In this document: positions 1 to 64,000 of the stretch, in pieces
Position numbering within the stretch: the first letter of the stretch is position 1
Layout: each line of letters begins with the position of its first letter
Source of the DNA: Styela clava
Taxonomy: Eukaryota
Length of the DNA: 64,000 nt
Direction of reading: 5' to 3'
Assembly (NCBI RefSeq): GCF_964204865.1
Contig: NC_135252.1
Coordinates: forward strand, 11,160,001-11,224,000
Position numbers and translations under genes: made by a program
Notes under the pieces: generated by a model
Database searches by the model: none
What the model saw: the letters and a program-made list of their open reading frames with translations, nothing else
What the model was told of the DNA's origin: nothing

Positions 1-226
1 TTTGAAACGAAGTAAAAACTCAAACCAGAAGTTTAAGTTGAATAGCCTTGGCCAAATAACAAGTTACAGCTAATTTAATTATTCAAGGAATTTTCCGTTT
101 AATGTATTAGTAGAAACATTGTCATGATCTTGAATAGTCGAACGATGAAACCAAGATGTATGTGCCAAGTGCCATAGTGCATATATGCATGATGTAATCA
201 ATTTACATAAAAATATATCATCATAC

Positions 227-842
227 TTATTAGGCAAAAAAACGGGCTTTCGATTATGAAGAACAACTTCTTCATATGTTCCATTGAAAGTTCCATTTGG
301 TACAGGTGCTTTTCTGTAATAAATTGCAATATAGTTAAGTATTGTTGGATACCACATACCAATAGTACATTTTAATATGCGACATGGCAGGCAGTAAGAT
401 AATAATTCTTGGATAGAATTAGGTCCCGTTACCAGTAGTTAAAAGAGAAAAGGGCGACTTTGGTCCTGTAAACACGAACACAACAACAACTTAAAAAAAT
501 TGTACTCATACTTTATGTTAGAAATAATGAAATTCAAAAAGAAAAATTTTTTTTCGATTTTGTAAAATATTTGATTGTTGGTAAGGAAGTAAAGAAATTA
601 ATAATACGTGACTACCCTTCTTTGATATATGTCTAATTGTCTACAACTTACTCAACATTTCGCTTGTCAGCCGGTTCGTTTGTTTTCTGTCTGTAAATGG
701 AATATTGTTGTGAGTTACTTGTTTGTTCGATGAAGGTAACATGATGTTTATTTTTTGTTTTACCTTATATAGAAAAAATAATATGCAATTCAGATGACAG
801 CAATTAAAACAAACACTCCTATGACCGCGCCGGCTATGGGAC
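227..842 (-). pseudogene. Partial duplicate (A') of the TM and proximal cytoplasmic exons of receptor A; premature TGA in the TM exon; probably continues beyond the window start
   Basis: Bases 1-864 closely match 3142-3999. Exons 842-764 (GPIAGAVIGVFVLIAVI*; TGA at 790-792 where A has GGA), 690-652 (RQKTNEPADKRNVE) and 313-227 (KAPVPNGTFNGTYEEVVLHNRKPVFLPN) all have AG/GT boundaries. Confidence 0.75.
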
Positions 843-3800
843 CTACAAATATAAAAAAAAAATCAACATGGTATATAAATCGACTGGCTTAGATTCCGTT
901 TGAACTTTAGTAGGTTGAACATTGGGTTTATAGAGTCTTAAAAGATAACAATTCTAGAATCACAATTAGGGTTTTGTTTTTTATCAATTCTAAAAAAAAC
1001 ATCGTGTTTTAAATCAAATATTTTCTGTATTATTTGTATTTTTTATTGAAATACCCCCTGCATCGCCGCGAAACTACGCCAAAACGTTGCATTCTGGCAG
1101 ATGCACACGCAGCCGGAATTATAATTTCAAAATATAAGTAAAATTTTATAATTTGACTTTCGCTTCTATTGCGTACATTTATCGCCATGCTTGTATCTCC
1201 ACCAAAGTCATAAGATTATACCCGGAATGTTTAGCCGAGATATCAGAGAGACGTTTTGAGTAAGAAAAATTATGAAAATTAGCTCACGAGCCCACTACAA
1301 AAGCAATTAGATCAAGTGCAGCCCTCCGGCAAAACGAGTGGGTTGCGATAATGAAGAATATGCTCATATCGGCGGTAATCTACTAATATAAACGACGAGA
1401 CACCCTAGCGGCTAGGGTCACCATATTTAAAAAAGCAAAATTCCGGACAGTGCATGCTATTTTCATGACCTCGTAGTAAAAAATATGCGCACGGTACGAA
1501 ATAACAATGTTCTGTATTATCAGATTCCGGACATTTGAGCGTTTTTTAAATTCTTTCCGGACGCAAAATTTGACCCTAAATTCTGGACGGTATGGCAACC
1601 CTACCCTAGCTTAGCCTATGCTAATTGTAGGAGTCCTCGGATGCAAAGACGCCACAACTAATCTGTTATGACGCCTAAATATGGATTTCGAGTTCATGTA
1701 TTGACATTTTCCTCATAAAATGAGGGCATTATTACGGCTAATACTGTCCGGTTAATTTATGCTTAGCATGCTTTGTTTTCAAGGTTAAAGTGATGGAGCT
1801 TTTCAAGGTTATACGAACTCATTTATTCGATCGCATTTTCGCGATTTCAATTTTGGCAAGATGGTTTCGTCGCAACAGGCTCGTTCAATTAATGGCTTAT
1901 CGGTTGCGTCTTACTGCGCCAACCACTGAACTACAGCTTGAGAAGGTGTACATAAGCCTCTATCGATATTTGTGGCGTTTTGAAAGATTTATTGCAAATA
2001 AGAAGCGCTTGGCAAGTTTTTACGTCCATTTTTCTTCAACCTATTTAATACAAAAAAATCAAATAGTACAGCCATTTTGAACAAAAAAGGCATAAAAAAC
2101 TTGATTTAAAACAATTGTTTTAAAACAATTCTTTTTGAACAAATCCCTAATCACAATGCTTTGCTCTAGAATGTATTATGAATATCCATTTAACCTATCA
2201 TATAGCCTTTAGGAATTTAAAAATATAACAGTGAATGATACTTTCAACACTAACGATAAAATGCGAGAGATGTACACAGTGTCACCAGATGTAATGTTTG
2301 CAAAATTTATAAAATTATGCAAATTCGAAGATAAAATATTTAAGGTTCCGTTTGTTGTTTTGTTTATCAAATTTTTTAAAACGTAATCCATCAAAAACAA
2401 TCATAACTTATACCGTTATCGGTCAGTAAATGCCTATATCTGAATTATTTATATATTGATGTTTGCCCACGCGTAGGATGCTTCTTTGTCCTCTGGTGAT
2501 GATAGTTCATCCGCTTCATCAGCTTGATTGTGAACGGGTTGTAAATTCAGCTGTTGGTAGTTTGAATCATCAGGTATTTTATTTTTGTCCAATTCCCTAA
2601 AATACAAACAAATACAGTTTAAGAATCGTCGTCCAACGTATCCTGGCGATCCCGAAACACGATGTTTCTCACTAAACGTGTTTACTGAAATTTGATTCAT
2701 CTTTAGTAGTTCTTTTCAAATATTTCTGTGAAATGGCTCTGACAATTTGTGTTTTGAATAAAAACCAACAACTAGATTATTTAAATTAAAATTATTATTT
2801 TCAATTGATTCGTCATATTCAAGCAAGAATATGTTTTGTAAAATTGTTGCTTTATCTTGATAAACTGGCTAAAACAATTAATTTAGTAAAAGCAAATTTT
2901 GTGCCTAACCAAATTAGTTGTTAAATTACTATAATGGCCATATTTTGGTAGACGTTAGCTCACGCATAAAACATATCTTCGCCCTTTGACTGTTCATTGT
3001 CAACAGAAAATCCAGCAACGTCTTCAGCAGGCAAGAAACCATCATCATCAATTATTGCGTATTCGCTTCAGAATAAAAATAATCTGTTTTGTAAACCATA
3101 TTTGTATGTTCTTCTCCATTTGAGATATTGGTTAAGTGTTATTTGAAACGAAGTAAAAACTCAAACCAGAAGTTTGAGTTACCTTGGCCAAATAACAAGC
3201 TACAGCTAATTTAATTATTTAAGGAATTTTCCGTTTAACGTATTAGTAGAAACATTAAAATTGTCATGATTTTGAATAGTCGAACGATGAAACCAAGATG
3301 TATGTGCCAAGTGCCATAGTGCATATATGCATGATGTAATCAATTTACATAAAAATATATAATCGTACTTATTAGGCAAAATAACGGGCTTTCGATTATC
3401 AAGAACAACTTCTTCATATGTTCCATTGAAAGTTCCATTTGGTACAGGTGCTTTTCTGTAATAAATTGCAATGTTCAGTATTGTTGGATACCACATACCA
3501 ATAATACATTTTAATATGCGACATGGCAGGCAGTAAGATGAGAATTCTTGGATATAATTAGGTCCCGTTACCAGTGGTTAAAAGAGAAAAGGGCGACTTT
3601 TTGTCCCGTAAACACGAACACAACAACAACTTATGAAAATTGTACTCATACTTTATGTTAGAAATAATGAAATTCAAAATGAATTTTTTTTTTCGATTTT
3701 GTATAATATTCAATTGTTGGTAATGAAGTAAAGATAATTAATAATACGTGACTACCCTTCTTTGATATACGTCAAATTGTCTACAACTTACTCAACTTTT

Positions 3801-6800
3801 CGCTTTTCAGCCGGTTCATTTGTTTTCTGTCTGTAAATGAAATATTGTTGTGAGTTACTTGTTAGTTCGAGGAAGGTATCATGATGTTTGTTTTTTGTTT
3901 TACCTTTTATAGAAAAAATAAAATGCAATTCCGATGACAGCAAGTAAAACAAACACTCCTACGACTGCGCCGGCTATGGGACCTACAAATATAAAAATCG
4001 GTAAAATATATCAAAGTACTATATTTTAATCAGTATTATTTATCGTTCAGGAGGACCAAAAATGAACAATAAAAGGTATGAAAATAGAATGGAAACAGTA
4101 GCGTCTATTTTAAAATATTTTTTTTTACATCTGCAAGTCTTGTAACCAAGTTTATAAAATGAAGCATTTGAGTTTTTATGAATATGGAATTACATTTGTC
4201 TGAAGACATATAATAAATACCAACTATTGATAAAAAGAATTCTGATAAAATTGGTTTGCTCTGTTAGTTTTCAGAATATCGTTTCGCAGAACTATAGTTC
4301 CACAGAAAGACACACTGTTTTCGTTTATAAGAGTTAGCATTTACTTGATTGTACTTGTATACCTGAATGACTGACTCCTACTGTGGCTTTTTCATTACCT
4401 ATTTGCTATCCGCACAGAGAGAAACAACGTTGTTTAAAAATGTCATCATATAGGTCTCGATTACAAATTCTTGTTTACAAGTTGATGTAGTAAAAATGTA
4501 TATTCATATTCAAATTACAACCATCTCGATCATGATTCATTCACTACTATTGCGCATTATTTTTGTTTTGTTCATTAGCTCTGCGTACTTGTATCCATGT
4601 GCATGCATGATATACCCGTTTGATAGTTACCGGCATTGCTGGGTGAATTTTCCTTTGTTGGTGATATTGACTGCGTTATTTCGCTCAAATTCGGCTTATC
4701 GTTGGTTGCTGTAACAACAACATAATATTGAAACGATTGTTATGTCCACTACGTGTCCAAACAGACATAAAATAAAAATGGGACCATTGATACTAAAGAT
4801 CAGCATTTTCCAAACTTTTTTGGCCACGGAATACTTACGCTTTTTATCTCGCCTCGCGGAACACCAAAAATGAAAAGGTAAAATTGATAAAGAAAAATGG
4901 TGTATTGCAGCGGTCCCAAAAAGTGCGCTACTACAGTACTGTTGCCAAATGCGCCGCGAAAACTAACAAAAGTGTATTCAACATACCTAAAATATGATTG
5001 AATATTTGTGTATGTATGTCTGAAGAAGTCTGACCTTTGTCAGACGAAACGTTACAGGAAGATATTTGTGTTAGTGTGTAGCAAGACTCTTGAATCACTT
5101 AGGATTGTTATCTCTACTCTTGCTACAGCATCCTTGCAATATATGTCTACGGATCCACCGGCACAAAAGAATAGAAGAAGGATAAGTAGTTAGTCTCGCA
5201 GAAACCAAATAATCAGCGGATATTTTGCATATTGCATTCAAATGTTTATTGCTCCTTACTTTAAATGCTGTGTATCTGGATCAATAAATTCATTTTAACT
5301 TTCTTTGTCGTTTACTTTCTATTACGTAGTACGTAATACGTAGTACGTACTAGTACTTTGTTCAATTTTGCGAGCTGGAGTTTGTTTATCTGCTGAATCG
5401 AGTTTAGCGAACATGAGTGATTTTTTCATCATTTTCAAGTAAAATCAGGTAGAGCTTGAGAAAGAAGAGTTGACCTTTTGCATTTGTCCGCTTTAGGCCG
5501 ACCGTGACGCGATATTGAACGGTCGCTAGTTGTGCGACAACTTCACGATCCCGAGATAGCCATGGCGACCAATTTGGTTGTAATTTTGGTCCATTTGGAA
5601 GATGCTCGGGGAACACTAGTGTTACGCGGAACACAGTTTGGGAAACGCTGCTATAGATTATAGAAGGTAAATAGTAGATTATAAAATTAGTGAATGATTG
5701 GCTTCTGGCTATGAAACTAGCAACTGTATCTAACATATTTAAGACAGTGCGTAAACTTGAAATCTTTTAATAAATGGGTGGAATTTATATAAGTGCTAAC
5801 ACTTTTAACATTTAAATTAATACCTGCGTTTACTGTCGTCTCGGATATTGTTATTGGTATTGACGATGTCATTGATTCATCTATGTTAGCTGTTATAGAT
5901 ATTGTTCCCGTTTTCTCTACAATTTGTTGAACAGTACAATTCGGTGAAAAAAAAATATCCGTTCGCATTTAATATGATACAAAAAATAAAAATGTCAGAC
6001 GTCAAGGCATTTTGTATTTGCTTTTGTCAAATAACAATTTATAGTCCTTGTTCGTGGAATTATATTTCTGTCATAAAATATATCAGAAAAAAAAGATAAT
6101 AGGTTTTATCACTATTATTTTCCACGTATTTAGTTTTGCATTCTCAGTATAAATTATGAGTATTTAATAAAGTTATATGTAAAATTATGAAACATGCGTA
6201 ATATGTGATAAGCATGAAGATCTTGTGACCAAATATACATTTATATGCTATTTTATATACAGAACTATACCAAATATTATCAAAAAAGCCATTAACGTTA
6301 TCACTGATGACAAGTGCGATAGCCAAGGTAAGTGGGCTATTGAAACAATTATTATATTAAATTGAATTTCTGGTCGAATTCTGTTACCTGTAGTCGGCGG
6401 AGAACTTTCTTTAGTTGTTTCAACAGGTATTGTCGTTGTTTCTCGTGTTGTACTTCCATCTGTTGTGTACAGTATGTGTTTTATATTAATTTACACTTAT
6501 AAATTTGATGGGTTCAATATGGAGTCCGAATAAAATTATTCAGTTTCTTAATTTGATTCATCAAATAAGAATACATTTTTATGCAAATTCATTCTGAGTT
6601 TCGCCCCTGCTTTAGATGAATTCAATACACACCAAAGTTATTATTATATAGATATTCAGAGTTTTATGATAATTTCATCAATTTAATATTAATTTTGGAT
6701 GAGTACTGTGTTTCCCCGAAAATAAGACCTACCTGAAAATAGGACCTAGCATGAATTTTAAAAATATTTTTAATATAAGCCTCCCCTTAAAATAAGAGAC

Positions 6801-7884
6801 CAAGTCGATAGCGCAAAATTGTTTTTGACCTAGTCGATAACAAGAAATATTTCCCACTCGTTTTGACGGATTAATAATCTATGTTGTTTAGTAGTTATTT
6901 TAAATAAAAACGTGGTATTATAAGTAAATGGATATCGGTTTTCATATTTTGTATATTTGAAAATCTCGTAATTCTTTACTTTGTAATTTTGTTTTTGATA
7001 AATGGAGTTAAGGACATCCCCCGAAAATAGGCCCTAGCGTTATTTTTCGAAAGAAAATTGAAATAAGCCACTGTCTTATTTTCGGGTAAACACAGTATAG
7101 ATACTACTTGTAATATATGTCGAATTTGCCGTAGATGTTGTTGGTGTTACCGAGTAGGCTGTTGATGGGTCTGTTGTAACTTGCTGTGTAGTTGTATCTG
7201 CAAAAAAATCCATTACATAGCAGCGACAGATTATAATAGTATCTATAAAGATTAATCAGAAAAATTGGTATGTGGTAATTTTATTAATTTTTGCTGATTG
7301 AATTGAAAAAGTGTACAACGATTTATAAATCATTGCACAAAATTCCACCGAATAAAGAAATGCAATATAAATTTATCAAATAATACACATTATCTATTAT
7401 CATATTATGCTCTGATCTTGTTAGAATATAAAACGATTAGTCAATGGTTAATTGGCTATAGAACCCGCTAAAAAGATTTTAAAAGATATTTTTTTCATTT
7501 TCTTCTATCAAAACTTGAACATAAGGCTATTTTATTATTATTGAAAGAACTGTACCTACAAACTCAGTCGTAGGAATGTAAAGATCAAATTGCACTTTTT
7601 TCTATATTCTATACATTCGCAAGATTTCATGATAGATGTGCTATATTGTACAAATGAGAGATCATATCAAAAACAATAGGTAAGTAAAATTAGATTTTAC
7701 AATATTGAACTTGTGGAGGAGATTGGAGAGATTGAAGATTAAGGAGGAAGAGACCAACAACATCACGTTCAATAACATTATCCAAGCATGATTTGAAAAA
7801 TAGAAGATTCCTACCTGCACTGATATCCGCATTTATCAGCCAGCCACGACTAATCAATACGAAGATCAAAGATACAACAAACAT
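843..7884 (-). CDS. Receptor A: Ig-less mucin-like type-I membrane protein with multi-tyrosine cytoplasmic tail (~309 aa, 11 exons)
   Basis: Manual splice model: 7884-7815 (signal MFVVSLIFVLISRGWLINADISA); 7197-7108, 6459-6388, 5916-5824, 4708-4631 (Thr/Ser-rich); 3982-3904 (TM GPIAGAVVGVFVLLAVIGIAFYFFYKR); 3830-3792; 3455-3369 (GTYEEV); 3065-2964 (NEYAII..MFYA); 2596-2471 (EL..SNYQQL..ASYA); 936-843 (..DLYTML..*). Phases are consistent and the total is 930 nt. The donor at 7107 is weak and the 3' end is uncertain. Confidence 0.7.
967..2149. mobile_element. Non-autonomous hAT-like DNA transposon in the last intron of gene A
   Basis: Imperfect TIRs TAGGGTTTTGTT / AACAAATCCCTA; exact 8-bp TSD ATCACAAT at 959-966 and 2150-2157. 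Confidence 0.8.
1413..1603. mobile_element. Short MITE nested inside the hAT-like element
   Basis: TIRs TAGGGTCACCATA / TATGGCAACCCTA with internal CCGGAC repeats; no clean TSD. Confidence 0.65.
4801..5650. mobile_element. Non-autonomous hAT-like element in a gene A intron
   Basis: TIRs CAGCATTTTCCAAACT / AGTTTGGGAAACGCTG; flanks CTAAAGAT / CTATAGAT (7 of 8 match). The paralogous gene B intron (~13153) has the empty site CTATAGA. Confidence 0.8.
5010..5208. repeat. Interspersed repeat, second copy at ~34290-34445
   Basis: Shared TGTATGTCTGAAGAA...ATATTTGTGTTAGTGTG...GCTACAGCATCCTTGCA...TTAGTCTCGCAGAAACCAAA. Confidence 0.75.
6706..7095. mobile_element. Tc1/mariner(pogo)-type MITE
   Basis: TIRs CTGTGTTTCCCCGAAAATAAGAC / GTCTTATTTTCGGGTAAACACAG flanked by TA on both sides, with internal GAAAATA(A/G)G sub-repeats. 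Confidence 0.8.
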
Positions 7885-8785
7885 AATACAAATCTTTTTA
7901 TCTAGTTATTGTATTTTGCAATAATATATTATATTTTTACTAGTCAACATGGTTACATCGCATCTTAATCATACATTACCTCCTGAAAATGATAATTGTA
8001 AATATTTGAATACCGACCTCGTTCATTTATATTGTAATTAAATGTCTTAGCGTTTGCTTTGATCATGAATGAATACTCTAGTCTAGTCCAACATACACCA
8101 ACCTAGATGCTCTTTGTTATTTGAAGATATTCGATGGAAATTTAAAAAAAAATGGAAAAAAATATATATATATATTCGATGGCCTACATTAATTTGTGTG
8201 TTGATTTCACGAGCGTGCTGGCGATTCATCGCTGATATAAAATACAACAGTTTATTGTTTATTTCAATACCATTGCTTCACAAAAGTTGCCTGAGGAAAA
8301 AATATACACCCTTTCCGAACCGAATAGTCAAATATCACAAATTATTGTCCAGTTTAAAATTTCACAATAGAAGTGTTACAGCGTCCCATAGTCAGTTGAA
8401 CACACTAAAATCAATGTGCTATTCAGCTGTCACAAACTTGCATAAAGGTTACAGTGAAGCGAAATGATCTGGAGACAATTTTTATTAGATCTACTCAACC
8501 ACAAATGATGACAATCCCAAACAGAATTCTAATCAGAATCATATCGACACCCAGGCATTTGTGCGAACTTATTAGACTATCCTTCATATAACAACTTGAG
8601 GGAAATCTTTCCACTGAATTTGTGTAACTTTCTTATGAGGACCTTCATGTACCCTTCTCTTCGCACCTTTATGTAATAAAACTAAGTTATTTGTATATTG
8701 TCAGATGGAGCAAAACCAGCCCCTGGAAAAAACATCATCGAACAATTTCTCTATCAGCGCATGATTGCCACCAGGTATATTCATG

Positions 8786-9010
8786 TCGATGATAAATAAA
8801 GCACAGCCGGTGTATAGCAAAACGATGTAATTTACCGACGTTTCGTATTTCTATTCAGAATAACTTCATCAAGACATGATATGAAAGCACACTAACGTAT
8901 ATATAGAGAGAGAAAAGCAAGAAGAAAGAAAAAATTATCACGTCAAATTCGAAACGTCCGCAAATTACATCGTTTTGCTACACACCGGCTGTGCTTTATT
9001 TATCATCGAC
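8786..9010. repeat. ~65-bp-arm inverted repeat (foldback), possibly Penelope-like retroelement derived
   Basis: GTCGATGATAAATAAAGCACAGCCGGTGT..GCAAAACGATGTAATTT..GACGTTTCG and its reverse complement at ~8945-9010. Confidence 0.7.
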
Positions 9011-9379
9011 AATTTCTCTATTGTTGTATATGTTTCATTTAATGGGGAACAACTGCAACGTTTTGACTCCAACATTCCTCCACCATAACCATACGTGTTT
9101 TCATTTATTTATTCGAATAAAGACATCATAGTAAGCTAAAAGGTATATTAGGTGGAAGGCGAAGTTATATTGTGGCATAATATACAATCAATCAAGTTCA
9201 AACATTGTATCTTACTAGTATGATTCATAGCAATGTTCTTGAAATGTTGAAAATATCAAACAATAATATAAAAAAATATTAAACAGTTCTGTATAATATA
9301 TAGTATTTAATCTTCAAAATATTGTAGAAATCCATGTAAGATTTACAGTTTTCTTCATCTTGGCATACACAGTAGGTTT

Positions 9380-12300
9380 TCACTCGTCATTCTCAACGAA
9401 ACTATTAATGTCTCCACTTTTCTTTGATTTGTTTACCCTGGTGAAATGTTGATAAGATATCAGATAATTCATTTTAAGTATCTGTAGATTTTTTATAATA
9501 CCATTCTGAATATATAGGGATATTTGACTTGGCACCGAAGTGCCGATAAATATCAGATATTTATTATTCACTTCAAATCAGTATTTGTATTGAAGTTCAC
9601 TATCGTTCAGACGTTAATTTTCAAATGCTAAAAGTGTAGCAGTGTATAAAAATCTCTGAAAGTGACATTCCGCGATCACAGCAAAGAAAGCGATACTATT
9701 GACTATACATGTCTGGTTCGGCTCAAGATGACCATGTTATAATATGTCTATAATATAGATATCAATTTAATACTTACATGGTATATAAACCGACTGGCTT
9801 AGATTCCGTTTGAACTTCAGTAGGTTGAACATCGGGTTTATAAAGTCTTAAAAGAAAACAATTCCATTTTTTATCAAATATTTAGAATTTGCCAAACACT
9901 ATGCCCATGTATTTCCTTATATATATAAAGATCAGTGGTATTACAAACGATGTTTTTTGTGAAATTGATGAATACAGAGATAATGGATCATCTGTTTCCT
10001 CTTTCCCTGTTACCTTCTCGAGTAAGCGTTACAATAGGTTGACCTACTGGCAGAATTGTCTGAACAGACTTCCTGGCGGTGTCATGTACAGGTTATCAAG
10101 CTCTATATGCGGAAATTTCATGACGTAGTACGTACTACGCGTTGGTTGGTAGTTCAACGCAAATTGTGTTAAATATATGCAATTATTGCATCGTATGATA
10201 CAAGTACTAAAGCCTATATTCGTGCCTTGCAACTGATAAAAGTTTCTGTCCGCTCACAACGATTGAAAAATTAACAAGATACTCTGGCTGTCCATTTGTT
10301 ATGAAATGAAGACGGTTGAACTATATGTTGTGTACTTCAGGGTTTAGAAACTCGTTTATTTATTTTCTGTTATCACCTGTTATAAAGTACTTCGTCATCC
10401 GGATTTTCTGGCTCAGCTTGCGTATGAACGGATTGTAGATTCAACTGTTGATACTCTGTATCGTCGACGTTACTATTTTGATTCAATACTCTAAAACATA
10501 TTTAGGTTATGGGTTCGAAATAAAAATGAGTGTAGAATTTTAATTCTGAAAGCCAATGTTTTGCTTTTAAATGTGTTATGAAAATTCATTTACCTTATAC
10601 TATAACCTTCAAGAATCTGATAATATAATAAGTTATGAAGCAGAAGTAATTAGCCCTAATGATAAAGTATGAGAGACACACACAGTCTTACCGGCTATAA
10701 TATTGGCAAATTATATACAATTGTGCAATTGCAAAGATAAAATATTTAGGTTCCGTTTGTTGTTTTATTTATCACATTTTTTAAAAACACAACCTATCAA
10801 AAGCAATGTTTAAATAAACCGTTATCAATCAGTAATTGCCTATATCTGAATTATTTATATATAGATGTTTGCCCACGCGTATGATGCTTCTTTGTCCTCT
10901 GGTGATGATGGTTCATCCGCTTCATCAGCTTGATTGTGAACGGGTTGTAAATTCAGCTGTTGGTAGTTTGAATCATCAGGTATTTTATTTTTGTCCAATT
11001 CCCTAAAATGCAAATAAATACAGTTCAGGAAGTGTCCAAAGTATCCTGGCGATCCCGAAACACGATGTTTCTCACTAAACTTGTTTATGAAAATTGGATT
11101 CAACTTTAGTAGTTCTTTTCAAATATTTGTGTGCAATGGCTCCGAACAGTTTATGTTTTGAATGAAAACCACCAATTAGTTTATTTAAATTAAAATTATT
11201 CTTCAAATTATTATTTAAATAGATTAGTCATATTCAAGCAAGAATATGTTTCGTGAAATTGCGTTTGGGCAAAATTCCTATAAAACCGCACGGAAGTGAA
11301 ATTAAAATATGCATCACTGTTTTAGTGCTTCATCTCGATATACTGGCTAAAAACAATTGAGTAAAAGCAATTTTTTTGTACATAACCAAATCAGTTGGTA
11401 AATTACTATAATGGTCATATTTTGGTAGACGTTAGCTCACGCATAGAACATATCCTCGTCCTTTGACTGTTCATTGTCAACAGAAAATCCAGCAACGTCT
11501 CCAGCAGGCACGTAACCATTATCATCAATTGAGGCATATTCGCTTTAGAATAAAAATAATTTATGTTTGTAAAATCATATTTGTATGCTATATTTAAAGT
11601 ATTTATGAATCGCTATTTGAAACGAAGTAAAAACTCAAACCAGAAGTTTAGGTGGAATTACGTCGGCCAAATAAGTTAGGCTAATTTAATTATAGGAATT
11701 TGTCGTTTGATGTACTATATTATTGAAAACGATGAAACCAAAACGTATATGCCAATACTATATTATATACTAACCAAAAAGACCTAATTTGAATTATTCA
11801 CAGAAATATATATCATCATACTTGTTGGTCAACACAACGGGCCTTCGATTATCAAGAACAACTTCCTCATATGGGTCATTGAAATTTCCATTCGGTACAG
11901 GTGCTTTTCTGTAAACATTAACAATAAAAATAAATTAGAATTAGGAATTCCAGCACTCTATAACAATACATTCTCAATATCCATTAGGACAGAGTTTAGA
12001 ACACAAATACACAAATATATGGACAAGAAGTTTTGTGTATAGGCTACAACCTAGTAAACAGTGATTAAAAAAGCCGACTTAGGAAAACGGAACATAGCAT
12101 TCCTTCAAATTTAAATAGAGATATTCATTTTGATTTTGTAAAATATTTGATTACTGGTTATGAAGTAAAGATAATTAATAGTATGCTACTACCATTCTTT
12201 AATATATGTCACTTGTCAACAACTTACTCGACATGTCGCTTGTCAGCCGGTTTGTTTGTTTTCTGCCTGCAAATGAAATATTGTTGTAAATTACTTGTTA

Positions 12301-14726
12301 TTTTGTGGATTGTATCGTGATCTTTATTTTTTTTTTACCTTTTATAGAAAAAATAAAATACTATTCCGATGACAGCAATTAAAACAAACACTCCAACGAC
12401 TGCGCCGGCTATGGGACCTACAAATAAAAATAAAAATAAAATCGTTAAATATATGGTAGTAATGATTTTAATCGGTATTATTTATCGTTCAGAAGGACCA
12501 AAATGAATAAAAAAGTTTCCATTCAAAAATATTGCTTTCTACACATGCATGCTTTGAGTCTCATGATCACGTTTATAAAGTGAATTATCTGAGTTTTTAT
12601 GAATACGCAATTACATTTTTCTAAAGTCACATCATAAACAACAACTACTATTAGAAAGAATTGTTGTAAAATTGGATTGCACTATTAGTTTTTGAAATAC
12701 CATTTGCAGACTTATACAAAAATACGCATTGTTTGCCAATATAAGGGTCAGCTATGTATTCTCAACTTTAGCATTTTCATTACATATTTGCTATCTACTC
12801 AGAAAGAAACAACGTTGTTTAAAAATTTCATCATATAGGTCTCGATTCCAAATTCTTGTTCAAAAGGTGATGTAGTAAAAATGTATATTCATATTCAAAT
12901 TACAACCATCTCAATCATGATTCATTCACTGCTATTGCACAACATTTTTCTATTAACTCTACATATTTGTATACATGTACATGCATGATATTCTTGTTTA
13001 CTAATTACCGGCATTATTGGGTGAATTTCCCATAGTTGATGGTATTGTCTGCGTTGTTTTGCCCAGATCGTTGGTTGCTGTGGAAATTCATGAACTGTAA
13101 ATTGGCTCATTATATAAATAAAAATGAAAAATAAAAAAATGGAACCTTTGATACTATAGAAAGTAAATTCTAGATTATGAAATTAGTAAATAATTGTGGC
13201 TTATAGATGCATGTTGTGAAACTAGCAATTGTATCTGACATGTTTATGACACTGCGTAAACTTCACAAAATGGATATGTTTTTGCTAACACTTCTCACAT
13301 TTAAATTAATACCTTCGTTTACTGTCGTCCCAGATGTTGTTATTGGTATTGACCATTTACTTGTTTCATATGTGTTAGTTGTTATAGATATTGTTCCCGT
13401 TTTATCTACAATTTATTGAACATTGGAAATGTATTGATTCAGTGGAAAAATTATTTGTTTGCATTTAATATGGTACAAAAAATAAAAATATCAAACGTCA
13501 AGGCATTTCGTGTTTGCTTTTGTCAAATAACATTTTATAGTCCCGACTCCTGGTTTGTGGAATTATATTTCTGTCATAGAATATATATATCAGTAAAAAA
13601 GATATTAAATTATATCACTATTAATTTGCAAATAATTAATTTTATATTGTCTATATAAATCATATGTGTTCATACCGCTGGTGTGTTCTGTTGACGGAGA
13701 AGATGTTGGATTACACTCCGGTACCGTTGATGTACTGGGTGTACTTGATGAAGCTGTTTGTTTGAATATAAAAAGAAGTTGTTAAAGAAAGGTTCTCGAT
13801 AAAATAGTCATGTAAAATATAGCGTTTGACCTGGCTATGTTAGCGTAGTATGTTGAAAATTTCAGCTGAAACCCTATCCCTATCACCTATCGTGGGGTAT
13901 AATAAAATAGGTAGGCAAGGCACAAGCGAGATACTTTCTTCAATTCTTTTTGAAAAGTGGCACTTTAAGTATCAGTGACATTCAGGAATTTGTTCGGAAA
14001 GAAAATGTGAAAACGTATCATGACAAGATATTATAGGCTTTAGATTCCCTTAATTATTATTTCTGTTTTTAATTTTTACAATCTTACGTTTAAATATAAG
14101 TTTCAATTGCCTAATCTAAGTCATTTGATGGTTTTCGAGCTCTGAGATAAAAATAAAAAAAATCCTAATATTCAATCAAAGTACAAAATATGTTAAATTA
14201 ACTGAGAATTAGACATAAATTGTTTGTTTTGATGAAACGTGATTTTCATATTTAAAGAATTCACACCAGACTTACCTATTACGCATACTAGTAAATCTCT
14301 CTCTCCATAGTTTGAAGATGTATTGACTTTACATGAATATTCACCGGAATCTGTCAATGCTACATGCTTAGGAAAATATATTCCCCCGTTGGTTTGATAA
14401 ACAGAACAGGACTGACTTTTGCTAACTTCGACATTATCTTTCCACCAACTTATTGATGATGTTGATGAGGAATATGAACACCTTATGGAATTGGAATTTG
14501 TATCGAAGTTGTCGGTATCCAATTTGAAATAGTCGGTATTCGGATTAAAAGTAATATCTGTTATAAGATAAAACGAATGTTGTTGATCACTATAGCACAG
14601 AAGACACATAGGTCAAAATATTTGCAACTTACCGCCACTGATATCATCTGAATATATTTCCGAAAACAAATGAAAACCAATTAATAAGATGATTATGTTC
14701 AATGAATTATTGGCGTACTTCAACAT
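9380..14726 (-). CDS. Receptor B: signal peptide - single Ig domain - Ser/Thr stalk - TM - long tail with ITIM/ITSM-like tyrosine motifs (~429 aa, 13 exons)
   Basis: Exons 14726-14633 (signal); 14557-14276 (Ig: C..SWWK..DSGEYSC); 13753-13676, 13405-13313, 13077-13009 (stalk); 12417-12339 (TM GPIAGAVVGVFVLIAVIGIVFYFFYKR); 12266-12228, 11908-11822, 11542-11441, 11002-10877, 10490-10377, 9846-9778, 9437-9380 (tail). All introns are GT-AG and the 1290 nt are in frame. Motifs: DPYEEV, NEYASI, MFYAEL, SNYQQL, ASYAVL, TEYQQL, VLYNRL, GLYTMV. Confidence 0.85.
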
Positions 14727-15813
14727 TTGTTTGTCGCTTGTTCACTCGTCCTTCGCTATTCTTCACCTTGTATACATTCTATGCTTCATTTGAATATTAT
14801 CACCAAAACATCTAGATTTGATCACTATTAAAAGATTGAGATGCAAAATCAGATCAGATATTAAAAAAGCATTGTCAATTTTAATAAAATTATGATCTGA
14901 ATTCTGAACATGCGCACACTAAATATTGAACGAAAAACTTTTTTGTTTTATCGGCTCATCCTGAAAATTACTAAATCAGCTATGCCAAACCAAAAATCTG
15001 AATCACTTAGTGCAATTAATCGGATGCCAATCATATTCCAGCACTCTTGCCTCCGTCTGTTATTAACAAACTTTATATTCTGCACAGCTAATGGACATTT
15101 GATCTATATTTACCTACACGAAGATTAACTTTACCCATCCAACTAATAACATTTATTTTACAAATACATCTATTGCAAGGCATAGGCAGAGTGCATTTTT
15201 ATCTAATTTGGCTCCAAGTAAGTATTCAATGATTCATTAAGAAACTATCTTTAGTTTTAGACCATTTAAGAATCAAACGCTAAAATAACACAAACAAGCT
15301 AAATAAACTGTGTGAATGTGGTATGCTGCAATTAAAATAGCAAACGTTTACTGGCATTTTCAATACCTCCTTTTTTCGTTTATAGTGAAAGTGCAAATAA
15401 TTCACTGATCTTAATATTCAAATCCCATTCTACACGATTTGTTATTGCTTGATTCAGGCTAAAACTGAATATTTAACCGATGCCAAACTTCATTCATTAC
15501 TATATAAATAAAAGCACTCAAGTAGTTTCTGTACATCGAATTTCACTAAACTCGAATTAAAATTCTGTTGGCGCCTTTTTGGTATGCTTTTAATTTCATG
15601 AAAACATTCTCATAGAATTCAGTTCCCAGCCCTAACCTAATCTAAAAAATCACTGAGATCACACAACCGCTGAGATCGTCCCACTAAACCATTCTGTTTA
15701 TCACAACCTGTAATGCATTTTTTTAATCCTATAATAAGGTACTTTTTGGATCGGACTAAAACATTACATATAGTCTAACCTTAATTAATACCATTGCTTG
15801 GCAAACAAATTTA

Positions 15814-15923
15814 GGTACTCCTGAAGTATGCGCACCAAGATGTGGCATAACCTGAACCCTAACCTGGTACACAACCTGATTTCAGGTTGTGCGCCATCTT
15901 GGTGCGCATATTTCAGGAGGTCA
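15814..15923. mobile_element. 110-bp palindromic MITE (Merlin-like termini)
   Basis: Arms CTCCTGAAGTATGCGCACCAAGATG / CATCTTGGTGCGCATATTTCAGGAG; starts GGTAC; flanked by direct repeat CAAATTTA. Confidence 0.85.
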
Positions 15924-16013
15924 CAAATTTATTACAAAAGTGGTATAAATATGAGCAGAGCACTAGACCGATCATAGCTCCTAACTAGATCTGGGATCCC
16001 AATAACCTATATG

Positions 16014-16642
16014 TAGGGCTGGGAATGGTTAACCGGTTAATAGGTTAACCGATTTTAAATGGTTAACGGTTACGATTTATTTTAACCTTTTATTTTAACT
16101 GACATCTCAGGTACAAATCATCTTTATAATGTACATTTTTTTCAAAAATGATTACGTCATCGCAAATTTATTTCAGTGGCGTTTAATTCAGAAAAATATC
16201 ACTAACTGTATTGGTAAGGACCGAATAAATGTGAAAAATAATTCAAAATTGCTAAATATGAAAATTTGACAATGATAAATTCAGAATCACTTTTCAGTCG
16301 AAATATATTGTTCACGATTTTATTGAAAAATCGTATATTCAATGTCATCCAACAATTGCGCAGTTGATGCTGTTTTTCCTCATGATATCTCAGAGTAGAA
16401 CTTGCACGCCCGAAGAACGCTGTATATCTCTTGCAGCAGAGCGATCATGAAACTATCTCCATTCGTGAATAATTTTGAGCGATACCGGGACAAGATCACG
16501 CGAAATTGTTTTGTAACCATTGTGACGTAACAAGCTAAAATCATAAATTATTACGTCAAACGTCACGCTGCGGTTTATCGGTCAACCGGTTAATTTCACC
16601 CTGTTGACGGTTAAAGTGTTTCCCCCGAAATTCCCAGACCTA
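16014..16642. mobile_element. hAT-like non-autonomous element
   Basis: TIRs TAGGGCTGGGAAT / ATTCCCAGACCTA with subterminal GGTTAACCG-type repeats at both ends; TSD not evident. Confidence 0.65.
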
Positions 16643-19600
16643 ATGTACAGACAACATACTAGCCTTTTAAGATGAGACATCCCCCTATCCTTTTAGTAAT
16701 ACACTTGCACTCAATACTCCACTACCTAACAATTTTAAGAATATCTGCTATAGACGTTTGAGATTACTATTGCTCAGAAACAATTTTTCACGCTTGTACA
16801 GTGATAGGTGTAGTATTTAGACACGTTTTCGATGTGATGAGGCGTACTACAGGTATGACTAATCAGCTTGCGCGCAATTACATTACCCTCATTTGGTCAA
16901 AAAGGGAAGCATCATATTTTGTTATCTCCGCTATGTATTGTTTAAACAGCCAATATTTGACTTTGTGCCTCATATAGATTTTTGCTTACAGAGGGTAACT
17001 ACTTTCATTTTGTTGCCTGTTGACGAAACATGATAAGATGAATTTGTGTTGTGTCGTATATAAGCGTATAATAAAAGTTGATTTTCATTCTCTTTATTGC
17101 ATATTTACTTGTACAAAGAGAACATATGTTCAATAAAACTGTTCTAGCTAAAATATTCATCAATAGAATCAGAGTCTTTTCAAACTATGAATTGAACTTG
17201 TCTCATGTACCAGCTTCCAGAACGAATTTTTCAATTCAAATTTTAGGACATAATTTCCAAGAGAATAGGTTTGATAATTATGTCGACGGAGGGGGAAATC
17301 GATAAGATGGCTTACCGTAGCTTTTCGGCCGACTAACAGAACATGCCGCCGATAGGAGTTGTTGACTATTTTTCTATATAATACATGCCCTACAACTTTC
17401 AAATGCATAGACGTTTGCTAAAAAGTAAAAAGAAATAAATCAAAAGCTGACAACTAAAGCAGCCTGAGCCGACAAGAAGTTCAACATCTTTTTCATATTA
17501 GTTCTGCACGCATTGCAATGCAGCGCGAAAATCAAAATGAAGAGGACAATAATCAGGCAACTATAAGAAATATGAACTGATAAAGGATTAGTGGTATTTT
17601 GTGTAATACAGTCACTTACTAAATTACGAAATAAAATGAACACAATACTTTACTGAATAAAAAACGTGTCGCGGGGACAGTCTGTTTGTCTAATAGCCTA
17701 CATAGGCCAACACAGAATTAGTATTCAAAACTCATTGCAAATCCTGGCTCGTTACTTTTTCAAATCAAAATTTTTCTGTTAAAAACAACAATTTTACAAA
17801 TTAATTTTATTATGCAATTATTTAACGCATTTTTGTACGAAACATGACAAAACAACAAAAGTAATTAAACCGTGTATATGGTGGATACACCATACCTGAA
17901 GTTACATATATATATTTAATATCCTTTTGCATTTTTTGTCATACCTTATTCAGTACAATTTCCGTATTTCATTTTTGAAATCACGTCTAAAACTTGAGAT
18001 TTTTTAATATATAAAATTGAAACTAGAAGCGATATTCTACAGTTTTACACCAGTGCTATTCCGCGATCTATCGATGCTTATTTGCTGGCTCTTATAAATC
18101 TCTCAGTTTGAAAAACAGAGTTTCTTGGATAAATGTTTTTATTGAATATGTTTCGAAACTGAAAAAGAAAGGCAAACAAATGTGATGAAATAGGATATTC
18201 AGTATTGTTCAGAGTTGCAAATACATGAGCAGTAAAATTATTAATTTCTCTTCGTTTAATATTTGCTATTAAAATCCGTTGTTGTTGTTTTCCTCTCTTT
18301 TTAGCTATTTGCTTGAATGTATGGTTTATTGTAATATAATAAAGTTCATTCCTTGCCCTATAAATCACAAATTCAATTGTGCTTTTTTTTTTATCTAAGC
18401 ACGTGCTCTTTTGAACTTATCGTTATAGGTGATATTGGTACAAAAGCACCTTTACATAACGAACAAATGTCTGCTAATAATTGCACTCAAAAACAGGAAT
18501 GGCTGAATTAAGAATAAATCACAAAAGTGAAAGTAAACTGTCACGGTTGAAAAGACAAAAATAACAAACTTTATTTGCCATAACAAAATTCAAATCACCC
18601 AAAATATACACATATATATCTACATAGCATATGCCATGTTATCATTAAAAATTTATGGCCCGTATTAAAGATTGCAATTATCTATCGGAAAATTCTGTTC
18701 ATTGAGTACAATTATACTATCAAAATAGGCACAGCTGCAATGGCCAAAATTCAAGGCAAGTTGTGCATCTGATATGCTAAATGATGATTATTAATTGAGA
18801 AATTTCTATATTAGACCTTAAAAAACAGTTAAAATCTTCAATCTTATATTAATTATTAGAAATATTATCAAAGTTGAAATATGTGATTATTTGCGGCAGC
18901 CTTTTTCAAATTATGGAGGTAGGTAGAATTAAAAAAACATCACCTCAGATTTATACAGTAAAAGTTACATTATTTTTCAAATGAACTTGGTTATATTACG
19001 ATACTTATGCGATATCGAAGGAAGTACCACAATATAGAAAATGCGACAGTGTAAGTATTTTACTAGTTTTGAACGTGTTGTTCAACTCTTATGCGATATT
19101 CTGTCAGCCCTTATTGTAATTGGAACAATCTCTCTGCATGCAACAAAATTACCTGGATTGTGGTATTTGATCAAATATATTTCATAAGTATATTAAATTT
19201 CATGTTTACTGTAATGAATTATAGTAAAATATACGGCGTCAGATACACCTACATTATATATATTTTAATTTTTTCGTATATTGAAAACTGATACAAGAAC
19301 AATACAGAAAATATAATTTTATTGATTGCACAAAATTGTATAGTTTCTTTCTTTAAATCATCTGAACTAGGTTGGATCATCTGCAAAAAAATATAACAAT
19401 GATTTATTTCTAAACTATTTTTGAAGTTTTGGGCAATGAATTAGTAACTTAACCGAAAACTTGTCTGAATATAATATTCAAACTGGTAATGAGGATTTCA
19501 TGGTTTACAAGTCAGTTGAGAGGTTTGCTAAGAAAGCAATGGTGATGCAATCAATTAGGTCAACACTAAATTATATTAACACAATTTAATACTACCAATT

Positions 19601-20014
19601 TGAAACTAAATTCTAATCTGATGGAAAAAAATAATAATTATGTAGGAAAAATATCTTTTTATTAGATTTGATTCAAAACAATTCTTTCAATTAACATTAT
19701 GTTATGCCCTGGACTGTTATTGCGCAGGACTTAAATTAAGATGTTAATTTAGTTATTTTTAATGATATGGTATTTTATTAGAATTCAGCATCATTTAAAT
19801 GCTACTAAATGATTGTAGTCTCTAATTGAGATGATCGAATTTAATCCCACATGTCAAATTACATGCTTATCTTTATATCAGTGGTCAAGTATAACATTGG
19901 AGTTTGGTTGGTAATAATATTAGAATTTGACTTCTACAAATTTAGTGTAACAAGCTAAAATATTTACCTCATGAACTCCATCATATGTCAGTATGATAAT
20001 ATACTTTGTATTTT

Positions 20015-23000
20015 CTAAGCGTTTTCATACTCATAAATAATTTTCTCCTGGTTTTTGTTCAAGCTGCGAAAACATAAACGTAACATAGTAAAGAACGGTT
20101 TCGAAACAACCAAATTAATTGATCTTTTTTCTTACTTTTCATAATACGGTGGCCGTTCGGAGATATTTGGATTGTGTGTAATATATGCACTAGGTTCATA
20201 CCCGTCTTCTTCGATGACATTTGAATATGTTCTAGAATGATTTTGGTTGAAAATTAGTTCACTATAAAATTATATTTGACGTCAAATGTTTTTGATAATG
20301 TAGAAGATATCTTATTCAGACACCTGCAAGATATCTTATTCAGACATCTTGTTTGCTTGTTATGATTTAGTCTAGAAAATTATTGTGTTTATCAAACTGC
20401 AGTTCGCGAAAATGCCGTTTGAGTGTGCATCCACGATTGAGATACATGTTTTCAAGTGGTTTAGATTTTGTTCCTAAAAATAATTAATGTATAAATTTTA
20501 CCTATTGCCCTCTGAGGTATTATTGGACGCAGTTGGTGGATTAGACGAAATCTCGTGATAATGTAGGGATTCCTCAAGCACAACATCCGATTCAGGAACA
20601 TTTTTCGGTGATCTATATTGAAATTAAATAATTAGATTCAAAATTGAACTGACTTTAGCATTATTATTTTGTATAAACTACACGCCTTATTAACAGTTTC
20701 AGTGTGATTAACTAAACTAAACAGCGATTGAAAGAACATTTCGATTTTTTGTTCTAACATCATCAAAATTCAGAAATAAAAGATACATACTCTTAACATT
20801 GTATCTCTGGAGTAAAATTATATAACATTTGTTTTTGCTATTGTAACTTATTTGATTGCTGGCAATGAATTAAAAATAAACAACTGTTTGTTGCTATTAT
20901 CTTTCATGCCTAATCATCAATAACTAACTCACACGACGTTCCGTTCCGTGGGTTCGTTTGTTTTCCTTCATGACAATAAAATATTATTGTGAAATAAAAG
21001 TTACTTACAGAAATGTACCGTGATCTAAATTTTTTGTTTTACCTTTTATGGAAATAAAATACAATTCCGATGATGGCAATCAACACCACTACTCCTACGG
21101 CTGCGCCTGCTATGAGGCCTGCAGATATAAAAGTATATTGAATATTTGAAGAACAATATTTTAAATGGTATTACTTACCAAGCAGAAAGCAGCGGTATCA
21201 AACATTTAAAGCACGACATGTTAATATCACGAATGGTCACAAAAATTGCTGAAAACATCGCCCTTGGTTATTGTGCGATTCTTTTACAACCATCTCGGCC
21301 GAGGTGATTTTCTAACATTCAATATTATTTCACACCATTTTTTATCAGCTCCACATACATGAACATATATGCATATACACACATTCGGTAATTACCGGTA
21401 TTGTTGGGTAAATTTTCTGTTGTTGATTTTATTTTCTGCGTTGTTTCGCTCAGATTCGTCTTGCTTGTTTCTGTGGAAAATAAAAATCTCTGATTGTCTA
21501 AATATATATATATATATACGACGAATGGAAAATGGGACCATCGATTAATTAAAAATGCTTCTCGAATGCCTGTTTTGTATTATTTTTACAATTTTACCCT
21601 TGGAAGAAACCAAATAACATCGACCTAAATGCAGTATATTATTTTAATTTTAAATTGTTATGAATATATTCACCAAGAAGTGAGAACGGCGAGTCTTAGT
21701 TTATCACTTATCGATCTCGATAAGTATGTTGATAGGTATTTGTCTGTCTGTTTGTTTGTCTGTTAGATGCACGCGATATCTCACAAAAGCAAAGTTGGAT
21801 CTACTCCAAATTTTGCATGTGCATTCATCATATCCCGGACCAGAAGTCTATTGATTTTGGAAGATTTATGTCATATAATTAGCAGTTATTCATTAATTAG
21901 TGATGGAACACACGATGTCGCTAAGGAGTGAGAGTGGATTAATCGAAACTGCAGTTTCTGTTTTGGGGGATCCCCTAACTTTCGATCGATAAGTTTTCGG
22001 TCTCCGACCGATATTCTCGTTTTATAATTGGCTCATTAATGATTACTGCAAAACTTGGAATTGTACTCGTACAAGTTTTTCCAACGCGTAGACAAGGGCT
22101 CTTCAACCTGGAGGTCTCGACCGATCGGGGGGCCACAAAAGGAATCAATGGGAGTCGCGGTGATATATTTGTTGCACTAACTCATGTTGAAAAAAAATTT
22201 CCATCAAGTTTTAAAGATTTGTAACCTGTACTGAGAGGCACCAAGACATGATTAGATTTTTTGTGCGAAAATAAATAAGCAAGCCTGTCTCATCAAAAGC
22301 ATTGTCAGTTTTTTCAATATTTTCTGTATTATTAAATTTCACTTCATTTTTAACTTTGTTCCTGGCGGTCGCGAAAAATTTGGCCGCGCCGAGTGGATCG
22401 TGATGAAAAAAGTTTGAAAACACTGGCTTAGACAAAAATCTCTTTTAACAATCGGTTGATATTTATGTCCTGACAGACACAATTGGAATTCGAATACATA
22501 CCTGCATTCACTGTCGTTATGGTTATTGACGATCTTGTCGTTTCATTCACGTCTTTGAAAGGAGTAGATGTTGGATTACAAGCTGGGACCGTGGATGAAG
22601 ACGGTGTACTTGCTGAAGCTGTATGTTTGCATGCAAGAAAACAATTCAATTCGCTAAAGAATATTCTCAGGTCAATAGTTAGTATTGGAATATGGCGTTG
22701 GACTTGGCCATGTAGGCGTCGTATGTTTACGGGTCGAAATCCAATCCACCTCATCAGAATATGATAAATAGGGTAGACAATACGGATCCGAAAAGCTTCC
22801 AACCTTTCTTAAAATGCTGCTCTTTGCATATCAGTGACGCCTAACCAGATAGAATGGATTAAAATATTAACATAACATTATATTAAATATATCGATAAGA
22901 AGATAAAATTAGACACCTGCTATTAGTTCAATGAAATTAGAGCAAAAACTATATATATATATATATATATAGATGATTAGTTAACCGGAAGAACTCATAT

Positions 23001-23815
23001 TTCCCAATACAAAACAAAATGTATCTGAGGATGGCCTCCAGCGTTTTTATACAAACTCTGATAAATATATATTACTGATGACGTTGAAAATATTTTAGAA
23101 TTTACCTATAATGCATACTAATAAATTTTTCTCTCCAAGGTTAGAAGATGCATTGACTTTACATGAATAATCACCGGAATCTGTCAGTGCTACATGTCCA
23201 GGAAAATATATTCTCCCGTTGACTTGATAAGCAGAATCGAACTGACGTCCGCTAACTTCGACACTGCCTTTCCACCAGCTTATTGAGGTTGATGAGGAAT
23301 ATGAACATATTACGGAATTGTGGTTTATATCGAAGTTGTCGATATCCAACTCGAGATAGTCGCTATCCGGATGGAATAGAATATCTGATTATAAACATGT
23401 TGAGTTGCAATTTAGCACAGATAATTTCAAAATTTTGTTATCATGTTTCAACAAACTTCATTCTACGTGGGAGATATTTTTGCAATGTTGGTTTGGGGCT
23501 CAGAATTGTGTGTAAGCCAATACAAAGAATAAAACTCATCATATGTAAGGAACTCACATTAAGTACGTTACCGATCTTAATAAAGCACATAAGATGAATT
23601 GTCCCTCATATTTTTTTATATTTCAGTTAGTCACTTTTACATTCTGAGCGAAACGGTTTAATTTTGATAAAATAAAGGAAAAGAATCCATGGGGACATTC
23701 ATGTAAATTGTGTACAGTACTTGCCTCCACTTATATCAGCGCAATTTGTATCCGAATGAGTAAAAATGAAATATAAGATAACAGCACATGAACCTATGTT
23801 CTTTTGCTTCCACAT
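20015..23815 (-). CDS. Receptor C: signal peptide - single Ig domain - Ser/Thr stalk - TM - tail with one ITIM-like and three YxN motifs (~308 aa, 9 coding exons)
   Basis: Exons 23815-23725 (signal; GC donor GCAAGT); 23384-23106 (Ig: C..SWWK..DSGDYSC); 22618-22502; 21470-21396; 21118-21043 (TM GLIAGAAVGVVVLIAIIGIVFYFHKR); 20965-20933; 20612-20502 (LHYHEI); 20231-20136 (TYSNV, GYEPS, PYYE); 20063-20015 (NL..IIYEYENA*). 927 nt in frame. Possible 3'UTR exon from 19380 with AATAAA near 19320. Confidence 0.85.
21670..22021. mobile_element. Helentron-associated (HINE/DINE-1-like) interspersed element
   Basis: Internal (TGTC/TGTT)n microsatellite, TTATCGATC / GATCGATAA subterminal inverted repeat, 3' hairpin TCGGTCTCCGACCGA followed by a T-run. 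Confidence 0.55.
22093..22425. mobile_element. Degenerate hAT-like MITE
   Basis: Ends CAAGGGCTCTTCAACCT / AGTTTGAAAACACTG with subterminal GGTCGCG-like motifs. Confidence 0.5.
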
Positions 23816-24188
23816 TTAGGATGCTCCCTAGAATATACTTAAGTTTTTATCTTTAGATTATACCCAACTAATTTGCAAGCTTTGAAAAAATTTAAGAACA
23901 AGTGAGTCAAAGTAAGAAAATATGTTGGCATAAGTTTAAACATAAAATGTTTCCTTCACAAATTTTGTTCATTTCAACTTGGCGGCAAGTCCTTTCAATG
24001 CCACACAGTTTGATTCGACAGGTAATAATATATTTGATGATATAGTTACAGAACATACATATTATAAGGCGTTTAATCGAAAATATAGTTGAACATTTCA
24101 TAAAATTTTATTTTATTTTAACAACATCACACTCTTTTTTTAATTCTGCTTAACATACATATTCTGTAACATTACTCGCTAGTTCATT

Positions 24189-25797
24189 TATTGGACACGT
24201 AGTGGACATAACGATCGTTTCAATATTATGTTGTTGTTGTTGTTCTTGTTCTTGTTCTTGTTCTTGTTCTTTGACACGTTTTTAAAAAGTCGCTTTTCTC
24301 TTTGATTACTGGACTAATTGCTTTGAAATTTTCAGTGGTTGAAGATGAAATTTTTCTCCAGAAGGCTATTACTTTTATTTATTTCAAATATTTCTGTTAT
24401 CTCTGTAAGATTTGTTTTTGTTTGCTATGACGTCACTAAACGTTCTGCGGATATCGGACGCCATTTTGTGTCCAACGGACCATCTTGCAATTACAATTCA
24501 CGCTGTCACAAGACAGGAGTTCTGGTACCGTAACACAGCGCGGTGACACTGAACTAACTCGTAGCTGTCAAAAGCTTGAAAATCCATACAAATATGAGAA
24601 ATAAAAAGATGAAACTTGGCAGGTGGGTAGAGTTGTGTTTCTTTTAACCATATTTGAAAGTTTCGCGTTTCTACATTTGAAGGAGAGGGAATAGGGGGTG
24701 TGCATTTCCGATACGTCGATAATATCTTTGTCAACCAATTTACGGCCACCGTGTTTTCGTCTGTTTGATTGCTGTGATGTGGTGCTTTGTTTATAATTTA
24801 ACGAGTTTTGTTCGAAATAACCGTGTTCTTGAAATATATGACGGTCAGAAATGCAATTAGAAGCCCAATGTTTTCACGCTGTCACAAGACCAACAATTGT
24901 CAACCAATTTGCGACCACCGTGTTTTGTCTGTTTGATTGCTGTATGGCTGCGTATGCGATAGTCTCGACGCAGCATAAACGATGATCAAGGCTTGAAATC
25001 CGTGGTCGCACACTGGTCGTTCGGTCGCAAATACGTCTTTCGAGTGCCGTACTTTGGGGATTTGTATAGCTTCAACCCTTTGTCGTAGAAAGTTGATACG
25101 AGGTTTAGCGTGTAGAATAAATGCCGCCAATGCACCCACGGTGAAAAAATTAACGGGTTAGATATATTGGTTTTTGTTTTATAGCGGTTTGAATGAAATT
25201 GTCCGCAGACTGGCTACACCACCCTAGGCCTGGTGAGTTGTCCGTGTAGTCGAATTGTCCATCAGCCCTAAACGGCTATGACAGTCACTGTACCAAAAAT
25301 TGTACCCCGATTCGGCTGGTGTTAAGTTGACGCATGTTATTTAGTAACGTTTTTATCTGAAATGTTTGACTGTGGTTCGGTACCTGATCCGATAATACGG
25401 TACATAATTGACTCATATCACGAGATATTTCAACTGATGTTTCAATTGTCACAGGACCTAAAATATCTATGACAGTCCCTGTATCGTCACGGTACCCCGA
25501 TACAGGTACTGGTGAGTCACCGCCGGTATGTTAGTCGTTGGTCACCGCATATGATTTTTGGGGAATTGTTCTGCGTATCCATATATTTGAGCATTGCTCT
25601 CTTGTTGTTATTTGTCTCCGTCTCCATTTTTAAAAAATCGCTTTTCTCTTCGAATACTGGACCAATTGCTTTGATATTTTCAGTGGTTAAAGATAAAATT
25701 TTTCTCCAGAAGGCTATTACTTTTTTTTCGCTATGACGTCATCAAAATTATTGCCACTGGGCTACGTGTCCATATATTTGAGCATAGCTCTCTTGTT
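24189..25797. mobile_element. Tandem or nested Helentron-associated (HINE-like) elements; same family as 60240-60862
   Basis: 5' TTATTGGACACGTAGTGGACATAACGATCG, (TTG)n/(TTCTTG)n microsatellite, 3' CTACGTGTCCATATATTTGAGCATAGCTCTCTTGTT (sub-TIR plus short hairpin); the core is repeated at ~24280 and ~25630. Confidence 0.7.
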
Positions 25798-28438
25798 TAA
25801 TAATACGCTCAGATTGGCCTTATGGCAACACTGAATACGAAATGCTATGATACGTAATTTAATTTCTCTATGACCTCATATAATAACAGGAAGAAGCTCT
25901 ACAATACGGATTGTTACCTGTTACACCGCTGGCCATTTACAGATATTTTAACTATAATATCCAATGTTAAAACGATATGTTGACCGAAGTTCTCAAACAA
26001 AACTCACTGTTCTCACTCATAGATGTCGCACCAAACGTTGAAAAATAGTGATACACTGCACGAGCTAGATATCATAAATTCAGACCATGTTTTTTTATTG
26101 CGACAAGCCAACGAGAATATTGAACTACGGTTTTGTCAACCCGTTAAAAACAGAAGACGTTGATCCCCATCATAAAATATTTTTAAATAATTTTCAAATC
26201 TGATTGCCTTATTGGGCATTATGTAATGAACTTGTGTCAATACAAAACTGAAATTCAAATATTGTTACTAGATTTCTGAATATGAAAGAAATTAGATAAA
26301 GCCGTTAATAATTTCCCCTGTGTTACCGATTCAAGTATTATCGTGAGTGCCATTATACTATGTAATTTGAGACGTAATACAGCAAACAGTTTACTGAATT
26401 AATGCTACAAACAAGTTCTGATTATTCCCCTTTCATACTGTTTCATTTTGAAGACAAACATAACGATTTCAGGTGTTTAATCAGTGCAATAATTTATTAA
26501 TATTTTCGGCAAATTCGGCAATAGATCAGTCTTATTTGCTTCTGAGTGCCCGGGGCCTTAATTTGAAAAAAAAATTATAATAAAAACAAAGATTCGTTTG
26601 TTCATTAATTAAAATAATTTTAAACCATTGCCTCATGTGTCATTGTCGGCAAAAGAAAATTTCTGGTATGATCCAGTCTGTGTAACACTTTTTATTACAA
26701 CATAATATCAACGATTTTAAAACTGATGACTTCGTAAAACAGTTCAGGTGATATGAATTAGGACAACAGATGTGAGATGATGAATCTAAAGTTCTTGAAA
26801 AAATTTTATTGACTAATTTCCTTGTCTCGTAGGTGCAATGGAAGTTGACGGACGGAAGTACACGGTTAACCGAGTATGTTGACTAAAAAAATATTTAGAG
26901 GGAGAAGTTATGTTGAAAGTAACACGATTCATCATAATATCTGTAAAATAAAATAGGCACAACGGAGCAGAATTTATTTGATTAGAAGGATTTTGTAGTT
27001 TGGAGACCAATCAGGAGGCAATCCTATTTGTTACTCCTACTAGGATTCTTGTTTAGTACTATTACGAAAGCATCAGGTTGAATATGATAGCAATACTTCA
27101 TGCAAATCAAAGATTTGTGCAAGGTAATTGTGTACTCGCGGTACAAATAGCGTCAAACGCCGAAAAGAGGTCCAACTTTTGAAGCGTCTCTAGTGACGAA
27201 TTATTACCATTTACTGTGAGCGTGATCTTTTCGGGTTTCAAATGAAAATGTTCTGTGGACTTTAAAAATCATCCTTATGTTTTTTCTCTTACGATAGAAG
27301 TATCTGTCAATTTCTTGCACCCGTCAAAGTTGTGTTGCATTTCTATTCTAGTTTTCATTCGAGTCACACTAGCATGGGACAACAGGACACGCAAGCAACA
27401 GATTGATAATTGTTTTTTGCACAAACTGCACATGCTTCTTCATCTGTGCATCGTTGAGTAAAATTTTCTTTTTCGAAAATATTATCGGTCGTGTGGTATT
27501 TCCTCAGCCTACTGCTTTACCTTTGTTTTCTTTTTAAATGTATTACACGCTTTTTTCAAACAGATTCAAATGTCCCGATGCTACTGGATAGGGTGTTTCA
27601 TACATTGGACGAAGCCTTGGGACCTTTCCCGAATATGTCTGTCTGCATGGGAGCTCAAAGTTGAATATGTATTTATCATGTAATGTAGGTTTAATTAAAC
27701 CTATTCGGTATTTTTGCGGGCGCATTCAATATTCTTCTTGACTTGAAAAAAGTCTTAGACTAAAAAAGGGTTCATGAGCGCCAACTTGCGAGAGGAAAGA
27801 CATGTTTTATACCAAACACATCGTCGATGAAGAAAACAAACAAAGGTTTATTTGATTATCGCTATTGTAGATCACGCAAATAAACTACTTCTTCAAACAA
27901 ATTACATTGAAATAGTTTATTATTTTATATAAGCATATTCGACTTTGCGATAAGCGGATAGGTGTAAGTTGTAAGCTGTAAGGTCACCGACAATTAATAA
28001 TTATTCAGCTCATAGAAAACTGAAGCAAAATATCTGATTGCGACATTATTCAACGTATTACGTGCTATAGAATGCAAATTGAGTATTTTACAATGTTTCT
28101 TTGTCATTTATCTCACCTGACATCAACTTTCCGATTAGATTGACAAGTCTTTGTCGTCGTTTATTATCTAGTAGAGTAAAAACTATTTTCGTTGAAAGTA
28201 TTTTTATTGTCAACATTCTCAATAATTAATAAAAAAGTATAATTTATTATTGCTTTACAAAGGATTATATATATGTTTATTGTATTCATTAATTGAGAAT
28301 AGACTTTAGAAATTACGTTATTACTTGTTATTACTTACGTTATTAAGTGTTTGGCAGTGCTAATTGTTATATTGACTCATGATGTATAGATGTAGATGAT
28401 AAATTGTTATCGATCATTTTCAGAAAACAATTATAAAT

Positions 28439-31400
28439 ATGAAAATATCGGGAACTCAGTTAGGATTTTTATTAGTCGCCATCTTGCTCAAAAGCAATGC
28501 GGTTTCTGCATTAGGTAAGTACTAGGAATCTTAACTTAGACAGGAATAAAGTTTCCTATCAATTGACGAAGTCCTAGTAAAGCGAATGCACAATATGTGC
28601 TGAATTTTTGAAGCACTCCGATAGAACTTCGTAATCGTTTTGATCAAATGAGCTTGACGTTATCTCGTCTGCGTACAGTTTCCAACATTGACCAAGCCAT
28701 AAATAAGTATTTTGCGTGATGAATGCCAGTTTTTCAGTTAGATGTAGAATTAGAGCAACCGTAATACTTTGATATACATCTAGTGATAATTTTCAAAACA
28801 CTCTTAAGAAAACTTACAAATCCCAGATTACAGTTATAATACAAGAGACGAGATTTTCTATTATTTCAAATTGAAACTGTTTATAAAAGCATTTTTTATT
28901 TATAATGTTCTGTGTTCAATTTGTGCCGAATTATGTTCTTTTAATGAATTAAATTTTGTCAACATGGACAAACCCCCTATAAAAAATACGTGCTGTTGAA
29001 AGTCTTGACAAATTTTGAATAATATTACTAAAAATGTTTACTATTCTTCATATATAAAAATTTCATTTATATATTTGTCTGAATGCTCCATCCAAACACA
29101 GGCAAACGTCGTAATAGTTGGTAAAGATTGCCCCTAATAAAACCCATCCTAGTCAATCAGCAACCCCATATAAAAAACTCCATTACTTTATACCTTATTT
29201 GGTTTATTCATTCATGTAGAAATACTTGCATCCCGTGATTTAAACTAAATATTTATTTTCCGCCTCCACAACTAATTTTCACAAATGCAATATTTGCTTA
29301 CATCACACACGTGGCGTGCCAAACACCGATTATGTGAATAGTTATAATCCCATATCTTGTTTGCTAATAAAAATCGATGAGCTGTCACTAATGAATAAAT
29401 TAAATCTGTAAATAGGCACGAAACTATTGGTTGAAAAACAATAGAATGCGGGTAATCCTAAAGTATGCGCACCAAGATGTCGCACAACCTGAACCCTAAC
29501 CTGGTACACAACCTGAATTCAGGTTGTGCGCCATCTTGGTGCGCATACTTCAGGAGGTCCAGAATGCGAATATATCCACATTGAAAATGGAATTGCGCAA
29601 TCATGTACATTTTGTAAATATCCTCTATAACCGACTCAGTGGCAGAAACAGCTAACTTGATTGATTAATACTTTAAATATTAAAGTTCTAGATTGGTTTA
29701 AATCAAATTTAATCATAAACTTATATCTCTGAACTGGTTCTCAATATTAATATAACAATTACGCGATTTACAACAAGCAATTGTAGTTATTCGCAATATT
29801 GAAAATGGTTTATTTAATAATTTGATAGATTTTTATTTTTGCTAGAATAAACTTTATATAAATCACCTCATATACAACAAACAGCAACTTCAGTAGAAAG
29901 CGTGACCTGGAAGTGCTTTATTACACGTAAAATAGACCACAATATGCTCTTAAAATCAAATACATAATAATTCTTCTGTTGTGCAAAAATACACAATACA
30001 AAGAAGCAGGGCGCAAATTCAGGAAAGTTACTAAAATTTCAAATGAGGTTTAAAACATGACACATACTCCGTTGGGCAATCTCATTTAGGGACATATGGT
30101 ACGAAGAAAATCTCAATGAGATACTTTGTATTTGGGCTTCAAATTTGTGAGGATAATTAAAATACGCAGCTATAAGAGAAATGAGTGAAGGTTTATCAAT
30201 TTCATTTTGTAGTCTCGATCGAGGCGCCAGTAGAAGAGTATTGGGGAGTGCGTGATGATGCCGAACTCCAAATCCAGGCCAATGTAACCACAGACGTCGA
30301 TTGGGGTAATGTAACAGTAACAGTGAAAACTCCTGACAACAGAGCATTTCCAGCAAACACTGAAGATGGTACGGATTCTACATCAAGGCTTTACACTTAC
30401 GCCATCAAATCATTATTTATAGCAGATGCTGGCGTGTATACATTCACAGTGGAAGATTCATCTACCGGAGAGACAGATAATGCAACAGTTACTGTATACA
30501 GTGAGTAAAAGCTTTCTTCCTAAACTTCCTAAGATAATGCAGGATAAGCTTAAATTGGCCTACTAAAAATCTCAACAGTGACACCGGATGAACCACATAT
30601 TATTTTATCAAGCCTAATTATATATTAACAATAAACACGTAACATAAAACACTGAAACCATCTTATACTAATCACTTATTCCTTTTGTTACTTGCTTCAT
30701 GATATTTCGACTTGTTCTATATACAGTATACACCGTTGACGTGTTACCAATATCAGCTAGTCATCACGTTGTCGATGGTCAAAGCAGACTTAAACCTCTG
30801 CTGATACCGATATATGTCTCAACCGATGGAGACTGGGGCAATGTCGATGTAACTTCAATGACCCCAAGTGGAGATTCATCTTCGACGAGCTTCATCGAAA
30901 CAAGTTTTCCATTTATGAGATTATATCAAGTGAACGTTGATGATGCGGAACCTGGGATTTACAATGTATCAGTAAATGAAATTTTAGGAGGACGGGAGTA
31001 TGCACTTTTTTCAACATCAGAAGTACAAGTGTATGGTAAGTAATGTTTTATTTAAGTATTCTATATTTTGGAATAAGTAGCCTATATACATATCGCGTTT
31101 AATGACAATTTTAGTCTGGTTTTTTCTAATTAAACAATAAACTCCTTCTTGGCTGTCCAGTAGAAAATTATAATTCAAAAAGAAAAATTTTAGGAAGTAT
31201 AAGATTTTGAAACCGAAAAGAAAAAAATATGCGAAATGCATTAGTATAAGAGAATTCGTTGCAAAGCTTCTTAAATGTAATTGATCCAAAATATATCACT
31301 TTAAAACTAAATCACTTTAAATATAAATACACCAACAAAACCTCGCCAAGAAAAATTTCAAATGTCGTTGGTTATTTTAATTTAGAGGCAACATCGCCAG

Positions 31401-34400
31401 ACGAATATTTGTACAGAATAGCTGAAAACAGAGTCAATATATTGAGCACCGTTCCCGATTTTCATCAATATTGGTACGATGGGCCAGATGACACCTATAT
31501 ATTGGACGGTGGTAATGATATGTATGACAGGGGAAATTATGTAAGATATTTTCATAAGTTTTTTAGTCTGATTATTTGTTTGTTTTACAAGTAGTATCTG
31601 CGCATATCAGAGGCTGATTTTATATCTACATTCTTGCTCTGACGAAAGTGTGTACCACCTATAAAGTTATTAGCATTCGTACTGTATATAATTCTACAGT
31701 TTGTGTCGATTTCCTGTTGAACACTTTGTAAATTTGTTCCAATGTATGTAATAATGTGGTATTTTCCAATGTTTGTTGAAAGCTTGGCGAAAGTAACTGA
31801 CCTGAAAAATCGCAAAATGCATTAATTAATTATTAATTCCAACGTGTTCAACAGTATATTTACTTCCAATAAATTGTTGTGCAATAATTTATTGCTTTAC
31901 AAAGTGTGTGAATCCATAAAGCACCCGCGCCATGCATAATGAGATGTTAACGTTTTTTGATCAGCAGTTACTGTGATTCGATAATTTCTATGATCTATGG
32001 GAAACGAGCCAAAAATTGTCTGACATTGAAAAATATTGACACAGATGCGATAATAACATTTTTTAAACTGCATTATCTTATTGGTTGAGTCCACTATATT
32101 TGTTTTCTAAACGAAATATAATATTCAGTGCGATATACTGATCACTGCCGTTAATATATTATTTGAACATGTACTTAAGAATGGCTAGTTGGTGGTAGAG
32201 CAAACACTTGCTAATCGATATTGGAATGCTTTTTTGCAATCATTATCCCAGTATGATTTGACAGGATTCATCCCATGTCCAGCAATTTCATCAACAAACA
32301 CACCGGACGGTCAATAACGTATAGTTATCAAGCGTGATATTAATCAACGACGCAAATTAAAATTTACAAAGGAATCACAAAGTAACTTTCTGTTGCGAAA
32401 TTATTTATCGTTTTCAGCAAAAATTGTTTACCACCATAAACCTTTGTTCAGATCACCATATCATCGGGCAACTCTGTCACTTCAAACGTGCCGTATGGAA
32501 AACCATTTACGTAAGCTTGTGAAATAACTCATAAAATGGGTATGGTAACCAATCCATTCCCGCGTCGCAGATTTTGTTTTTTATCTATGCTATGCATTAC
32601 CATAATCTGTTGCCCGTATTTAGCAAACATATCGAAATTAATGTTATAGCGTCTGTATTTATATAAATATATGTTGTCACGCCATTTCATTCCACTTTAT
32701 TCCTCACAATTTCTACCTAGATAAATGACTCAGTTTACACCAAGTGAAACCATTTAATAAATACATGTCAATAATCGAGGTGATGTATTTCATCGCAGTT
32801 GATTTTATGGCAACATCTCTATTGTAAGTTTATCGGGCGCTCCATAAGTGTGTGTACCAATATGGAGGTAACTAATTTTGTTCGCCTACTTTACATCAAG
32901 TTGTGTAAAGGGACCGAAGCCTATGTGGACAGTGAGTATATTGACTTGGCTAACACAGACAGTCCCTGAACTCGTAATAGAACTAAAATAAGGAAAATAG
33001 GAATAAAAGTATGGCTTAACCTGGTACACACACTACCGTTTATTGTACTGTTTGGCGTAGAAATTAATTCTTAATTACATTATAACATTTGATTTAGTTG
33101 TTTTGTTGAGAATTGCAGAACTTTGACTTATTAGTACATTTTAATCAATAGAACTCCATCGTACCTATTTTCATCAAAAACAACGTATCCGTTCACATCA
33201 CTAATGTGGATTTCAAATGTCAATGGAGTCGAGGATATGTTTTCAATGAAGGTAGATAAAAGTTCTACTTCGAACTTTGTTGACTTTTGAGTCAGTTATT
33301 TAAATGTATAAACTGTCCAACATGCCCATTGGGCCTAAAATACCTGGGTACGACATTCGCGCTAGACGATAGCCTCAAACTTGCACTTTCAATCTCTACC
33401 CTATCAAAAAGTATTCAATAGGGAATATTAAATATCCACCTGTGACCATACAATGTGTATTGTGGGACATAACTCTTTACATTTGCATACAGGTATCAGG
33501 TAAAACAGGTGCGTTTGGCACCGGGATGACTTCACAATTCAGTTCGTCGTTTACACATTCGGGGTACAATGTTTGGTATAAAACGTTTCAAGTTTACGAT
33601 GCTTCTCCTGATCCAAGTATCTGCGAAGTTTATTTCTACGTCACAAACGAAGAGGTAGGAATTTCACCACGTTTTTTGCTTATTCTCACCGCGTTTTTGT
33701 GTTAGTGCTGTAAGCTAACCTTATATGAAGAATACACTCCTGTCAAAGATAGTAAGAGATCTGTTGGAAAATGGTGTATAGAAAGCTATTGCCGTAAATT
33801 TTTTTTTATCTTTACAGCTTTGGGCTTCCGTTCCTCCAACGTCTGTCAACCTTACAGTGGCCAGTGCCTCGACTATAAACTTGGATAACACCTTTAGTGT
33901 ATCAGGAGGACCACAAAACATTATGATCGGATATCTACTACTTTCCAAGTAAATGCCACGATTCTTTTATTTTAATATTTTTCATGGTGAGATTTATCAA
34001 TTTTAGCTGATTTATAATTCATAGATAATTTACTAATTCTAACATTCAGTCCAAATATCACAGTTCTTATGGTAACGAGACACTGCAGTCAGAAGTCAAT
34101 CCTGTAATGCATAAAATAACAAGCGTGATAGAGGAGAAAGATGGTATGTATGTGTATAAGGTATAAAAATTCGTAGTACTCATTTGAATAAGCTATTTTG
34201 ATTGCAAATTGGATACATGTAGCAAGAGTAAAAATAACTATCGCAGGTGATTCAGTCTTGCTGCACACTAACACACGGGTAGTTGAACTATGTATGTCTG
34301 AAGAAATATATTTGTGTTAGTGTGCAACAACACTCTTGAATCACTAGGGATACGGTAGTTATCTTTACTCTCGCTACAGCATCCTTGCATTATATGAATA

Positions 34401-37400
34401 CGGATCGATCGGCATAGAAAAAGGATTAGTCTCGCAGAAACCAAAGCATTTACAAACAATTTCAATTTTGAAGTGTGTAATCTGAAAATATTATGCCTTA
34501 TTTTGAAAAACAATTTGTCATATATATATTTATGCATTTAAAAAAAGCAAGTGTAAATTCTGCTAAAAATATTACCAACGCCGCCTGGAACTGATTACTG
34601 GAACTAATTTTTTGTAATGTTTCAACAGCATTTACAATAATGGCAGAAGAAGACGAAATAGAATTGGAAATGGGCGAAGAGAGTGCAACCCTATCTGTGA
34701 CGATAACCAGCCTCGGAAATTGGAATGGTTACGATGTAACGCTTGAAACACCCTTGGGTGAAGTTTACAACGTGACCAACTATACAGACAACATTGATGC
34801 GCGCGTTTACAGCTATTCTTTGACATCGCTGACAGAATCCGACTCGGGAATATACATATTTCATGCAACTGATAAATACAAATATGCTCTGAAGGCTGAA
34901 ACCAAACTCACCAGTGAGTAAATATATTCATGAACTTTGCGCAAAAGGTTTAATATATGGCCAATAATTATCAATTATTTATTCATCCTGGTTCAGTTAG
35001 CTCTAAGCCACAAATTAACCAGAAGGCATTCGAATATAAGATTATGCACAATATTGATTCATCATATTTAAAAAAAACTTTAAAATGGAATTAATTATTT
35101 CGAAAGTTTTTTGTTTATCAGATACGGTTGTAATATGCACGTAATATTTTCGGAGAAACATTTTATATGTTTCAATTAGAAATCCTTTTTACTTATACTG
35201 TCCCAATAATCACTGGAACAGCAAGTAAATATATTTTGTTGCTATTAGTAAACAACAATCAAAATTGATATTCTCGTTGCAGTATTTTCAGCAGAAATTA
35301 TTATTGTCACTCGCGAGTACTGGGGGACTAATGACGCTGAAGTGGTATTGAGCGTGATGGCGGTTGCTGACAATTGGACGGATACAACGGTTATGGTTCT
35401 GAGACCAGATGGATCTGTCCACGAAGCGATTGCGGAAAACAACACTGGAGTTACCAGAACTTTCACCCATCGTGTTACAAACCTGTTTGTGGAAGATGCT
35501 GGAGTTTATCAATTTACAACTCAAAGAAATGGACTCGTTTCGTCGAGGCCTGGAAATGTAACTCTTTATTGTAAGTTATAGACGGCGCTGCAATACAATT
35601 ACATTATTCTGTTATACCGTTTAACTATTATGCAGATAATGTTACATTTTTGAGACAAATAAACATACATACATACATACATTAAGTTACTATATGAACG
35701 ATTTTCACTGGCGGGGATTCTACGACGTAAAAGGCACAATTTACGTGAAACCGTTACAATTTACATCTTATACCCTATTGAATGTAGCGTTAGTATAATC
35801 ATGAAAGGTTTATTGGCTTACGTTTGTCAATACTAAATTTATACTGCATATAAGGTATATTTGAAAAAAATAACTCTCTCATTGTTTTGAAACAGTGTTC
35901 TCCATTGACATTTTACCGGATTCCTCAAGTTCGCACGCGATTGCAAAAGAAACTAAAGCAACCCTAATGGTATACGTTGCTTGCGATGGAGATTGGGCAA
36001 ACGTTCAAGGAAAAGTCACAACACCGTCAAAGGACGTCATTGACATGTATAGTGAACCTGGAGCAGTGCCCAGCGTTAAAGCATATTTAGCCAATGTCAC
36101 TGACGTCACAGCGGGACAGTATGACATTGTGATTACAGAGAGCCTCGGTGTAAGAACAGAGTCGAAATATTCCAGGGAAACCATTACAGTTCACAGTAAG
36201 TTTCCGTCTAAAATTAATAATTTTAGAGTTAAATGAGTTTGATGAAGAATTAGAATGCAAGCCATGATAACTATATTTCTATCCCAATCATTTGCTTTGA
36301 ATTAATTGAACACTATATTTGTAATTGTATTTATTTTGTAAAAGACGGCATCGTCTGGAATGTTGGGATTTTATTCTAGAGATGTAAGTGGTTAACCCTC
36401 ATGTGTTTGCAGTACAAACACATTAAATATACCAGATTGAAAAAGAATGCCATTCTGTATGCAAGGTGATCACGCATTATGTATTAGTACTTTAGATTTA
36501 ATGACTCTATTTTACAAAAGAACTGAACCAGAATGACCACTCCTGTTGTGCAACTGTTTGTCTAGTGTGATTTGTTATTTCAATGTAGGTTTGGCCCAGT
36601 ATTTACGCTATGATTTACAACTCCTGCAACAAGACACAGCTACGTTTAAACCACCGAACTCGCACGCAAATATTGCGTTTAACGATCCGAATAAACAGTG
36701 GTAAATCGTTAGCTATACTGAAATAGGAGATTTAAACACTTACAAAATACTCCGGCAAACCAATCGTGCCTGCTTCTAAAATGCTTACATATTTCTAAGC
36801 TTCCATAAATTCCCAGAACAAAGAAACCGATGTGGGTTCAGTACAAGACTGTCCTTGAAACATCAACCCATAAATGTAAAATAAATATAGCATATTTGAA
36901 GTTCGCTCTCTTTGAATATATTATATCATCATAAAAAATTGTGGAATGCAATCCTGCGGTGCCCGCAGTTCGTTTGACAGTATTGTTACTTTGTATTTTT
37001 TTTTGTAGTTAGTGTGGTTAATAGACACATTTCTTAAAAACTGAGCCCACAGTCCGGAAGGCGTACAATTCTTTAAAGCAGGGTCGATGAATCTCTGAAG
37101 TACTAATAAACGTCAACGTTATCATAAAATTTATGTTTAATTCAATTAATGCTTAGGAAATTCATCCAACAATCCTTTTGCATTTCTATATCACTTCCGG
37201 ACTGATGGTGATTTAATTGTTTGTACACTTAACTATCGGGTGTGAGCTATGATAAACGATGTTATACTGCCCAATGACTTTATAATGATTTGTATAAACT
37301 TTTCAAGGATTAATCAATTTTGGAAAACCAACTGCAAATTACCATTCTGAGATATAGACTAGACCTCGAACGAATTTCAAAGCTTAAGATTATTTAGTCA

Positions 37401-40400
37401 AGAAATGAACGCAATACTCAACCATTAAAACGTCATTATTTCTGTTCATTATCGAATAAAGTAAAGTCAAAAGTGGATTATTTTATCGGATTTTATTATA
37501 TTTTCACAGATTCCACTCATGTTGACGAATACTTATACAGAATTGGTTTGGTCACTGATGAGATAAGAGGTTACATTCCAGAATGGAAAGACTATTGGTA
37601 TGATGGGGTCGATAATACGTACATTTCTGACGGAGGTTTCGATATGTATGACCGAGGAAATTACGTAAGTAAAAAATCAAGCGAATGTATACAAAGTAAC
37701 CTATTCGTACGTAGTGTTTATGATCTCTATTATAGCAAGTTACCATGCAAGTTGTTATATTGAAAAAATCACAATTATTTAGTTTGCAGCCCAATACCCG
37801 AAACATTCTCTCACGTACTGGAATAGCCAATGACTTTCATGTTTAACCAAATTAATCCGTTTTTCATTCATCAATGCGAAGTACATGTGTGTCACATAAA
37901 ATTCTTATATATTGTGAGCACATAGGTATAGGTATTGTAATAAGTGATCAGAATAGTTACTAAGTTTATTTCATTATTTTTTTTATCAGATTTCGTATTC
38001 GTGGATGGAAAATAATCTGGCCGGAATGGAAACCCACATACCATATGGAAAACCTTTTAAGTACGGATGAGTAAATACTAAATGTATATTTATGAGTTTA
38101 AATATTGCGGAATTAAAGTATGTTGATTATTTTCCTGAAACACTCCTTCTGTTTAGCTGGAATAATTTTAGGATTTCAAGGAGCCTTTGTCTATAAATTT
38201 GATCGAAATCAATTTTTATATTGTCATAAAATTTACCATATGGTCGGAATTGTTATAAGTAAATCCTCGGCTATAAATACCAGCTTTAATTTGAATATAA
38301 CAGTTTTATATTATATAATATGTTTTATATCGACAGATATGAATCGTTTGAATTTTCGTCAAAAGCATTTTATCCCTTTGTTACTTTGATGTGGATTGAC
38401 AATAGTAATCAAATTGGATCCGATTATTCAATAACGGTAAGGGGATGAAGCAACTATAATATTTCTAATCGCGTTATGAAAATCGAGGTATTAAATTTTT
38501 TGAAAAATTCAAATAATAATTTATAATTTTTTTCAACGTAGGTCGAAGGGAGAGCGGGCGCAGCTTTCGATTCGGTGGTAAACCAATACACACGTATTTT
38601 GTTCGAAGGAACCTATGACGTCACATATATTGTTTTCCATCTTAATGGAACTTCAGCTCCGTCTATTTGTGAAGTCTATTTCTTGATTACAAACACATTC
38701 GTGAGTATTACCTATAATGTTGTCAAATGCTTGACGATATATATGAGCACACAGTATATTTAAATTCTTTCCGGCACTCTTTGAAAACAAAAACAATACG
38801 CATTTCAATTCCTAACCTGAATAGTTAAATGATCATGAGTCCTATAATTTTCCACAATTTTAGATGTTCGCTCTCAGTTCAATTAATCACTAACTTGTTA
38901 TCTTGTAATGCCTCTATTTTGTTGAACAACAAAATAATCGCACGAAAGAAATATTTGCATTTGTGAAGTACTGACATGCACTGCACCTTCGCACTGTCAA
39001 CTCTTTCACCAATATTGTTAATCAGCGAATTACATATGCCATACTTGTGTTTTGATCTTTAAAACATTTTAAAGATTTTATAAAAAACTTAACTTCGTAT
39101 ATCACTTTTGCCTTACTAAATTATAATGTTATCGCTACACGCTGATCGCAATTTCGAATTTGTATGAAGTAACTTGTGGATAATTAAATCTGGCCCACAG
39201 AATAGTTGTTTTAATATTCTTTGCTGAATTTGGGTTGATGTTGGAAAGAATGTTTTTCTTTAATATTCGTTGATTAACAAATGTATTTTCAAAGCAAATA
39301 CCTATTTGTTTACAGCATTGGAATTCTGTAGCACCATCCTCTTTTCATATTCATGCAGACGGTGCTTCTACTGGTATGCTGGAAAATACAGTTCACATGG
39401 GAGGTAGTCCAAGTAACGTCATGCTTGGTTATACTTTGCTGTCGAAGTGAGTTGATATACTTTTGTCAGTATAGTTACAGCTGTTAACAATGGCAAACAT
39501 TTAACCAAGGTAAAAACATTACCACAATTAGCTATACAAGCCCAATATACTACAACTTTGGGGTGTATATTTCACACACCTGGTGTATAAAGAGACGTTC
39601 ATGGTATGATTTATGGCAGAATTATAACACATGAAAACATATTATCAAGCACGCACAAACAAAGTATTAACCACTAAATCAACTGGCATTCTTCCTTTAT
39701 CATAATATTATGGTGGTAATCAATTGAACTTTGCTTCCGATAAGGGGCAAAATAAACACATTTGCGGTATTAATCTTTATTCGCACGAAAAAAGGTTACT
39801 ACTGGCTTGAAATAGTTAACTTTAGAAAAGCACTAGTATGAACTAGAAAAATGATATGAAGTACTAATATTACTATTATTACTAATATGACAAACCAAGG
39901 AAGGGGTCTAATCTTCTACACCTGTCCAGATTGTGTGAATAAATAATCAGTTGAATGTTCCATATAGCCGTGCAAGAACCATTCGTACTCTTCTACTTAC
40001 CGCAAATTGTTAGCCTGTGATTAGCAATACAAATCAAACATGAATTCCCTGATCAGGGTAAGTATAATCCCTGTTGTAAGCGTGGCTGTTTGAAATTTAT
40101 TTTAAAATTCACTAGAGCAAATGGTGCTGAAGTTACCTATCTTGATGTTGAAAGAGTCTTGGAAAAGTACGTCGATATAATTGCTGAAAGGGACCGTAAG
40201 TCACATTTTTACAAGTGTAAATTGATTATATTAAGTATTTCACAATTCGAATTCATTCAAATAGCGATGGGTTTATTCCATTCACCGATCATGTAAAATC
40301 GCTTTGATCGCACATGTTTCTTGCTAGACAGCAACACGAAGCTTTAGTTACAATCTGTACAACATGAAAAGTTTCTTTATTTCACGAGTTTTGTAATAAT

Positions 40401-43400
40401 TGGCAAGCATGCTTATGTTGCAATACAAACATGGGGTACCAACAGGGAATGATTTCTTCAGTGTACTTAATGTGATATGTATACAGATTATTGATATGTG
40501 CGTCATAGGGATGGGTGGATGACCTTCTTGATAAGTTGATATATTTAAAATGCATTGTCATCGCATTATTACTTCAAATGATTTATAAAGCAAACTTTAA
40601 ATCGAAGTGGAATTTTTATGGCCAAATAAAAGCCCTTTGACTGGAGGGTTTCACTTTGTCATGTTTCAGTTATTTTTCAAATACTTTGGCCGTTGGGGTA
40701 GAACATTAAATTTCATTATCCAACAAATAAATCTCGGTTAAACGCGTTGCTATAACTCAGGGGTCGGGAACCCATGGCTCGCGAGCCATATATGGCTCTT
40801 TTGGTGACGGCATATGGCTCTCAGAACAATCTAATATCCCAAGACTAAGCTTACTATTGTTACGAGATCCCAAACTCTTTTATAGCCAAATTTGGCAGGA
40901 AATTCCCAATACGTTTGAGAACGCGCGTCCAGCACATGTCTATGTTTTGTAAGATAATTACCAGATAGGCATTGTGACAAACAAGGGGATTCTGGAACAT
41001 ATATTGTGACATCACAGAGCGATAGAGTTTTAAAAACACTACGGAGATGCCTAAACGAAAAAGGGTGATGAGTATCGTAGATTTCAACTTGGGCTGCATG
41101 TGAGCAACCGTTCAAGGCCCGCAGCGACTACATGCAGCATCAGAAATCACATTAAATGTATATTACCATTGTATGTGTTGACTTTTAAGTGAACATTTCA
41201 GGCCTGATTAAGTGAAGAAATGTTATATGGCTCGCACGGAAATGCAATTGAAAATATGTATATTTGATGGCTCTCTTGACCAAAAAGGTTCCCGACCCCT
41301 GCTATAACTGTTTCATGTAGATTAAAATGACAATACTGCGAAGTTGTATATAAAATAAGCATAAAATATTATTATCTCTGTTTACAATATTGGATCACTG
41401 TTCATTTGTCCGCTAGAACATTTATAATACTAGAATCACGTATTGAAACCGCATTATTAGCCCATGACGAAGGAACGAAGCGTGCCGTGTTTACGTAAAG
41501 ATTTGGTGGCGTCACAAGATGTCACTATGGATGAGTTAAAATTCAGTCGTTTGATGAAGTTTCAGTAGCAAAAATTTATCTTCTTAAAAATTATCTTTCA
41601 TCATTGGTGAATTCGAGTGCTAGATTTTATCTGGATCAGGGTTAACAGAATCTCCTTGGACATTTTATTGCATGGCGATTACATAAATATAACAAGGTTT
41701 ATTATTCTCAGACAATGATTGGGCGAATTAGTTTTTTTTTGTCACATGCAACTACTGTGTTCAAATATACCGTTCTTTTTTGGCACAGAACACACTAGTT
41801 TTACACGTTGTAGTGTAGAGTGAGTGGATCGGTTTTAAACGGAATAAGAAGGACTCGAACTTACTTACTGTTTAACTAAACAATATTCAAGTTGAAATAA
41901 TTTAGTACTGAATTTGCAGAATTCGGTATTCGAACGACATCTGACGACGGGTATTACGTTTCAACATCTGGCGGAAATGCCACCGTACAAGCAACAGTCA
42001 CCACAAGTGGGAAATGGAACGGAATAAACGTTGAAGTTACTCTACCATCGGGCCAAATAAAACCGGTCACAGATTATACACTAGATCCAATTCACACAAA
42101 GAGAATTTACGAGTATCACATAATTGGAGCTAGATCTTCAGATATTGGAGATTATTCGTTTGCTGTCACAGACAAGTATGATGAATTAGAGACAACAGCT
42201 GGTTATTTGCACGGTTAGTCTCATATTTTAGTTCTAGAAAATTTGACTATATTGATCGAAAAAATTAATTGTGTGATATCCAATATATATAATTCCACAG
42301 AATATTATTTGTTTATAATTCAAGCAAGATTGGGCGTTAGTCTCGAGACGCTAATGTCTAACTGTTCTAACACGATTAACTTCCGCAGCAACCGAAAAGA
42401 ATTTGACCTTCGATGCATTTTTATATTTTTTGAAATATTAATTAATTGTAACGATGCAGTTTAATAAATTTGCCCACAAGTCTGCATTATTATTTAGTTA
42501 TGAATTCGTGTGTTCGTTTATATATAAAAGCAATGATCACTTAGAAATAATCCGGCATTTACTTAGACATCTGCCACCGTATTAAAAATAGTTATATATA
42601 CCAAACGCTATACCACGGTGCTTGAAATACATATATTGAAAATTTGTAATAACGAAACAAATTGATGATAGTATACATCTGTACTGCTATTCTGTAACAA
42701 TGGTATATATAATAAGTATTAATACTTTGAGCCAAATCATATAAAAACAAGTTCAATCTCCCTCCAACAATATATTTTCGTCAGATGCATAGAAAGCATC
42801 GGGCTCTGTGTTTTGGATCATCATATGTCCATCTGTTTATTATACTACTTTATCCAGTATTTACCACGGAGATTCTACCCACTTCGAAGTCTGAATATGT
42901 AGGTGATTCTGGCGACACAGTGACAATGGAGATATTTGTCCGCACCGAAAACACAAATCTTGGCATGTTGAACGTCGAAATCGAAACACCAAATCTTGGC
43001 GCCGTTCCAGTGACGGACCGGACAACAGATTCGACCAACATTATTACGTACCGATACAAAGTGGTAAACCCAACCCATGAACAAGATAATGGTCTTTATA
43101 GATTTCATGTTGTGGAGAACTTCGAGACATATACTGATGAAAGCACATGGGATGTAACGTTAGATGGTATGTGTCATTAGAGTAAAATTTTATGACATGA
43201 ATGTAACACAGAACTAAGCACATAAGACGAATTTATTACAGTATGCATATATATTATTATACATAATAAATTATAACAACAAGATGCGTATTACAAATAA
43301 ATGTAAATCGGGAGATTATTTTTCTTTATGTCTCAGTTTTCTCTGTATCATCGTCAATTGAAACACCAAGCTACACCACAAATATGGGAGCTGAGACCTT

Positions 43401-44306
43401 GCAAATATCTGGATTGATTTCAACTTTGGGAAACTGGGAATTTGTAGACGTGACTATACGTACACCAGCACGTGGAACGCCAGAAGTGGCTGCTTATGAA
43501 TCGACTGAAAATCCCGCTACTAGAATTTACATTTACACTATGAGAGAAGTTACGTCTAGAGATTCGGGAGCGTATCAGTTTGTTGCCACCGAAACTATCA
43601 ACAATGAACAGCGAGTAACTGAATCGGAATCCATAGAAGTCATAGTAAAAGGTATATGATGATTCACTATCAAGTTTGAATGCAACAAACCTCATGGAGT
43701 CAATAATAATCTTTGTATCTTGACATCAAATTTGTAATGTAAATGGTCAAAATAGTTTTAGCTACTTTCTTTCATTATACTACGACTTTATTTCAGAGGA
43801 AAAATTATCTGGTGGAGAGATAGCGGGAATTGTTATTGGATCCATTGCAGGAGCAACAATTTTAATAGGATTACTTGTTTACTGGTAAGATTTACACTTA
43901 CATAAATTATTGGTGGTTCCTAATAAAGTTTGTTGTCGTACTAATGGTTTTAACAACTGTTTTCTTGTTTACTAGAAAACTTTGCTATCACGAACAGTAA
44001 AGCAGTAGCAAATAAAAAATATTTCTAAATCGAAATCTGGACATCGGCTATGCTAAATCGGAATTCAGCCATATTTTATTTTATCAAAGAAATAATTTGT
44101 AATAATTAAAGCCCGTTTGTGGATTATTCTAAACCACTATTTTTGTTTGCATGATATGCAGCTGCAGGAGGGGTAATTCCAAAAGTGAAAAGTCATCAGT
44201 TCCACTCAACGACGACGTAACAGCTCCGGTAAAAGAGAAGTCACCTGAAAACACAGAGAAGAGTGTTGAGAAGAAAGAAAAAGATGATGATGTAACTGCT
44301 CTTTAG
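28439..44306 (+). CDS. Large type-I membrane protein (~1359 aa, 23 exons): signal - [Ig-like, Ig-like, unknown ~230-aa domain, Ig-like] x2 - Ig-like x2 - TM - short tail ending VTAL
   Basis: Exons 28439-28514, 30213-30500, 30727-31035, 31386-31540, 32452-32510, 33152-33251, 33493-33654, 33818-33948, 34064-34143, 34629-34913, 35283-35570, 35896-36195, 37510-37664, 37990-38060, 38337-38436, 38542-38700, 39316-39446, 40116-40195, 41920-42213, 42858-43166, 43337-43651, 43797-43884 (TM IAGIVIGSIAGATILIGLLVY), 44162-44306. All GT-AG with matching phases; 4080 nt with no internal stop. AATAAA at 44746. Confidence 0.88.
29451..29560. mobile_element. 110-bp palindromic MITE (same family as 15814-15923)
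   Basis: Near-identical to 15814-15923; exact 8-bp TSD AGAATGCG at 29443-29450 and 29561-29568. Confidence 0.88.
32835..33036. mobile_element. Longer, diverged relative of the 110-bp MITE family
   Basis: AGTGTGTGTACCA ... AACCTGGTACACACACT inverted arms and the shared AACCTGGTACAC core. Confidence 0.5.
34212..34445. repeat. Foldback repeat; right arm shared with 5010-5208
   Basis: TGTAGCAAGAGTAAAAATAACTA..GTGATTCA..TTGCTGCACACTAACAC is the reverse complement of GTGTTAGTGTGCAACAA..TGAATCAC..TAGTTATCTTTACTCTCGCTACA. Confidence 0.7.
40758..41301. mobile_element. hAT-type MITE, probably a recent insertion
   Basis: Perfect 15-bp TIRs CAGGGGTCGGGAACC / GGTTCCCGACCCCTG; perfect 8-bp TSD CTATAACT; subterminal ATGGCTC repeats. 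Confidence 0.92.
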
Positions 44307-47059
44307 TCGGTTATACCAAATGAAACACTTGTTGGTGAAAAAAACATGTTTATTGATAAAAAAGGTGATAAAATATGCATTGTTTTATGGACTCATATCT
44401 CGCCTTGTTCAGGATTTTAGTTATTGTGGAAAGTCAATATTTCTGTGGTTATTTTGTTTTTCAATTTGTTATCACTTAACACTAAATTATACGATTTAAT
44501 ATTAATTTCAATAGCAATAAATTTTACGCTTCTTGTCCTCTTCGTCGACTCTATGGTTCAATTCTCGAATATAAACGGGAACTGGGAAAGTCAAGCAACA
44601 GCGAGAGAGAAATAGCACAATTTGCGTATTATCGTTTATTATCGTGGTGAGTTATTAATTTGTTATTGTGTGTGAACGCTCAGCAATCTGTCTGAGTGAT
44701 GTATTCTATGTTTTCGGTGGTTCTCATGTTGAGAGAACTACTTACAATAAAAAAGTTGCATACAGTTACTTATCTCTCATTAACTTCCAAGTATTCGAGA
44801 TTTGATTCAAAAAAAAAATATTCGGTTCTGAAATCATCAGGTATTCGAAAACGCCTAGCCTTATTTATTGCCTAGTTTCATTTCATAGGCAGGTTATAAG
44901 TATAGCTCCCGTTTAACTTATACTAATATTTACAAATTTTTCGTTGGAAAATTTTAAAAAACAGGGTAGGAGTCGAAGTACTAACCGGGAAGAGTATTGT
45001 GTATACAAGTATGCAAGATTTAGTTTTCTATGTATAACTAAATATTGTACTTTTCTAGTTTGATTTGTCGCATACTACCCTTTGTTTTGAGGGATGAAAC
45101 ACTACGTTATTTTATAAAAATGTCACAATCCAATCTTTTTTTGATTTAATGTTTATTTATTCGACTTTGGTATTTACTTTGAGTTGTATGGGTTATTTGA
45201 TTGTTTTAGAATATGATAGAAATTGACGGTTTTCTTCACATCCGAACCTAGTACCGCTGTAGTGAATGATGAAGAGTATTTCGATGCTCTTTTTAACAAA
45301 ATTTCAAAAATGGAAAATTTTATCCAACTTGAACTTAACTTGAATATTGAACTTATGCAGGAAAACTCATCTAAACAAATCTTCAAGTAAATGTTAGGAT
45401 AATGTACCGATTGTGGTTCTGTTGCCATGGTCCATAGATAGCGAAATAATTTTTATGTTTATCTCAGTACCACACTGTCACTCGCAACTTATTATATATA
45501 TATATGTCGTTTCGTTCGATGTCGAAATGGATCAGAAGTAAGTATCACAAAGATTAAAAAATTCAATGATATATCAACAACCATATCTACCAACGACATA
45601 TATTCCACGCTGTTTTGGAAATAGACGTTAGAGCTTGTTATCTATAGATTGCGGCTTGTTATTTTGTTCAAATGTTTAATTTTGGTAATAAAACTGATAT
45701 TGTTCAATTATAATTAAATTTGGATCGAGCATCAATATGAGTGGTTAATATAGTGATGGTATCAAGTCTAATAGACCGTTACTATATATATAGAAATTGT
45801 TAAAAAAAATACCAGGTAGGTCTGAGTCGCTAAATGATAAACCTTAACTAAACGAAGTACGAATAAGCAGATAACTTCAACTACTTCAACATTTATGTTA
45901 TAGAAATTTGTTGCTCAATATTTACAAAGCACTTCTGAATAGTTTGGCAATTATACCTCCTATATCCGTGCCAAGGACGGGACGATAATCCTTTCAATGT
46001 AAACATATCCACGTAAAGTCAAAAGTTTACTTGCAGACTTTGAAGTGGGTAGGAAGTCCATGTGGAGAAACGTTTATTTTCGATCTAATTATATCTTGGG
46101 ATAAACACGTTTGAGTCGAATTAATATCACGAATATGATAAATTTATCACAAACTTGAGCGTTACTAGAGGCGTGGCATTTCAAAAATAAAATACCAAGT
46201 TACAGACATGCACGAGCAAGTGTCAAATACGTACTAAATACGTGAAATGAAGCAGTTATTTCATGAATTCAAACAATACATCCGTGCCATCCGTACCATT
46301 CCAATAATGCAGCGCTCGGGCAATGGCGATTTGAAAAATCTTAATAAGTAAATATTTTACCTCCTATCACTAATGAATTGTTTATCATCAAACTTGTATA
46401 GGATTGTACCCATATTTTAACAAGTTAGCACTAGACCACTCGCAATTAAATGCGATGTCCACGCCGTGTCTAATAAATGGTATACTCATGTTATTATCTT
46501 ATTATGGCATTATACTATTGAACTTTCGTCCTCACAAAGAAGCAAAATCATCACAAAAATCTATATTATATTATTAATAATATTATTTAATCTATAAATT
46601 AGCGTTGGTATTATATAAGTACAATTACTCGCAACCTTAAATGAACCCAAACATGAAAACAAACAAATAAGGTTTGAGAACGTGATCTGACACACATTTA
46701 ACCAACTAGTCGTTAACCAAACCTGCGTTAAAAATATATAGGAAATATACATAATAAAAGTTTTCAGTGAAATTCTATTAAATGCTTGCAGCAACGAAAC
46801 AAAAATAAAATTATGTCAGTAATCTACAATTTTAAAATTTTTAGTTTGCACACCTAAAAACGCATATTAAAGTTTAGATCTCTCTGATTGAATATTATGT
46901 TCTGTATTTAAATTACTTGAAATTAGGATTAAAGGGATGTTTTTGTAATAGGCAGGTTACGGGAATATTGCTACTGCCAACATTGTTATGCCCACTTTGT
47001 CATTTTTAACAACGGTAGCCTTATTCTTTATTTCTGTAATGGTCGAGTATAAGGAACAT

Positions 47060-48151
47060 TCAAGAGTTTTTCACTAAAGTAGGCATATTTATAATAGTAG
47101 TAATTTTTATATGTGTTTCAGCTATAGTTTGTATATTCTCTCCTCTTTCAACGTTACTTATCGTGCTTTGGTTTCTGTAGTGCCATGGAAAAATTGTTCT
47201 TTTCCATTCCGGAAAAGATAATATTACCATGATCAAGTTAACAAATAAACTCAGTTGCATGAACAGAGGCAAAGTTATTCCGTCATTCAACACGGACGAT
47301 GCTGCCATTGAGCTTCCAATGACATCAGTAACTGCACACCCAGTGGATGTCAATAATGCTCTTTTTATAACTGGATTAAGATCTCTGTTAAGATTTCGAT
47401 TTGGTGTAGCTTTGTTATTCTCAATCATAGCACCCTTTTTCATTGTTGTGTAATGTTTGTACAACGGAAGTACAAAAAGACTGAGCAGAATCCCTTGCAT
47501 GAGTAAAGATATAGTACCGTTCATGATCCACACCACATGTGCTGGAAACGTGGAATGTATAATCGCACACCCTGAATCGACGACGCCAAAGGAATATGCC
47601 GTTACATATATTAAGTATGTCGATAACGGAGAAACGACAACTAGTACAGCAACAGCTATGCTCAAGATTCTTGTACACGGATTGGTTAAATGTTGTAATG
47701 CTGGGTTGGCGTAAATTGACCTTTGACGAAACCACATTGCTGCATAGGCGAATGTCGAAGAAAAGCTTCCACCCGTTCCTCTCATAACTCTAATTTGTCG
47801 ACATATACTAGGAACGTATATATCCACTAAAATCTTCTCTATTATCGGGCAGTTGATCATAACGCATATAGTTAACATGAATCTTGCAGCTTTCATACAC
47901 GTTCCTAACTTTTTTGCAGTTTTCTCTCTGCATTCAGTTTTGATCGTAGTTCCAGTACATAAATCAATTAAAAGAACAATCAAAATATAGCAACTCAAAA
48001 TCAATGTTGTTCCCGAAACTATGACGATCTTTAGCCAATTTTCCCACAACTGATTCGTTTTCCATATATTTCTTGTCGTAAAATATTCACCGGTGGCGCC
48101 AACTGTAGAATTTTGTACAGCACATGGTGTTGTCGTGTTGTAGTCTTCCAT
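47060..48151 (-). CDS. Intronless 7TM (GPCR-like) orphan receptor, 363 aa
   Basis: About seven hydrophobic segments, N-terminal N-glycosylation sites (NTT, NST), Cys at the top of TM3 (PSIC) and in ECL2 (DSGC). Clear paralog of 55370-56398. Confidence 0.88.
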   Translation of the reverse strand: MEDYNTTTPCAVQNSTVGATGEYFTTRNIWKTNQLWENWLKIVIVSGTTLILSCYILIVLLIDLCTGTTIKTECREKTAKKLGTCMKAARFMLTICVMINCPIIEKILVDIYVPSICRQIRVMRGTGGSFSSTFAYAAMWFRQRSIYANPALQHLTNPCTRILSIAVAVLVVVSPLSTYLIYVTAYSFGVVDSGCAIIHSTFPAHVVWIMNGTISLLMQGILLSLFVLPLYKHYTTMKKGAMIENNKATPNRNLNRDLNPVIKRALLTSTGCAVTDVIGSSMAASSVLNDGITLPLFMQLSLFVNLIMVILSFPEWKRTIFPWHYRNQSTISNVERGENIQTIAETHIKITTIINMPTLVKNS

Positions 48152-48739
48152 TTTTTGATAAAAATAGTATATAGCCTGAAATTATCTACTCGAGAATACC
48201 ACAAATGCAGGCGTAACATTGATAGTTATATAATGCTGCCGTTCGCAAATTTATAATCTTGTTTAAATTGTTATTTTTTCGTCATTTTGCAATTAAATAT
48301 AAGTCATAAGGTTTAGTATTTAGATGTTATCGAGGACTATTCGAAATAATTGTGAAATATAAATGAGTCAATTTCGCGATAATTTATAACGTTATCAGCA
48401 GTTATTGCACGCAACCTTACGTTTATTCAATCTATTTCCATTCCGGCTTTTTGCTCATGTTTGCCGTAGACATAAACTGTAGTAGCCATAGTAGAAGCCC
48501 AATACGAAAGAAAAATAAATGGCAAAGCAATTTTGAGTACTTAACATCAATGAGCATGCGATCTACAAACTACCTCAGTGGGGCAATTTTGTTCTACTAC
48601 AATCACAATTAAACCATAACGTTCGTTCGCGTTATATAAATCTAAATGCTTGGTGAAACGTCAGCGCGTAAGTTAATAACCAGTTTTGAAAAAAATTGTG
48701 TTTAAATATACAGTGACATAGCAAAATTGTGTGCAAACG

Positions 48740-50580
48740 AAATTGTTCTCTAGGGTCATACAAAATATTCCTATATTTTCTAAACAAAAAAATGATAATG
48801 ATATACCCATTGTTTTTACAAGTCCACTAATGCTTTAAATATGGCAAATCAAACACATAAGGATTCGGATTATTCGCATTCATTCTTTTCCTCGATGTGG
48901 ATAATCAGTGCCTCAACATTGGGCCATTATGAAGTAATCATCACAATCTTTAACAGTCAAACTATTGTTTCTGTATATTCACAAAATGTGTTTCATATTT
49001 TAACTTTATACAGATACATACACAATTTGATTTGACGTATATAAAACCTCTCTGTTAGAATAGAAGAAATTTCCATTATAATTCAAATTAATTCAATAAT
49101 AATAAAAATATTCAGGTTTTCATTTTTTTCTTGTTTAAACACTTAACACAATGGCACATTTAATTATTTTAATAACCACGTTATTGTATATTTTTGATTT
49201 CCCTGAACCGCACTCAAGATTATGAGTCACATATTTTAAACCGCATAATAAGCTTACTTGAAATATGACTCTACATATTCTACATCTGGTAAATTGAATA
49301 AAATTCATTGTAGAGTAGATACAATACAAATATTTCACCTATGCCTGAATAAAATATTCCGTGCTTTCAACGTTCTATTTTTTGTTTAATATATAAACAG
49401 GATCATGTATTTCTGGAAAATGAACTGACCAAAGCAACCAAGTCTGCGCAAACTTTTTTATTCACTTACAACTGCTTCAAGCTTTTTATCAAAATACATA
49501 ACTTAGCCTAAAACTGTATATTACATTACAATGTACATACCGGCACGACGAACTATGTATAATAAAGCACAGACTCACAGCAAAAGTTTAAACAAGAATA
49601 ATTGCCGCCTCATTGCCTAAAACGCCTGTAGACAGTTGAGTTCTTGAGAATTAAAAGAATGCCAACAACAATGACGTCACCACAATCAAAATTACCGTTT
49701 TCGAATGAAACTGCTTTTTTTCCCTCTCTTCGAATTCTCTGAACTAATATCCGAGAAAATACTGAAATAAACGACGGAATCATATATTTCAATATTTTGT
49801 ATTCTGTGTCATAGTTCGCAGAGATACTATTATCATTCAAATAGATTTTATAATCGTTATTTCTTACAAGAAAATACAGATCGCAAAATTTTACAAAAGG
49901 AAAAAGTTTATTGAAAATAATTTGACATACGTTACCCCTATATTTTAAAACGTCTTATTGAAATCGACTTCGATTTCTGCATATTTGGACATTGCTAAGA
50001 TTGTGTGTTTATGTTTGGGCATTGATACATTTTTTCAAAGCTGAAAAGTATTGAAAACAAGCCATGGTGGTACCTGTAGATGCAATTCTGAAGTCATTGA
50101 ACTGTCTGCGCCTTGAATTATGCAAGAGAATTTTATATGCCCATACTGAATAAATGAATATTAGAATGAAAAAAAAAGAAGAAAAAAAAACGGGAAATAA
50201 TTTCTAAAAATAAGTTCGGGGACTAGCCAAGTGACTCCCGTAGTATTTGTACGTGAAATTACGGCCTAACCCTAACCTGATACACATAGGCTACTACGTT
50301 CCGGTATCCGCCATCTTGTTGCACATACTACGGGAGTACCCAATTTACAACGATCCAGCAATGAGACATCTTACCACAAAGACGTAAAAGTATAGTAAAA
50401 GCATAATATATTATTTGATGATTCTGACAGTAAATGGAGGTATACCTTTTGTATAGGTTTTATTGTATCGATTCACGGCGAAAATTCCAGAAAACAAAAA
50501 TCAAAAGCTTTTTAAAATAAAGTAGTTTTTGTGATGTGTACGGTACACAACTCCGCAAAATTAAACAATTGGTAAACTTT
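48740..50580. repeat. Diverged direct segmental duplicate of ~53660-55220 (non-coding)
   Basis: Collinear blocks such as AATGACGTCAC..AAAATTACCGTTTTCGAA, GCACTCAAGATTATGA and ATTCAAATAGATTTTATAATCG..AAGAAAATACAGATCGC occur in both. Confidence 0.8.
50231..50340. mobile_element. Diverged member of the 110-bp MITE family
   Basis: ACTCCCGTAGTAT / ATACTACGGGAGT arms with an AACCCTAACCTG core. Confidence 0.7.
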
Positions 50581-50849
50581 AGCGCAAGGTATTATGAGGT
50601 AAATTGATTATTGTTATAAACAAACTAGTAACTATCGGGTTTATGCGAATAAAATGTTTTTTGGCATTAATTCCAACAAAACGTATTTTTATGCGAAATA
50701 AATTCACCGATCATAGTAGTCCGGCAGAATCGGGCCTTAACATTGTTTTGGGACATAAAGTTTTTTTTATTGTTTAGATATAATGTCGATGACATAAATA
50801 ATGATACCCAGGTGGGTGTGGAGTATATAATGTTGAGCAATTTTTTTCA

Positions 50850-50959
50850 AATGGATTTCAAGTATACGTACCAAGATGACGCACAACCTGAATCCTAACC
50901 TGGTACACATGCAATGTTCAGGTTGTGCGCCATCTTGGTACGAATACTTCGGGAGCACC
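50850..50959. mobile_element. Member of the 110-bp MITE family
   Basis: GTACCAAGATGACGCACAACCTGAA..TTCAGGTTGTGCGCCATCTTGGTAC. Confidence 0.78.
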
Positions 50960-53277
50960 TTTTCGTTAAAAACAATTATTTCATAACTACATGGGTTAGT
51001 TTTGAATACATAGTAACATTGCATCTCCTTACAATGTCAGAAATTCATTTTTAGTAGATTAATGGTAGTTTATTTCACTAATATAAGCCAAGATCTATCG
51101 ACAGCATCTAGCCACTTTCTTTTGCGCTCGTCAAACTACATTTGTGTTGCTGCGGGCATTTCGTTTTCTTTCTTAAAGCTTAGGGACTTGGGAAATATTT
51201 TATTAGTTGAAATGGATTGGAATATTTGACCTCGTCTTTCACTCCGAACAAGGCCATGCAAAACCATCCACTGGTATCTAACGATGTGTAACGTGTTTTC
51301 TTTTGGAATAACCGGAACCTTTCAGGTGCAGCATTGAGTTTGGCCAGATTAATATATCCTTGTGGAGATAGAAGAAATGCGTATGCGAAACCAAGATGTG
51401 CACCTGTTATGCCAACATAGTTGAGTCAAACATTTTGATCACTAGTACATCACATACATTTTCCTGCGTGCTCCGGTTGTACGTAGTAACGCGCACATTT
51501 TTGCGAACATGCATCAAATTCCACTTGTTTATTGAGCTATAGGTTTTTGACGAGCTTTTGTGTATGATTTCATTCCATAGAATTTGTATGCTGTTTTAAA
51601 GAATACTAGTTTCAGCTTTTTTATTCATTCAAACCGTAGGAAGTAAGTTTTGTAATACTGCGTGTTGGTTTTCAAATGGTTTATTTATATCCATTACTTG
51701 ACATACTTAAATCGGTGATGCCAGTAAATCTTTAATACAAAAAAATCAGTATCATCTGCAATAAAAACAGCAGTACCTACTCAAATGACAGCTGGGGGAT
51801 GGATACTCATATTATCTGCTCCATCGCGTGCCTCTTACCAGTTTACATGAGTGCCAATTGGTATCTAAGCTCAGCCAGAGACAAAAAGTTTCGGATTGCG
51901 GTTGGCGCGAAGAATTGTTTTTAAATATATATTCCGCAATAAGATTATTTGATGCATATTACTGAAATTACTTTCCCATTGCACTATTCCTTTATTGATA
52001 TTCAATAATATGACGCTCATCTGACATAGTTTTTCAAGTGTGTAGATAGGTATAATCTTTTCCACGCTGTTCAGATGGGAATGCGCGAATATATCTGAGA
52101 ATCGCTGATATTGGTTTGCAATACGATGAAATTCCATCTTGGCATTTCTGCCTCGCGCAATTGCTGCGTATATTTATCGGAGAAGTTCTGTGGCGTGGTT
52201 ATCAAATGAAGAACACATGGGAGTATTTTTTCCACTTTTTTACTATTCTCAAACCTTCACATTTTGTCAAACCTTTTTTCCATTCAACCTTTTTTTTGAA
52301 ACATCCCCAACAACCACAATTAATTCTGTCATGAAACTTCCGAAACAAACAGATAAAATCATCAACAGATGCATTTCACCAAATGCTAAGTAGATATTGC
52401 TAAATTGATCTTTATTTTACCATTTTTCATGTAATGCTTTTTGGTAAACCTGTTATCTATCGTAAATACAGCACATTTGGCTATGTTGTAGTGTAACTTT
52501 TTTGACCTCACATTTTTGATATTTGTATTCAGATCTCTTGGCCTTGGGCCTCTGTCAAGCAAAGTTACATATAAAATATTGGTTGTAAGTTGCAAAACAT
52601 GATCATGTTGTTGGAATAACTCGGCATTTTACCACCCGCATATATATCATTCATTGTCGAGAATAATGAGGAAATCTAAAACCCGTTCTCGTGAATTTTT
52701 TGTTGTAGCTGAATTCGAGGGACAGCATGACAACAGGCAAGAAAAGCACGGTAGCCTCTTATAGTTTATGACAGGGTTTCCTAAAAGGGCACCCCAGCCC
52801 CCTTGGAGGCCACTGATCGGTTATCTGGGAGCACGAACAAACAGATGGAAATGCGAATATATAATAACAATGTATTTTTATAGAAGAGAAGAAGCAAAAG
52901 TGTTGAAAGTCTTTGGTAGTTTGAAAAGCATTGGCATGGAACATAAGAATGAACTACATTTTTTCCCCATGGATATACTATAAAATGTAGCAATTTTCTC
53001 ATTCTTGTTCTCGTGATAGCATTATCTTTCACTGCATCGTCGTGATCATCCCGCTGCATAACAAGGGTGTATATCCACTTGAACCACTGCCGGCTGCATT
53101 AGCAGGCTTGTATTGTTAATTGCAACAAGAGCGGGTATTTTGAAATAGTACTCTTTATTTTACGCGTATGTTACAACAGAATTTCCATATATATGGGTCG
53201 CGACCCAAAGCTGGGTTCAAAAAATACCTAAAAGTTATTGATTTTTATTTCATAGTAAATTTGCTGCTTCCGTTGTT

Positions 53278-53355
53278 TGTGCACCAAGATGGCGCACAAC
53301 CTGAACATAGTATTGTAACAGGTTATGTTTCAGGTTGTGCGCCATTATGGTGCAC
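53278..53355. mobile_element. Truncated member of the 110-bp MITE family
   Basis: TGTGCACCAAGATGGCGCACAACCTGAA..TTCAGGTTGTGCGCCATTATGGTGCACA. Confidence 0.7.
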
Positions 53356-53659
53356 AGATTTGATGAAAAACACTAATACAAATATCGAGCCGTAAAAAAA
53401 ATTGCTCAAGGCTGCAAACTCCACACCCATGTAGAAATGATGGGCAATAACCCCAAGATGAATAATCACAAATAAAAAAAACTTTATGTCTGAAAACAAA
53501 GTTGGGCCCAAAAAAGCCCCTTATCTGCCTGACTAAGGCAGTTACGATAAGCGAATACGACTTTTGACGTCATTGTCGTCTTATCGAAGAATATACCCAC
53601 ATCTTAATTTCTCCGACAAGTCTTATCTTTCCTGTTTTTTGCTGTAAACGAAGCCAAAT

Positions 53660-55220
53660 TGTTTTGTTACGGTATACAAAATATTTTCTATCTTTTCCAA
53701 ACACCAAAGGGCAGCCATAAAGGTATGATAATTGTTTAGAAGTCCATTAATGTCATAAAATATTGCAAATGAAACGCATAAAGATTTAAAACATACTCGC
53801 AATCATTTATTATTTTCACTCGATGAAGTTACTTAGTTCCTCGCCGTCGTCATCTGTTAAATATTGGTTATTAAGACTATGACGTAACCACCATAAAGTT
53901 TAAACTTGTCTGTTAGAATATGAGAAAATTCTATTATAACTAAAAATAATATAAGAATATTTCAATTATACAGGTTTGTATATTTCTGTCTAAACACTTG
54001 ACACAATGGCACATTTTTTTATAACCATGCTATTGGTTGCTCTGATTTCTCGTAATCGCACTCAAGATTATGATAATATAATATGGTCCTACATCCGTTC
54101 ATCTAGATAAATAATCCAATACAAGAATTTTGCAGTCTGGTTACGAAAAGAAATTTGAACTAAATGGTGCAATGAAATGCACTGTAAAGATTTATTTTGC
54201 CTTGCAAATATTTCACCTATGCCAGAACACAGATAAGTTGTGCTTTCAAAGTTTCATCCCCTGCCATTATTGAATTTATAAACAGGATCATGTATTGCGG
54301 AAAATGAAGTGACTAAGGCAACTGGGTTTGCGCAAATTCGTTTGGTTACGTAGAACTGCTCTAGGGTTTTTGATAACATTAGTAAAACATATCTTGTAGC
54401 TTAAAAACTGTAAAAAGCGGAAATTCAAATTATAACATAAAATTCCACTAAAGATAATTGTACGCTTGTTCAATATTAAACATCCATCCCGTTTTCTTGA
54501 CAATTAAAACAATATCATCTACAATGACGTCACAACATTAAAATTACCGTTTTCGAAGGAAACGCTTTTTATTGATTTCGATGAACTAAGATCCCCGAAA
54601 AGTAAAAATATACACCACTGAATCATATATTTCAATATTTTTATTCTGTGTTACAGTTAGCAGAAATTCTTTTACCATTCAAATAGATTTTATAATCGCT
54701 TATTTGAATAAGAAAATACAGATCGCTATAACCATTGTTTTTGTTAAATTTTTAAAAATAAAAATGTGTTAAAAAGAATTTGGAATACTTCACCCCGATA
54801 GTTTGAAGCATTTCATCAAAATCGAATTTGATTTTCGGATATTTAAACATTTCGAATATTGTGTATTTATGTTTCGTTATTGATACAACTTATTCAAAAT
54901 TATTCAAAGTTGGCAAGTATCAAAAATAAACCGCGGTGGTACAAGTGGATGGTGCTTTGATTTATGCTGAATGAATGAATATTAAAAAAAAAATTGGAAG
55001 GAAAAATAAAAAACAGAAAATAATTTATTAAAAGAAATTATAAATGAAAAGCCAAGCTGCCAATTGAATGATAATGTTTGTACAGGTTCCATGGTAGAAT
55101 GGATACAGCCAAAACACCAGGAAAAAAAACAGTAGCTTTTGAAATAAATTTTCTGGGATAAAGTGGTGGATGTATAATATACGGTATGCACTCCCACAAA
55201 ATTAAAAATCTGCAAAAACT
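53660..55220. repeat. Diverged direct segmental duplicate of ~48740-50580
   Basis: Collinear sequence similarity, as listed for the partner block. Confidence 0.8.
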
Positions 55221-55369
55221 GACGAAAGTGGCATTTGGTCGTTGTGGCTATTTCCACTTTGAAGAATACACCCACAGCTTTATCTTCTCCGCCAATTTTT
55301 TTCCCATAAAGGGAACTATGGAGTAATCTCTCATTGTGACGACATTAATATTTTCATCTTGGAATTTAC

Positions 55370-56398
55370 TCAGGCTTCTGTCTCTTTGCTGGAAATTCTA
55401 CCCTGGCTACTCTCCTCTTCGGGCGGTTTCGTGATCCAAATATGGATACAACACGGCAGCATTTTCTTTTTCCAATCCGGGAATGACAACAAAACCATTA
55501 AAAGGTTTACCAGAAGAGTGATATACATTGACAACGGTAAAGTAACACCGTCACGTAAAACAGATGAAGCAGCCATAGCGACAGATAATGTATCGGTGAT
55601 AGAACAAGCCAAGCCTGTAATAAAAGCCCTTCGTGTAATAGATTTGATTTTTAGACGATTCCCTAAATTTCCACCTTGTGTTAGGTTTGACTTATGCTTG
55701 TATAAAGGAATAACAAAAAGCCAAAGCAACATAAATTGCATCAGAAGGGAAGTCGAGCCAATGACAATCCACATCGCTTGTGGATTTACAGTCGAAGAAA
55801 CAATAGCACATCCAGAATCCACCACAGCAAATGTATAAGCAGATACATAAATAAGAAATGTTGTCAGAGGAGATAGGGTCAGGAGAAAAACAACAACTAT
55901 ACTTAAGGTACGGGTCGTCTTTGTTGTAAGATGTCTCATTGCTGGATCGTTATAAATTGACCTCTGGCGGAACCACAGAGTAAGATACGAAAACAGGAAC
56001 ACAAAACTGCCTGCTGTCCCTCTTATTCTTCTCATAACGGGACACAGGCTTGGAACATACAACTCGACGATAATTTTTTCAGTAGCAGGGGTGTTGAACA
56101 GCACCATACAAGCAGTTATAAGCAATGATATTTCCATTAAAATCCGATATCGTTTTGGTCCTTTCTTTTTAAGACTTTTCGATAGATTTTTCATCCTCGA
56201 TAAATGTATGATCATCGCTATTACAATGTAAAGATTTAATATGAATCCACATCCCGTCACAGCTACAAGTGTCAACCAATTTCGATAAAGTTGATCCGTT
56301 TTCCAAATCGTATTTCCATCAGTTGCAGTGACATTACTCACATAAACTTCGGTGGTATTAACCACAGTATACCAATTCATGCTGGTGGATACGGGCAT
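55370..56398 (-). CDS. Intronless 7TM (GPCR-like) orphan receptor, 342 aa
   Basis: Shares IWKTxQL, EKIxVxxYVPS, WFRQRSIY, VVDSGCAI, PLYKH, MAASSVLxDG and SFPxWK with 47060-48151. Confidence 0.88.
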   Translation of the reverse strand: MPVSTSMNWYTVVNTTEVYVSNVTATDGNTIWKTDQLYRNWLTLVAVTGCGFILNLYIVIAMIIHLSRMKNLSKSLKKKGPKRYRILMEISLLITACMVLFNTPATEKIIVELYVPSLCPVMRRIRGTAGSFVFLFSYLTLWFRQRSIYNDPAMRHLTTKTTRTLSIVVVFLLTLSPLTTFLIYVSAYTFAVVDSGCAIVSSTVNPQAMWIVIGSTSLLMQFMLLWLFVIPLYKHKSNLTQGGNLGNRLKIKSITRRAFITGLACSITDTLSVAMAASSVLRDGVTLPLSMYITLLVNLLMVLLSFPDWKKKMLPCCIHIWITKPPEEESSQGRISSKETEA

Positions 56399-59300
56399 AA
56401 AAAGAATCTCATAAGCAAGCTAACGGGTAGTTTTGTATATAAAGCTTCCTGCAATGAAGTTACAAAGATAAATGACGTACGAATTTTACGAAGTATCTAT
56501 CATAATTGAGCTAATTTTGGCAAAATACAAACTTATTGCATGAATCAGGATCCAAAATTGATAATTGCTTTTACTGTGTGGCTTCAACACTCATGAGCAA
56601 GAAAGGTATCGTTGAATAAAGTTATCCGCAATGAGAAAAATATTCCCTAAAGCGTTATTCAATTATCTCGTAAGTGGCAGTAATTAATCTTGTTAGTTTT
56701 ACATCACTCCTATTATATGTAAGCCAAACGTCCTTGATTGTTTTCAATTATTTATTATCAAGGTTGTATGATCGTGAATTCATTGTACATAATTAAAGGG
56801 TTTCTATGTAATCAACCAAAAAAAAATCATAAAAGACTGAAAACTGTTCAACAATAGCGTATTATATTGGTATATCCTAACCGTCGAATAAACACAAAAT
56901 TCTTACTAGCAAAGAGTTTGTAGTTTATCATATCTGTTTCTGTTATTTGACATCGCGAAATACTTAATCTTCAAACTTTGTAAAACAAAACAGACGCAGA
57001 CAAAAACTCACAAATTCTGCGGTAAACTTTATACAGGGTGGTCGCTAGAAAAACAGAAAATTTGACAAACAGCTATTTATTTTCACAAAGAATAACTTTT
57101 ACAAAGTTTTTTAAAAGCACGTGTTAGATGCTCAAAATATTGTCCGTGCACTTAGAAGCAGTGTCCTAATCTAAGTCCAAGCTCGTGTAACGATTTGAAG
57201 GTGTATTTATTGAATATCGTTCCAATTCAAACTATATACCTATAAGCATTTTATTCGTAATCTCATCTGATCTTAAAATTTTCTGCTTTTCTATCAACCA
57301 CTATGTATATATTACGTGAATCCGATAATGATTCCCAAAGTACCATATTTCGCAAAAGCAGTATACTTAAAAAACACAATTTGTTTTAATGACTATAAAT
57401 TGCCATAAAAATTTTCTACTTGGCATATTTTCAAGAATCATTTTAACATTAATACCTCCGCACTAAAGATAATAAGAAATATCAGCGACCGAAAAACGTA
57501 TGATATATATTATAATAATTTAGGTATATTCTTGTACGCAATTATTCAAATAACAGCATTTAAAATTGCGGTCAGTGATAGAACCTTGATAATTGAGTTC
57601 AGCTAATAAGAAATTCCACCCAATTCATTTTCTAGAAATACGAATAAAGTACGAATATCAGGTCAATTCAGGTCAAACTCATAATCGAAGTTAATCATAA
57701 TTTAAAGTCACAATGGTAACAGTTTTTGAAATACACAACTTACACGAAAGCGCCTAATTAAATTTTGAGCATAAGAGTATAAAGCACTGATAAAAAAAAA
57801 ACTGATAGAATAATAAATTTACTAATTATTAATACGAAAGCCTTGTTAACCAAAGTCCAGCCGGATAAATATGTTACTAAGATTGAAAAAACATTCGTTA
57901 TGATGACATATGGAAGATTTATAATATTGGCGATTTTAAGCATTGACTTCTAATGTTCTATAAAACATATATTTCTAATTTTTGATCCTTAAGTTGTCTA
58001 TCGCTGCCAAACAATAACAAATAACCATAGCAACAAACGAACACATACACAAATCTTCTAAAAGTAGGAACGGCAAACAAATAATCGGAGTTAACGTATG
58101 CGTTATCTACATACTTATATAGACAGCCTCGAGATATTGCTTAGCATATAATTTATTGGATTTGCGCATATTTAAATTTTAGAACGTCAGAACTGACTAT
58201 TCCTTAGATTTCACTCACGGACATGTAAATTTCAAAACAGAACAACGGTATAACAATTTCTGCAACGAATAAGAGTCACAACACTTTATGCAAAAAATTC
58301 CAGGTTGTTGAAAGGTTGAAACAGTTGCATTACAGTGCATTATTCAAAAATCTGTCTCACTTAGATTACTGTAATAATGTAAATATATGATTCTTATACG
58401 TATATAAATGAAACGACAGCCTTAGCACTTAATTAGCAAATTCATAGGACAATGGACTGCTAACCGTGGTAATATCACACCTGAAGCTTTATTCATTGCC
58501 CTCTACCACGCAGTGAAATTTGTCATACGATTCCTTATTTGGCTGAATAATCCATATAGCCGTATCGAATTATGAGTAAAGCACTTTAATGACATCATTC
58601 AATTTTAATGAATGACGTTGATTCACTTGATGATTTGAATTAACTTTTATGCGTTTCTCCTCCAATTTGGATTATGGCCTTATATATATTTATAGTATAC
58701 ATCATAAAATTATTATGTAGTGAATACTTTGTTCAATTGATACCATAACACTCCAACAATATAGTATAGATACCGGAAAAAATCATATTCTAACACAATA
58801 ATTTTTTAGGAAAACATGAACTTTTCATTGAAAAAAGGAACCCCATCTAAATGTTGCCGTATTCAGTCACTCTGCCGTTTTCTATATTTATACTAGTCAC
58901 AATATATGCATATACTCACGTCGTGCGTTATCAATCGGATAAAATTCGACAAGTTAAGCTATATATACACATAGAGACTTTTTTCGATTGTCTATATTGC
59001 TTCTGTATCTTCATCCATTATACTGTTTGTTTGAAATTATAGTAAAAGCCCAGAAGTTCCTAATTATGAAAAGATAAGATTTCTGTGCGCACTTCCGCAG
59101 CAGTTAATATATTATTATTATTTGATGAAGTCGCTTCTTACAGCCGTGGGTGTATTAACTGTAGTGATATAAAACAAATGTGTGGGTAATGACTATAATA
59201 TATAATATAAACGGATGCATATATTTTAGGTTTCTTTTTCAGTCAACTTATAATCAATACAGCTCTGTTCAATTTCATTTTAACACTTTCATGTGTAAAA

Positions 59301-60239
59301 TCCGGGAGAGCTGATTGGAAATATATCTCATTGCCGCAGGTTGGTTTACATATATACACATGTTTTGACAAAAGGGGTTCGGCAAACTGTGGCCCGCATG
59401 CCAAGTACGGTCCGTCAACTATATTTTTGCGGCCGTCGAACGACCTCAATTTTATGCTATAATAACTATAAAGCAAAAATTGATCCTAAATTCATTATTT
59501 GTTCCACACGGATTTATGTCGTAAGTTCTTGCTATACGCCGCTAATTTTGCAGTAAGTAGCATATCGTTCGTTTTATTTATCACATTAGTTTATTCTAAT
59601 TTTTAAAATCTAGCATTAAAATTCCCTGAGACGTAGGAAAGTTGGCGACGAGAGTACAACATTCAAAAGTGCCTGTATGAAAAAATATATCCTTCCTAAG
59701 CTTCTCAAAACATGTTTTCTTGATATGCCTAGCCAGTATCACAGTTAAGGAAATTAATGTAAACCTCATTACGAAACGTGTCATTGCCAAAAACAAATTC
59801 GACCCCGAGACCCTGATATGCGCCACTGCTCATCTGTATGACAATGAAAACGTGTAATGTGCATGTTTGGAAGCACATATTGTTGTGAGCAGCTTTATCC
59901 AAAATTAATAATCACACTAAGAATAAACCTCGTACTCACCTTTGTCATTTGAACGACGTACAAGGTATTTATTTTTGTTATATATAAGAGTCAATATGGA
60001 GCAAAAAGAAAAACATGTACGGTAAAAGTAAGAAAACAAACCGAAAACAATGACTCATAGCAGTTGACGTTGGTCGCGAAAGACTCAATGAGTTATCCAG
60101 CCAACCTTGACGCTGAATTACATCAGCAAACATAGCAAAAACAATTGCATGAAAAATTATCTCAAAAATACACAATCATGGAAAAACAAAAATCTATTCA
60201 AATAAATAAATCCTACTACAGGGACAGTTATTCGACACG

Positions 60240-60862
60240 AAATGGACCTATGGATCGATTTGCTATTATGTTGTTGTTCTTGTTGGTATTTTTCTTCTTG
60301 TTGTTATGAAAAAATCGCTTTTCTCATTTACTAATGGACCGATTGCTTTGCAATTTTAAGTGGTTAAATATTGCGTTTTGCTCTAGAAGGCTTTTACTTT
60401 TATTCATTTCTAAATTTTGTATGAATCCTATGGAAATTTTTTCGTCCGAAATTTCACCATATTTTCATTTTTTTATTTAACACGGTTTTTCATCCGCCAA
60501 GCGTGACGACTGTTTCCCATTTGACGCAACGCTACGCAAAACTCGGAGATTAATTGATACCGGTAAGTACGGTACGAAAATTAATTTGTTCTGAATTTCA
60601 TGTCCATATATTTGAGCACCGCTATCTTGTTATTGGACACGTAGTGGACATAACGATCGTTTCAATATTATGTTGTTGTTGTTGTTCTTTGACACGTTTT
60701 TAAAAAGTCGCTTTTCTCTTCGAATACTGGACCAATTGCTTTGAAATTTTCAGTGGTTGAAGATAAAAATTTTCTCCAGAAGGCTATTACTTTTTTTTTC
60801 GCTATGACGTCATCAAAATTATGTGACTCTACGTGTCCATATATTTGAGCATAGCTCTCTTG
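60240..60862. mobile_element. Two tandem Helentron-associated (HINE-like) elements
   Basis: A complete unit at 60630-60862 has the TGGACACGTAG / CTACGTGTCCA sub-TIR, (TTG)n and the 3' GAGCATAGCTC hairpin. A diverged unit lies immediately upstream, ending at ~60630. Confidence 0.72.
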
Positions 60863-63329
60863 TGATTCATTTAGTGTTAGATGGCTGATTAGCGACATCT
60901 GGTAATTAGTACAAAGATACCAGTTGATTTAAACGCTTTGGCCAACACATGGAAACAACATCATCCTTCACATTGATGATAAGTGAATAAAAACAATGTA
61001 TTGCGTTTGATAAAAAACAAGAAACGGCCACGCACATGTCTCATTGTTCAGGCGTTTATCACAAGGATGAGGGACGCGAGTGAGCCATAACTTGATGTTT
61101 AATGTGGCGATTGTTCGTAGGAGAAAATTAATGCGACATGCACGCTACCGGAAATGTGTATATTTGGTCAGCTAGTAGGCTACATAAAGTTCTGCCGACC
61201 ACTGCTTCACGACATAATGGGCGAGGTACGCCATGAAGTTTGCAGAAGTTTCAAAGACGCGTGGACGCCAAATTTCTTGAAAGAACACTCCAGAACGCTC
61301 CAGATAAACCCAGGTTGCTGAATTCTTTTTATTATTATAAAATGCTAGATGTTACATGTCACTGTTTCACCGTGTACTTGAGGTTATCTGTAAGATTCAA
61401 CAGAAGATGAGTTGTGTGGAATCTTTAGAAAATAAGGAGATGACGGACTTATGGATTCAGGGTGCCCAATTTAAGAAATCCTATGTTTACCTTTTTCTTG
61501 ATATTATGCAACATGATGAATGAAGTCGCAGTCGATTTGGCCGAAAAAATAACTTGGTCAGTGCTTAAATGTAATCTTGATTTGTTTTTCCACTCTCCAC
61601 GCCGCATATTTAAAATTTTGCTATGCAAAATATATTGTTGCAGTCTAATGCCTTAGCGCCGCAACTAGCGCAGATTCAATTCATATTTGTGTTGTCTGAG
61701 TTACCAAATCAATATCGTCGATAATGGTTAAAGTATAGAGGGTCAACATTAGAGGGTCAACAGGGTTATCATTCTCTGTGGTTAAAGCCTTGCCTCATGG
61801 CCTGAGGCAGCAGGCAAAATAGAATGGAGTTCAACAACGTCACTGGGTCCCACTATTTCCATTTACGGAGACAGGAGCGGCCATTTACGCTACTACTGTT
61901 GGTATGCCATACTCAGATTGTTTTGTAATACAATTTATCCAAATTCACAACTCTTTTGAACATTTTTCAGGCTGCAAACTTTTTACAATACGAAACTTAT
62001 CATGGACATATCGGAATATTTTATCACTGCTTCCAAGATCCTCTAAATTAAATATAAAACTAAGATATGGATTAGCTTTGGAAGATTTACTAAATTTGTT
62101 TTCTATACTTATATATATATTTTTGTTGATAGATTTTATATTGACGTATGGAATCGAATACGCAGCAAGTTTCAAAACAATAAGTTAGCTAATTTTGTTA
62201 GTCGTTGTATTGGCAACGACTTATCGCATCGCTTCGTTAAACAGTTGAAAGGTCAACTGTCAATCAAAATGAGAATCGAATGACCGGTAACTTCAAAACA
62301 AAATCTCAGCACCAATATCATAATATAGACTAGATTCTGAGATCAGTTTTGTAGTTCGATCGTCTGGTTGCTTAATACCGTACTTAATTATCCTCCGTTA
62401 CTTGAAGAAGAGATCTATTATTTCAGTGTGCACGAGACTGACAGGCTCTATTTAAAAGTAAACGAGCACCTATTCCAGTACCGGTAGCCTACCTACAGCT
62501 GTACAGACCTATTCGGCGAACCTTATTCAAAGACTGTCGACGGTTTACAGGTTTAAGTAAGGTTTGAACCTAGGCAACTGCTGTAGGCCTACTGTGTCTG
62601 TGTGTACAGTATCAAAAATCAATTGGGTAGTTGCTGAATTTGTGCTTATGTGTATTCGGAAGTTGAAACAACAACAAGTCCAGAAGTCTGCAAGTGGAAG
62701 AATTTACAACCTGACAACTGTTTGATACCGGTACTGTCAGACTGTGATGTAAACCTAAATGGTCTGAACTTATTTCAAGGTTGGAATTAAAGGCTCTGAT
62801 GCAAAATCAGGTGAGAAGCATGGATCAGCTAGGTTCTGAGTTTTACTAACATCTAAACAAAAATATGGTTATCAAGTCTTTCTTGCAGTATTACATCTGT
62901 ACATTGTTTGGTTTACACTAGTTCTGTAGTTTTGTACTTTTCAGTCTGTTTAACTGAAGTAGGCTATAATTTTTATTACAGTAATACTAATATGGTACGG
63001 TAGCTGACATGCAGACATGGCTAGATTCTTTTGTCCTAAGCTGGCGGTAGTTCATTCATTGATTCATGATAGTTCTGTGTCTTCTGACTTATTCTTTCCT
63101 ATTCCTGTATTCATTCCTTTTCAAGAGACAAAAAATTTTTTTAGTTAATTTTTAATTTTTGTTAAACCATGCTGCCATGCAAGACTGCAGAAGATACTGC
63201 ACAATATTACATGCTTTTATTTTATGGCTAAAATATTTTAGACAGAGTACTTTTTAGACATATCTTGGTTAATCAATAAATAATGTGGGTACATCTTCAT
63301 ATTGTTTGGGCCATGAATAGGCTTAGGGA

Positions 63330-63970
63330 CCAGACTGGATTCCATGGCAGATGCACGCCCGAGGGCGCTAGCGCTCAACAAAAATGCACGCGAGCGAATT
63401 CAATTTTGCACGCCGAAAATTTGCAATTGCTCACCAATGTAAATCGGTCTAAATAGTTTTTAAATCAATAATCTAGTAATATAAAGATGCCAAAAAATTA
63501 TAACTTTACAATTGTCGACTAATACTTGCTTGCAAGATTTGGCCTGATCGAAAAATGCGAAGCAAAAATCACCATATCGTGTTGAATGATAGGAATCCCG
63601 TGAAAAAAATCGCCTCCTCACCGACGCTGGCCAGTTATGGCTCTGATTCAGCGTATTTTTAATACAATAATTTTACACGGATGTACTGAACAGTACCGGT
63701 ATCTAAAGTCGCACAAACACACACAAAATTAGTGACAAAATATAGAAATGATGTTTTGGGGGTCAAAGGTCAAACGTCCATTTTTGCCATGATCCAACTT
63801 ATTTTTACGCGGATGTATTGAGAGGTATCTTAGGTCGAAATCAGTTTAGCGGGCGCAGTTGTTCTGCACGCCGTGAACTATAATTGCACGCCAGAAATTC
63901 TTATTTGCACGCGGGAATTTCTGATTGCACGCCCGATTTCTCGTTCGAAAAGGCCATGAAATCCAGACGG
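63330..63970. mobile_element. Non-autonomous TIR DNA transposon
   Basis: Ends CCAGACTGGATTCCATGG / CCATGAAATCCAGACGG; flanking direct repeat GCTTAGGGA (63321-63329, 63971-63979); subterminal TGCACGC repeats. Confidence 0.78.
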
Positions 63971-64000
63971 GCTTAGGGAGATGTTTTGAAATGGTAACGG

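Follow-up and report, generated by a model that had tools for sequence, protein, structure and literature searches.

A tandem cluster of predicted Ig/mucin-stalk receptor genes with tyrosine-motif tails in Styela clava

A receptor-gene cluster is present in the genome of the tunicate Styela clava (contig NC_135252.1), as an earlier observation had proposed. The stretch of DNA analyzed, referred to here as the window, comprises 64,000 nucleotides and harbors genes A, B, and C as well as an internal duplicate of A (A'), all encoded on the minus strand (Table 1) and labeled "uncharacterized" in RefSeq. The family reaches beyond the window, with gene Z located 5.2-9.1 kb and gene Y approximately 68 kb before its start, and consists of five genes. 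By their predicted architecture, the cluster products are single-pass (type I) surface receptors with a signal peptide, one immunoglobulin (Ig) domain or a Ser/Thr-rich stalk alone, and a cytoplasmic tail with tyrosine motifs. The shared elements of the original prediction were recovered, i.e. the signal exons ending in (A/D)DIS(G/A) (ADISG in C, 23726-23740; DDISG in B, 14634-14648; ADISA in A, 7816-7830) and the G-x-I-A-G-A membrane exons (at 21102, 12401, 3966, and 826). The three same-strand genes predicted to be spliceable are real; splicing of B is seen in RNA, whereas A, A', and C are based on RefSeq models and conserved splice sites.

Table 1. Features of the receptor-gene cluster (window positions; Ig, immunoglobulin; UTR, untranslated region).
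Gene	Feature	Coordinates	Strand	Evidence or remark
C	LOC144420837, RefSeq protein P0014, 282 aa			
C	Exon 1: ATG at 23815, signal peptide ending ADISG	23725-23815	-	
C	Ig exon, phase 1-1	23106-23384	-	Alignment to B
C	Two Ser/Thr stalk exons (in-frame 22619-22503, 21471-21394; boundaries +/-2 nt)	21393-22620	-	RefSeq protein mapping
C	Membrane exon GLIAGAAVG..., GxxxGxxxG	21041-21117	-	
C	Two tail exons (in-frame 20611-20501, 20230-20135)	20132-20612	-	RefSeq protein mapping
B (LOC120341785)	Exon 1: 5' UTR, ATG at 14726, signal peptide ending DDISG	14633-14850	-	RNA contigs
B	Exon 2: Ig domain, phase 1-1, Cys...Trp...DSGxYxC	14276-14557	-	RNA joints, Pfam
B	Exon 3: stalk with conserved Cys (VPECNPT)	13676-13753	-	RNA contigs
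B	Exon 4: 93-nt stalk cassette, in X1 (429 aa), out of X2 (398 aa)	13313-13405	-	RNA joints
B	Exon 5: stalk	13009-13077	-	RNA contigs
B	Exon 6: membrane helix GPIAGAVVG..., GxxxGxxxG	12339-12417	-	RNA contigs
B	Exons 7-13: 198-aa cytoplasmic tail (12266-12228, 11908-11822, 11542-11441, 11002-10877, 10490-10377, 9846-9778, 9437 to stop after 9383)	9383-12266	-	RNA contigs
B	3' UTR	9069-9382	-	RNA contigs
A	LOC144421113, RefSeq protein P0153, 285 aa			
A	Signal exon ending ADISA	7816-7884	-	91% nt identity to gene Z signal exon
A	Four Ser/Thr stalk exons (in-frame 7198-7109, 6457-6389, 5917-5825, 4709-4629)	4629-7198	-	
A	Membrane exon (3980-3903) and E7-E10 homologues (3829-3791, 3454-3371, 3064-2963, 2595-2452)	2452-3983	-	
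	Dispersed repeat	960-1200		At least 37 further genome-wide copies, 84-91% identity
	E12-like exon, adjoining the duplication junction (~857-866)	866-951	-	94% identity to B 9864-9776
A'	Membrane exon (855-754, in-frame TGA), E7' (705-643), E8' (319-217)	217-855	-	

The mRNA of gene B comprises 13 GT-AG exons, which are joined in intron-free contigs. These contigs stem from three studies with a total of four RNA-like runs that bear no tissue label, and the depth over the introns is zero. The junction check against RNA that had been called for earlier thus yielded spliced transcripts in all four runs. Two products are encoded, X1 (P0155) and X2, both identical to the RefSeq isoforms and differing in exon 4 (joints 13077-13313 and 13405-13676 versus 13077-13676). 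All frames and splice sites are intact, and the 429-aa frame is open. The tail is longer than the open reading frames suggest, since exon 10 is spliced ahead of an apparent stop and three further coding exons follow down to 9383. Exons 7-13 each begin in phase 2 and encode an acidic tail of 198 aa with ten Tyr. The stalk consists of Ser, Thr, and Pro to 53% over 81 aa. Variants between runs are more frequent in the 3' UTR than in the coding exons.

Intron 1 of gene C is of the GC-AG type (donor GGAG|GCAAGT), and the Ig exon of C shares 70% aa and 83% nt identity with that of B. Its tail is short (70 aa) and unrelated to the B tail, carrying a canonical ITIM (LHYHEI), which is followed after 22 residues by a YSNV site. 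Gene A has no Ig exon, its ectodomain being a purely mucin-like stalk; the proposed order of Ig domain, mucin stalk, membrane helix, and tyrosine tail therefore applies to B and C but not to A. By its alignments, A is a mosaic that joins the 5' half of a neighboring gene to the 3' half of B: stalk exons 1-2 are Z-like and exons 3-4 B-like, with the switch point between 6154 and 6252. The tail cassettes of A and B are symmetric phase-2 exons, and in the RefSeq model of A the frame continues beyond the E10 donor and stops at 2452. The "partial copy" noted earlier exists as an internal tandem duplicate (A'), yet it does not end at 227 but runs about 2.3 kb past the window start, where E9'-E13' show open frames and intact GT/AG sites.

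Gene Z encodes a signal peptide, an Ig domain, and a stalk, followed by a membrane helix unlike the GxxxGxxxG helices of A, B, C, and Y and by a tail with zero Tyr. Gene Y has only the membrane exon and E8/E9-type cassettes in common with the family; no family Ig or signal exon was found within 12 kb upstream of these exons. The GxxxGxxxG membrane exon is retained in five copies, all on the contig of the cluster. A plus-strand neighbor with a GSIAGA membrane exon at 43838 was rejected as a family member, as nothing resembling a family tail lies downstream. Self-BLAST matches between the units identify them as paralogous: window positions 1-857 match 3142-3997 (93% identity), 2154-6154 match 10554-13660 (78-85%), and the Ig exon of B (14272-14566) matches that of C (23102-23394; 83.5%). 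Whole-database searches with single exons and RefSeq proteins returned relatives in Styela clava only, in line with the predicted lack of a named ortholog and the lineage-specific nature of the family. These data suggest a small receptor family, so far restricted to S. clava, that probably expanded via tandem duplication and exon shuffling.

The Ig domain occupies one phase 1-1 exon, as derived from the RNA joints, and is assigned by sequence to the I-set/C2-like members of the immunoglobulin superfamily (IgSF). The isolated B exon passes the Pfam cut-offs (in brackets) of Ig_2 with 29.3 (27), I-set with 24.2 (23.7), and ig with 22.2 (21.8); the exons of C (19.5) and Z (21.8) and the Ig matches in whole-protein scans lie slightly under the cut-offs. 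Invariant in B, C, and Z are C26, W37/W38, and D69-S-G-x-Y-x-C75, and the domains contain two to four Cys, with the canonical pair 49 residues apart. A profile built from these paralogous exons, the only three of this kind in the genome, matches Ig domains of titin, obscurin, Robo1, IL-1R, and Fc-gamma-RIII in the PDB. An AlphaFold2 model from the 3-sequence alignment, of unusably low confidence (mean pLDDT 53), predicts strands only. With 14.9, the score for V-set stays below its cut-off (26). Sub-threshold Pfam matches to podoplanin, insulin-receptor and ErbB membrane segments, and TMEM154 are attributed to composition or the membrane helix and were rejected as signs of membership. Language-model look-alikes (pIgR-like, V-set, BTLA, KSHV K1, and CEACAM1-like clusters), with scores of at most 0.90, serve as leads only.

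The tails of B and A are rich in YxxL/I/V motifs, as predicted. In B, 8 of the 10 Tyr lie in this context (binomial P = 2e-5; reached in none of 20,000 shuffles), in A it is 4 of the 5 (P = 0.003), whereas C shows no significant excess (2 of 6; P = 0.15). Gene B carries two pairs, YAEL-x10-YQQL and YAVL-x10-YQQL, whose spacers exceed the canonical ITAM (YxxL/I-x6-8-YxxL/I) and fit only the broad definition of 6-12 residues; they are therefore termed ITAM-like. Sites matching the ITIM consensus applied ([S/I/V/L]-x-Y-x-x-[I/V/L]) are SNYQQL and VLYNRL in B, SNYQQL in A, and LHYHEI in C. One and the same YQQL counts as "ITIM" and as second half of an "ITAM", rendering the sign of the signal ambiguous. 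In all eight B motifs, Y and position +3 are preserved in the other B allele despite 19 tail changes, and likewise in A', whose tail has 35 changes in 191 residues; the chance that all 16 key positions were missed is about 0.04. At the non-motif Tyr of B (YVPA), both A and A' have Phe.

For the Ig domains of B versus C, dN/dS is 0.70, and for the tails it amounts to 0.38 (range 0.3-0.4). Neither value gives a sign of positive selection, the tails are by this measure under purifying selection, and "fast-evolving", as the family had been described, holds only moderately. The tail ratio also bears on the view that the genes are functionally unimportant lineage-specific duplicates in decay, with Tyr motifs as a by-product of internal cassette duplication. 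Decay could be read from the TGA in the A' membrane exon and from the dispersed repeat (960-1200), which occupies the spot where A has no E11 homologue; moreover, E10 and E11 are duplicates, so that two of the motif pairs are not independent, and the motif count of C is not significant. Nevertheless, B is transcribed and correctly as well as alternatively spliced in four runs, its frames and splice sites and those of the RefSeq models of C, A, and Z are intact, and the Ig exons of B and C have stayed 83% identical, even though the introns beside them can no longer be aligned. Together with the constraint on the tails, this makes decay highly improbable.

The cluster had also been read as a candidate allorecognition complex. 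On this reading the genes would encode polymorphic labels or receptors for self/non-self, in the manner of Botryllus fuhc/FF/FcoR or Hydractinia Alr. A tandem arrangement, lineage-specific IgSF genes, ITIM/ITAM-like tails, mosaic genes, and duplication within the cluster are compatible with such a role, intergenic recombination and splice-based motif swapping are described for Botryllus FcoR (PMC12582321), and allograft rejection is documented for the congener Styela plicata in a work listed among the references of PMC5465252. However, the B Ig domain differs in 0 of 94 residues between two independent assemblies, compared to 19 of 198 residues in the tail, and RNA contigs of three other studies show 0-2 nt differences in the 282-nt Ig exon, whereas a 223-nt stretch of the 3' UTR has as many as 8. 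The high ectodomain diversity among alleles expected of Alr/fuhc-type loci is thus not seen in this small sample of two assemblies plus RNA contigs, in which a variable tail goes with an apparently monomorphic ectodomain. As the genome furthermore contains just three such Ig exons, dN/dS of the Ig domain lies below 1, and S. clava is a solitary species, the allorecognition reading is not supported and is scarcely credible.

The same monomorphic B ectodomain fits another explanation, in which the genes encode non-immune adhesion or tissue-signaling glycoproteins at epithelial, neural, or gamete contacts, with a layout like that of MPZL1/PZR, podoplanin, or CD43. The I-set/C2 type is typical of adhesion molecules, stalk and membrane segment bear a sub-threshold similarity to podoplanin, A is wholly mucin-like, and there is no link of the genes to hemocytes. 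Yet adhesion IgSF proteins mostly have orthologs across ascidians, none of which were found for this cluster, and the dense ITIM/ITAM arrangement along with similar heads on different tails (B/C) is typical of immunoreceptor pairs. An adhesion role is hence considered possible, albeit somewhat unlikely.

Clustered IgSF receptors with ITIM/ITAM tails have originated repeatedly in animals, and Botryllus FF/FcoR, linked to colonial allorecognition, represents the best-studied tunicate case. FcoR of Botryllus schlosseri, likewise a member of the Styelidae, resembles the S. clava genes as a set of clustered type I IgSF receptors with ITIM, hemITAM, and 'core' YxxI/L/V tails (PMC12582321). In either family, recombination and splicing rearrange the tail exons, and neither is known to have homologues beyond close relatives. 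FcoR differs in its Ig-Sushi-Ig-Ig ectodomain, compared to one Ig domain or none on a mucin stalk, in adjoining three-pass FF partner genes, none of which were seen at the S. clava cluster, and in the high polymorphism of some members, in contrast to the Ig domain monomorphic in our sample (PMC12582321). Pfam revealed no Sushi domain in the cluster proteins, and no FcoR-like match was obtained in the databases searched, where FcoR sequences may be absent.

An immune or self-recognition role is conjectural, and the resemblance to vertebrate immune receptors lies in layout. The single-Ig inhibitory receptors BTLA, LAIR-1, G6b-B, and PILR combine their Ig domain and a stalk with one membrane helix and an ITIM/ITSM/YxN tail, but their tails are short with 2-3 Tyr and homology to the cluster is not detectable; BTLA clusters appear among the language-model look-alikes (scores 0.88, a lead only). 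The comparison with TIM/CD300/PILR drawn originally stands for the layout but fails for the Ig class. TIM receptors share the order of Ig, mucin, membrane helix, and tyrosine tail, but possess a V-set domain with six Cys and a ligand-binding cleft, unlike the I-set/C2-like domain with its 49-residue Cys-Cys span; membership in the TIM family was rejected on the V-set score and the Cys number. The A74-antibody hemocyte glycoprotein of Halocynthia roretzi, with about 160 kDa, is much larger than the S. clava receptors. This membrane glycoprotein of another solitary stolidobranch has two tail ITAMs and acts in phagocytosis and hemocyte aggregation (work cited in PMC5465252). HrSMLP1, a Halocynthia hemocyte self-marker, was dismissed as a relative, being an unrelated DD3-3-like protein.

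Taken as a whole, the locus is best explained, with moderate probability, by S. clava-specific type I Ig/stalk receptors whose tail Tyr would be phosphorylated to allow docking of SH2 proteins. The Ser/Thr/Pro-rich stalk, located under the Ig domain in B, C, and Z and standing alone in A, is probably O-glycosylated. Ligand binding or receptor clustering, perhaps as dimers formed via the membrane-helix motif and the conserved stalk Cys, may act as trigger, upon which Src-type kinases would phosphorylate the tail Tyr and the resulting phosphotyrosines would serve as docks for SH2 proteins. The YxxL-x10-YxxL pairs of B appear suited to a Syk-type tandem-SH2 kinase and the ITIM-consensus sites of B and C to SHP-type phosphatases. 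From the motifs we infer signaling through SH2 proteins, as originally proposed; Botryllus, of the same ascidian family, is reported to express Src, Syk, SHP-1, SHIP, Grb2, and Crk homologues (PMC12582321).

With 70% identical Ig domains and unrelated tails, B and C look like an opposite-output pair for one ligand class, by analogy to Fc-gamma-RIIA/IIB. Those paired receptors have closely related Ig ectodomains, RIIA carrying an ITAM-like motif with a spacer of 12 residues and its partner a single ITIM. In both systems the motif resides in the receptor's own tail, with neither a charged membrane residue nor an adaptor, and the spacer is long (12 in RIIA, 10 in B). Fc-gamma-RIIA/RIIB differ by two C2 Ig domains and the lack of a mucin stalk, the ten Tyr of the B tail go far beyond one ITAM, and no sequence relationship exists except the Ig fold. 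That B and C form an independently evolved activating/inhibitory pair, with Z (or its secreted form) as non-signaling decoy and A as Ig-less variant, is a tentative and rather doubtful extension. If true, near-identical monomorphic Ig heads would be wired to ITAM-like pairs or a single ITIM, hemocytes would weigh opposing signals from one ligand in the style of NK cells or Fc-gamma-RIIA/IIB without adaptor chains, and phase-2 cassettes would allow retuning of the signal through exon duplication or skipping.

A second, unrelated family in a solitary member of the Styelidae illustrates how readily such receptors are put together out of an Ig exon and cassettes of the mucin and phase-2 Tyr kinds. 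Four "uncharacterized" RefSeq loci gain names and functional hypotheses, and the five genes, with one similar-heads/different-tails pair and one Ig-less mosaic, would offer a compact system for testing if the ITIM/ITAM-like motifs of tunicates do engage homologues of Syk and SHP.

The receptor gene cluster of the original prediction is real and was correctly observed. It lies in AT-rich, eukaryotic DNA, and motif scans of all six frames of the window recovered every feature named there, on the minus strand (see table). In self-BLAST, positions 1-857 matched 3142-3997 with 93% identity and 2154-6154 matched 10554-13660 with 78-85%, while the Ig exons of genes B and C (14272-14566 and 23102-23394) are 83.5% identical, with no remaining alignment of the flanking introns around them. 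These matches identify the units as paralogous, in line with the proposed three genes and a partial copy; of the three genes, A lacks an Ig domain.

Features of the receptor family in and before the window (L016, L017 and L018, like L004, are flanking stretches; C3 is the window's contig)
Feature	Position	Strand	Description
Signal exon end, gene C	23726-23740	minus	ADISG; motif scan
Signal exon end, gene B	14634-14648	minus	DDISG; motif scan
Signal exon end, gene A	7816-7830	minus	ADISA; motif scan
G-x-I-A-G-A membrane exons	21102, 12401, 3966, 826	minus	motif scan; 826 interrupted by a stop codon
Gene A			LOC144421113; RefSeq entry, Styela clava
Gene B			LOC120341785; RefSeq "uncharacterized protein", Styela clava; cluster look-up of Ig-profile match
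Gene C			LOC144420837; RefSeq "uncharacterized protein", Styela clava; cluster look-up of Ig-profile match
Gene Z	L004:768-4830, 5.2-9.1 kb before window start	minus	LOC120341788; just outside window; RefSeq "uncharacterized protein", Styela clava; cluster look-up of Ig-profile match
Gene Y	L018:7317-8610 = G000:C3:11091317-11092610, about 68 kb before window		
Second membrane-like exon near gene Y	L018:9731-9901		
Five further Ig-like exons	L017/L016, 12.9-16.9 kb before window start	minus	C...W(Y/H)K...Y(E/T)C
B signal peptide			31 aa
B Ig domain			94 aa; single exon, phase 1-1; invariant Cys...Trp-Trp...D-S-G-x-Y-x-Cys, Cys-Cys span 49 residues
B stalk			three phase-1 exons, 81 aa; 53% Ser+Thr+Pro
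B membrane helix			starts GPIAGAVVG, a GxxxGxxxG motif
B tail			198 aa, acidic; seven exons, each starting in phase 2

Spliced transcripts, expected from the original prediction, were found for gene B in four small runs from three studies, whose RNA nature is a guess. These RNA-like runs contain 8-18% of the sequence words making up the gene B stretch, and their contigs on 9000-14900 show 13 joints (CT..AC on the plus strand, i.e. GT..AG on the minus strand) with zero intron depth. A retrocopy as the source of such intron-free contigs is excluded, since the Ig exon of B has only three copies in the whole genome, every one within an intron-bearing gene. One alternative joint leaves out the stalk exon 13405-13313 (93 nt). 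The open frame of the 13 exons comprises 429 aa, which shrinks to 398 aa when this cassette is skipped, and the two versions are identical to the RefSeq isoforms X1 (P0155) and X2 (P0152), so that the gene model is backed by two independent lines.

The Ig exon of B, taken alone, scores above the Pfam cut-offs for Ig_2, I-set, and ig, and a profile search of the PDB with the family Ig matched Ig domains of titin, obscurin, Robo1, IL-1R, and Fc-gamma-RIII. Judged from its sequence, the domain is I-set/C2-like and not V-set; the quality of a predicted 3D model was too low for use. A stalk Cys of B (VPECNPT) is also kept by C. The layout of the family resembles that of BTLA, LAIR-1, and PILR, as well as TIM and Botryllus FcoR, but the V-set and six Cys that define TIM and the Ig-Sushi-Ig-Ig that defines FcoR are absent. 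The likeness to TIM/PILR drawn in the original prediction thus applies to the layout and does not extend to the TIM-defining features. The Halocynthia A74 antigen is described as carrying two ITAMs (PMC5465252).

Eight of the ten tyrosines in the B tail have L, I, or V at position +3 (binomial P = 2e-5; 0/20,000 shuffles). Exons 10 and 11 are copies of each other, which gives the tail two YxxL-x10-YxxL pairs (YAEL...YQQL and YAVL...YQQL). In each pair, the preceding exon contributes the first Tyr as its final complete codon, so that only splicing completes the motif. SNYQQL and VLYNRL match the ITIM consensus, and YEEV resembles the site preferred by Src-family SH2 domains. In all eight YxxL/I/V motifs, Y and the +3 residue are kept in both B alleles and in A' (the partial copy next to gene A), although the sequence has diverged by 18% (chance about 0.04); the tyrosine of the non-motif YVPA of B is replaced by Phe in A and A'. 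Exon 10 of B (10904-10920) shows an in-frame 9-nt deletion in one RNA run (X4), probably an allelic indel, by which one ADE unit is lost from ADEADE, an acidic linker between tyrosine motifs.

Gene C (P0014, 282 aa) has the layout of B and an Ig 70% identical to that of B; its membrane exon is related, whereas its 70-aa tail is unrelated. This tail bears a single canonical ITIM, LHYHEI, followed 22 residues later by a YSNV site, with a motif count showing no excess over chance. At intron 1 of C (23719-23726, GGAG/GCAAGT), the RefSeq model uses a GC donor, where B has GT. Upstream of gene C, short repeats of 92-100% identity are located at 24188-24397 and 25627-25728, with further copies at the far window end (60269-60798) and, inverted, at 4713-4760 in an intron of gene A, just upstream of the stalk exon 4709-4629. 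A palindromic, MITE-like repeat of ~105 nt occurs in both orientations (15814-15922, 29451-29559, 50860-50955, and 53278-53353).

Gene Z encodes P0151 (317 aa); a second form from an older annotation, P0017 (223 aa), is devoid of the membrane segment. The Ig of Z is 42% identical to that of B, its membrane helix is different, and its acidic tail has zero Tyr; the signal exon is nearly identical to that of A, and the mucin stalk is A-like. Gene A (P0153, 285 aa) shares 81-91% identity with Z in the signal exon and the first two stalk exons, the interval compared measures 666 nt in Z, where it holds the Ig exon, versus 39 nt in A, and from 6154 downward A follows B. Gene A is therefore a mosaic of a Z-like 5' and a B-like 3' part that has lost the symmetric Ig exon. 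In the following, E7-E13 denote the tail exons of B and their homologues, and primes the A' counterparts. Directly beyond an E12-like exon (951-866), A' opens with a second copy of the membrane exon, here interrupted by a TGA, followed by E7'. This structure implies that a segment reaching from the membrane exon to E12 was duplicated internally, in tandem. The partial copy of the original prediction is hence indeed a duplicate, yet does not end within the window: E9'-E13' extend before its start, with all frames and GT/AG sites intact. The RefSeq model of A reaches its end by reading through the E10 donor. Between E10 and the E12-like exon of A, where the E11 homologue is missing, sits a dispersed repeat (960-1200), of which at least 37 other copies are spread over many contigs (84-91% identity).

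The membrane exon of gene Y (GPIAGAIVG) has the same splice sites as that of B, and its tyrosine cassettes are E8/E9/E10-like (EYATI, YADI, YEDI, YENV); a family Ig or signal exon was not found within 12 kb upstream. The five further Ig-like exons, 20-30% identical to the Ig of B, are probably part of a multi-Ig gene. A plus-strand membrane exon (GSIAGATILIGLLVYW, 43838-43855) was assigned to another neighbouring gene; a family-like tyrosine tail was not seen downstream of it.

Searches were conducted with single exons, or with whole proteins as returned by the databases, and at the genome level in S. clava. Against 1.84 billion representative proteins, the Ig-exon profile gave only three single-domain full-length matches, the remainder being giant multi-Ig proteins. 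Apart from weak generic Ig matches and a few chance matches, only S. clava paralogs were retrieved by B in a word-indexed search, by the B tail alone, and by a five-protein family profile, which agrees with the earlier statement that no named ortholog is recognizable. Tail cassettes and membrane exon do not occur elsewhere in the 377-Mb S. clava genome.

For the Ig, dN/dS is 0.70 between B and C (dS 0.25) and 0.23 between B and Z (dS saturated); for the tails of A and B it is 0.38. When the B allele of the older assembly is compared with that of the current one, 0/31 residues differ in the signal, 0/94 in the Ig, 1/49 in the stalk, 3/26 in the membrane segment, and 19/198 in the tail, and RNA contigs show 0-2 differences in the Ig exon versus up to 8 in 223 nt of 3' UTR. 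Exon 8 of the older allele (P0013, compared with P0152) is identical to exon 8 of A, and several other tail changes also match A, which suggests either A/B gene conversion or a chimeric older assembly. The monomorphic Ig, the very small size of the family, and the solitary life of the species weaken the case for a role in allorecognition, as put forward in the original prediction; such a role is considered unlikely. The immune label is, like that of allorecognition, unproven, and a non-immune role in adhesion or signalling is a serious rival.

Botryllus, which belongs to the same ascidian family as Styela, is reported to have homologues of Src, Syk, SHP-1, SHIP, Grb2, and Crk (PMC12582321). 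Given its architecture and its tyrosine motifs, which are both conserved and over-represented, the family is best read as predicted surface receptors signalling via phosphotyrosine and SH2 proteins. By analogy, B and C, with similar heads and ITAM-like pairs versus a lone ITIM, may work like Fc-gamma-RIIA/IIB; they differ from adaptor-dependent receptor pairs, since no membrane helix of the family carries a charge.

What the first reader, a model, noticed from the sequence alone, without database searches (positions are those of the whole stretch)
2160..23815. Gene B is a mosaic: ectodomain like C, TM and tail like A
Seen: B and C share a closely similar Ig exon and first stalk segment (ASSSTPSTSTVPECNPTS vs ASASTPSSSTVPACNPTS), but their tails are barely alignable. 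B and A are collinear including introns from ~13.65 to 10.55 kb versus ~6.15 to 2.16 kb, yet A's 5' exons are different. Inference: unequal recombination or gene conversion in a phase-1 stalk intron swapped recognition and signalling modules, the mechanism that produces paired receptors.
Basis: partly seen in the sequence, partly recalled or inferred. Interest (0 to 1): 0.8.

Follow-up and report, generated by a model that had tools for sequence, protein, structure and literature searches.

The report
Chimeric receptor gene from tandem duplication
In a small cluster of single-Ig membrane receptor genes, a tandem duplication that cut through two neighbouring genes created a new, expressed hybrid gene (A, not B as first proposed) joining one gene's front end to the other's membrane and signalling end; this is a clear but ordinary example of how receptor families shuffle modules.

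Summary

- **B is not the mosaic.** B is collinear with C from the leader through the Ig, stalk and membrane exons to the first tail exon. Ig is 83% nt identical, the TM exon 82%, and the TM→t1 intron 76%. B's module combination is therefore old.
- **A is the mosaic.** In A, homology to B's tail (2154-6157 vs 10554-13663) abuts, within 12 bp, homology to the 5' half of a fourth gene, Y, which lies just left of the window (6169-8100).
- **Both tracts belong to two head-to-tail units.** These are [B tail + intergenic + A 5'] and [A/Z tail + intergenic + Y 5']. Their divergence is similar throughout (K2P 0.15-0.20; dS 0.15 vs 0.13).
- **This is the footprint of one tandem duplication.** Its breakpoints fell in two phase-1 stalk introns, leaving A as the junction gene.
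- **The junction is expressed.** A spliced transcript contig crosses the hybrid intron (6388|5916).
- **Later events.** A lost its Ig exon through a ~650-bp deletion, and part of its tail was duplicated again (Z, with a dead TM exon).

This kind of event is well known from KIR genes, the Botryllus Fester-family and FcoR genes, and Drosophila chimeric genes.

An earlier follow-up in this scan covered the adjoining Z tail.

The parts
10855..14726 (-). Gene B coding region: an intact parental gene, not a mosaic.
   Evidence: Exons (all with AG/GT boundaries): leader 14726-14633; Ig 14557-14276; stalk1 13753-13676; stalk2 13405-13313; stalk3 13077-13009; TM 12417-12339; t1 12266-12228; t2 11908-11822; t3 11542-11441; t4 11002-10855 (stop). 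The model rests on homology and phase; no RNA was laid on B.
20015..23815 (-). Gene C: an older paralogue of B, collinear with it from the leader to t1.
   Evidence: Exons: leader 23815-23731; Ig 23384-23106; fused stalk 22618-22502; stalk3 21470-21396; TM 21118-21043; t1 20965-20933; predicted t2 20612-20502, t3 20231-20136 and t4 20063-20015.
2449..7884 (-). Gene A coding region: the chimera. It combines a Y-type leader and stalk a/b with B-type stalk2/3, TM and tail, and has no Ig exon.
   Evidence: Exons: leader 7884-7815; stalk_a 7197-7108; stalk_b 6459-6388; stalk2 5916-5824; stalk3 4708-4631; TM 3982-3904; t1 3830-3792; t2 3455-3369; t3 3065-2964; t4 2596-2449. RNA contigs join 6449-6388|5916-5824|4708-4629|3980-3904 and 3436-3369|3065-2963.
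6141..6220 (-). Junction of the tandem duplication, where A switches from Y-like to B-like.
   Evidence: blastn tracts end at 6169 (A~Y) and 6157 (A~B). This is also shown by the three-way alignment A1 and by 40-nt sliding identity. DNA contig X2 record 12 spans 6062-6440 without any difference.
5917..6387 (-). Hybrid phase-1 intron of A. Its donor and first ~220 nt come from Y's stalk_b intron. The rest, and the acceptor, come from B's stalk1 intron.
   Evidence: It has GT..AG ends and is removed in spliced contig X1 record 4.
13663..13675 (-). Breakpoint position in the B-type parent: the first ~12 nt of the intron after stalk1.
   Evidence: The B exon ends at 13676, and homology to A begins between 13670 and 13663.
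6169..13663 (-). Duplication unit U1: B stalk2-to-tail, the intergenic spacer and A's 5' exons.
   Evidence: It is collinear with unit U2 (A 6157→3997 and onward through Z 857, the intergenic spacer, then Y's 5' part to G000:C3:11151811), with K2P 0.15-0.20 throughout.
2149..6157 (-). A's B-type stalk2-to-3'UTR block, which is the start of unit U2.
   Evidence: K2P to B is 0.190±0.009. Pooled exon values are dS 0.15 and dN 0.10.
7715..7755 (-). Scar of the Ig-exon deletion in A.
   Evidence: Y carries ~650 bp here (window -5304..-5956), including its Ig exon (-5626..-5931). A has 27-39 unrelated bases instead.
14276..14557 (-). Ig exon of B (phase 1-1).
   Evidence: Pfam scores against cut-offs: Ig_2 29.3 bits (27), I-set 24.2 (23.7), ig 22.2 (21.8).
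23106..23384 (-). Ig exon of C (phase 1-1).
   Evidence: It is 71% aa identical to B's. The Pfam ig score is 19.5 bits, below the cut-off.
22502..22618 (-). C's single stalk exon, equal to the 5' half of B stalk1 fused in frame to the 3' half of stalk2.
   Evidence: Read directly from the sequence and from tblastn.
1..866 (-). Z: a partial second copy of A's TM-to-tail block, which continues left of the window. Its TM exon (842-764) carries an in-frame stop.
   Evidence: K2P to A is 0.049. The stop is seen. The junction of this later duplication lies at 857/866.
955..2148 (.). Dispersed repeat with terminal inverted repeats that replaces ~709 bp of A's 3' flank.
   Evidence: 40 scored copies at 82-91% identity out of 912 candidates in the genome.

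Best explanation
The locus holds a small, genome-unique family of type I receptors. Each has a signal peptide, one Ig domain, a Ser/Thr/Pro-rich stalk built from symmetric phase-1 exons, one TM helix, and a tyrosine-motif tail built from phase-2 exons.

Originally a B-like gene lay upstream of a Y-like gene. One tandem duplication of ~7.5 kb then occurred. It started ~5-12 nt into B's intron after stalk exon 1 and ended ~216 nt into Y's intron after stalk exon b.

B and Y stayed intact on the flanks. At the joint of the two copies a third gene, A, was created. A has Y's promoter, leader and outer stalk exons, and B's inner stalk, TM helix and ITAM-like tail. Both broken introns were phase 1, so the hybrid intron splices in frame.

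Three later events followed:
1. A ~650-bp deletion removed A's Ig exon.
2. A transposon replaced part of A's 3' flank.
3. A's TM-to-tail block was duplicated once more, giving Z, which is dead.

B and C are an older full-length duplicate pair whose distal tails have diverged.

Shown: the homology tracts, the abutting breakpoints, equal divergence across the units, intact exons, and the spliced junction transcript.
Inferred: the order of events, the non-homologous mechanism of the breakpoint, and any signalling function.
For: 1. In A, the A~Y tract (6169-8100) and the A~B tract (2154-6157) abut within 12 bp.
2. The tracts extend across gene borders as two adjacent head-to-tail units. B tail + intergenic + A 5' (13663→6169) matches A/Z tail + intergenic + Y 5' (6157→…→-8189).
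3. Divergence is similar all along the units. K2P is 0.190 (T_A~T_B), 0.164 (T_Z~T_B), 0.204 (intergenic) and 0.146 (5' parts). Exon dS is 0.15 (A-B tail) vs 0.13 (A-Y 5'), Fisher p=0.81.
4. B is collinear with C through stalk3, TM and t1, at 77%, 82% and 73% nt. The TM→t1 intron is 76% identical, and the t1→t2 introns are 319 and 320 nt.
5. Y has its own TM exon ~300 bp beyond the homology end, only 28-40% aa identical to the A/B/C type.
6. Spliced contig X1 record 4 joins 6388|5916, 5824|4708 and 4631|3982 at GT-AG sites. In the TM exon it shows none of Z's letters at the six sites where A and Z differ. No retrocopy exists in the assembly.
7. DNA contig X2 record 12 spans the junction.
8. 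All A and B exons are open with canonical splice sites, and the hybrid intron keeps phase 1.
Against: - K2P differs somewhat between blocks (0.146 vs 0.204, about 3 SE). One event is therefore assumed together with regional rate differences or later conversion.
- No outgroup species or pre-duplication haplotype was available, so the order of events rests on parsimony.
- C lacks the intron that holds B's breakpoint because its stalk exons are fused. B-C collinearity therefore cannot be followed base by base across the breakpoint.
- B's mRNA and the 5' end of A's mRNA (leader to stalk_a) were not observed.
- Y's tail exons could not be defined.
Confidence: 0.85

Rival explanations
1. B is the recombinant: a C-like 5' half (Ig + stalk1) joined in the stalk intron to an A-like TM and tail. 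A's combination would then be ancestral.
For: B is closest to C in Ig and stalk1 and closest to A from 13663 downstream. The homology switch in B lies right next to the stalk1 donor.
Against: - C itself has the A/B-type stalk3, TM and t1, so Ig plus this TM is not a new combination.
- The A~Y tract would have to end, by coincidence, within 12 bp of where the A~B tract ends.
- The homology of B's 3' flank plus A's 5' half to Z's 3' flank plus Y's 5' half would need further events.
- The only other gene with an A-type 5' half (Y) has a different TM.
Confidence: 0.04
2. A began as a complete duplicate of Y. Its TM and tail were later overwritten by a long gene conversion from B.
For: Conversion-like patches between the A and Z tails are seen in another sample, so conversion may operate in this cluster.
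Against: - A conversion tract should be flanked on both sides by Y-like sequence. Downstream of A's tail there is no Y-rest-like DNA. There is a transposon, and then the Z tail followed by the intergenic spacer that matches B's 3' flank.
- The tract would have to be more than 4 kb and would have to include B's 3' flank.
Confidence: 0.05
3. An additional, non-exclusive event: the B and C Ig exons were homogenised by a short gene conversion. That would make B's Ig 'more C-like' than the rest of the gene.
For: B-C dS is 0.25 in the Ig exon, against 0.52 pooled over stalk1, stalk3, TM and t1 (Fisher p=0.047). The leader exons are almost unalignable, at 42% nt.
Against: - Against stalk3 plus TM alone the difference is not significant (p=0.22).
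- The TM→t1 intron is 76% identical, similar to the Ig exon.
- The similarity stops at the exon borders, which fits selection better than a conversion tract.
- Counts are small.
Confidence: 0.2
4. The A junction is an assembly artefact.
For: Tandem paralogues are prone to misassembly. The 95%-identical A/Z pair could be a false duplication of two haplotypes (unresolved).
Against: - The junction is covered by a DNA contig from run X2, whose haplotype differs from the assembly elsewhere.
- It is also covered by a spliced RNA contig from a run of another study.
- The units differ by 15-20%, far above allelic divergence.
Confidence: 0.02

Closest known systems
KIR hybrid genes formed by unequal crossing-over in the human KIR complex (PMC2816608)
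   Same: A tandem cluster of Ig-type receptors. Recombination between neighbouring paralogues yields an intact hybrid gene, with one gene's extracellular exons and the other's TM and tail exons.
   Different: KIR hybrids arise by homologous misalignment of very similar genes and segregate as polymorphisms. Here no extended homology is visible at the joint. The parents (B, Y) are distant (Ig 42% aa), the product is old (K≈0.15-0.2), and it has since lost its Ig exon.
Botryllus schlosseri Fester-family and FcoR genes (PMC12582321)
   Same: Ascidian IgSF membrane receptors in tandem clusters. That paper infers intergenic recombination 'mixing and matching' ectodomains and intracellular domains from incongruent trees, and FcoR tails carry ITIM or hemITAM motifs. 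The acidic-plus-YxxL motif here (DDSNYQQL) resembles their hemITAM-like motifs.
   Different: FcoR has an Ig-Sushi-Ig-Ig ectodomain, and Fester-family proteins have Ig + Sushi. The genes here have one Ig and a mucin-like stalk with no sushi exon. Sequence relatedness was not tested. Here the event is resolved to the breakpoint rather than inferred from trees.
Chimeric genes at tandem-duplication joints in Drosophila (PMC5460883)
   Same: [quoted passage not shown] The parents stay intact and the chimera inherits the downstream gene's promoter.
   Different: Those are young, segregating variants of unrelated neighbouring genes. Here the parents are paralogues with the same exon-phase plan, which is why the product is a well-formed receptor.
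Anti-Lepore-type haemoglobin fusion genes (textbook knowledge, not checked here)
   Same: The duplication product of an unequal exchange between adjacent paralogues, giving parent 1, then a fusion gene, then parent 2.
   Different: The globin exchange is homologous and lies within coding sequence. Here it is intronic and apparently non-homologous.

Membership tests
Immunoglobulin superfamily (Ig domain) | A match to Pfam Ig-clan models at the curated cut-off | tested here: met
   B exon: Ig_2 29.3 (cut-off 27), I-set 24.2 (23.7), ig 22.2 (21.8). Y exon: I-set 24.6 (23.7), ig 23.5 (21.8). C is below the cut-off (19.5) but 71% aa identical to B.
Immunoglobulin superfamily (Ig domain) | Conserved Cys...Trp...(D-x-G-x-Y-x-C) core residues within one phase 1-1 exon | tested here: met
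   Read from the exon translations of B, C and Y. No structure was predicted.
Junction chimera of a tandem duplication | Two independent homology tracts abut inside the chimera | tested here: met
   A~Y ends at 6169 and A~B starts at 6157.
Junction chimera of a tandem duplication | Both parents are retained intact on the flanks, and the duplicated units lie head to tail without a spacer | tested here: met
   B lies upstream and Y downstream. Units 13663→6169 and 6157→…→-8189 are adjacent. Y's tail exons are undefined.
Junction chimera of a tandem duplication | Equal age of all parts of the two units | tested here: met
   K2P is 0.146-0.204 across blocks. dS is 0.15 vs 0.13 (p=0.81). There is mild heterogeneity between blocks.
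Junction chimera of a tandem duplication | A transcript spliced across the joint | tested here: met
   X1 record 4 joins 6388|5916 at GT-AG sites.
Junction chimera of a tandem duplication | The pre-duplication state is seen in an outgroup or another haplotype | not testable with these tools
   No related eukaryotic genomes are held, and only one read-laying run is allowed.
Paired activating/inhibitory receptors | Closely similar ectodomains with different signalling tails | tested here: inconclusive
   B and C have 71% aa identical Ig domains and unalignable distal tails. A and Y share a leader and stalk but have different TM exons, and A has no Ig domain.
Paired activating/inhibitory receptors | The activating member has a short tail and a charged TM residue for an ITAM adaptor | tested here: not met
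   No charged residue is present in the TM exons of A, B, C or Y, and the tails of A, B and C are long.
Paired activating/inhibitory receptors | Opposite signalling and a shared ligand | not testable with these tools
   This needs experiments.
Canonical ITAM | YxxL/I followed by 6-8 residues and a second YxxL/I | tested here: not met
   Read by eye across the exon translations of A and B, the spacings are YxxV-x14-YxxI and YxxL-x10-YxxL. These are ITAM-like only.
Botryllus FcoR | An Ig-Sushi-Ig-Ig ectodomain | tested here: not met
   There is a single Ig exon followed by stalk exons, with no sushi exon between the leader and TM. The architecture is taken from PMC12582321.

The most novel reading that the evidence does not exclude
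The cluster is a working module-exchange system of an invertebrate chordate. Intron-phase-compatible illegitimate recombination repeatedly re-pairs recognition and signalling modules, giving functional pairs. B and C would be one pair, with similar Ig domains but ITAM-like versus ITIM/YxN-type tails. Y and A would be another, with the same promoter and stalk but different TM and tail. The Ig-less A would serve as a ligand-independent, ITAM-like signalling subunit, analogous to vertebrate adaptor chains.
Probability: 0.12. Interest if true: 0.6.

Novelty: new member of a known kind. Interest (0 to 1): 0.3.

Why it matters
This is a cleanly resolved natural example of exon shuffling in an invertebrate-chordate receptor cluster. 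It has two parents, the junction gene, a breakpoint narrowed to an ~80-bp window (6141-6220; blastn tract ends 12 bp apart), a hybrid intron and a transcript across it. It shows concretely why symmetric phase-1 stalk exons make such families recombination-tolerant. It also gives an anatomical counterpart to the intergenic recombination that was inferred only from trees in Botryllus allorecognition receptors. It does not reveal a new mechanism, and no function of these receptors is known.

Tried and rejected
- **Y's cytoplasmic exons.** I tried to define them by phase-2 exon enumeration and by tblastn with the B and C tail exons. Nothing convincing emerged, so Y's tail stays undefined.
- **Homologues of C's distal tail exons.** I looked across the 50-kb region and found none. 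A weak similarity between C's t4 and the degenerate extra last exon downstream of B and Z (E≈2) was not pursued.
- **Global alignment of B/C introns against shuffled controls.** Only the TM→t1 intron and the 3' end of the Ig→stalk1 intron are clearly homologous, so intron-based breakpoint mapping between B and C is not possible.
- **The Ig-deletion region.** MAFFT global alignment placed the gap poorly. The boundaries come from the blastn and tblastn tracts instead.
- **Earlier-findings look-ups.** One word query was malformed and another added nothing.
- **Searches not run.** I did not run the large protein searches, structure prediction or atlas search.
- **Spliced models.** Exons were searched one by one, and motif spacing across exon joints was read by eye.
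Full report
**Setting**

All genes of the finding lie on the minus strand of an AT-rich (about 33% GC) window with no N runs. The window is G000:C3:11160001-11224000. To see the left neighbour I fetched 20 kb to the left (L001, L002). I give those positions as negative window coordinates, where genome position = 11160000 + coordinate. An earlier follow-up of this scan names the organism as the ascidian Styela clava. I did not verify that.

**Checking the observation**

Both quoted peptides are present, at 13754-13701 (B) and 22619-22566 (C). A blastn self-comparison gave these results:

| Comparison | Coordinates | Identity |
|---|---|---|
| A vs B, four blocks, introns included | 2154-6157 vs 10554-13663 | 76-84% |
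| B vs C, Ig exon | 14272-14566 vs 23102-23394 | 83% |
| B vs C, first stalk exon plus ~100 nt of upstream intron | 13696-13854 vs 22561-22727 | 72% |
| B vs C, further downstream | 12923-13152 vs 21316-21545 | 70% |
| B vs C, further downstream | 12128-12430 vs 20833-21131 | 72% |

The claim that the B and C tails hardly align is therefore only partly right.

**Gene models**

I located exons by paralogue conservation at protein level, by reading splice sites and, for A, from transcript contigs. All exons have AG/GT borders.

| Gene | Exon order |
|---|---|
| B | leader, Ig (phase 1-1), stalk1, stalk2, stalk3 (all phase 1-1), TM (phase 1→2), four phase-2 tail exons t1-t4 |
| C | same plan, but stalk1 and stalk2 are fused in frame into one exon (22618-22502) and the distal tail differs |
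| A | leader, two stalk exons (a, b) not found in B or C, then stalk2, stalk3, TM, t1-t4 of the B type; no Ig exon |
| Y (left of the window) | leader, Ig, stalk a, stalk b, then its own TM exon (-8506..-8584) |

Pfam recognises the Ig exons of B and Y at the curated cut-offs. C scores just below but is 71% identical to B. In the whole genome the Ig exon type occurs only in B, C and Y. The last tail exon occurs only in B, A and Z. This is a local four-gene family plus one dead fragment.

With the left flank added, blastn shows that [-8189..866] is collinear with [6169..12440] at 72-90%. Z's partial tail, the spacer behind it and Y's 5' exons correspond to B's tail, the spacer behind B and A's 5' exons.

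A's tail block (2149-3997) is 93-94% identical to Z (-1045..857). If that later A/Z duplication is undone, two units lie head to tail with nothing between them:
- U1 = 13663→6169 (B stalk2-to-tail, spacer, A 5' half).
- U2 = 6157→…→-8189 (A/Z stalk2-to-tail, spacer, Y 5' half).

A three-way alignment and 40-nt sliding identities show the switch directly:
- A is Y-like (78-95%) down to about 6260.
- A is B-like (72-93%) from about 6140.
- Each comparison is at random level on the other side.

A tandem duplication X-U-W → X-U1-U2-W leaves X|U1 and U2|W untouched and creates one new joint, U1|U2. Here X|U1 is gene B, U2|W is gene Y, and U1|U2 is gene A. A is therefore the chimera, and B and Y are the intact parents.

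**Equal age of the parts**

| Comparison | K2P |
|---|---|
| A tail vs B tail | 0.190±0.009 |
| Z vs B | 0.164±0.011 |
| the two spacers | 0.204±0.012 |
| A 5' vs Y 5' | 0.146±0.011 |
| A vs Z | 0.049±0.005 |

Nei-Gojobori values on exons agree. A-B tail exons give dS 0.15 and A-Y 5' exons give dS 0.13, with Fisher p=0.81. The spread between blocks is about as large as that between the two comparisons that must be equally old (Z-B and A-B). I read it as regional rate variation.

**B is not a new combination**

| Module | B-C | A-B | A-C |
|---|---|---|---|
| stalk3 (nt) | 77% | 82% | 79% |
| TM exon | 82% nt, 79% aa | 95% nt | 82% nt |
| t1 (nt) | 73% | 83% | 77% |
| TM→t1 intron | 76% | 85% | - |

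The t1→t2 introns of B and C are 319 and 320 nt. Y's TM exon has the same length and phases but only 28-40% aa identity to the A/B/C type. In both the Ig partition and the TM partition, B and C are close to each other and both far from Y. With only three taxa this is a distance statement rather than a resolved tree. Only A changes partner: it groups with Y in the 5' half and with B in the 3' half.

The one hint of extra history between B and C is a lower dS in the Ig exon, 0.25 against 0.52 pooled over the other shared exons. This gives p=0.047, but p=0.22 against stalk3 plus TM alone. That is at most weak evidence for a short Ig-exon conversion.

**The breakpoint**

- In B, homology to A starts 5-12 nt after the donor of stalk1 (the exon ends at 13676).
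- In Y, homology to A ends 216 nt into the 532-nt intron after stalk b.
- Both introns are phase 1, so A's hybrid intron (6387-5917) keeps the frame.
- I see no shared stretch longer than a few bases at the joint. The event therefore looks non-homologous, although 15-20% later divergence limits that statement.

**Expression and reality of the joint**

- A 348-nt contig of run X1 aligns as 6449-6388 | 5916-5824 | 4708-4629 | 3980-3904. All three joins fall at GT-AG sites once the third is shifted by 2 nt.
- In the TM exon, where A and Z differ at six sites, the contig's single difference from A (3935) is not one of them, so it shows none of Z's letters.
- The assembly holds no intronless copy of these exons. 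The contig therefore comes from spliced A mRNA, even though the run's RNA label is only a guess.
- A contig of run X8 joins 3369|3065. X1 contigs cover the 3' end (2243-2596) with A-type letters.
- A DNA contig of run X2 spans 6062-6440 without a difference. X2 differs from the assembly elsewhere, so it is at least partly independent.

**Later events in A**

- Where Y has about 650 bp, including its Ig exon (-5626..-5931), A has 27-39 unrelated bases (7715-7755). B, C and Y all have the Ig exon at this position, so A lost it. The exon is phase 1-1, so the frame survives.
- A dispersed repeat with inverted ends (955-2148; 40 scored copies out of 912 candidates) replaces about 709 bp of A's 3' flank.
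- The block from just upstream of the TM exon to about 800 bp past the stop was duplicated again. The joint is at 857/866, giving Z, whose TM exon has an in-frame stop.
- At 95% identity this last duplication could also be a false duplication of two haplotypes. I could not decide that, and it does not affect the main inference.

**What the proteins look like**

The following is read from the exon translations.
- B and A tails carry YxxV-x14-YxxI and YxxL-x10-YxxL arrangements. The second is assembled across the t3/t4 joint. There is also an acidic-plus-YxxL motif and a further C-terminal tyrosine.
- C's predicted tail carries one motif that fits the ITIM consensus and several YxN-type sites.
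- None of the spacings is canonical for an ITAM. One B/A motif also fits the ITIM consensus. No TM helix has a charged residue. 'Activating versus inhibitory' therefore cannot be assigned from sequence.
- B and C have one cysteine in stalk1, which could make covalent dimers. A and Y lack it.
- dN/dS is near or above 1 in the stalk exons, about 0.7 in the B-C Ig exon, and low in the tail exons. The last exon is 97-98% identical among A, B and Z although its flanks are 75-90% identical.

**Comparison with what is known**

- Hybrid receptor genes made by unequal exchange between tandem paralogues are well documented for human KIR (PMC2816608).
- Chimeras at the joints of tandem duplications that ignore gene borders are common in Drosophila (PMC5460883).
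- In the ascidian Botryllus, the Fester-family and FcoR IgSF receptors are reported to diversify by intergenic recombination that mixes ectodomains and intracellular parts. Their tails carry ITIM and hemITAM motifs (PMC12582321).
- The present genes do not have the FcoR or Fester-family domain architecture, and relatedness was not tested.

The event found here is therefore a new, well-resolved member of a known kind.

**Verdict**

Interest is modest.

Noticed in passing
window 1-866 and L002 8955-10000: Z is a partial second copy of A's TM-to-3' block (95% identical). Its TM exon (842-764) has an in-frame stop. The joint of this later duplication is at 857/866. It could be a recent tandem duplication or a false duplication of two haplotypes.
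   Followed up: partly
window 955-2148: A ~1.2-kb dispersed repeat with inverted ends (40 scored copies at 82-91% identity, 912 candidates genome-wide). It sits exactly where A lacks ~709 bp that B and Z have in their 3' flanks.
   Followed up: yes
window 10391-10486; L002 8780-8857: A degenerate extra copy of the last tail exon (53-58% aa identical, keeping the acidic-plus-YQQL motif) lies ~370 bp downstream of the stop codons of B and Z. A lost it with the transposon-associated deletion. It may be an old exon duplication or an alternative last exon.
   Followed up: no
window 22502-22618: C has a single stalk exon that equals the 5' half of B's stalk1 fused in frame to the 3' half of stalk2. 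This is loss (or never-gain) of the very intron in which B's breakpoint lies.
   Followed up: partly
window 7150-8140: DNA run X2 covers the rest of gene A at depth ~15-45 but has no contig at all here. This region holds A's leader, the Ig-deletion scar and part of stalk_a. It could be a filter effect or a structural difference in that individual.
   Followed up: no
window 2504-2628 and 3361-3504: X2 contigs laid on A's tail carry Z's letters in patches and A's letters between them. This suggests gene conversion between the A and Z copies, or shared polymorphism.
   Followed up: partly
window 2449-2596, 10855-11002; L002 9248-9395: The last tail exon is 97-98% nt identical among A, B and Z, while its flanks are 75-90% identical. 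dS is only 0.04-0.12, so there is strong constraint or local conversion.
   Followed up: partly
window 4713-5650 and 6704-7064: Very high contig depth in all four runs marks high-copy repeats inside two introns of A. They account for the gaps in the A~B and A~Y alignments.
   Followed up: no
L001 7900-8359 (minus strand): A long open exon with Ig-like hallmarks (C...W...Y-x-C) belongs to a further gene downstream of Y. It matches the family's Ig exon only at chance level.
   Followed up: no
window 15813-15922, 29451-29559, 50860-50960, 53265-53361: A ~100-bp element is present in both orientations at four places (76-94% identical) and looks like a small inverted-repeat transposon.
   Followed up: no
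window 13701-13715 and 22566-22580: B and C each have one cysteine in the first stalk exon, a possible interchain disulfide. A and Y have no stalk cysteine.
   Followed up: no

What the first reader, a model, noticed from the sequence alone, without database searches (positions are those of the whole stretch)
9380..12266. Tyrosine motifs assembled across splice junctions from symmetric phase-2 tail cassettes
Seen: every internal tail exon in B is phase 2-2 and a multiple of 3 (39, 87, 102, 126, 114, 69 nt). Four consecutive exons end just after a Tyr and the next exon supplies the +3 hydrophobic residue: MFYA|EL, ASYA|VL, VLYNR|L, GLYTM|V. Gene C shows the same (PYYEN|L). Inference: skipping, duplicating or losing any cassette keeps the frame but rewrites the junction motif. 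For example FYA|EL would become FYA|VL, and SYA|VL becomes SYA|LY in gene A, destroying the YxxL. This could be a splice-programmable combinatorial signalling tail.
Basis: partly seen in the sequence, partly recalled or inferred. Interest (0 to 1): 0.85.

Follow-up and report, generated by a model that had tools for sequence, protein, structure and literature searches.

The report
Sea-squirt receptor tail with intron-split tyrosine motifs
The exon pattern is real: a Styela clava receptor gene builds its tail from seven in-frame mini-exons whose junctions cut through tyrosine docking motifs, but this is the known split-exon design of vertebrate ITAM genes, copied here by exon duplication, and no tail splice variants are on record.

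Summary
Gene B is Styela clava LOC120341785, on the minus strand. Its tail exons are 39, 87, 102, 126, 114 and 69 nt plus a terminal exon, all behind phase-2 GT-AG introns. RefSeq isoform X1 is reproduced from the window by one exon chain with exactly these boundaries. Four junctions cut a YxxΦ motif (FY[A]EL, SY[A]VL, LYN[R]L, LYT[M]V).

Classical vertebrate ITAMs are always split in the first tyrosine module, though by phase-0 introns. Exons t4 and t5 are tandem duplicates, so the four junctions are not independent (P about 0.001, 0.008-0.056 after collapsing).

The cassettes have been reshuffled in evolution. Examples are the t4/t5 duplication, a transposon-linked loss of t5 in gene A, and an intragenic duplication in gene A.

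Regulated splicing of the tail has no support. The two annotated isoforms differ only in an extracellular stalk exon. RNA reads could not be examined.

The scan had already followed up the adjacent duplicate tail (s1-809855). This is a new variant of a known kind, of modest interest.

The parts
14633..14726 (-). Gene B exon 1: start codon and signal peptide (phase 0 to 1)
   Evidence: Unique GT-AG chain reproducing P0007
14276..14557 (-). Gene B Ig-like domain exon (phase 1-1)
   Evidence: Pfam Ig_2, I-set and ig hits are below threshold, but the C...W...DSGxYxC signature is present
13676..13753 (-). Gene B Ser/Thr-rich stalk exon (phase 1-1)
13313..13405 (-). Gene B 93-nt stalk cassette; the only difference between RefSeq isoforms X1 and X2
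13009..13077 (-). Gene B stalk exon (phase 1-1)
12339..12417 (-). Gene B transmembrane exon, 79 nt; switches phase from 1 to 2; no charged residue in the membrane span
12228..12266 (-). Tail cassette t1, 39 nt, phase 2-2 (basic juxtamembrane stretch)
11822..11908 (-). Tail cassette t2, 87 nt, phase 2-2; YEEV inside the exon
11441..11542 (-). Tail cassette t3, 102 nt, phase 2-2; YASI and YVPA inside; ends with the Tyr of FY[A]|EL, the first half of ITAM-like pair 1
10877..11002 (-). Tail cassette t4, 126 nt, phase 2-2; supplies EL, then SNYQQL 10 residues on; ends with the Tyr of SY[A]|VL; the most conserved cassette
10377..10490 (-). Tail cassette t5, 114 nt, phase 2-2; tandem duplicate of t4; supplies VL, then TEYQQL; ends LYN[R]|L
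9778..9846 (-). Tail cassette t6, 69 nt, phase 2-2; LYKPD at the start; ends LYT[M]|V
9380..9437 (-). Terminal tail exon t7, including the TGA stop
2471..3982 (-). Gene A (LOC144421113): TM exon (3904-3982) and cassettes t1 (3792-3830), t2 (3369-3455), t3 (2964-3065), t4 (2471-2596), with the same boundaries and junction residues as gene B. The RefSeq model reads through the t4 donor to a stop at 2449
957..2148 (.). High-copy interspersed repeat that replaces the stretch holding t5 in gene A's first tail copy
868..936 (-). Gene A t6 copy; its donor is degraded to GTTGAT at the duplication junction
1..842 (-). Second tail set of gene A: dead TM exon with an in-frame TGA (764-842), t1' (652-690), t2' (227-313). 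t3' to t7' lie before the window start (locus L005)
20015..21118 (-). Gene C (LOC144420837): TM exon (21043-21118) and phase-2 cassettes of 33 nt (20933-20965), 111 nt (20502-20612) and 96 nt (20136-20231), plus a possible last exon (20015-20063). RefSeq omits the 33-nt cassette and ends at YYEK* on the donor of the 96-nt exon

Best explanation
Gene B encodes a lineage-specific type I receptor of Styela clava: signal peptide, one divergent Ig-like domain, a mucin-like stalk, one membrane span and a disordered tail of about 197 residues. The tail is made of short exons that all sit behind phase-2 introns. The phase is set by the TM exon, which changes phase from 1 to 2. Its core is two ITAM-like pairs, ExxY[A]|EL-x10-YQQL and ExxY[A]|VL-x10-YQQL. 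Each has its first YxxL cut by an intron, the same layout as every classical vertebrate ITAM gene and, in repeated form, as the TCR zeta chain. The junction-straddling motifs are best read as a by-product of serial exon duplication. A unit that begins with the +2/+3 residues of one YxxL and ends with the Tyr of the next automatically recreates YxxL at each new junction and inherits the phase. The symmetric phase makes the tail modular over evolutionary time. In the mature mRNA the tail is most likely spliced constitutively. By inference, once phosphorylated the tyrosines dock SH2 proteins: a Syk-type kinase on the pairs, and SHP-, Src- or Grb2-type proteins on SNYQQL, VLYNRL and YEEV. Exon structure, phases, duplication history and conservation are shown here. 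Phosphorylation, binding partners and signalling direction are inferred.
For: Exon chain and phases: with RefSeq X1 reproduced exactly. Organism and gene identity. t4 and t5 are duplicates (z = 11.8) whose terminal tyrosines align with a one-codon offset. All YxxPhi tyrosines and +3 residues are conserved in four tail copies, while 19 of 177 other positions differ between alleles. dN/dS is 0.3-0.46, and t4 is the most constrained cassette. Paralogs differ by whole cassettes: t5 was lost with a transposon and gene A carries an intragenic TM-to-t6 duplication. The t4-type cassette occurs only in this cluster. Both annotated isoforms carry the full tail. [quoted passage not shown] The split is characteristic, by phase-0 introns (PMC2110893, PMC2832619 and PMC5112662).
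Against: No RNA reads were seen, so constitutive splicing rests only on two RefSeq models. Homology of t3, t6, t7 and gene C's last exon to the t4/t5 unit is not detectable (z below 2.5), so serial duplication beyond t4/t5 is inferred. Spacing is 10 residues, not 6-8, and the intron phase is 2, not 0, so the ITAM parallel may be only an analogy. Another S. clava receptor carries a canonical ITAM wholly inside one exon. The donors of t4 (GTGGGC) and t5 (GTGATA) are as weak as the donor of the known alternative stalk exon (GTATTA).
Confidence: 0.6

Rival explanations
1. One reading: the phase-2 cassettes are skipped in regulated combinations, so each isoform carries a different set of junction motifs and the tail is programmed by splicing.
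For: All cassettes are symmetric, so every combination stays in frame. The t4 and t5 donors are weak. The gene does use cassette splicing in its stalk. The RefSeq model of gene C omits a 33-nt phase-2 cassette. PECAM-1 shows that such regulation exists in vertebrates (PMC2132561).
Against: Both annotated isoforms of gene B have the same complete tail, as does the older model from another assembly. The protein searches found no other variant. The best consensus motifs (SNYQQL, TEYQQL, YEEV) lie inside exons and would be removed, not rewritten, by skipping.
Confidence: 0.17
2. Coincidence: a Tyr-rich tail cut by many introns will sometimes have junctions next to tyrosines, and the pattern has no historical or functional meaning.
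For: Eight of ten tail tyrosines are YxxPhi, so 16 of 198 residues are eligible. With only two independent junctions P is 0.056. The pattern was defined after seeing it. A control S. clava tail has no such split.
Against: P is about 0.001 as observed and 0.008 with one duplicate collapsed. The same split recurs at the homologous t3-type exon of the divergent paralog C. Seven consecutive phase-2 introns are themselves unlikely without shared history.
Confidence: 0.13
3. Deep homology: the split half-ITAM exon is inherited from the common ancestor of tunicates and vertebrates, with the intron displaced by one nucleotide.
For: The intron lies inside the first YxxL, with an acidic residue at -3, as in classical ITAMs. 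Repeated exons each carry the second half of one motif and the first Tyr of the next.
Against: The phase is 2, not 0. Spacing is 10, not 6-8. No sequence similarity to vertebrate ITAM chains was found. The TM has no acidic residue. A canonical ITAM in the same genome is unsplit. The cassette is restricted to one local cluster.
Confidence: 0.1

Closest known systems
Classical vertebrate ITAM genes (TCR zeta/CD247, FcR gamma, DAP12, CD3, CD79; Xenopus laevis FcR gamma with an extra ITAM exon)
   Same: [quoted passage not shown] There is an acidic residue at -3. Motif number is increased by adding an exon (PMC4536121). From memory, the repeated exons of the zeta chain each carry the end of one ITAM and the start of the next.
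   Different: The intron phase is 0 in vertebrates and 2 here (PMC2110893, PMC2832619). Spacing is 7 (6-8) there and 10 here. Those proteins are small adaptor chains with an acidic TM residue, whereas this is a receptor with its own Ig-like and mucin ectodomain and an uncharged TM. No sequence homology was detected.
CEACAM3 and CEACAM1-related ITAM tails (four short cytoplasmic exons)
   Same: An Ig-superfamily receptor carries its own ITAM-like tail, encoded by several very short exons, with the YxxL split by an intron. Paired A/B/C-like paralogs have different tails. Read-through at a lost or weak donor truncates some members (PMC2110893).
   Different: The split is at phase 0. CEACAM long and short isoforms arise from a frame-shifting 53-nt exon, not from symmetric cassettes.
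PECAM-1/CD31 cytoplasmic domain (exons 9-16)
   Same: The tail is built of many short exons with tyrosines spread over several of them. Alternative splicing of tail exons changes function (PMC2132561).
   Different: PECAM-1 isoforms are documented by cDNA, and none is documented here. The PECAM-1 motifs are ITIMs within exons, not junction-assembled motifs.
Other Styela clava receptor tails with ITAMs (control locus L006, G000:C3:18054400-18058600)
   Same: Same genome; a single-pass receptor with a Tyr-rich tail.
   Different: The canonical YETI-x6-YEDI lies wholly in one terminal exon behind a phase-1 intron, so the split and the phase-2 design are specific to the A/B/C family.

Membership tests
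Classical ITAM | Sequence D/E/NxxYxxL/I-x7(6-8)-YxxL/I | tested here: not met
   Both pairs have D/E at -3 and two YxxL, but the spacer is 10 residues (EDMFYAEL-x10-YQQL and KEASYAVL-x10-YQQL). They are ITAM-like only.
Classical ITAM | [quoted passage not shown] | tested here: met
   The introns t3|t4 and t4|t5 fall in the codon after the Tyr.
Classical ITAM | The splitting intron is phase 0 (PMC2110893, PMC2832619, PMC5112662) | tested here: not met
   All tail introns are phase 2.
Classical ITAM signalling subunits | Acidic residue in the TM segment for pairing with a ligand-binding chain | tested here: not met
   The TM span (PIAGAVVGVFVLIAVIGIVFYFFY) has no charged residue, and the protein has its own ectodomain.
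Classical ITAM | The doubly phosphorylated motif binds the tandem SH2 domains of a Syk-family kinase | not testable with these tools
   Needs phosphopeptide binding assays.
ITIM / ITSM | (I/L/V/S)xYxx(L/V) for ITIM; TxYxx(V/I) for ITSM | tested here: met
   SNYQQL and VLYNRL fit the ITIM pattern. TEYQQL is only ITSM-like, with L at +3. Gene C has LHYHEI and TYSNV. This is a pattern match only; SHP binding is untested.
Alternatively spliced multi-exon tyrosine tail (PECAM-1 type) | Tail encoded by several short exons with tyrosines on different exons | tested here: met
   Seven tail exons, with tyrosines on five of them.
Alternatively spliced multi-exon tyrosine tail (PECAM-1 type) | Documented mRNA isoforms that differ in tail exons | tested here: inconclusive
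   RefSeq X1, X2 and the older model all carry the full tail. RNA reads could not be obtained.
Immunoglobulin superfamily | Ig domain recognised by a profile above its threshold | tested here: inconclusive
   Ig_2 scores 22.4 bits (cut-off 27) and I-set 19.9 (cut-off 23.7). The Cys...Trp...DSGxYxC signature and a phase 1-1 exon are present.

The most novel reading that the evidence does not exclude
The phase-2 half-motif cassettes are a tunicate counterpart of the vertebrate two-exon ITAM module. Either it is an ancestral split exon whose intron moved by one base, or it is an independently evolved design that lets receptors multiply and swap ITAM halves by exon duplication. In addition, some cassettes (t4 and t5, which have weak donors) may be skipped or retained in haemocytes to change the number of ITAM-like pairs.
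Probability: 0.12. Interest if true: 0.6.

Novelty: new variant of a known kind. Interest (0 to 1): 0.3.

Why it matters
The origin of ITAM signalling modules before vertebrates is unresolved, and the split first YxxL is used as a signature of common descent among vertebrate ITAM exons. A tunicate receptor family with the same split, but in another phase and with a longer spacer, is a useful comparison for deciding whether that signature reflects ancestry or a repeatable way of building motif arrays by exon duplication. It also shows tail remodelling by cassette duplication, transposon-linked cassette loss and intragenic duplication within one locus. It does not show a new splicing-based signalling code.

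Tried and rejected
2. t4 cassette against 1.84 billion proteins: only the S. clava models, plus P0003. P0003 is a 1116-aa protein with a repeated NYNDVP..LRNVHNQ unit at 39% identity. It has no membrane-receptor layout, and I rejected it as unrelated.
3. Full-length search with the public model P0001: only S. clava genes A, B and C, plus a weak Ig hit to Xenopus myomesin. No homolog in another species was found, so conservation of junction positions across species could not be tested.
4. Genome-wide search for t4-type cassettes: hits only in this cluster.
5. Pairwise tests of t2, t3, t6, t7 and gene C's exons against t4/t5: nothing above z = 2.5 except t3 versus C's 96-nt exon, so older duplications remain unproven.
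6. Rfam, tandem-repeat and ORF scans of 8500-15000 found nothing else on either strand.
7. No typed or joined spliced model was sent to any search tool. Exons were sent by reference, and full-length searches used public protein ids returned by the tools. Exons were joined only inside local scripts: to read the junction peptides and to check the translation against the RefSeq model.

Full report
WHAT IS THERE

The window is G000:C3:11160001-11224000 of a 377-Mb genome. Public names on the matching proteins identify it as the ascidian Styela clava.

The finding lies in gene B, LOC120341785, on the minus strand. RefSeq isoform X1 (XP_077967305.1, P0007, 429 aa) is reproduced from the window by one unique GT-AG exon chain:
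- a signal-peptide exon (14726-14633);
- one Ig-like exon (14557-14276);
- three Ser/Thr-rich stalk exons;
- a TM exon (12417-12339);
- seven tail exons.

Ectodomain exons are phase 1-1, the 79-nt TM exon switches phase from 1 to 2, and every tail intron is phase 2. The Ig domain is divergent. Its Pfam Ig hits are below threshold, but the Cys...Trp...DSGxYxC signature is present.

CHECK OF THE OBSERVATION

Exon lengths are 39, 87, 102, 126, 114 and 69 nt, all symmetric phase 2. Four consecutive junctions read FY[A]|EL, SY[A]|VL, LYN[R]|L and LYT[M]|V, where the bracketed residue is the split codon.

Placing seven phase-2 junctions at random in this tail puts four or more inside a YxxPhi motif with P about 0.001. 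The four are not independent, however. t4 and t5 are clear tandem duplicates (z = 11.8), and their terminal tyrosines align with a one-codon offset. So the t4|t5 junction was created by the duplication itself, from the donor side and the acceptor side of one ancestral exon. Collapsing duplicates gives P = 0.008 (3 of 6) or 0.056 (2 of 5). The pattern is real and more than chance, but modestly so.

Six further tyrosines lie inside exons: YEEV, YASI, YVPA, YQQL twice and YKPD. The best consensus matches are among them: SNYQQL (ITIM pattern), TEYQQL (ITSM-like) and YEEV.

The two junction motifs YA|EL and YA|VL each sit 10 residues before an in-exon YQQL and have an acidic residue at -3. They are therefore the first halves of two ITAM-like pairs.

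[quoted passage not shown] They also report that Xenopus laevis FcR gamma gained a second ITAM through an extra exon with the same split (PMC4536121). Kammerer, Zimmermann and colleagues call the split of the YxxL by a phase-0 intron typical or characteristic (PMC2110893, PMC2832619, PMC5112662).

A tyrosine motif assembled across a splice junction is thus a textbook property of ITAM genes, not a new device. The Styela version differs in three ways:
- intron phase 2 rather than 0;
- a 10-residue spacer rather than 6-8;
- location on a receptor with its own ectodomain and an uncharged TM, not on an adaptor chain with an acidic TM residue.

From memory, the usual vertebrate position is Yx|xL, which would put the Styela intron one nucleotude... 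one nucleotide upstream of it. I could not verify that detail in text.

PARALOGS AND HISTORY

Gene A (LOC144421113) keeps identical boundaries, phases and junction residues for t1 to t4 and t6, but lacks t5. The roughly 0.7-kb stretch that holds t5 in the sister copy is replaced by 1.2 kb of a high-copy interspersed repeat with inverted ends.

Gene A also carries an intragenic tandem duplication. It runs from about 15 nt before the TM exon to 2 nt after t6, and the two copies are 93-94% identical, introns included. The second copy begins with a TM exon killed by an in-frame TGA and continues with a full t1' to t7' set that runs off the window start.

All YxxPhi tyrosines and their +3 residues are conserved in gene B, in its allele from the older assembly (P0001), and in both gene A sets. 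Only the non-YxxPhi tyrosine of GYVPA is lost. dN/dS is 0.3-0.46. t4 is the most constrained cassette, and t5' in the spare set looks relaxed.

Gene C (LOC144420837) also has an all-phase-2 tail. Its 96-nt exon is weakly homologous to t3 (z = 2.5) and ends YYE[N]|L if spliced.

The t4-type cassette occurs nowhere else in the genome, and no homolog was found in another species.

INDEPENDENT CONTROL

There a canonical YETI-x6-YEDI ITAM lies wholly inside one terminal exon behind a phase-1 intron. The split, phase-2 design is therefore a property of this family, not of the genome.

THE SPLICING HYPOTHESIS

The logic is sound: every cassette combination is in frame. PECAM-1 shows that multi-exon tyrosine tails can be regulated by splicing (PMC2132561). 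But no evidence for it was found here:
- RefSeq lists two isoforms of gene B, and they differ only by the 93-nt stalk exon 13405-13313. Their tails are identical and complete.
- The older model from another assembly has the same tail architecture.
- The RefSeq model of gene A does not join t4 to t6. It reads through the weak t4 donor (GTGGGC) to a stop seven codons later.
- The RefSeq model of gene C ends YYEK*, because the donor of its 96-nt exon overlaps a stop codon. That model also omits the 33-nt cassette.

These are gene models, not reads. Weak donors on t4 and t5, as weak as that of the known alternative stalk exon, leave some room for the idea.

VERDICT

The best reading (0.6) is a constitutively spliced, lineage-specific receptor tail. 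Its ITAM-like pairs were built by exon duplication of half-motif units, which by construction places introns inside YxxL. This parallels the vertebrate ITAM exon design and makes the tail easy to remodel in evolution. Function (tyrosine phosphorylation and SH2 docking, activating or inhibitory) is inferred from motif patterns only.

The earlier scan report on the adjacent duplicate tail (s1-809855) reached a similar description of the ITAM-like motifs and the dead TM exon, and I re-verified those points here. Exons went by reference, and full-length searches used public protein ids.

Noticed in passing
window 13313-13405 (-): A 93-nt phase 1-1 Ser/Thr-rich stalk exon is the only difference between RefSeq isoforms X1 (429 aa) and X2 (398 aa) of gene B. 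The annotated alternative splicing of this gene is therefore extracellular.
   Followed up: yes
window 1-3997 (-) and L005: Gene A carries an intragenic tandem duplication of the TM-to-t6 segment (93-94% identity, introns included). The junction lies 2 nt after t6, the second TM exon has an in-frame TGA, and a full spare set t1' to t7' follows in the same phase.
   Followed up: yes
window 957-2148: A high-copy interspersed repeat (912 first-look candidates on many contigs, about 1 kb, inverted termini) replaces the stretch that held cassette t5 in gene A's first tail copy.
   Followed up: partly
window 10877-11002 versus 2471-2596: Cassette t4 is 98.4% identical between genes A and B, while the flanking introns are about 83% identical and the other cassettes 84-94%. 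This points to strong constraint or a short gene-conversion tract.
   Followed up: partly
P0001 (XP_039266280.1) versus window gene B: The older RefSeq model has gene B's ectodomain, but its t2 cassette is identical in protein to gene A's t2, and 19 other tail residues differ. This suggests allelic variation or gene conversion between A and B.
   Followed up: no
window 20133-20138 and 20933-20965 (-): In gene C the donor of the 96-nt exon overlaps a stop codon (AAG|TAA), so the unspliced and spliced forms end differently (YYEK* versus YYENL...). The RefSeq model also leaves out the 33-nt t1-like cassette, whose acceptor tract is degraded.
   Followed up: partly
window 10856-10876 and 2449-2470 (-): Read-through of the weak t4 donor (GTGGGC) is closed after seven codons in both A and B (WANINI* and WANIYI*). 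RefSeq uses this ending for gene A.
   Followed up: partly
L006 (G000:C3:18054400-18058600), minus strand 2032-2177: An unrelated S. clava single-pass receptor has a canonical ITAM (YETI-x6-YEDI), plus YEIA and YEDI, in one terminal exon behind a phase-1 intron.
   Followed up: partly
P0003 (1116 aa, public protein of unknown source): It carries about a dozen tandem units of an NYNDVPDLNLRNVHNQSDRAGQTTG-like repeat that weakly match the YQQLNLQPVHNQ core of t4 (E = 8e-7, 39% identity). This is probably chance or compositional.
   Followed up: no

Follow-up and report, generated by a model that had tools for sequence, protein, structure and literature searches.

The question raised by this locus is how genes with related Ig domains come to carry different tyrosine motifs in their tails, and in which direction each product would signal. 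The stretch analysed here is a window of 64,000 nucleotides from the ascidian Styela clava, located on G000:C3 of a 377-Mb genome. The region examined came to 294 kb; in its flanks, of 200 kb on one side and 30 kb on the opposite one, the scan covered long ORFs and homologs of the tails.

A tandem family of receptor-like genes

Genes A, B and C are a genuine tandem family at one locus, all on the minus strand. Together with gene D they span 33 kb, and gene E lies 67 kb off; strong P0001 matches in the genome search were confined to this locus. RefSeq carries B as LOC120341785, C as LOC144420837, A as LOC144421113 and D as LOC120341788, all "uncharacterized". Exon models rebuilt from the window agree with RefSeq in every residue for the C and A proteins, and for the B protein after adjustment of one stalk exon. 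The features are as follows, in window coordinates unless an L handle is given.

1..936, minus: orphan T5 exon (from 936), then a second TM (in-frame TGA), juxtamembrane exon and T1; the tail is B-like and continues beyond the window, where its two ITAM-like units are found
2446..7884, minus: gene A, which lacks an Ig exon; signal peptide, four S/T exons and TM, with a B-like tail holding a single ITAM-like unit
9380..10384, minus: gene B ITIM VLYNRL (T4/T5 junction), YTMV and last exon
10377..10881, minus: second ITAM-like unit of gene B, EAS-YAVL-x10-YQQL, spanning T3 and T4, the latter duplicated from T3
10954..11908, minus: gene B tail from T1 through T2 into the first part of T3, with YEEV, YASI and ITAM-like unit 1, DMF-YAEL-x10-YQQL, across the T2/T3 junction
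12228..13753, minus: gene B stalk, TM (12417-12339) and juxtamembrane (12266-12228) exons
14276..14726, minus: gene B signal and Ig exons (14726-14633, 14557-14276); Ig the same in another assembly and an RNA contig
20015..20063, minus: gene C terminal exon T3; YENL-x10-YENA-stop, a degenerate copy of B's ITAM-like unit
20064..20135, minus: gene C predicted intron, GT-AG and 72 nt long; splicing it out yields YENL and YENA
20136..20231, minus: gene C tail exon T2; YSNV (20227), EEDGYEPS and start of YENL; read-through gives YYEK-stop (RefSeq form)
20502..20612, minus: gene C tail exon T1; ITIM LHYHEI (Tyr codon 20560)
20933..20965, minus: gene C predicted 33-nt juxtamembrane exon, skipped by RefSeq; flanking introns 77/320 nt versus 72/319 nt in B
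21043..21118, minus: gene C TM exon, core uncharged, 21/26 identical to B
21396..22618, minus: gene C two S/T-rich stalk exons (22618-22502, 21470-21396), rebuilt model
23106..23384, minus: gene C Ig exon, I-set-like; a contig of another sample differs at 25/279 nt
23725..23815, minus: gene C signal-peptide exon, with GC-AG first intron; the exon model rebuilds the RefSeq protein exactly
L004:1000-4830, minus: gene D; an Ig and a stalk, a neutral TM, and an acidic tail of 49 aa that is free of tyrosine
L010:1330-2600, minus: gene E; B-like TM (19/27) and tail (42%) after sushi exons (L009-L010) and S/T exons

Contigs of run X1 omit the first intron in both B and C, so both genes were spliced and present in one sample; none of the contig-bearing samples is annotated as RNA. 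The first intron of C is GC-AG (window 23724), and its 23725-to-23384 join is seen in an RNA contig (run X1, record 6). Exon 10377-10490 of B is covered by contig X9 record 23, with extra letters on both sides.

An exon series in phase 2 is common to B, A, C and E, with tyrosines at matching positions. The B-type tail module is also found on the Ig-less gene A and on E, probably a sushi-repeat gene, whose sushi-to-TM join is deduced from exon order. The TM cores of A, B, C, D and E contain no charged residue, which bears out what an earlier note had stated for the first three. From the Ig to the juxtamembrane exon, B and C consist of segments 66-83% identical, with several alignable introns. 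Their tail exons are 50-60% alike at the DNA level, which is not above shuffles (z 1.3-2.2); homology of the two tails is argued from exon number, phase, intron lengths (72/77, 319/320 and 279/270 nt) and tyrosine positions. Measured against B's tail, E's is 42% identical in amino acids and C's 27% (weakly above chance at the protein level, P about 0.02), and since E's tail is nearer to B's than C's is, the genes are best described as mosaics. The general picture first drawn of this locus, a clustered family with related Ig and TM halves in B and C, divergent tyrosine tails and uncharged TMs, is supported.

The 5′ part of gene A resembles that of D (signal peptide 20/23), with the Ig-bearing stretch missing. 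A second A-type TM-to-tail block occupies window 764-842 (minus strand) and extends some 2,300 bases beyond the window (L004); it is 93-94% identical, and its tail is intact despite the TGA in the TM. Because all tail introns are in phase 2, gene A could splice into this duplicate tail, giving a longer or doubled tail. The block is possibly a haplotype-specific duplication. In the other assembly, the model of gene D is without a TM, and D is a candidate decoy or partner chain.

Searches beyond the locus set the limits of the family. A genome search with C's Ig matched C, B and D only. In phmmer, 110 matches were obtained at E<=0.001, nine of which were inspected one by one. Three at E<=1e-30 plus P0017 are this cluster; the remainder align to the Ig or to the stalk/TM part, and in none of them does the best stretch go past residue 267. 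A tail-profile search gave four matches among 229 candidates, all from S. clava. Full-length relatives outside S. clava were found neither by phmmer, across 1.84 billion representatives, nor by the tail profile, and gene E's protein is absent from both sets of results. Literature searches, largely outside the subscription journals, had no publication about this S. clava cluster among the results listed.

The Ig domains of B and C, described in the earlier note as near-identical, share 66 of 93 residues (71%); D stands at 43%, and A has no Ig exon. The hallmarks of the fold are present (B-strand Cys, C-strand Trp, F-strand DxGxYxC), and B matches Pfam Ig_2 at E=1e-6. A model of the domain (pLDDT 84.8) matches I-set structures in a flat ranking, led by Sidekick-2 (Z 11.3, rmsd 2.2, 86 aligned) and NCAM (Z 10.9). 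Matches in the fold search were generic I-set domains, with no CD3-like chain among the matches listed. That adhesion molecules rank best is what would be expected of a non-immune family of mucin-stalk adhesion or developmental receptors, I-set like NCAM and Sidekick, whose tyrosine motifs would serve trafficking or growth signalling. This account is nevertheless very improbable: rapid duplication, exon shuffling, a stop-bearing copy, Ig-less and tyrosine-less members, and no detectable full-length relative outside the species would all be traits of an immune cluster.

The Ig of B is unchanged in three samples (0/94 aa in the other assembly, 0/282 nt in the RNA contig), and its tail differs at 19/197 aa. 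The C-like contig from another sample, with 25/279 nt different in the Ig exon, could represent either an allele or a paralog that the assembly lacks. Ten of its 12 listed differences are non-synonymous, which equals the neutral expectation (P=1.0), and positive selection on C's Ig is not supported by these 12. The synonymous difference between the Ig exons of B and C, 0.215, is near that of the alignable introns (73-76% identity), giving no clear sign of gene conversion; a comparison of the synonymous difference in Ig and TM gives a borderline result (P 0.04-0.07). The C-like contig was rejected as evidence for conversion: 7 of its 12 listed differences are B's letter, but about half would be expected with B as outgroup.

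Tyrosine motifs in the tails

The tail of B is indeed rich in YxxL/I/V, as had been claimed: 8 of its 10 tyrosines fit Yxx[ILV], against 1.66 expected, a count that 0/20,000 shuffles reached. SNYQQL, TEYQQL and VLYNRL had been read as ITIM or ITSM motifs. All three are present, VLYNRL across an intron, but SNYQQL and TEYQQL each make up the latter half of a [DE]xxYxxL-x10-YxxL unit, of which the tail has two. An acidic residue at -3 is an extension of the ITAM consensus, and a YxxL such as YQQL can also act as an endocytic signal. The units fit the broad consensus YxxL/I-x6-12-YxxL/I given in the available passages of PMC9052152 and bioRxiv 2022.03.25.485889, of which B has two, A has one and the duplicate tail has two, with none in C or E; two matches in B's tail arise in about 1 of 10,000 shuffles. 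With the narrower spacer of x6-9, used in the accessible part of PMC9546547, no B unit fits, the spacer being 10 in every unit. Exons T3 and T4 are about 50% identical, and the second unit derives from exon duplication.

Conservation of these units can be followed across versions of the tail. The junctions that form them occur in RefSeq proteins of two assemblies, and the tail protein from the other assembly retains both units. In B, the other-assembly B and the duplicate tail, versions that are not independent, all 16 Tyr and Tyr+3 positions are invariant against 43/197 varying positions (P=0.025). The ITIM pattern [ILV]xYxx[ILV] is fitted by LHYHEI in C and VLYNRL in B, neither count being above chance (P=0.17-0.28 for the single one in C). 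B's strict ITIM and its two motifs readable as ITIM/ITSM-like count against an activating reading of that tail.

The motifs of gene C depend in part on how the tail is spliced. LHYHEI, YSNV, YENL and YENA had all been listed for it, and all are in the sequence, YENL at 20143-20060 (spanning the intron) and YENA with its stop at 20029-20015. The RefSeq protein, XP_077966649.1, reads through the donor at 20135 and ends in YYEK-stop, and so lacks YENL and YENA; two of the three YxN sites therefore require the predicted 72-nt splice. The splice signals are good, with donor AAA/GTAAGA and an acceptor pyrimidine fraction of 0.71 versus 0.53-0.76 in 13 reference acceptors, and the intron is in phase 2, like all other tail introns. 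In the paralog E, YASM-x10-YENV is in register with C's YENL-x10-YENA (a probability of about 0.002 from composition at one fixed site, which was selected after the fact). The splice is accordingly a prediction backed by good splice sites and a paralog. The contig matches listed (32 of 7,093 pieces; 15 of 50 joint rows, filled by high-copy repeats) held no RNA support for the 20135-20064 join. RefSeq A terminates by a read-through of the same kind, so such endings are perhaps low-coverage models or perhaps real intron retention. C's copy of the ITAM-like unit has lost both its final Leu and the acid at -3.

The contrast once drawn between the two tails, with C rich in YxN and B without it, is less sharp than it appeared. 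YxN occurs at 3 of C's 8 tyrosines, with 1.17 expected, an excess that is not significant (P=0.09, 20,000 shuffles). B does have YxN at 0 of 10 tyrosines, but the absence is not beyond chance (P=0.30), and the comparison of C with B gives Fisher P=0.069. The word YEN occurs twice in C (P=0.013), but was picked after being seen. Nor is there a clean split between YxN in C and YxxI/L/V in B, as 3 of C's 8 tyrosines fit Yxx[ILV] and two of these are the YxN sites YSNV and YENL. Judged from sequence, the earlier note's YxN-versus-ITIM contrast is weak and its polarity probably reversed.

Gene E has three lenient ITIMs, SEYATI, SYYADI and SKYEDI (P=0.003), as well as YASM-x10-YENV. The latter is intermediate between B and C, and is one of several features that would suit tails with no opposition between them. 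By this account, the tails would be a diverged multi-tyrosine docking or sorting scaffold, with B, A, C and E signalling in the same direction or using YxxL as an endocytic signal, and C a shorter, older form possibly ending in YYEK-stop. The phase-2 exon series with matching tyrosines in B, A, C and E, the truncated RefSeq C, and an Ig identity of 71% with no clear conversion are all consistent with it. Even so, the account is doubtful, given that the ITAM-like unit is duplicated and intact in B and A-type tails and lost in C, that B's Ig is invariant and C's apparently variable, and that D is without any tyrosine.

Signalling polarity and likeness to known receptors

Readers for such motifs were sought in the same genome. 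The SH2 search gave 50 matches, 30 of which were retrieved, and a Syk/ZAP-70-type and an SHP2-like sequence were identified from these. The former, a two-SH2 Tyr kinase on G000:C5 (24.186 Mb) with a 624-aa ORF, has SYK (E=4e-98) and ZAP-70 (E=1e-96) as its best natural matches, the chain in the top row being labelled EGFR. Its gene (L040:262-2133, minus strand) is a single 624-codon open frame and apparently intronless. The SHP2-like gene, recognised by an SH2 exon, is at C8:10.92 Mb. A Grb2 orthologue was not pinned down in this search, where a 52-aa SH2 fragment matched SHP2 first and Grb2 as the best single-SH2 match.

The reading favoured here, tentatively and at somewhat less than even confidence, is a paired-receptor-like family of reversed polarity, in which B would activate through its two ITAM-like units and C would dampen or redirect. 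The family would be built from exchangeable exon blocks encoding single-pass receptors. Once ligand had clustered B, a Src-family kinase would phosphorylate both units, and a Syk-type kinase would dock on them (and also on A, whose tail comes without an Ig) and activate. C would bind a related ligand, and the signal would be dampened by SHP docking via LHYHEI and Grb2-SHIP docking via YxN. A would serve as an ITAM-like chain that has no Ig, with D acting as decoy or partner. Since the activating motif would be within the receptor's own tail, a DAP12-type adaptor would be dispensable. Botryllus couples ITIMs to polymorphic receptors, and hemITAM or core motifs to monomorphic ones (PMC12582321, in the sections available); by analogy, the constant ectodomain of B may go with activation and the variable one of C with its ITIM.

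The earlier note had assigned the opposite roles, B being inhibitory with YxxL sites that recruit SHP2/SHIP, and C activating via Grb2/Gads on YSNV, YENL and YENA. Several observations can be cited for this: B has the strict ITIM VLYNRL, the lenient SNYQQL, and TEYQQL, without fitting an ITAM of x6-9 spacing; the predicted splice would give C three YxN sites; Botryllus expresses Grb2, GADS, SHP-1 and SHIP (PMC12582321, same sections); and Hydractinia Alr tails are equally ambiguous between ITAM and ITIM in what is available of bioRxiv 2022.03.25.485889. It is unlikely all the same, as SNYQQL and TEYQQL each lie exactly 10 residues after an acid-preceded YxxL, twice over, with key residues invariant. 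Moreover, C carries a strict ITIM and an insignificant YxN excess, and an ITIM with a Grb2-binding ITT-like motif, the combination found in C, is inhibitory in TIGIT as described in the accessible portion of PMC8981293. With two ITAM-like units in B and that combination in C, the assignment is not supported.

A further scheme would make B and C a proto-TCR pair. B's units would recruit Syk, and C's YSNV/YENL/YENA tail would be a receptor-borne stand-in for LAT, retention of the 72-nt intron switching C between ITIM-only and Grb2-scaffold forms, with the same tail cassette shuffled onto Ig, Ig-less and sushi ectodomains. According to the available text of PMC12582321, ascidian genomes have neither LAT nor SLP-76, and FcoR has no YxNM motif, which lends C's YEN sites some interest; the scheme as a whole is nonetheless distinctly unlikely.

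The favoured reading, with B activating and C dampening, can be compared with several known systems. One is the vertebrate paired receptors (KIR, LILR, PILR, CD300, Siglec-5/14), which by the definition in PMC3533184 are likewise small clusters with related ectodomains, divergent tails and an ITIM member. The S. clava cluster differs in having no short-tailed member with a charged TM, D's 49-aa tyrosine-free tail following a neutral one. It differs also in the mixed motifs of B and C, an Ig identity of 71% and a single I-set-like Ig on a mucin stalk, and the likeness is one of organisation. The genes are not filed as classical paired receptors (PMC3533184) because, although they are clustered and include an ITIM, ectodomain conservation is moderate, a charged-TM member is absent, and opposite function is a prediction.

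Another comparison is with receptor pairs that work without an adaptor. FcgammaRIIA/IIB is such a pair, with the activating motif in the receptor's own tail and a neutral TM, and the S. clava cluster may, by analogy, work in the same way. CEACAM1/CEACAM3 are also alike in having an activating ITAM-like motif in the receptor's own tail and a neutral TM (PMC5112662, from its available passages). B differs from both pairs in its two units, 10-residue spacer and exon duplication, and the likeness is one of layout.

Gene C has parallels of its own. The BTLA tail is laid out as an ITIM plus Grb2-type YxN site(s), and the Ig domains of TIGIT and BTLA are V-set, as opposed to I-set-like in gene C. Feature look-alikes in the ESM Atlas, at 0.88-0.91, include BTLA (0.88), KSHV K1 and adenovirus E3, which are leads only. 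TIGIT resembles C in its one Ig, TM, and tail with ITIM and Grb2-type YxN (PMC8981293, accessible portion); the resemblance is one of layout, and ligands of TIGIT are known.

Among invertebrates, one comparison is with Botryllus FcoR, which the sections available of PMC12582321 and PMC12065747 describe as clustered type I IgSF receptors, likewise of a styelid ascidian, with ITIM, hemITAM and core YxxI/L/V motifs, tails altered by intron retention, and tyrosine-less relatives nearby. In those same sections, FcoR is Ig-sushi-Ig-Ig and 520-610 aa long, whereas S. clava B, C and D have one Ig and a stalk, A none, and E sushi repeats. FcoR also has hemITAMs in contrast to the two-tyrosine units of B, and S. 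clava is solitary. The hemITAM pattern [ED]3xYxxL has no match in B, A, E or RefSeq C, the EEDGYEPS of C being without the Leu, and no phmmer match was recognisable as FcoR. Identity of the S. clava family with FcoR is excluded by the differences in architecture and hemITAM. The Hydractinia Alr family likewise comprises clustered invertebrate Ig receptors with ITAM/ITIM tails, a likeness of organisation (PMC9546547, accessible part). Finally, a Halocynthia haemocyte glycoprotein, also ascidian, has two ITAMs and is tyrosine-phosphorylated, and is likened to B by description only (PMC5465252, in the text available).

Because clustered ITAM/ITIM Ig receptors of invertebrates were already known, the S. 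clava cluster is new only as a lineage-specific variant. If the favoured reading is true, a solitary tunicate would have assembled, through the shuffling of exons compatible in phase, a small set of its own receptors with activating, dampening, decoy and adaptor-like roles, and complete two-tyrosine ITAM-like units would serve without a DAP12-type chain. Moreover, the ITAM/ITIM logic of Botryllus and Hydractinia would then hold for one more, unrelated family of receptors, in the group that is sister to the vertebrates. One genome supplies both the tails and native Syk, SHP2 and Grb2-type SH2 domains, which would allow a cheap test of this reading.

Other genes in the neighbourhood

A six-Ig gene (L005:1700-9050, minus strand) has domains 18-28% identical to those of B and C, apparently with a TM and a very short tail at its end; a mariner-like transposase ORF, recognised by eye (L005:5283-5948), lies inside one of its introns. 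A large mosaic gene is present three times in tandem in L006-L009 and L013-L018; it combines numerous sushi repeats with Ig, lectin-like and FN3 exons, and one of the copies also has a TM exon. Within the window, 30185-43659 (plus strand) holds a multi-exon gene of repeated Ig-like exons, with weak I-set/V-set matches in 2 of the 11 ORFs scanned and one further domain in two copies (31250-31594 and 37398-37763). Two intronless paralogous membrane ORFs at 47060-48181 and 55370-56419 (both minus strand) are identical at 144/322 positions, with five strong hydrophobic segments each. The pair has no Pfam match, and the first no useful PDB match; by eye, these multi-pass proteins are GPCR-like.
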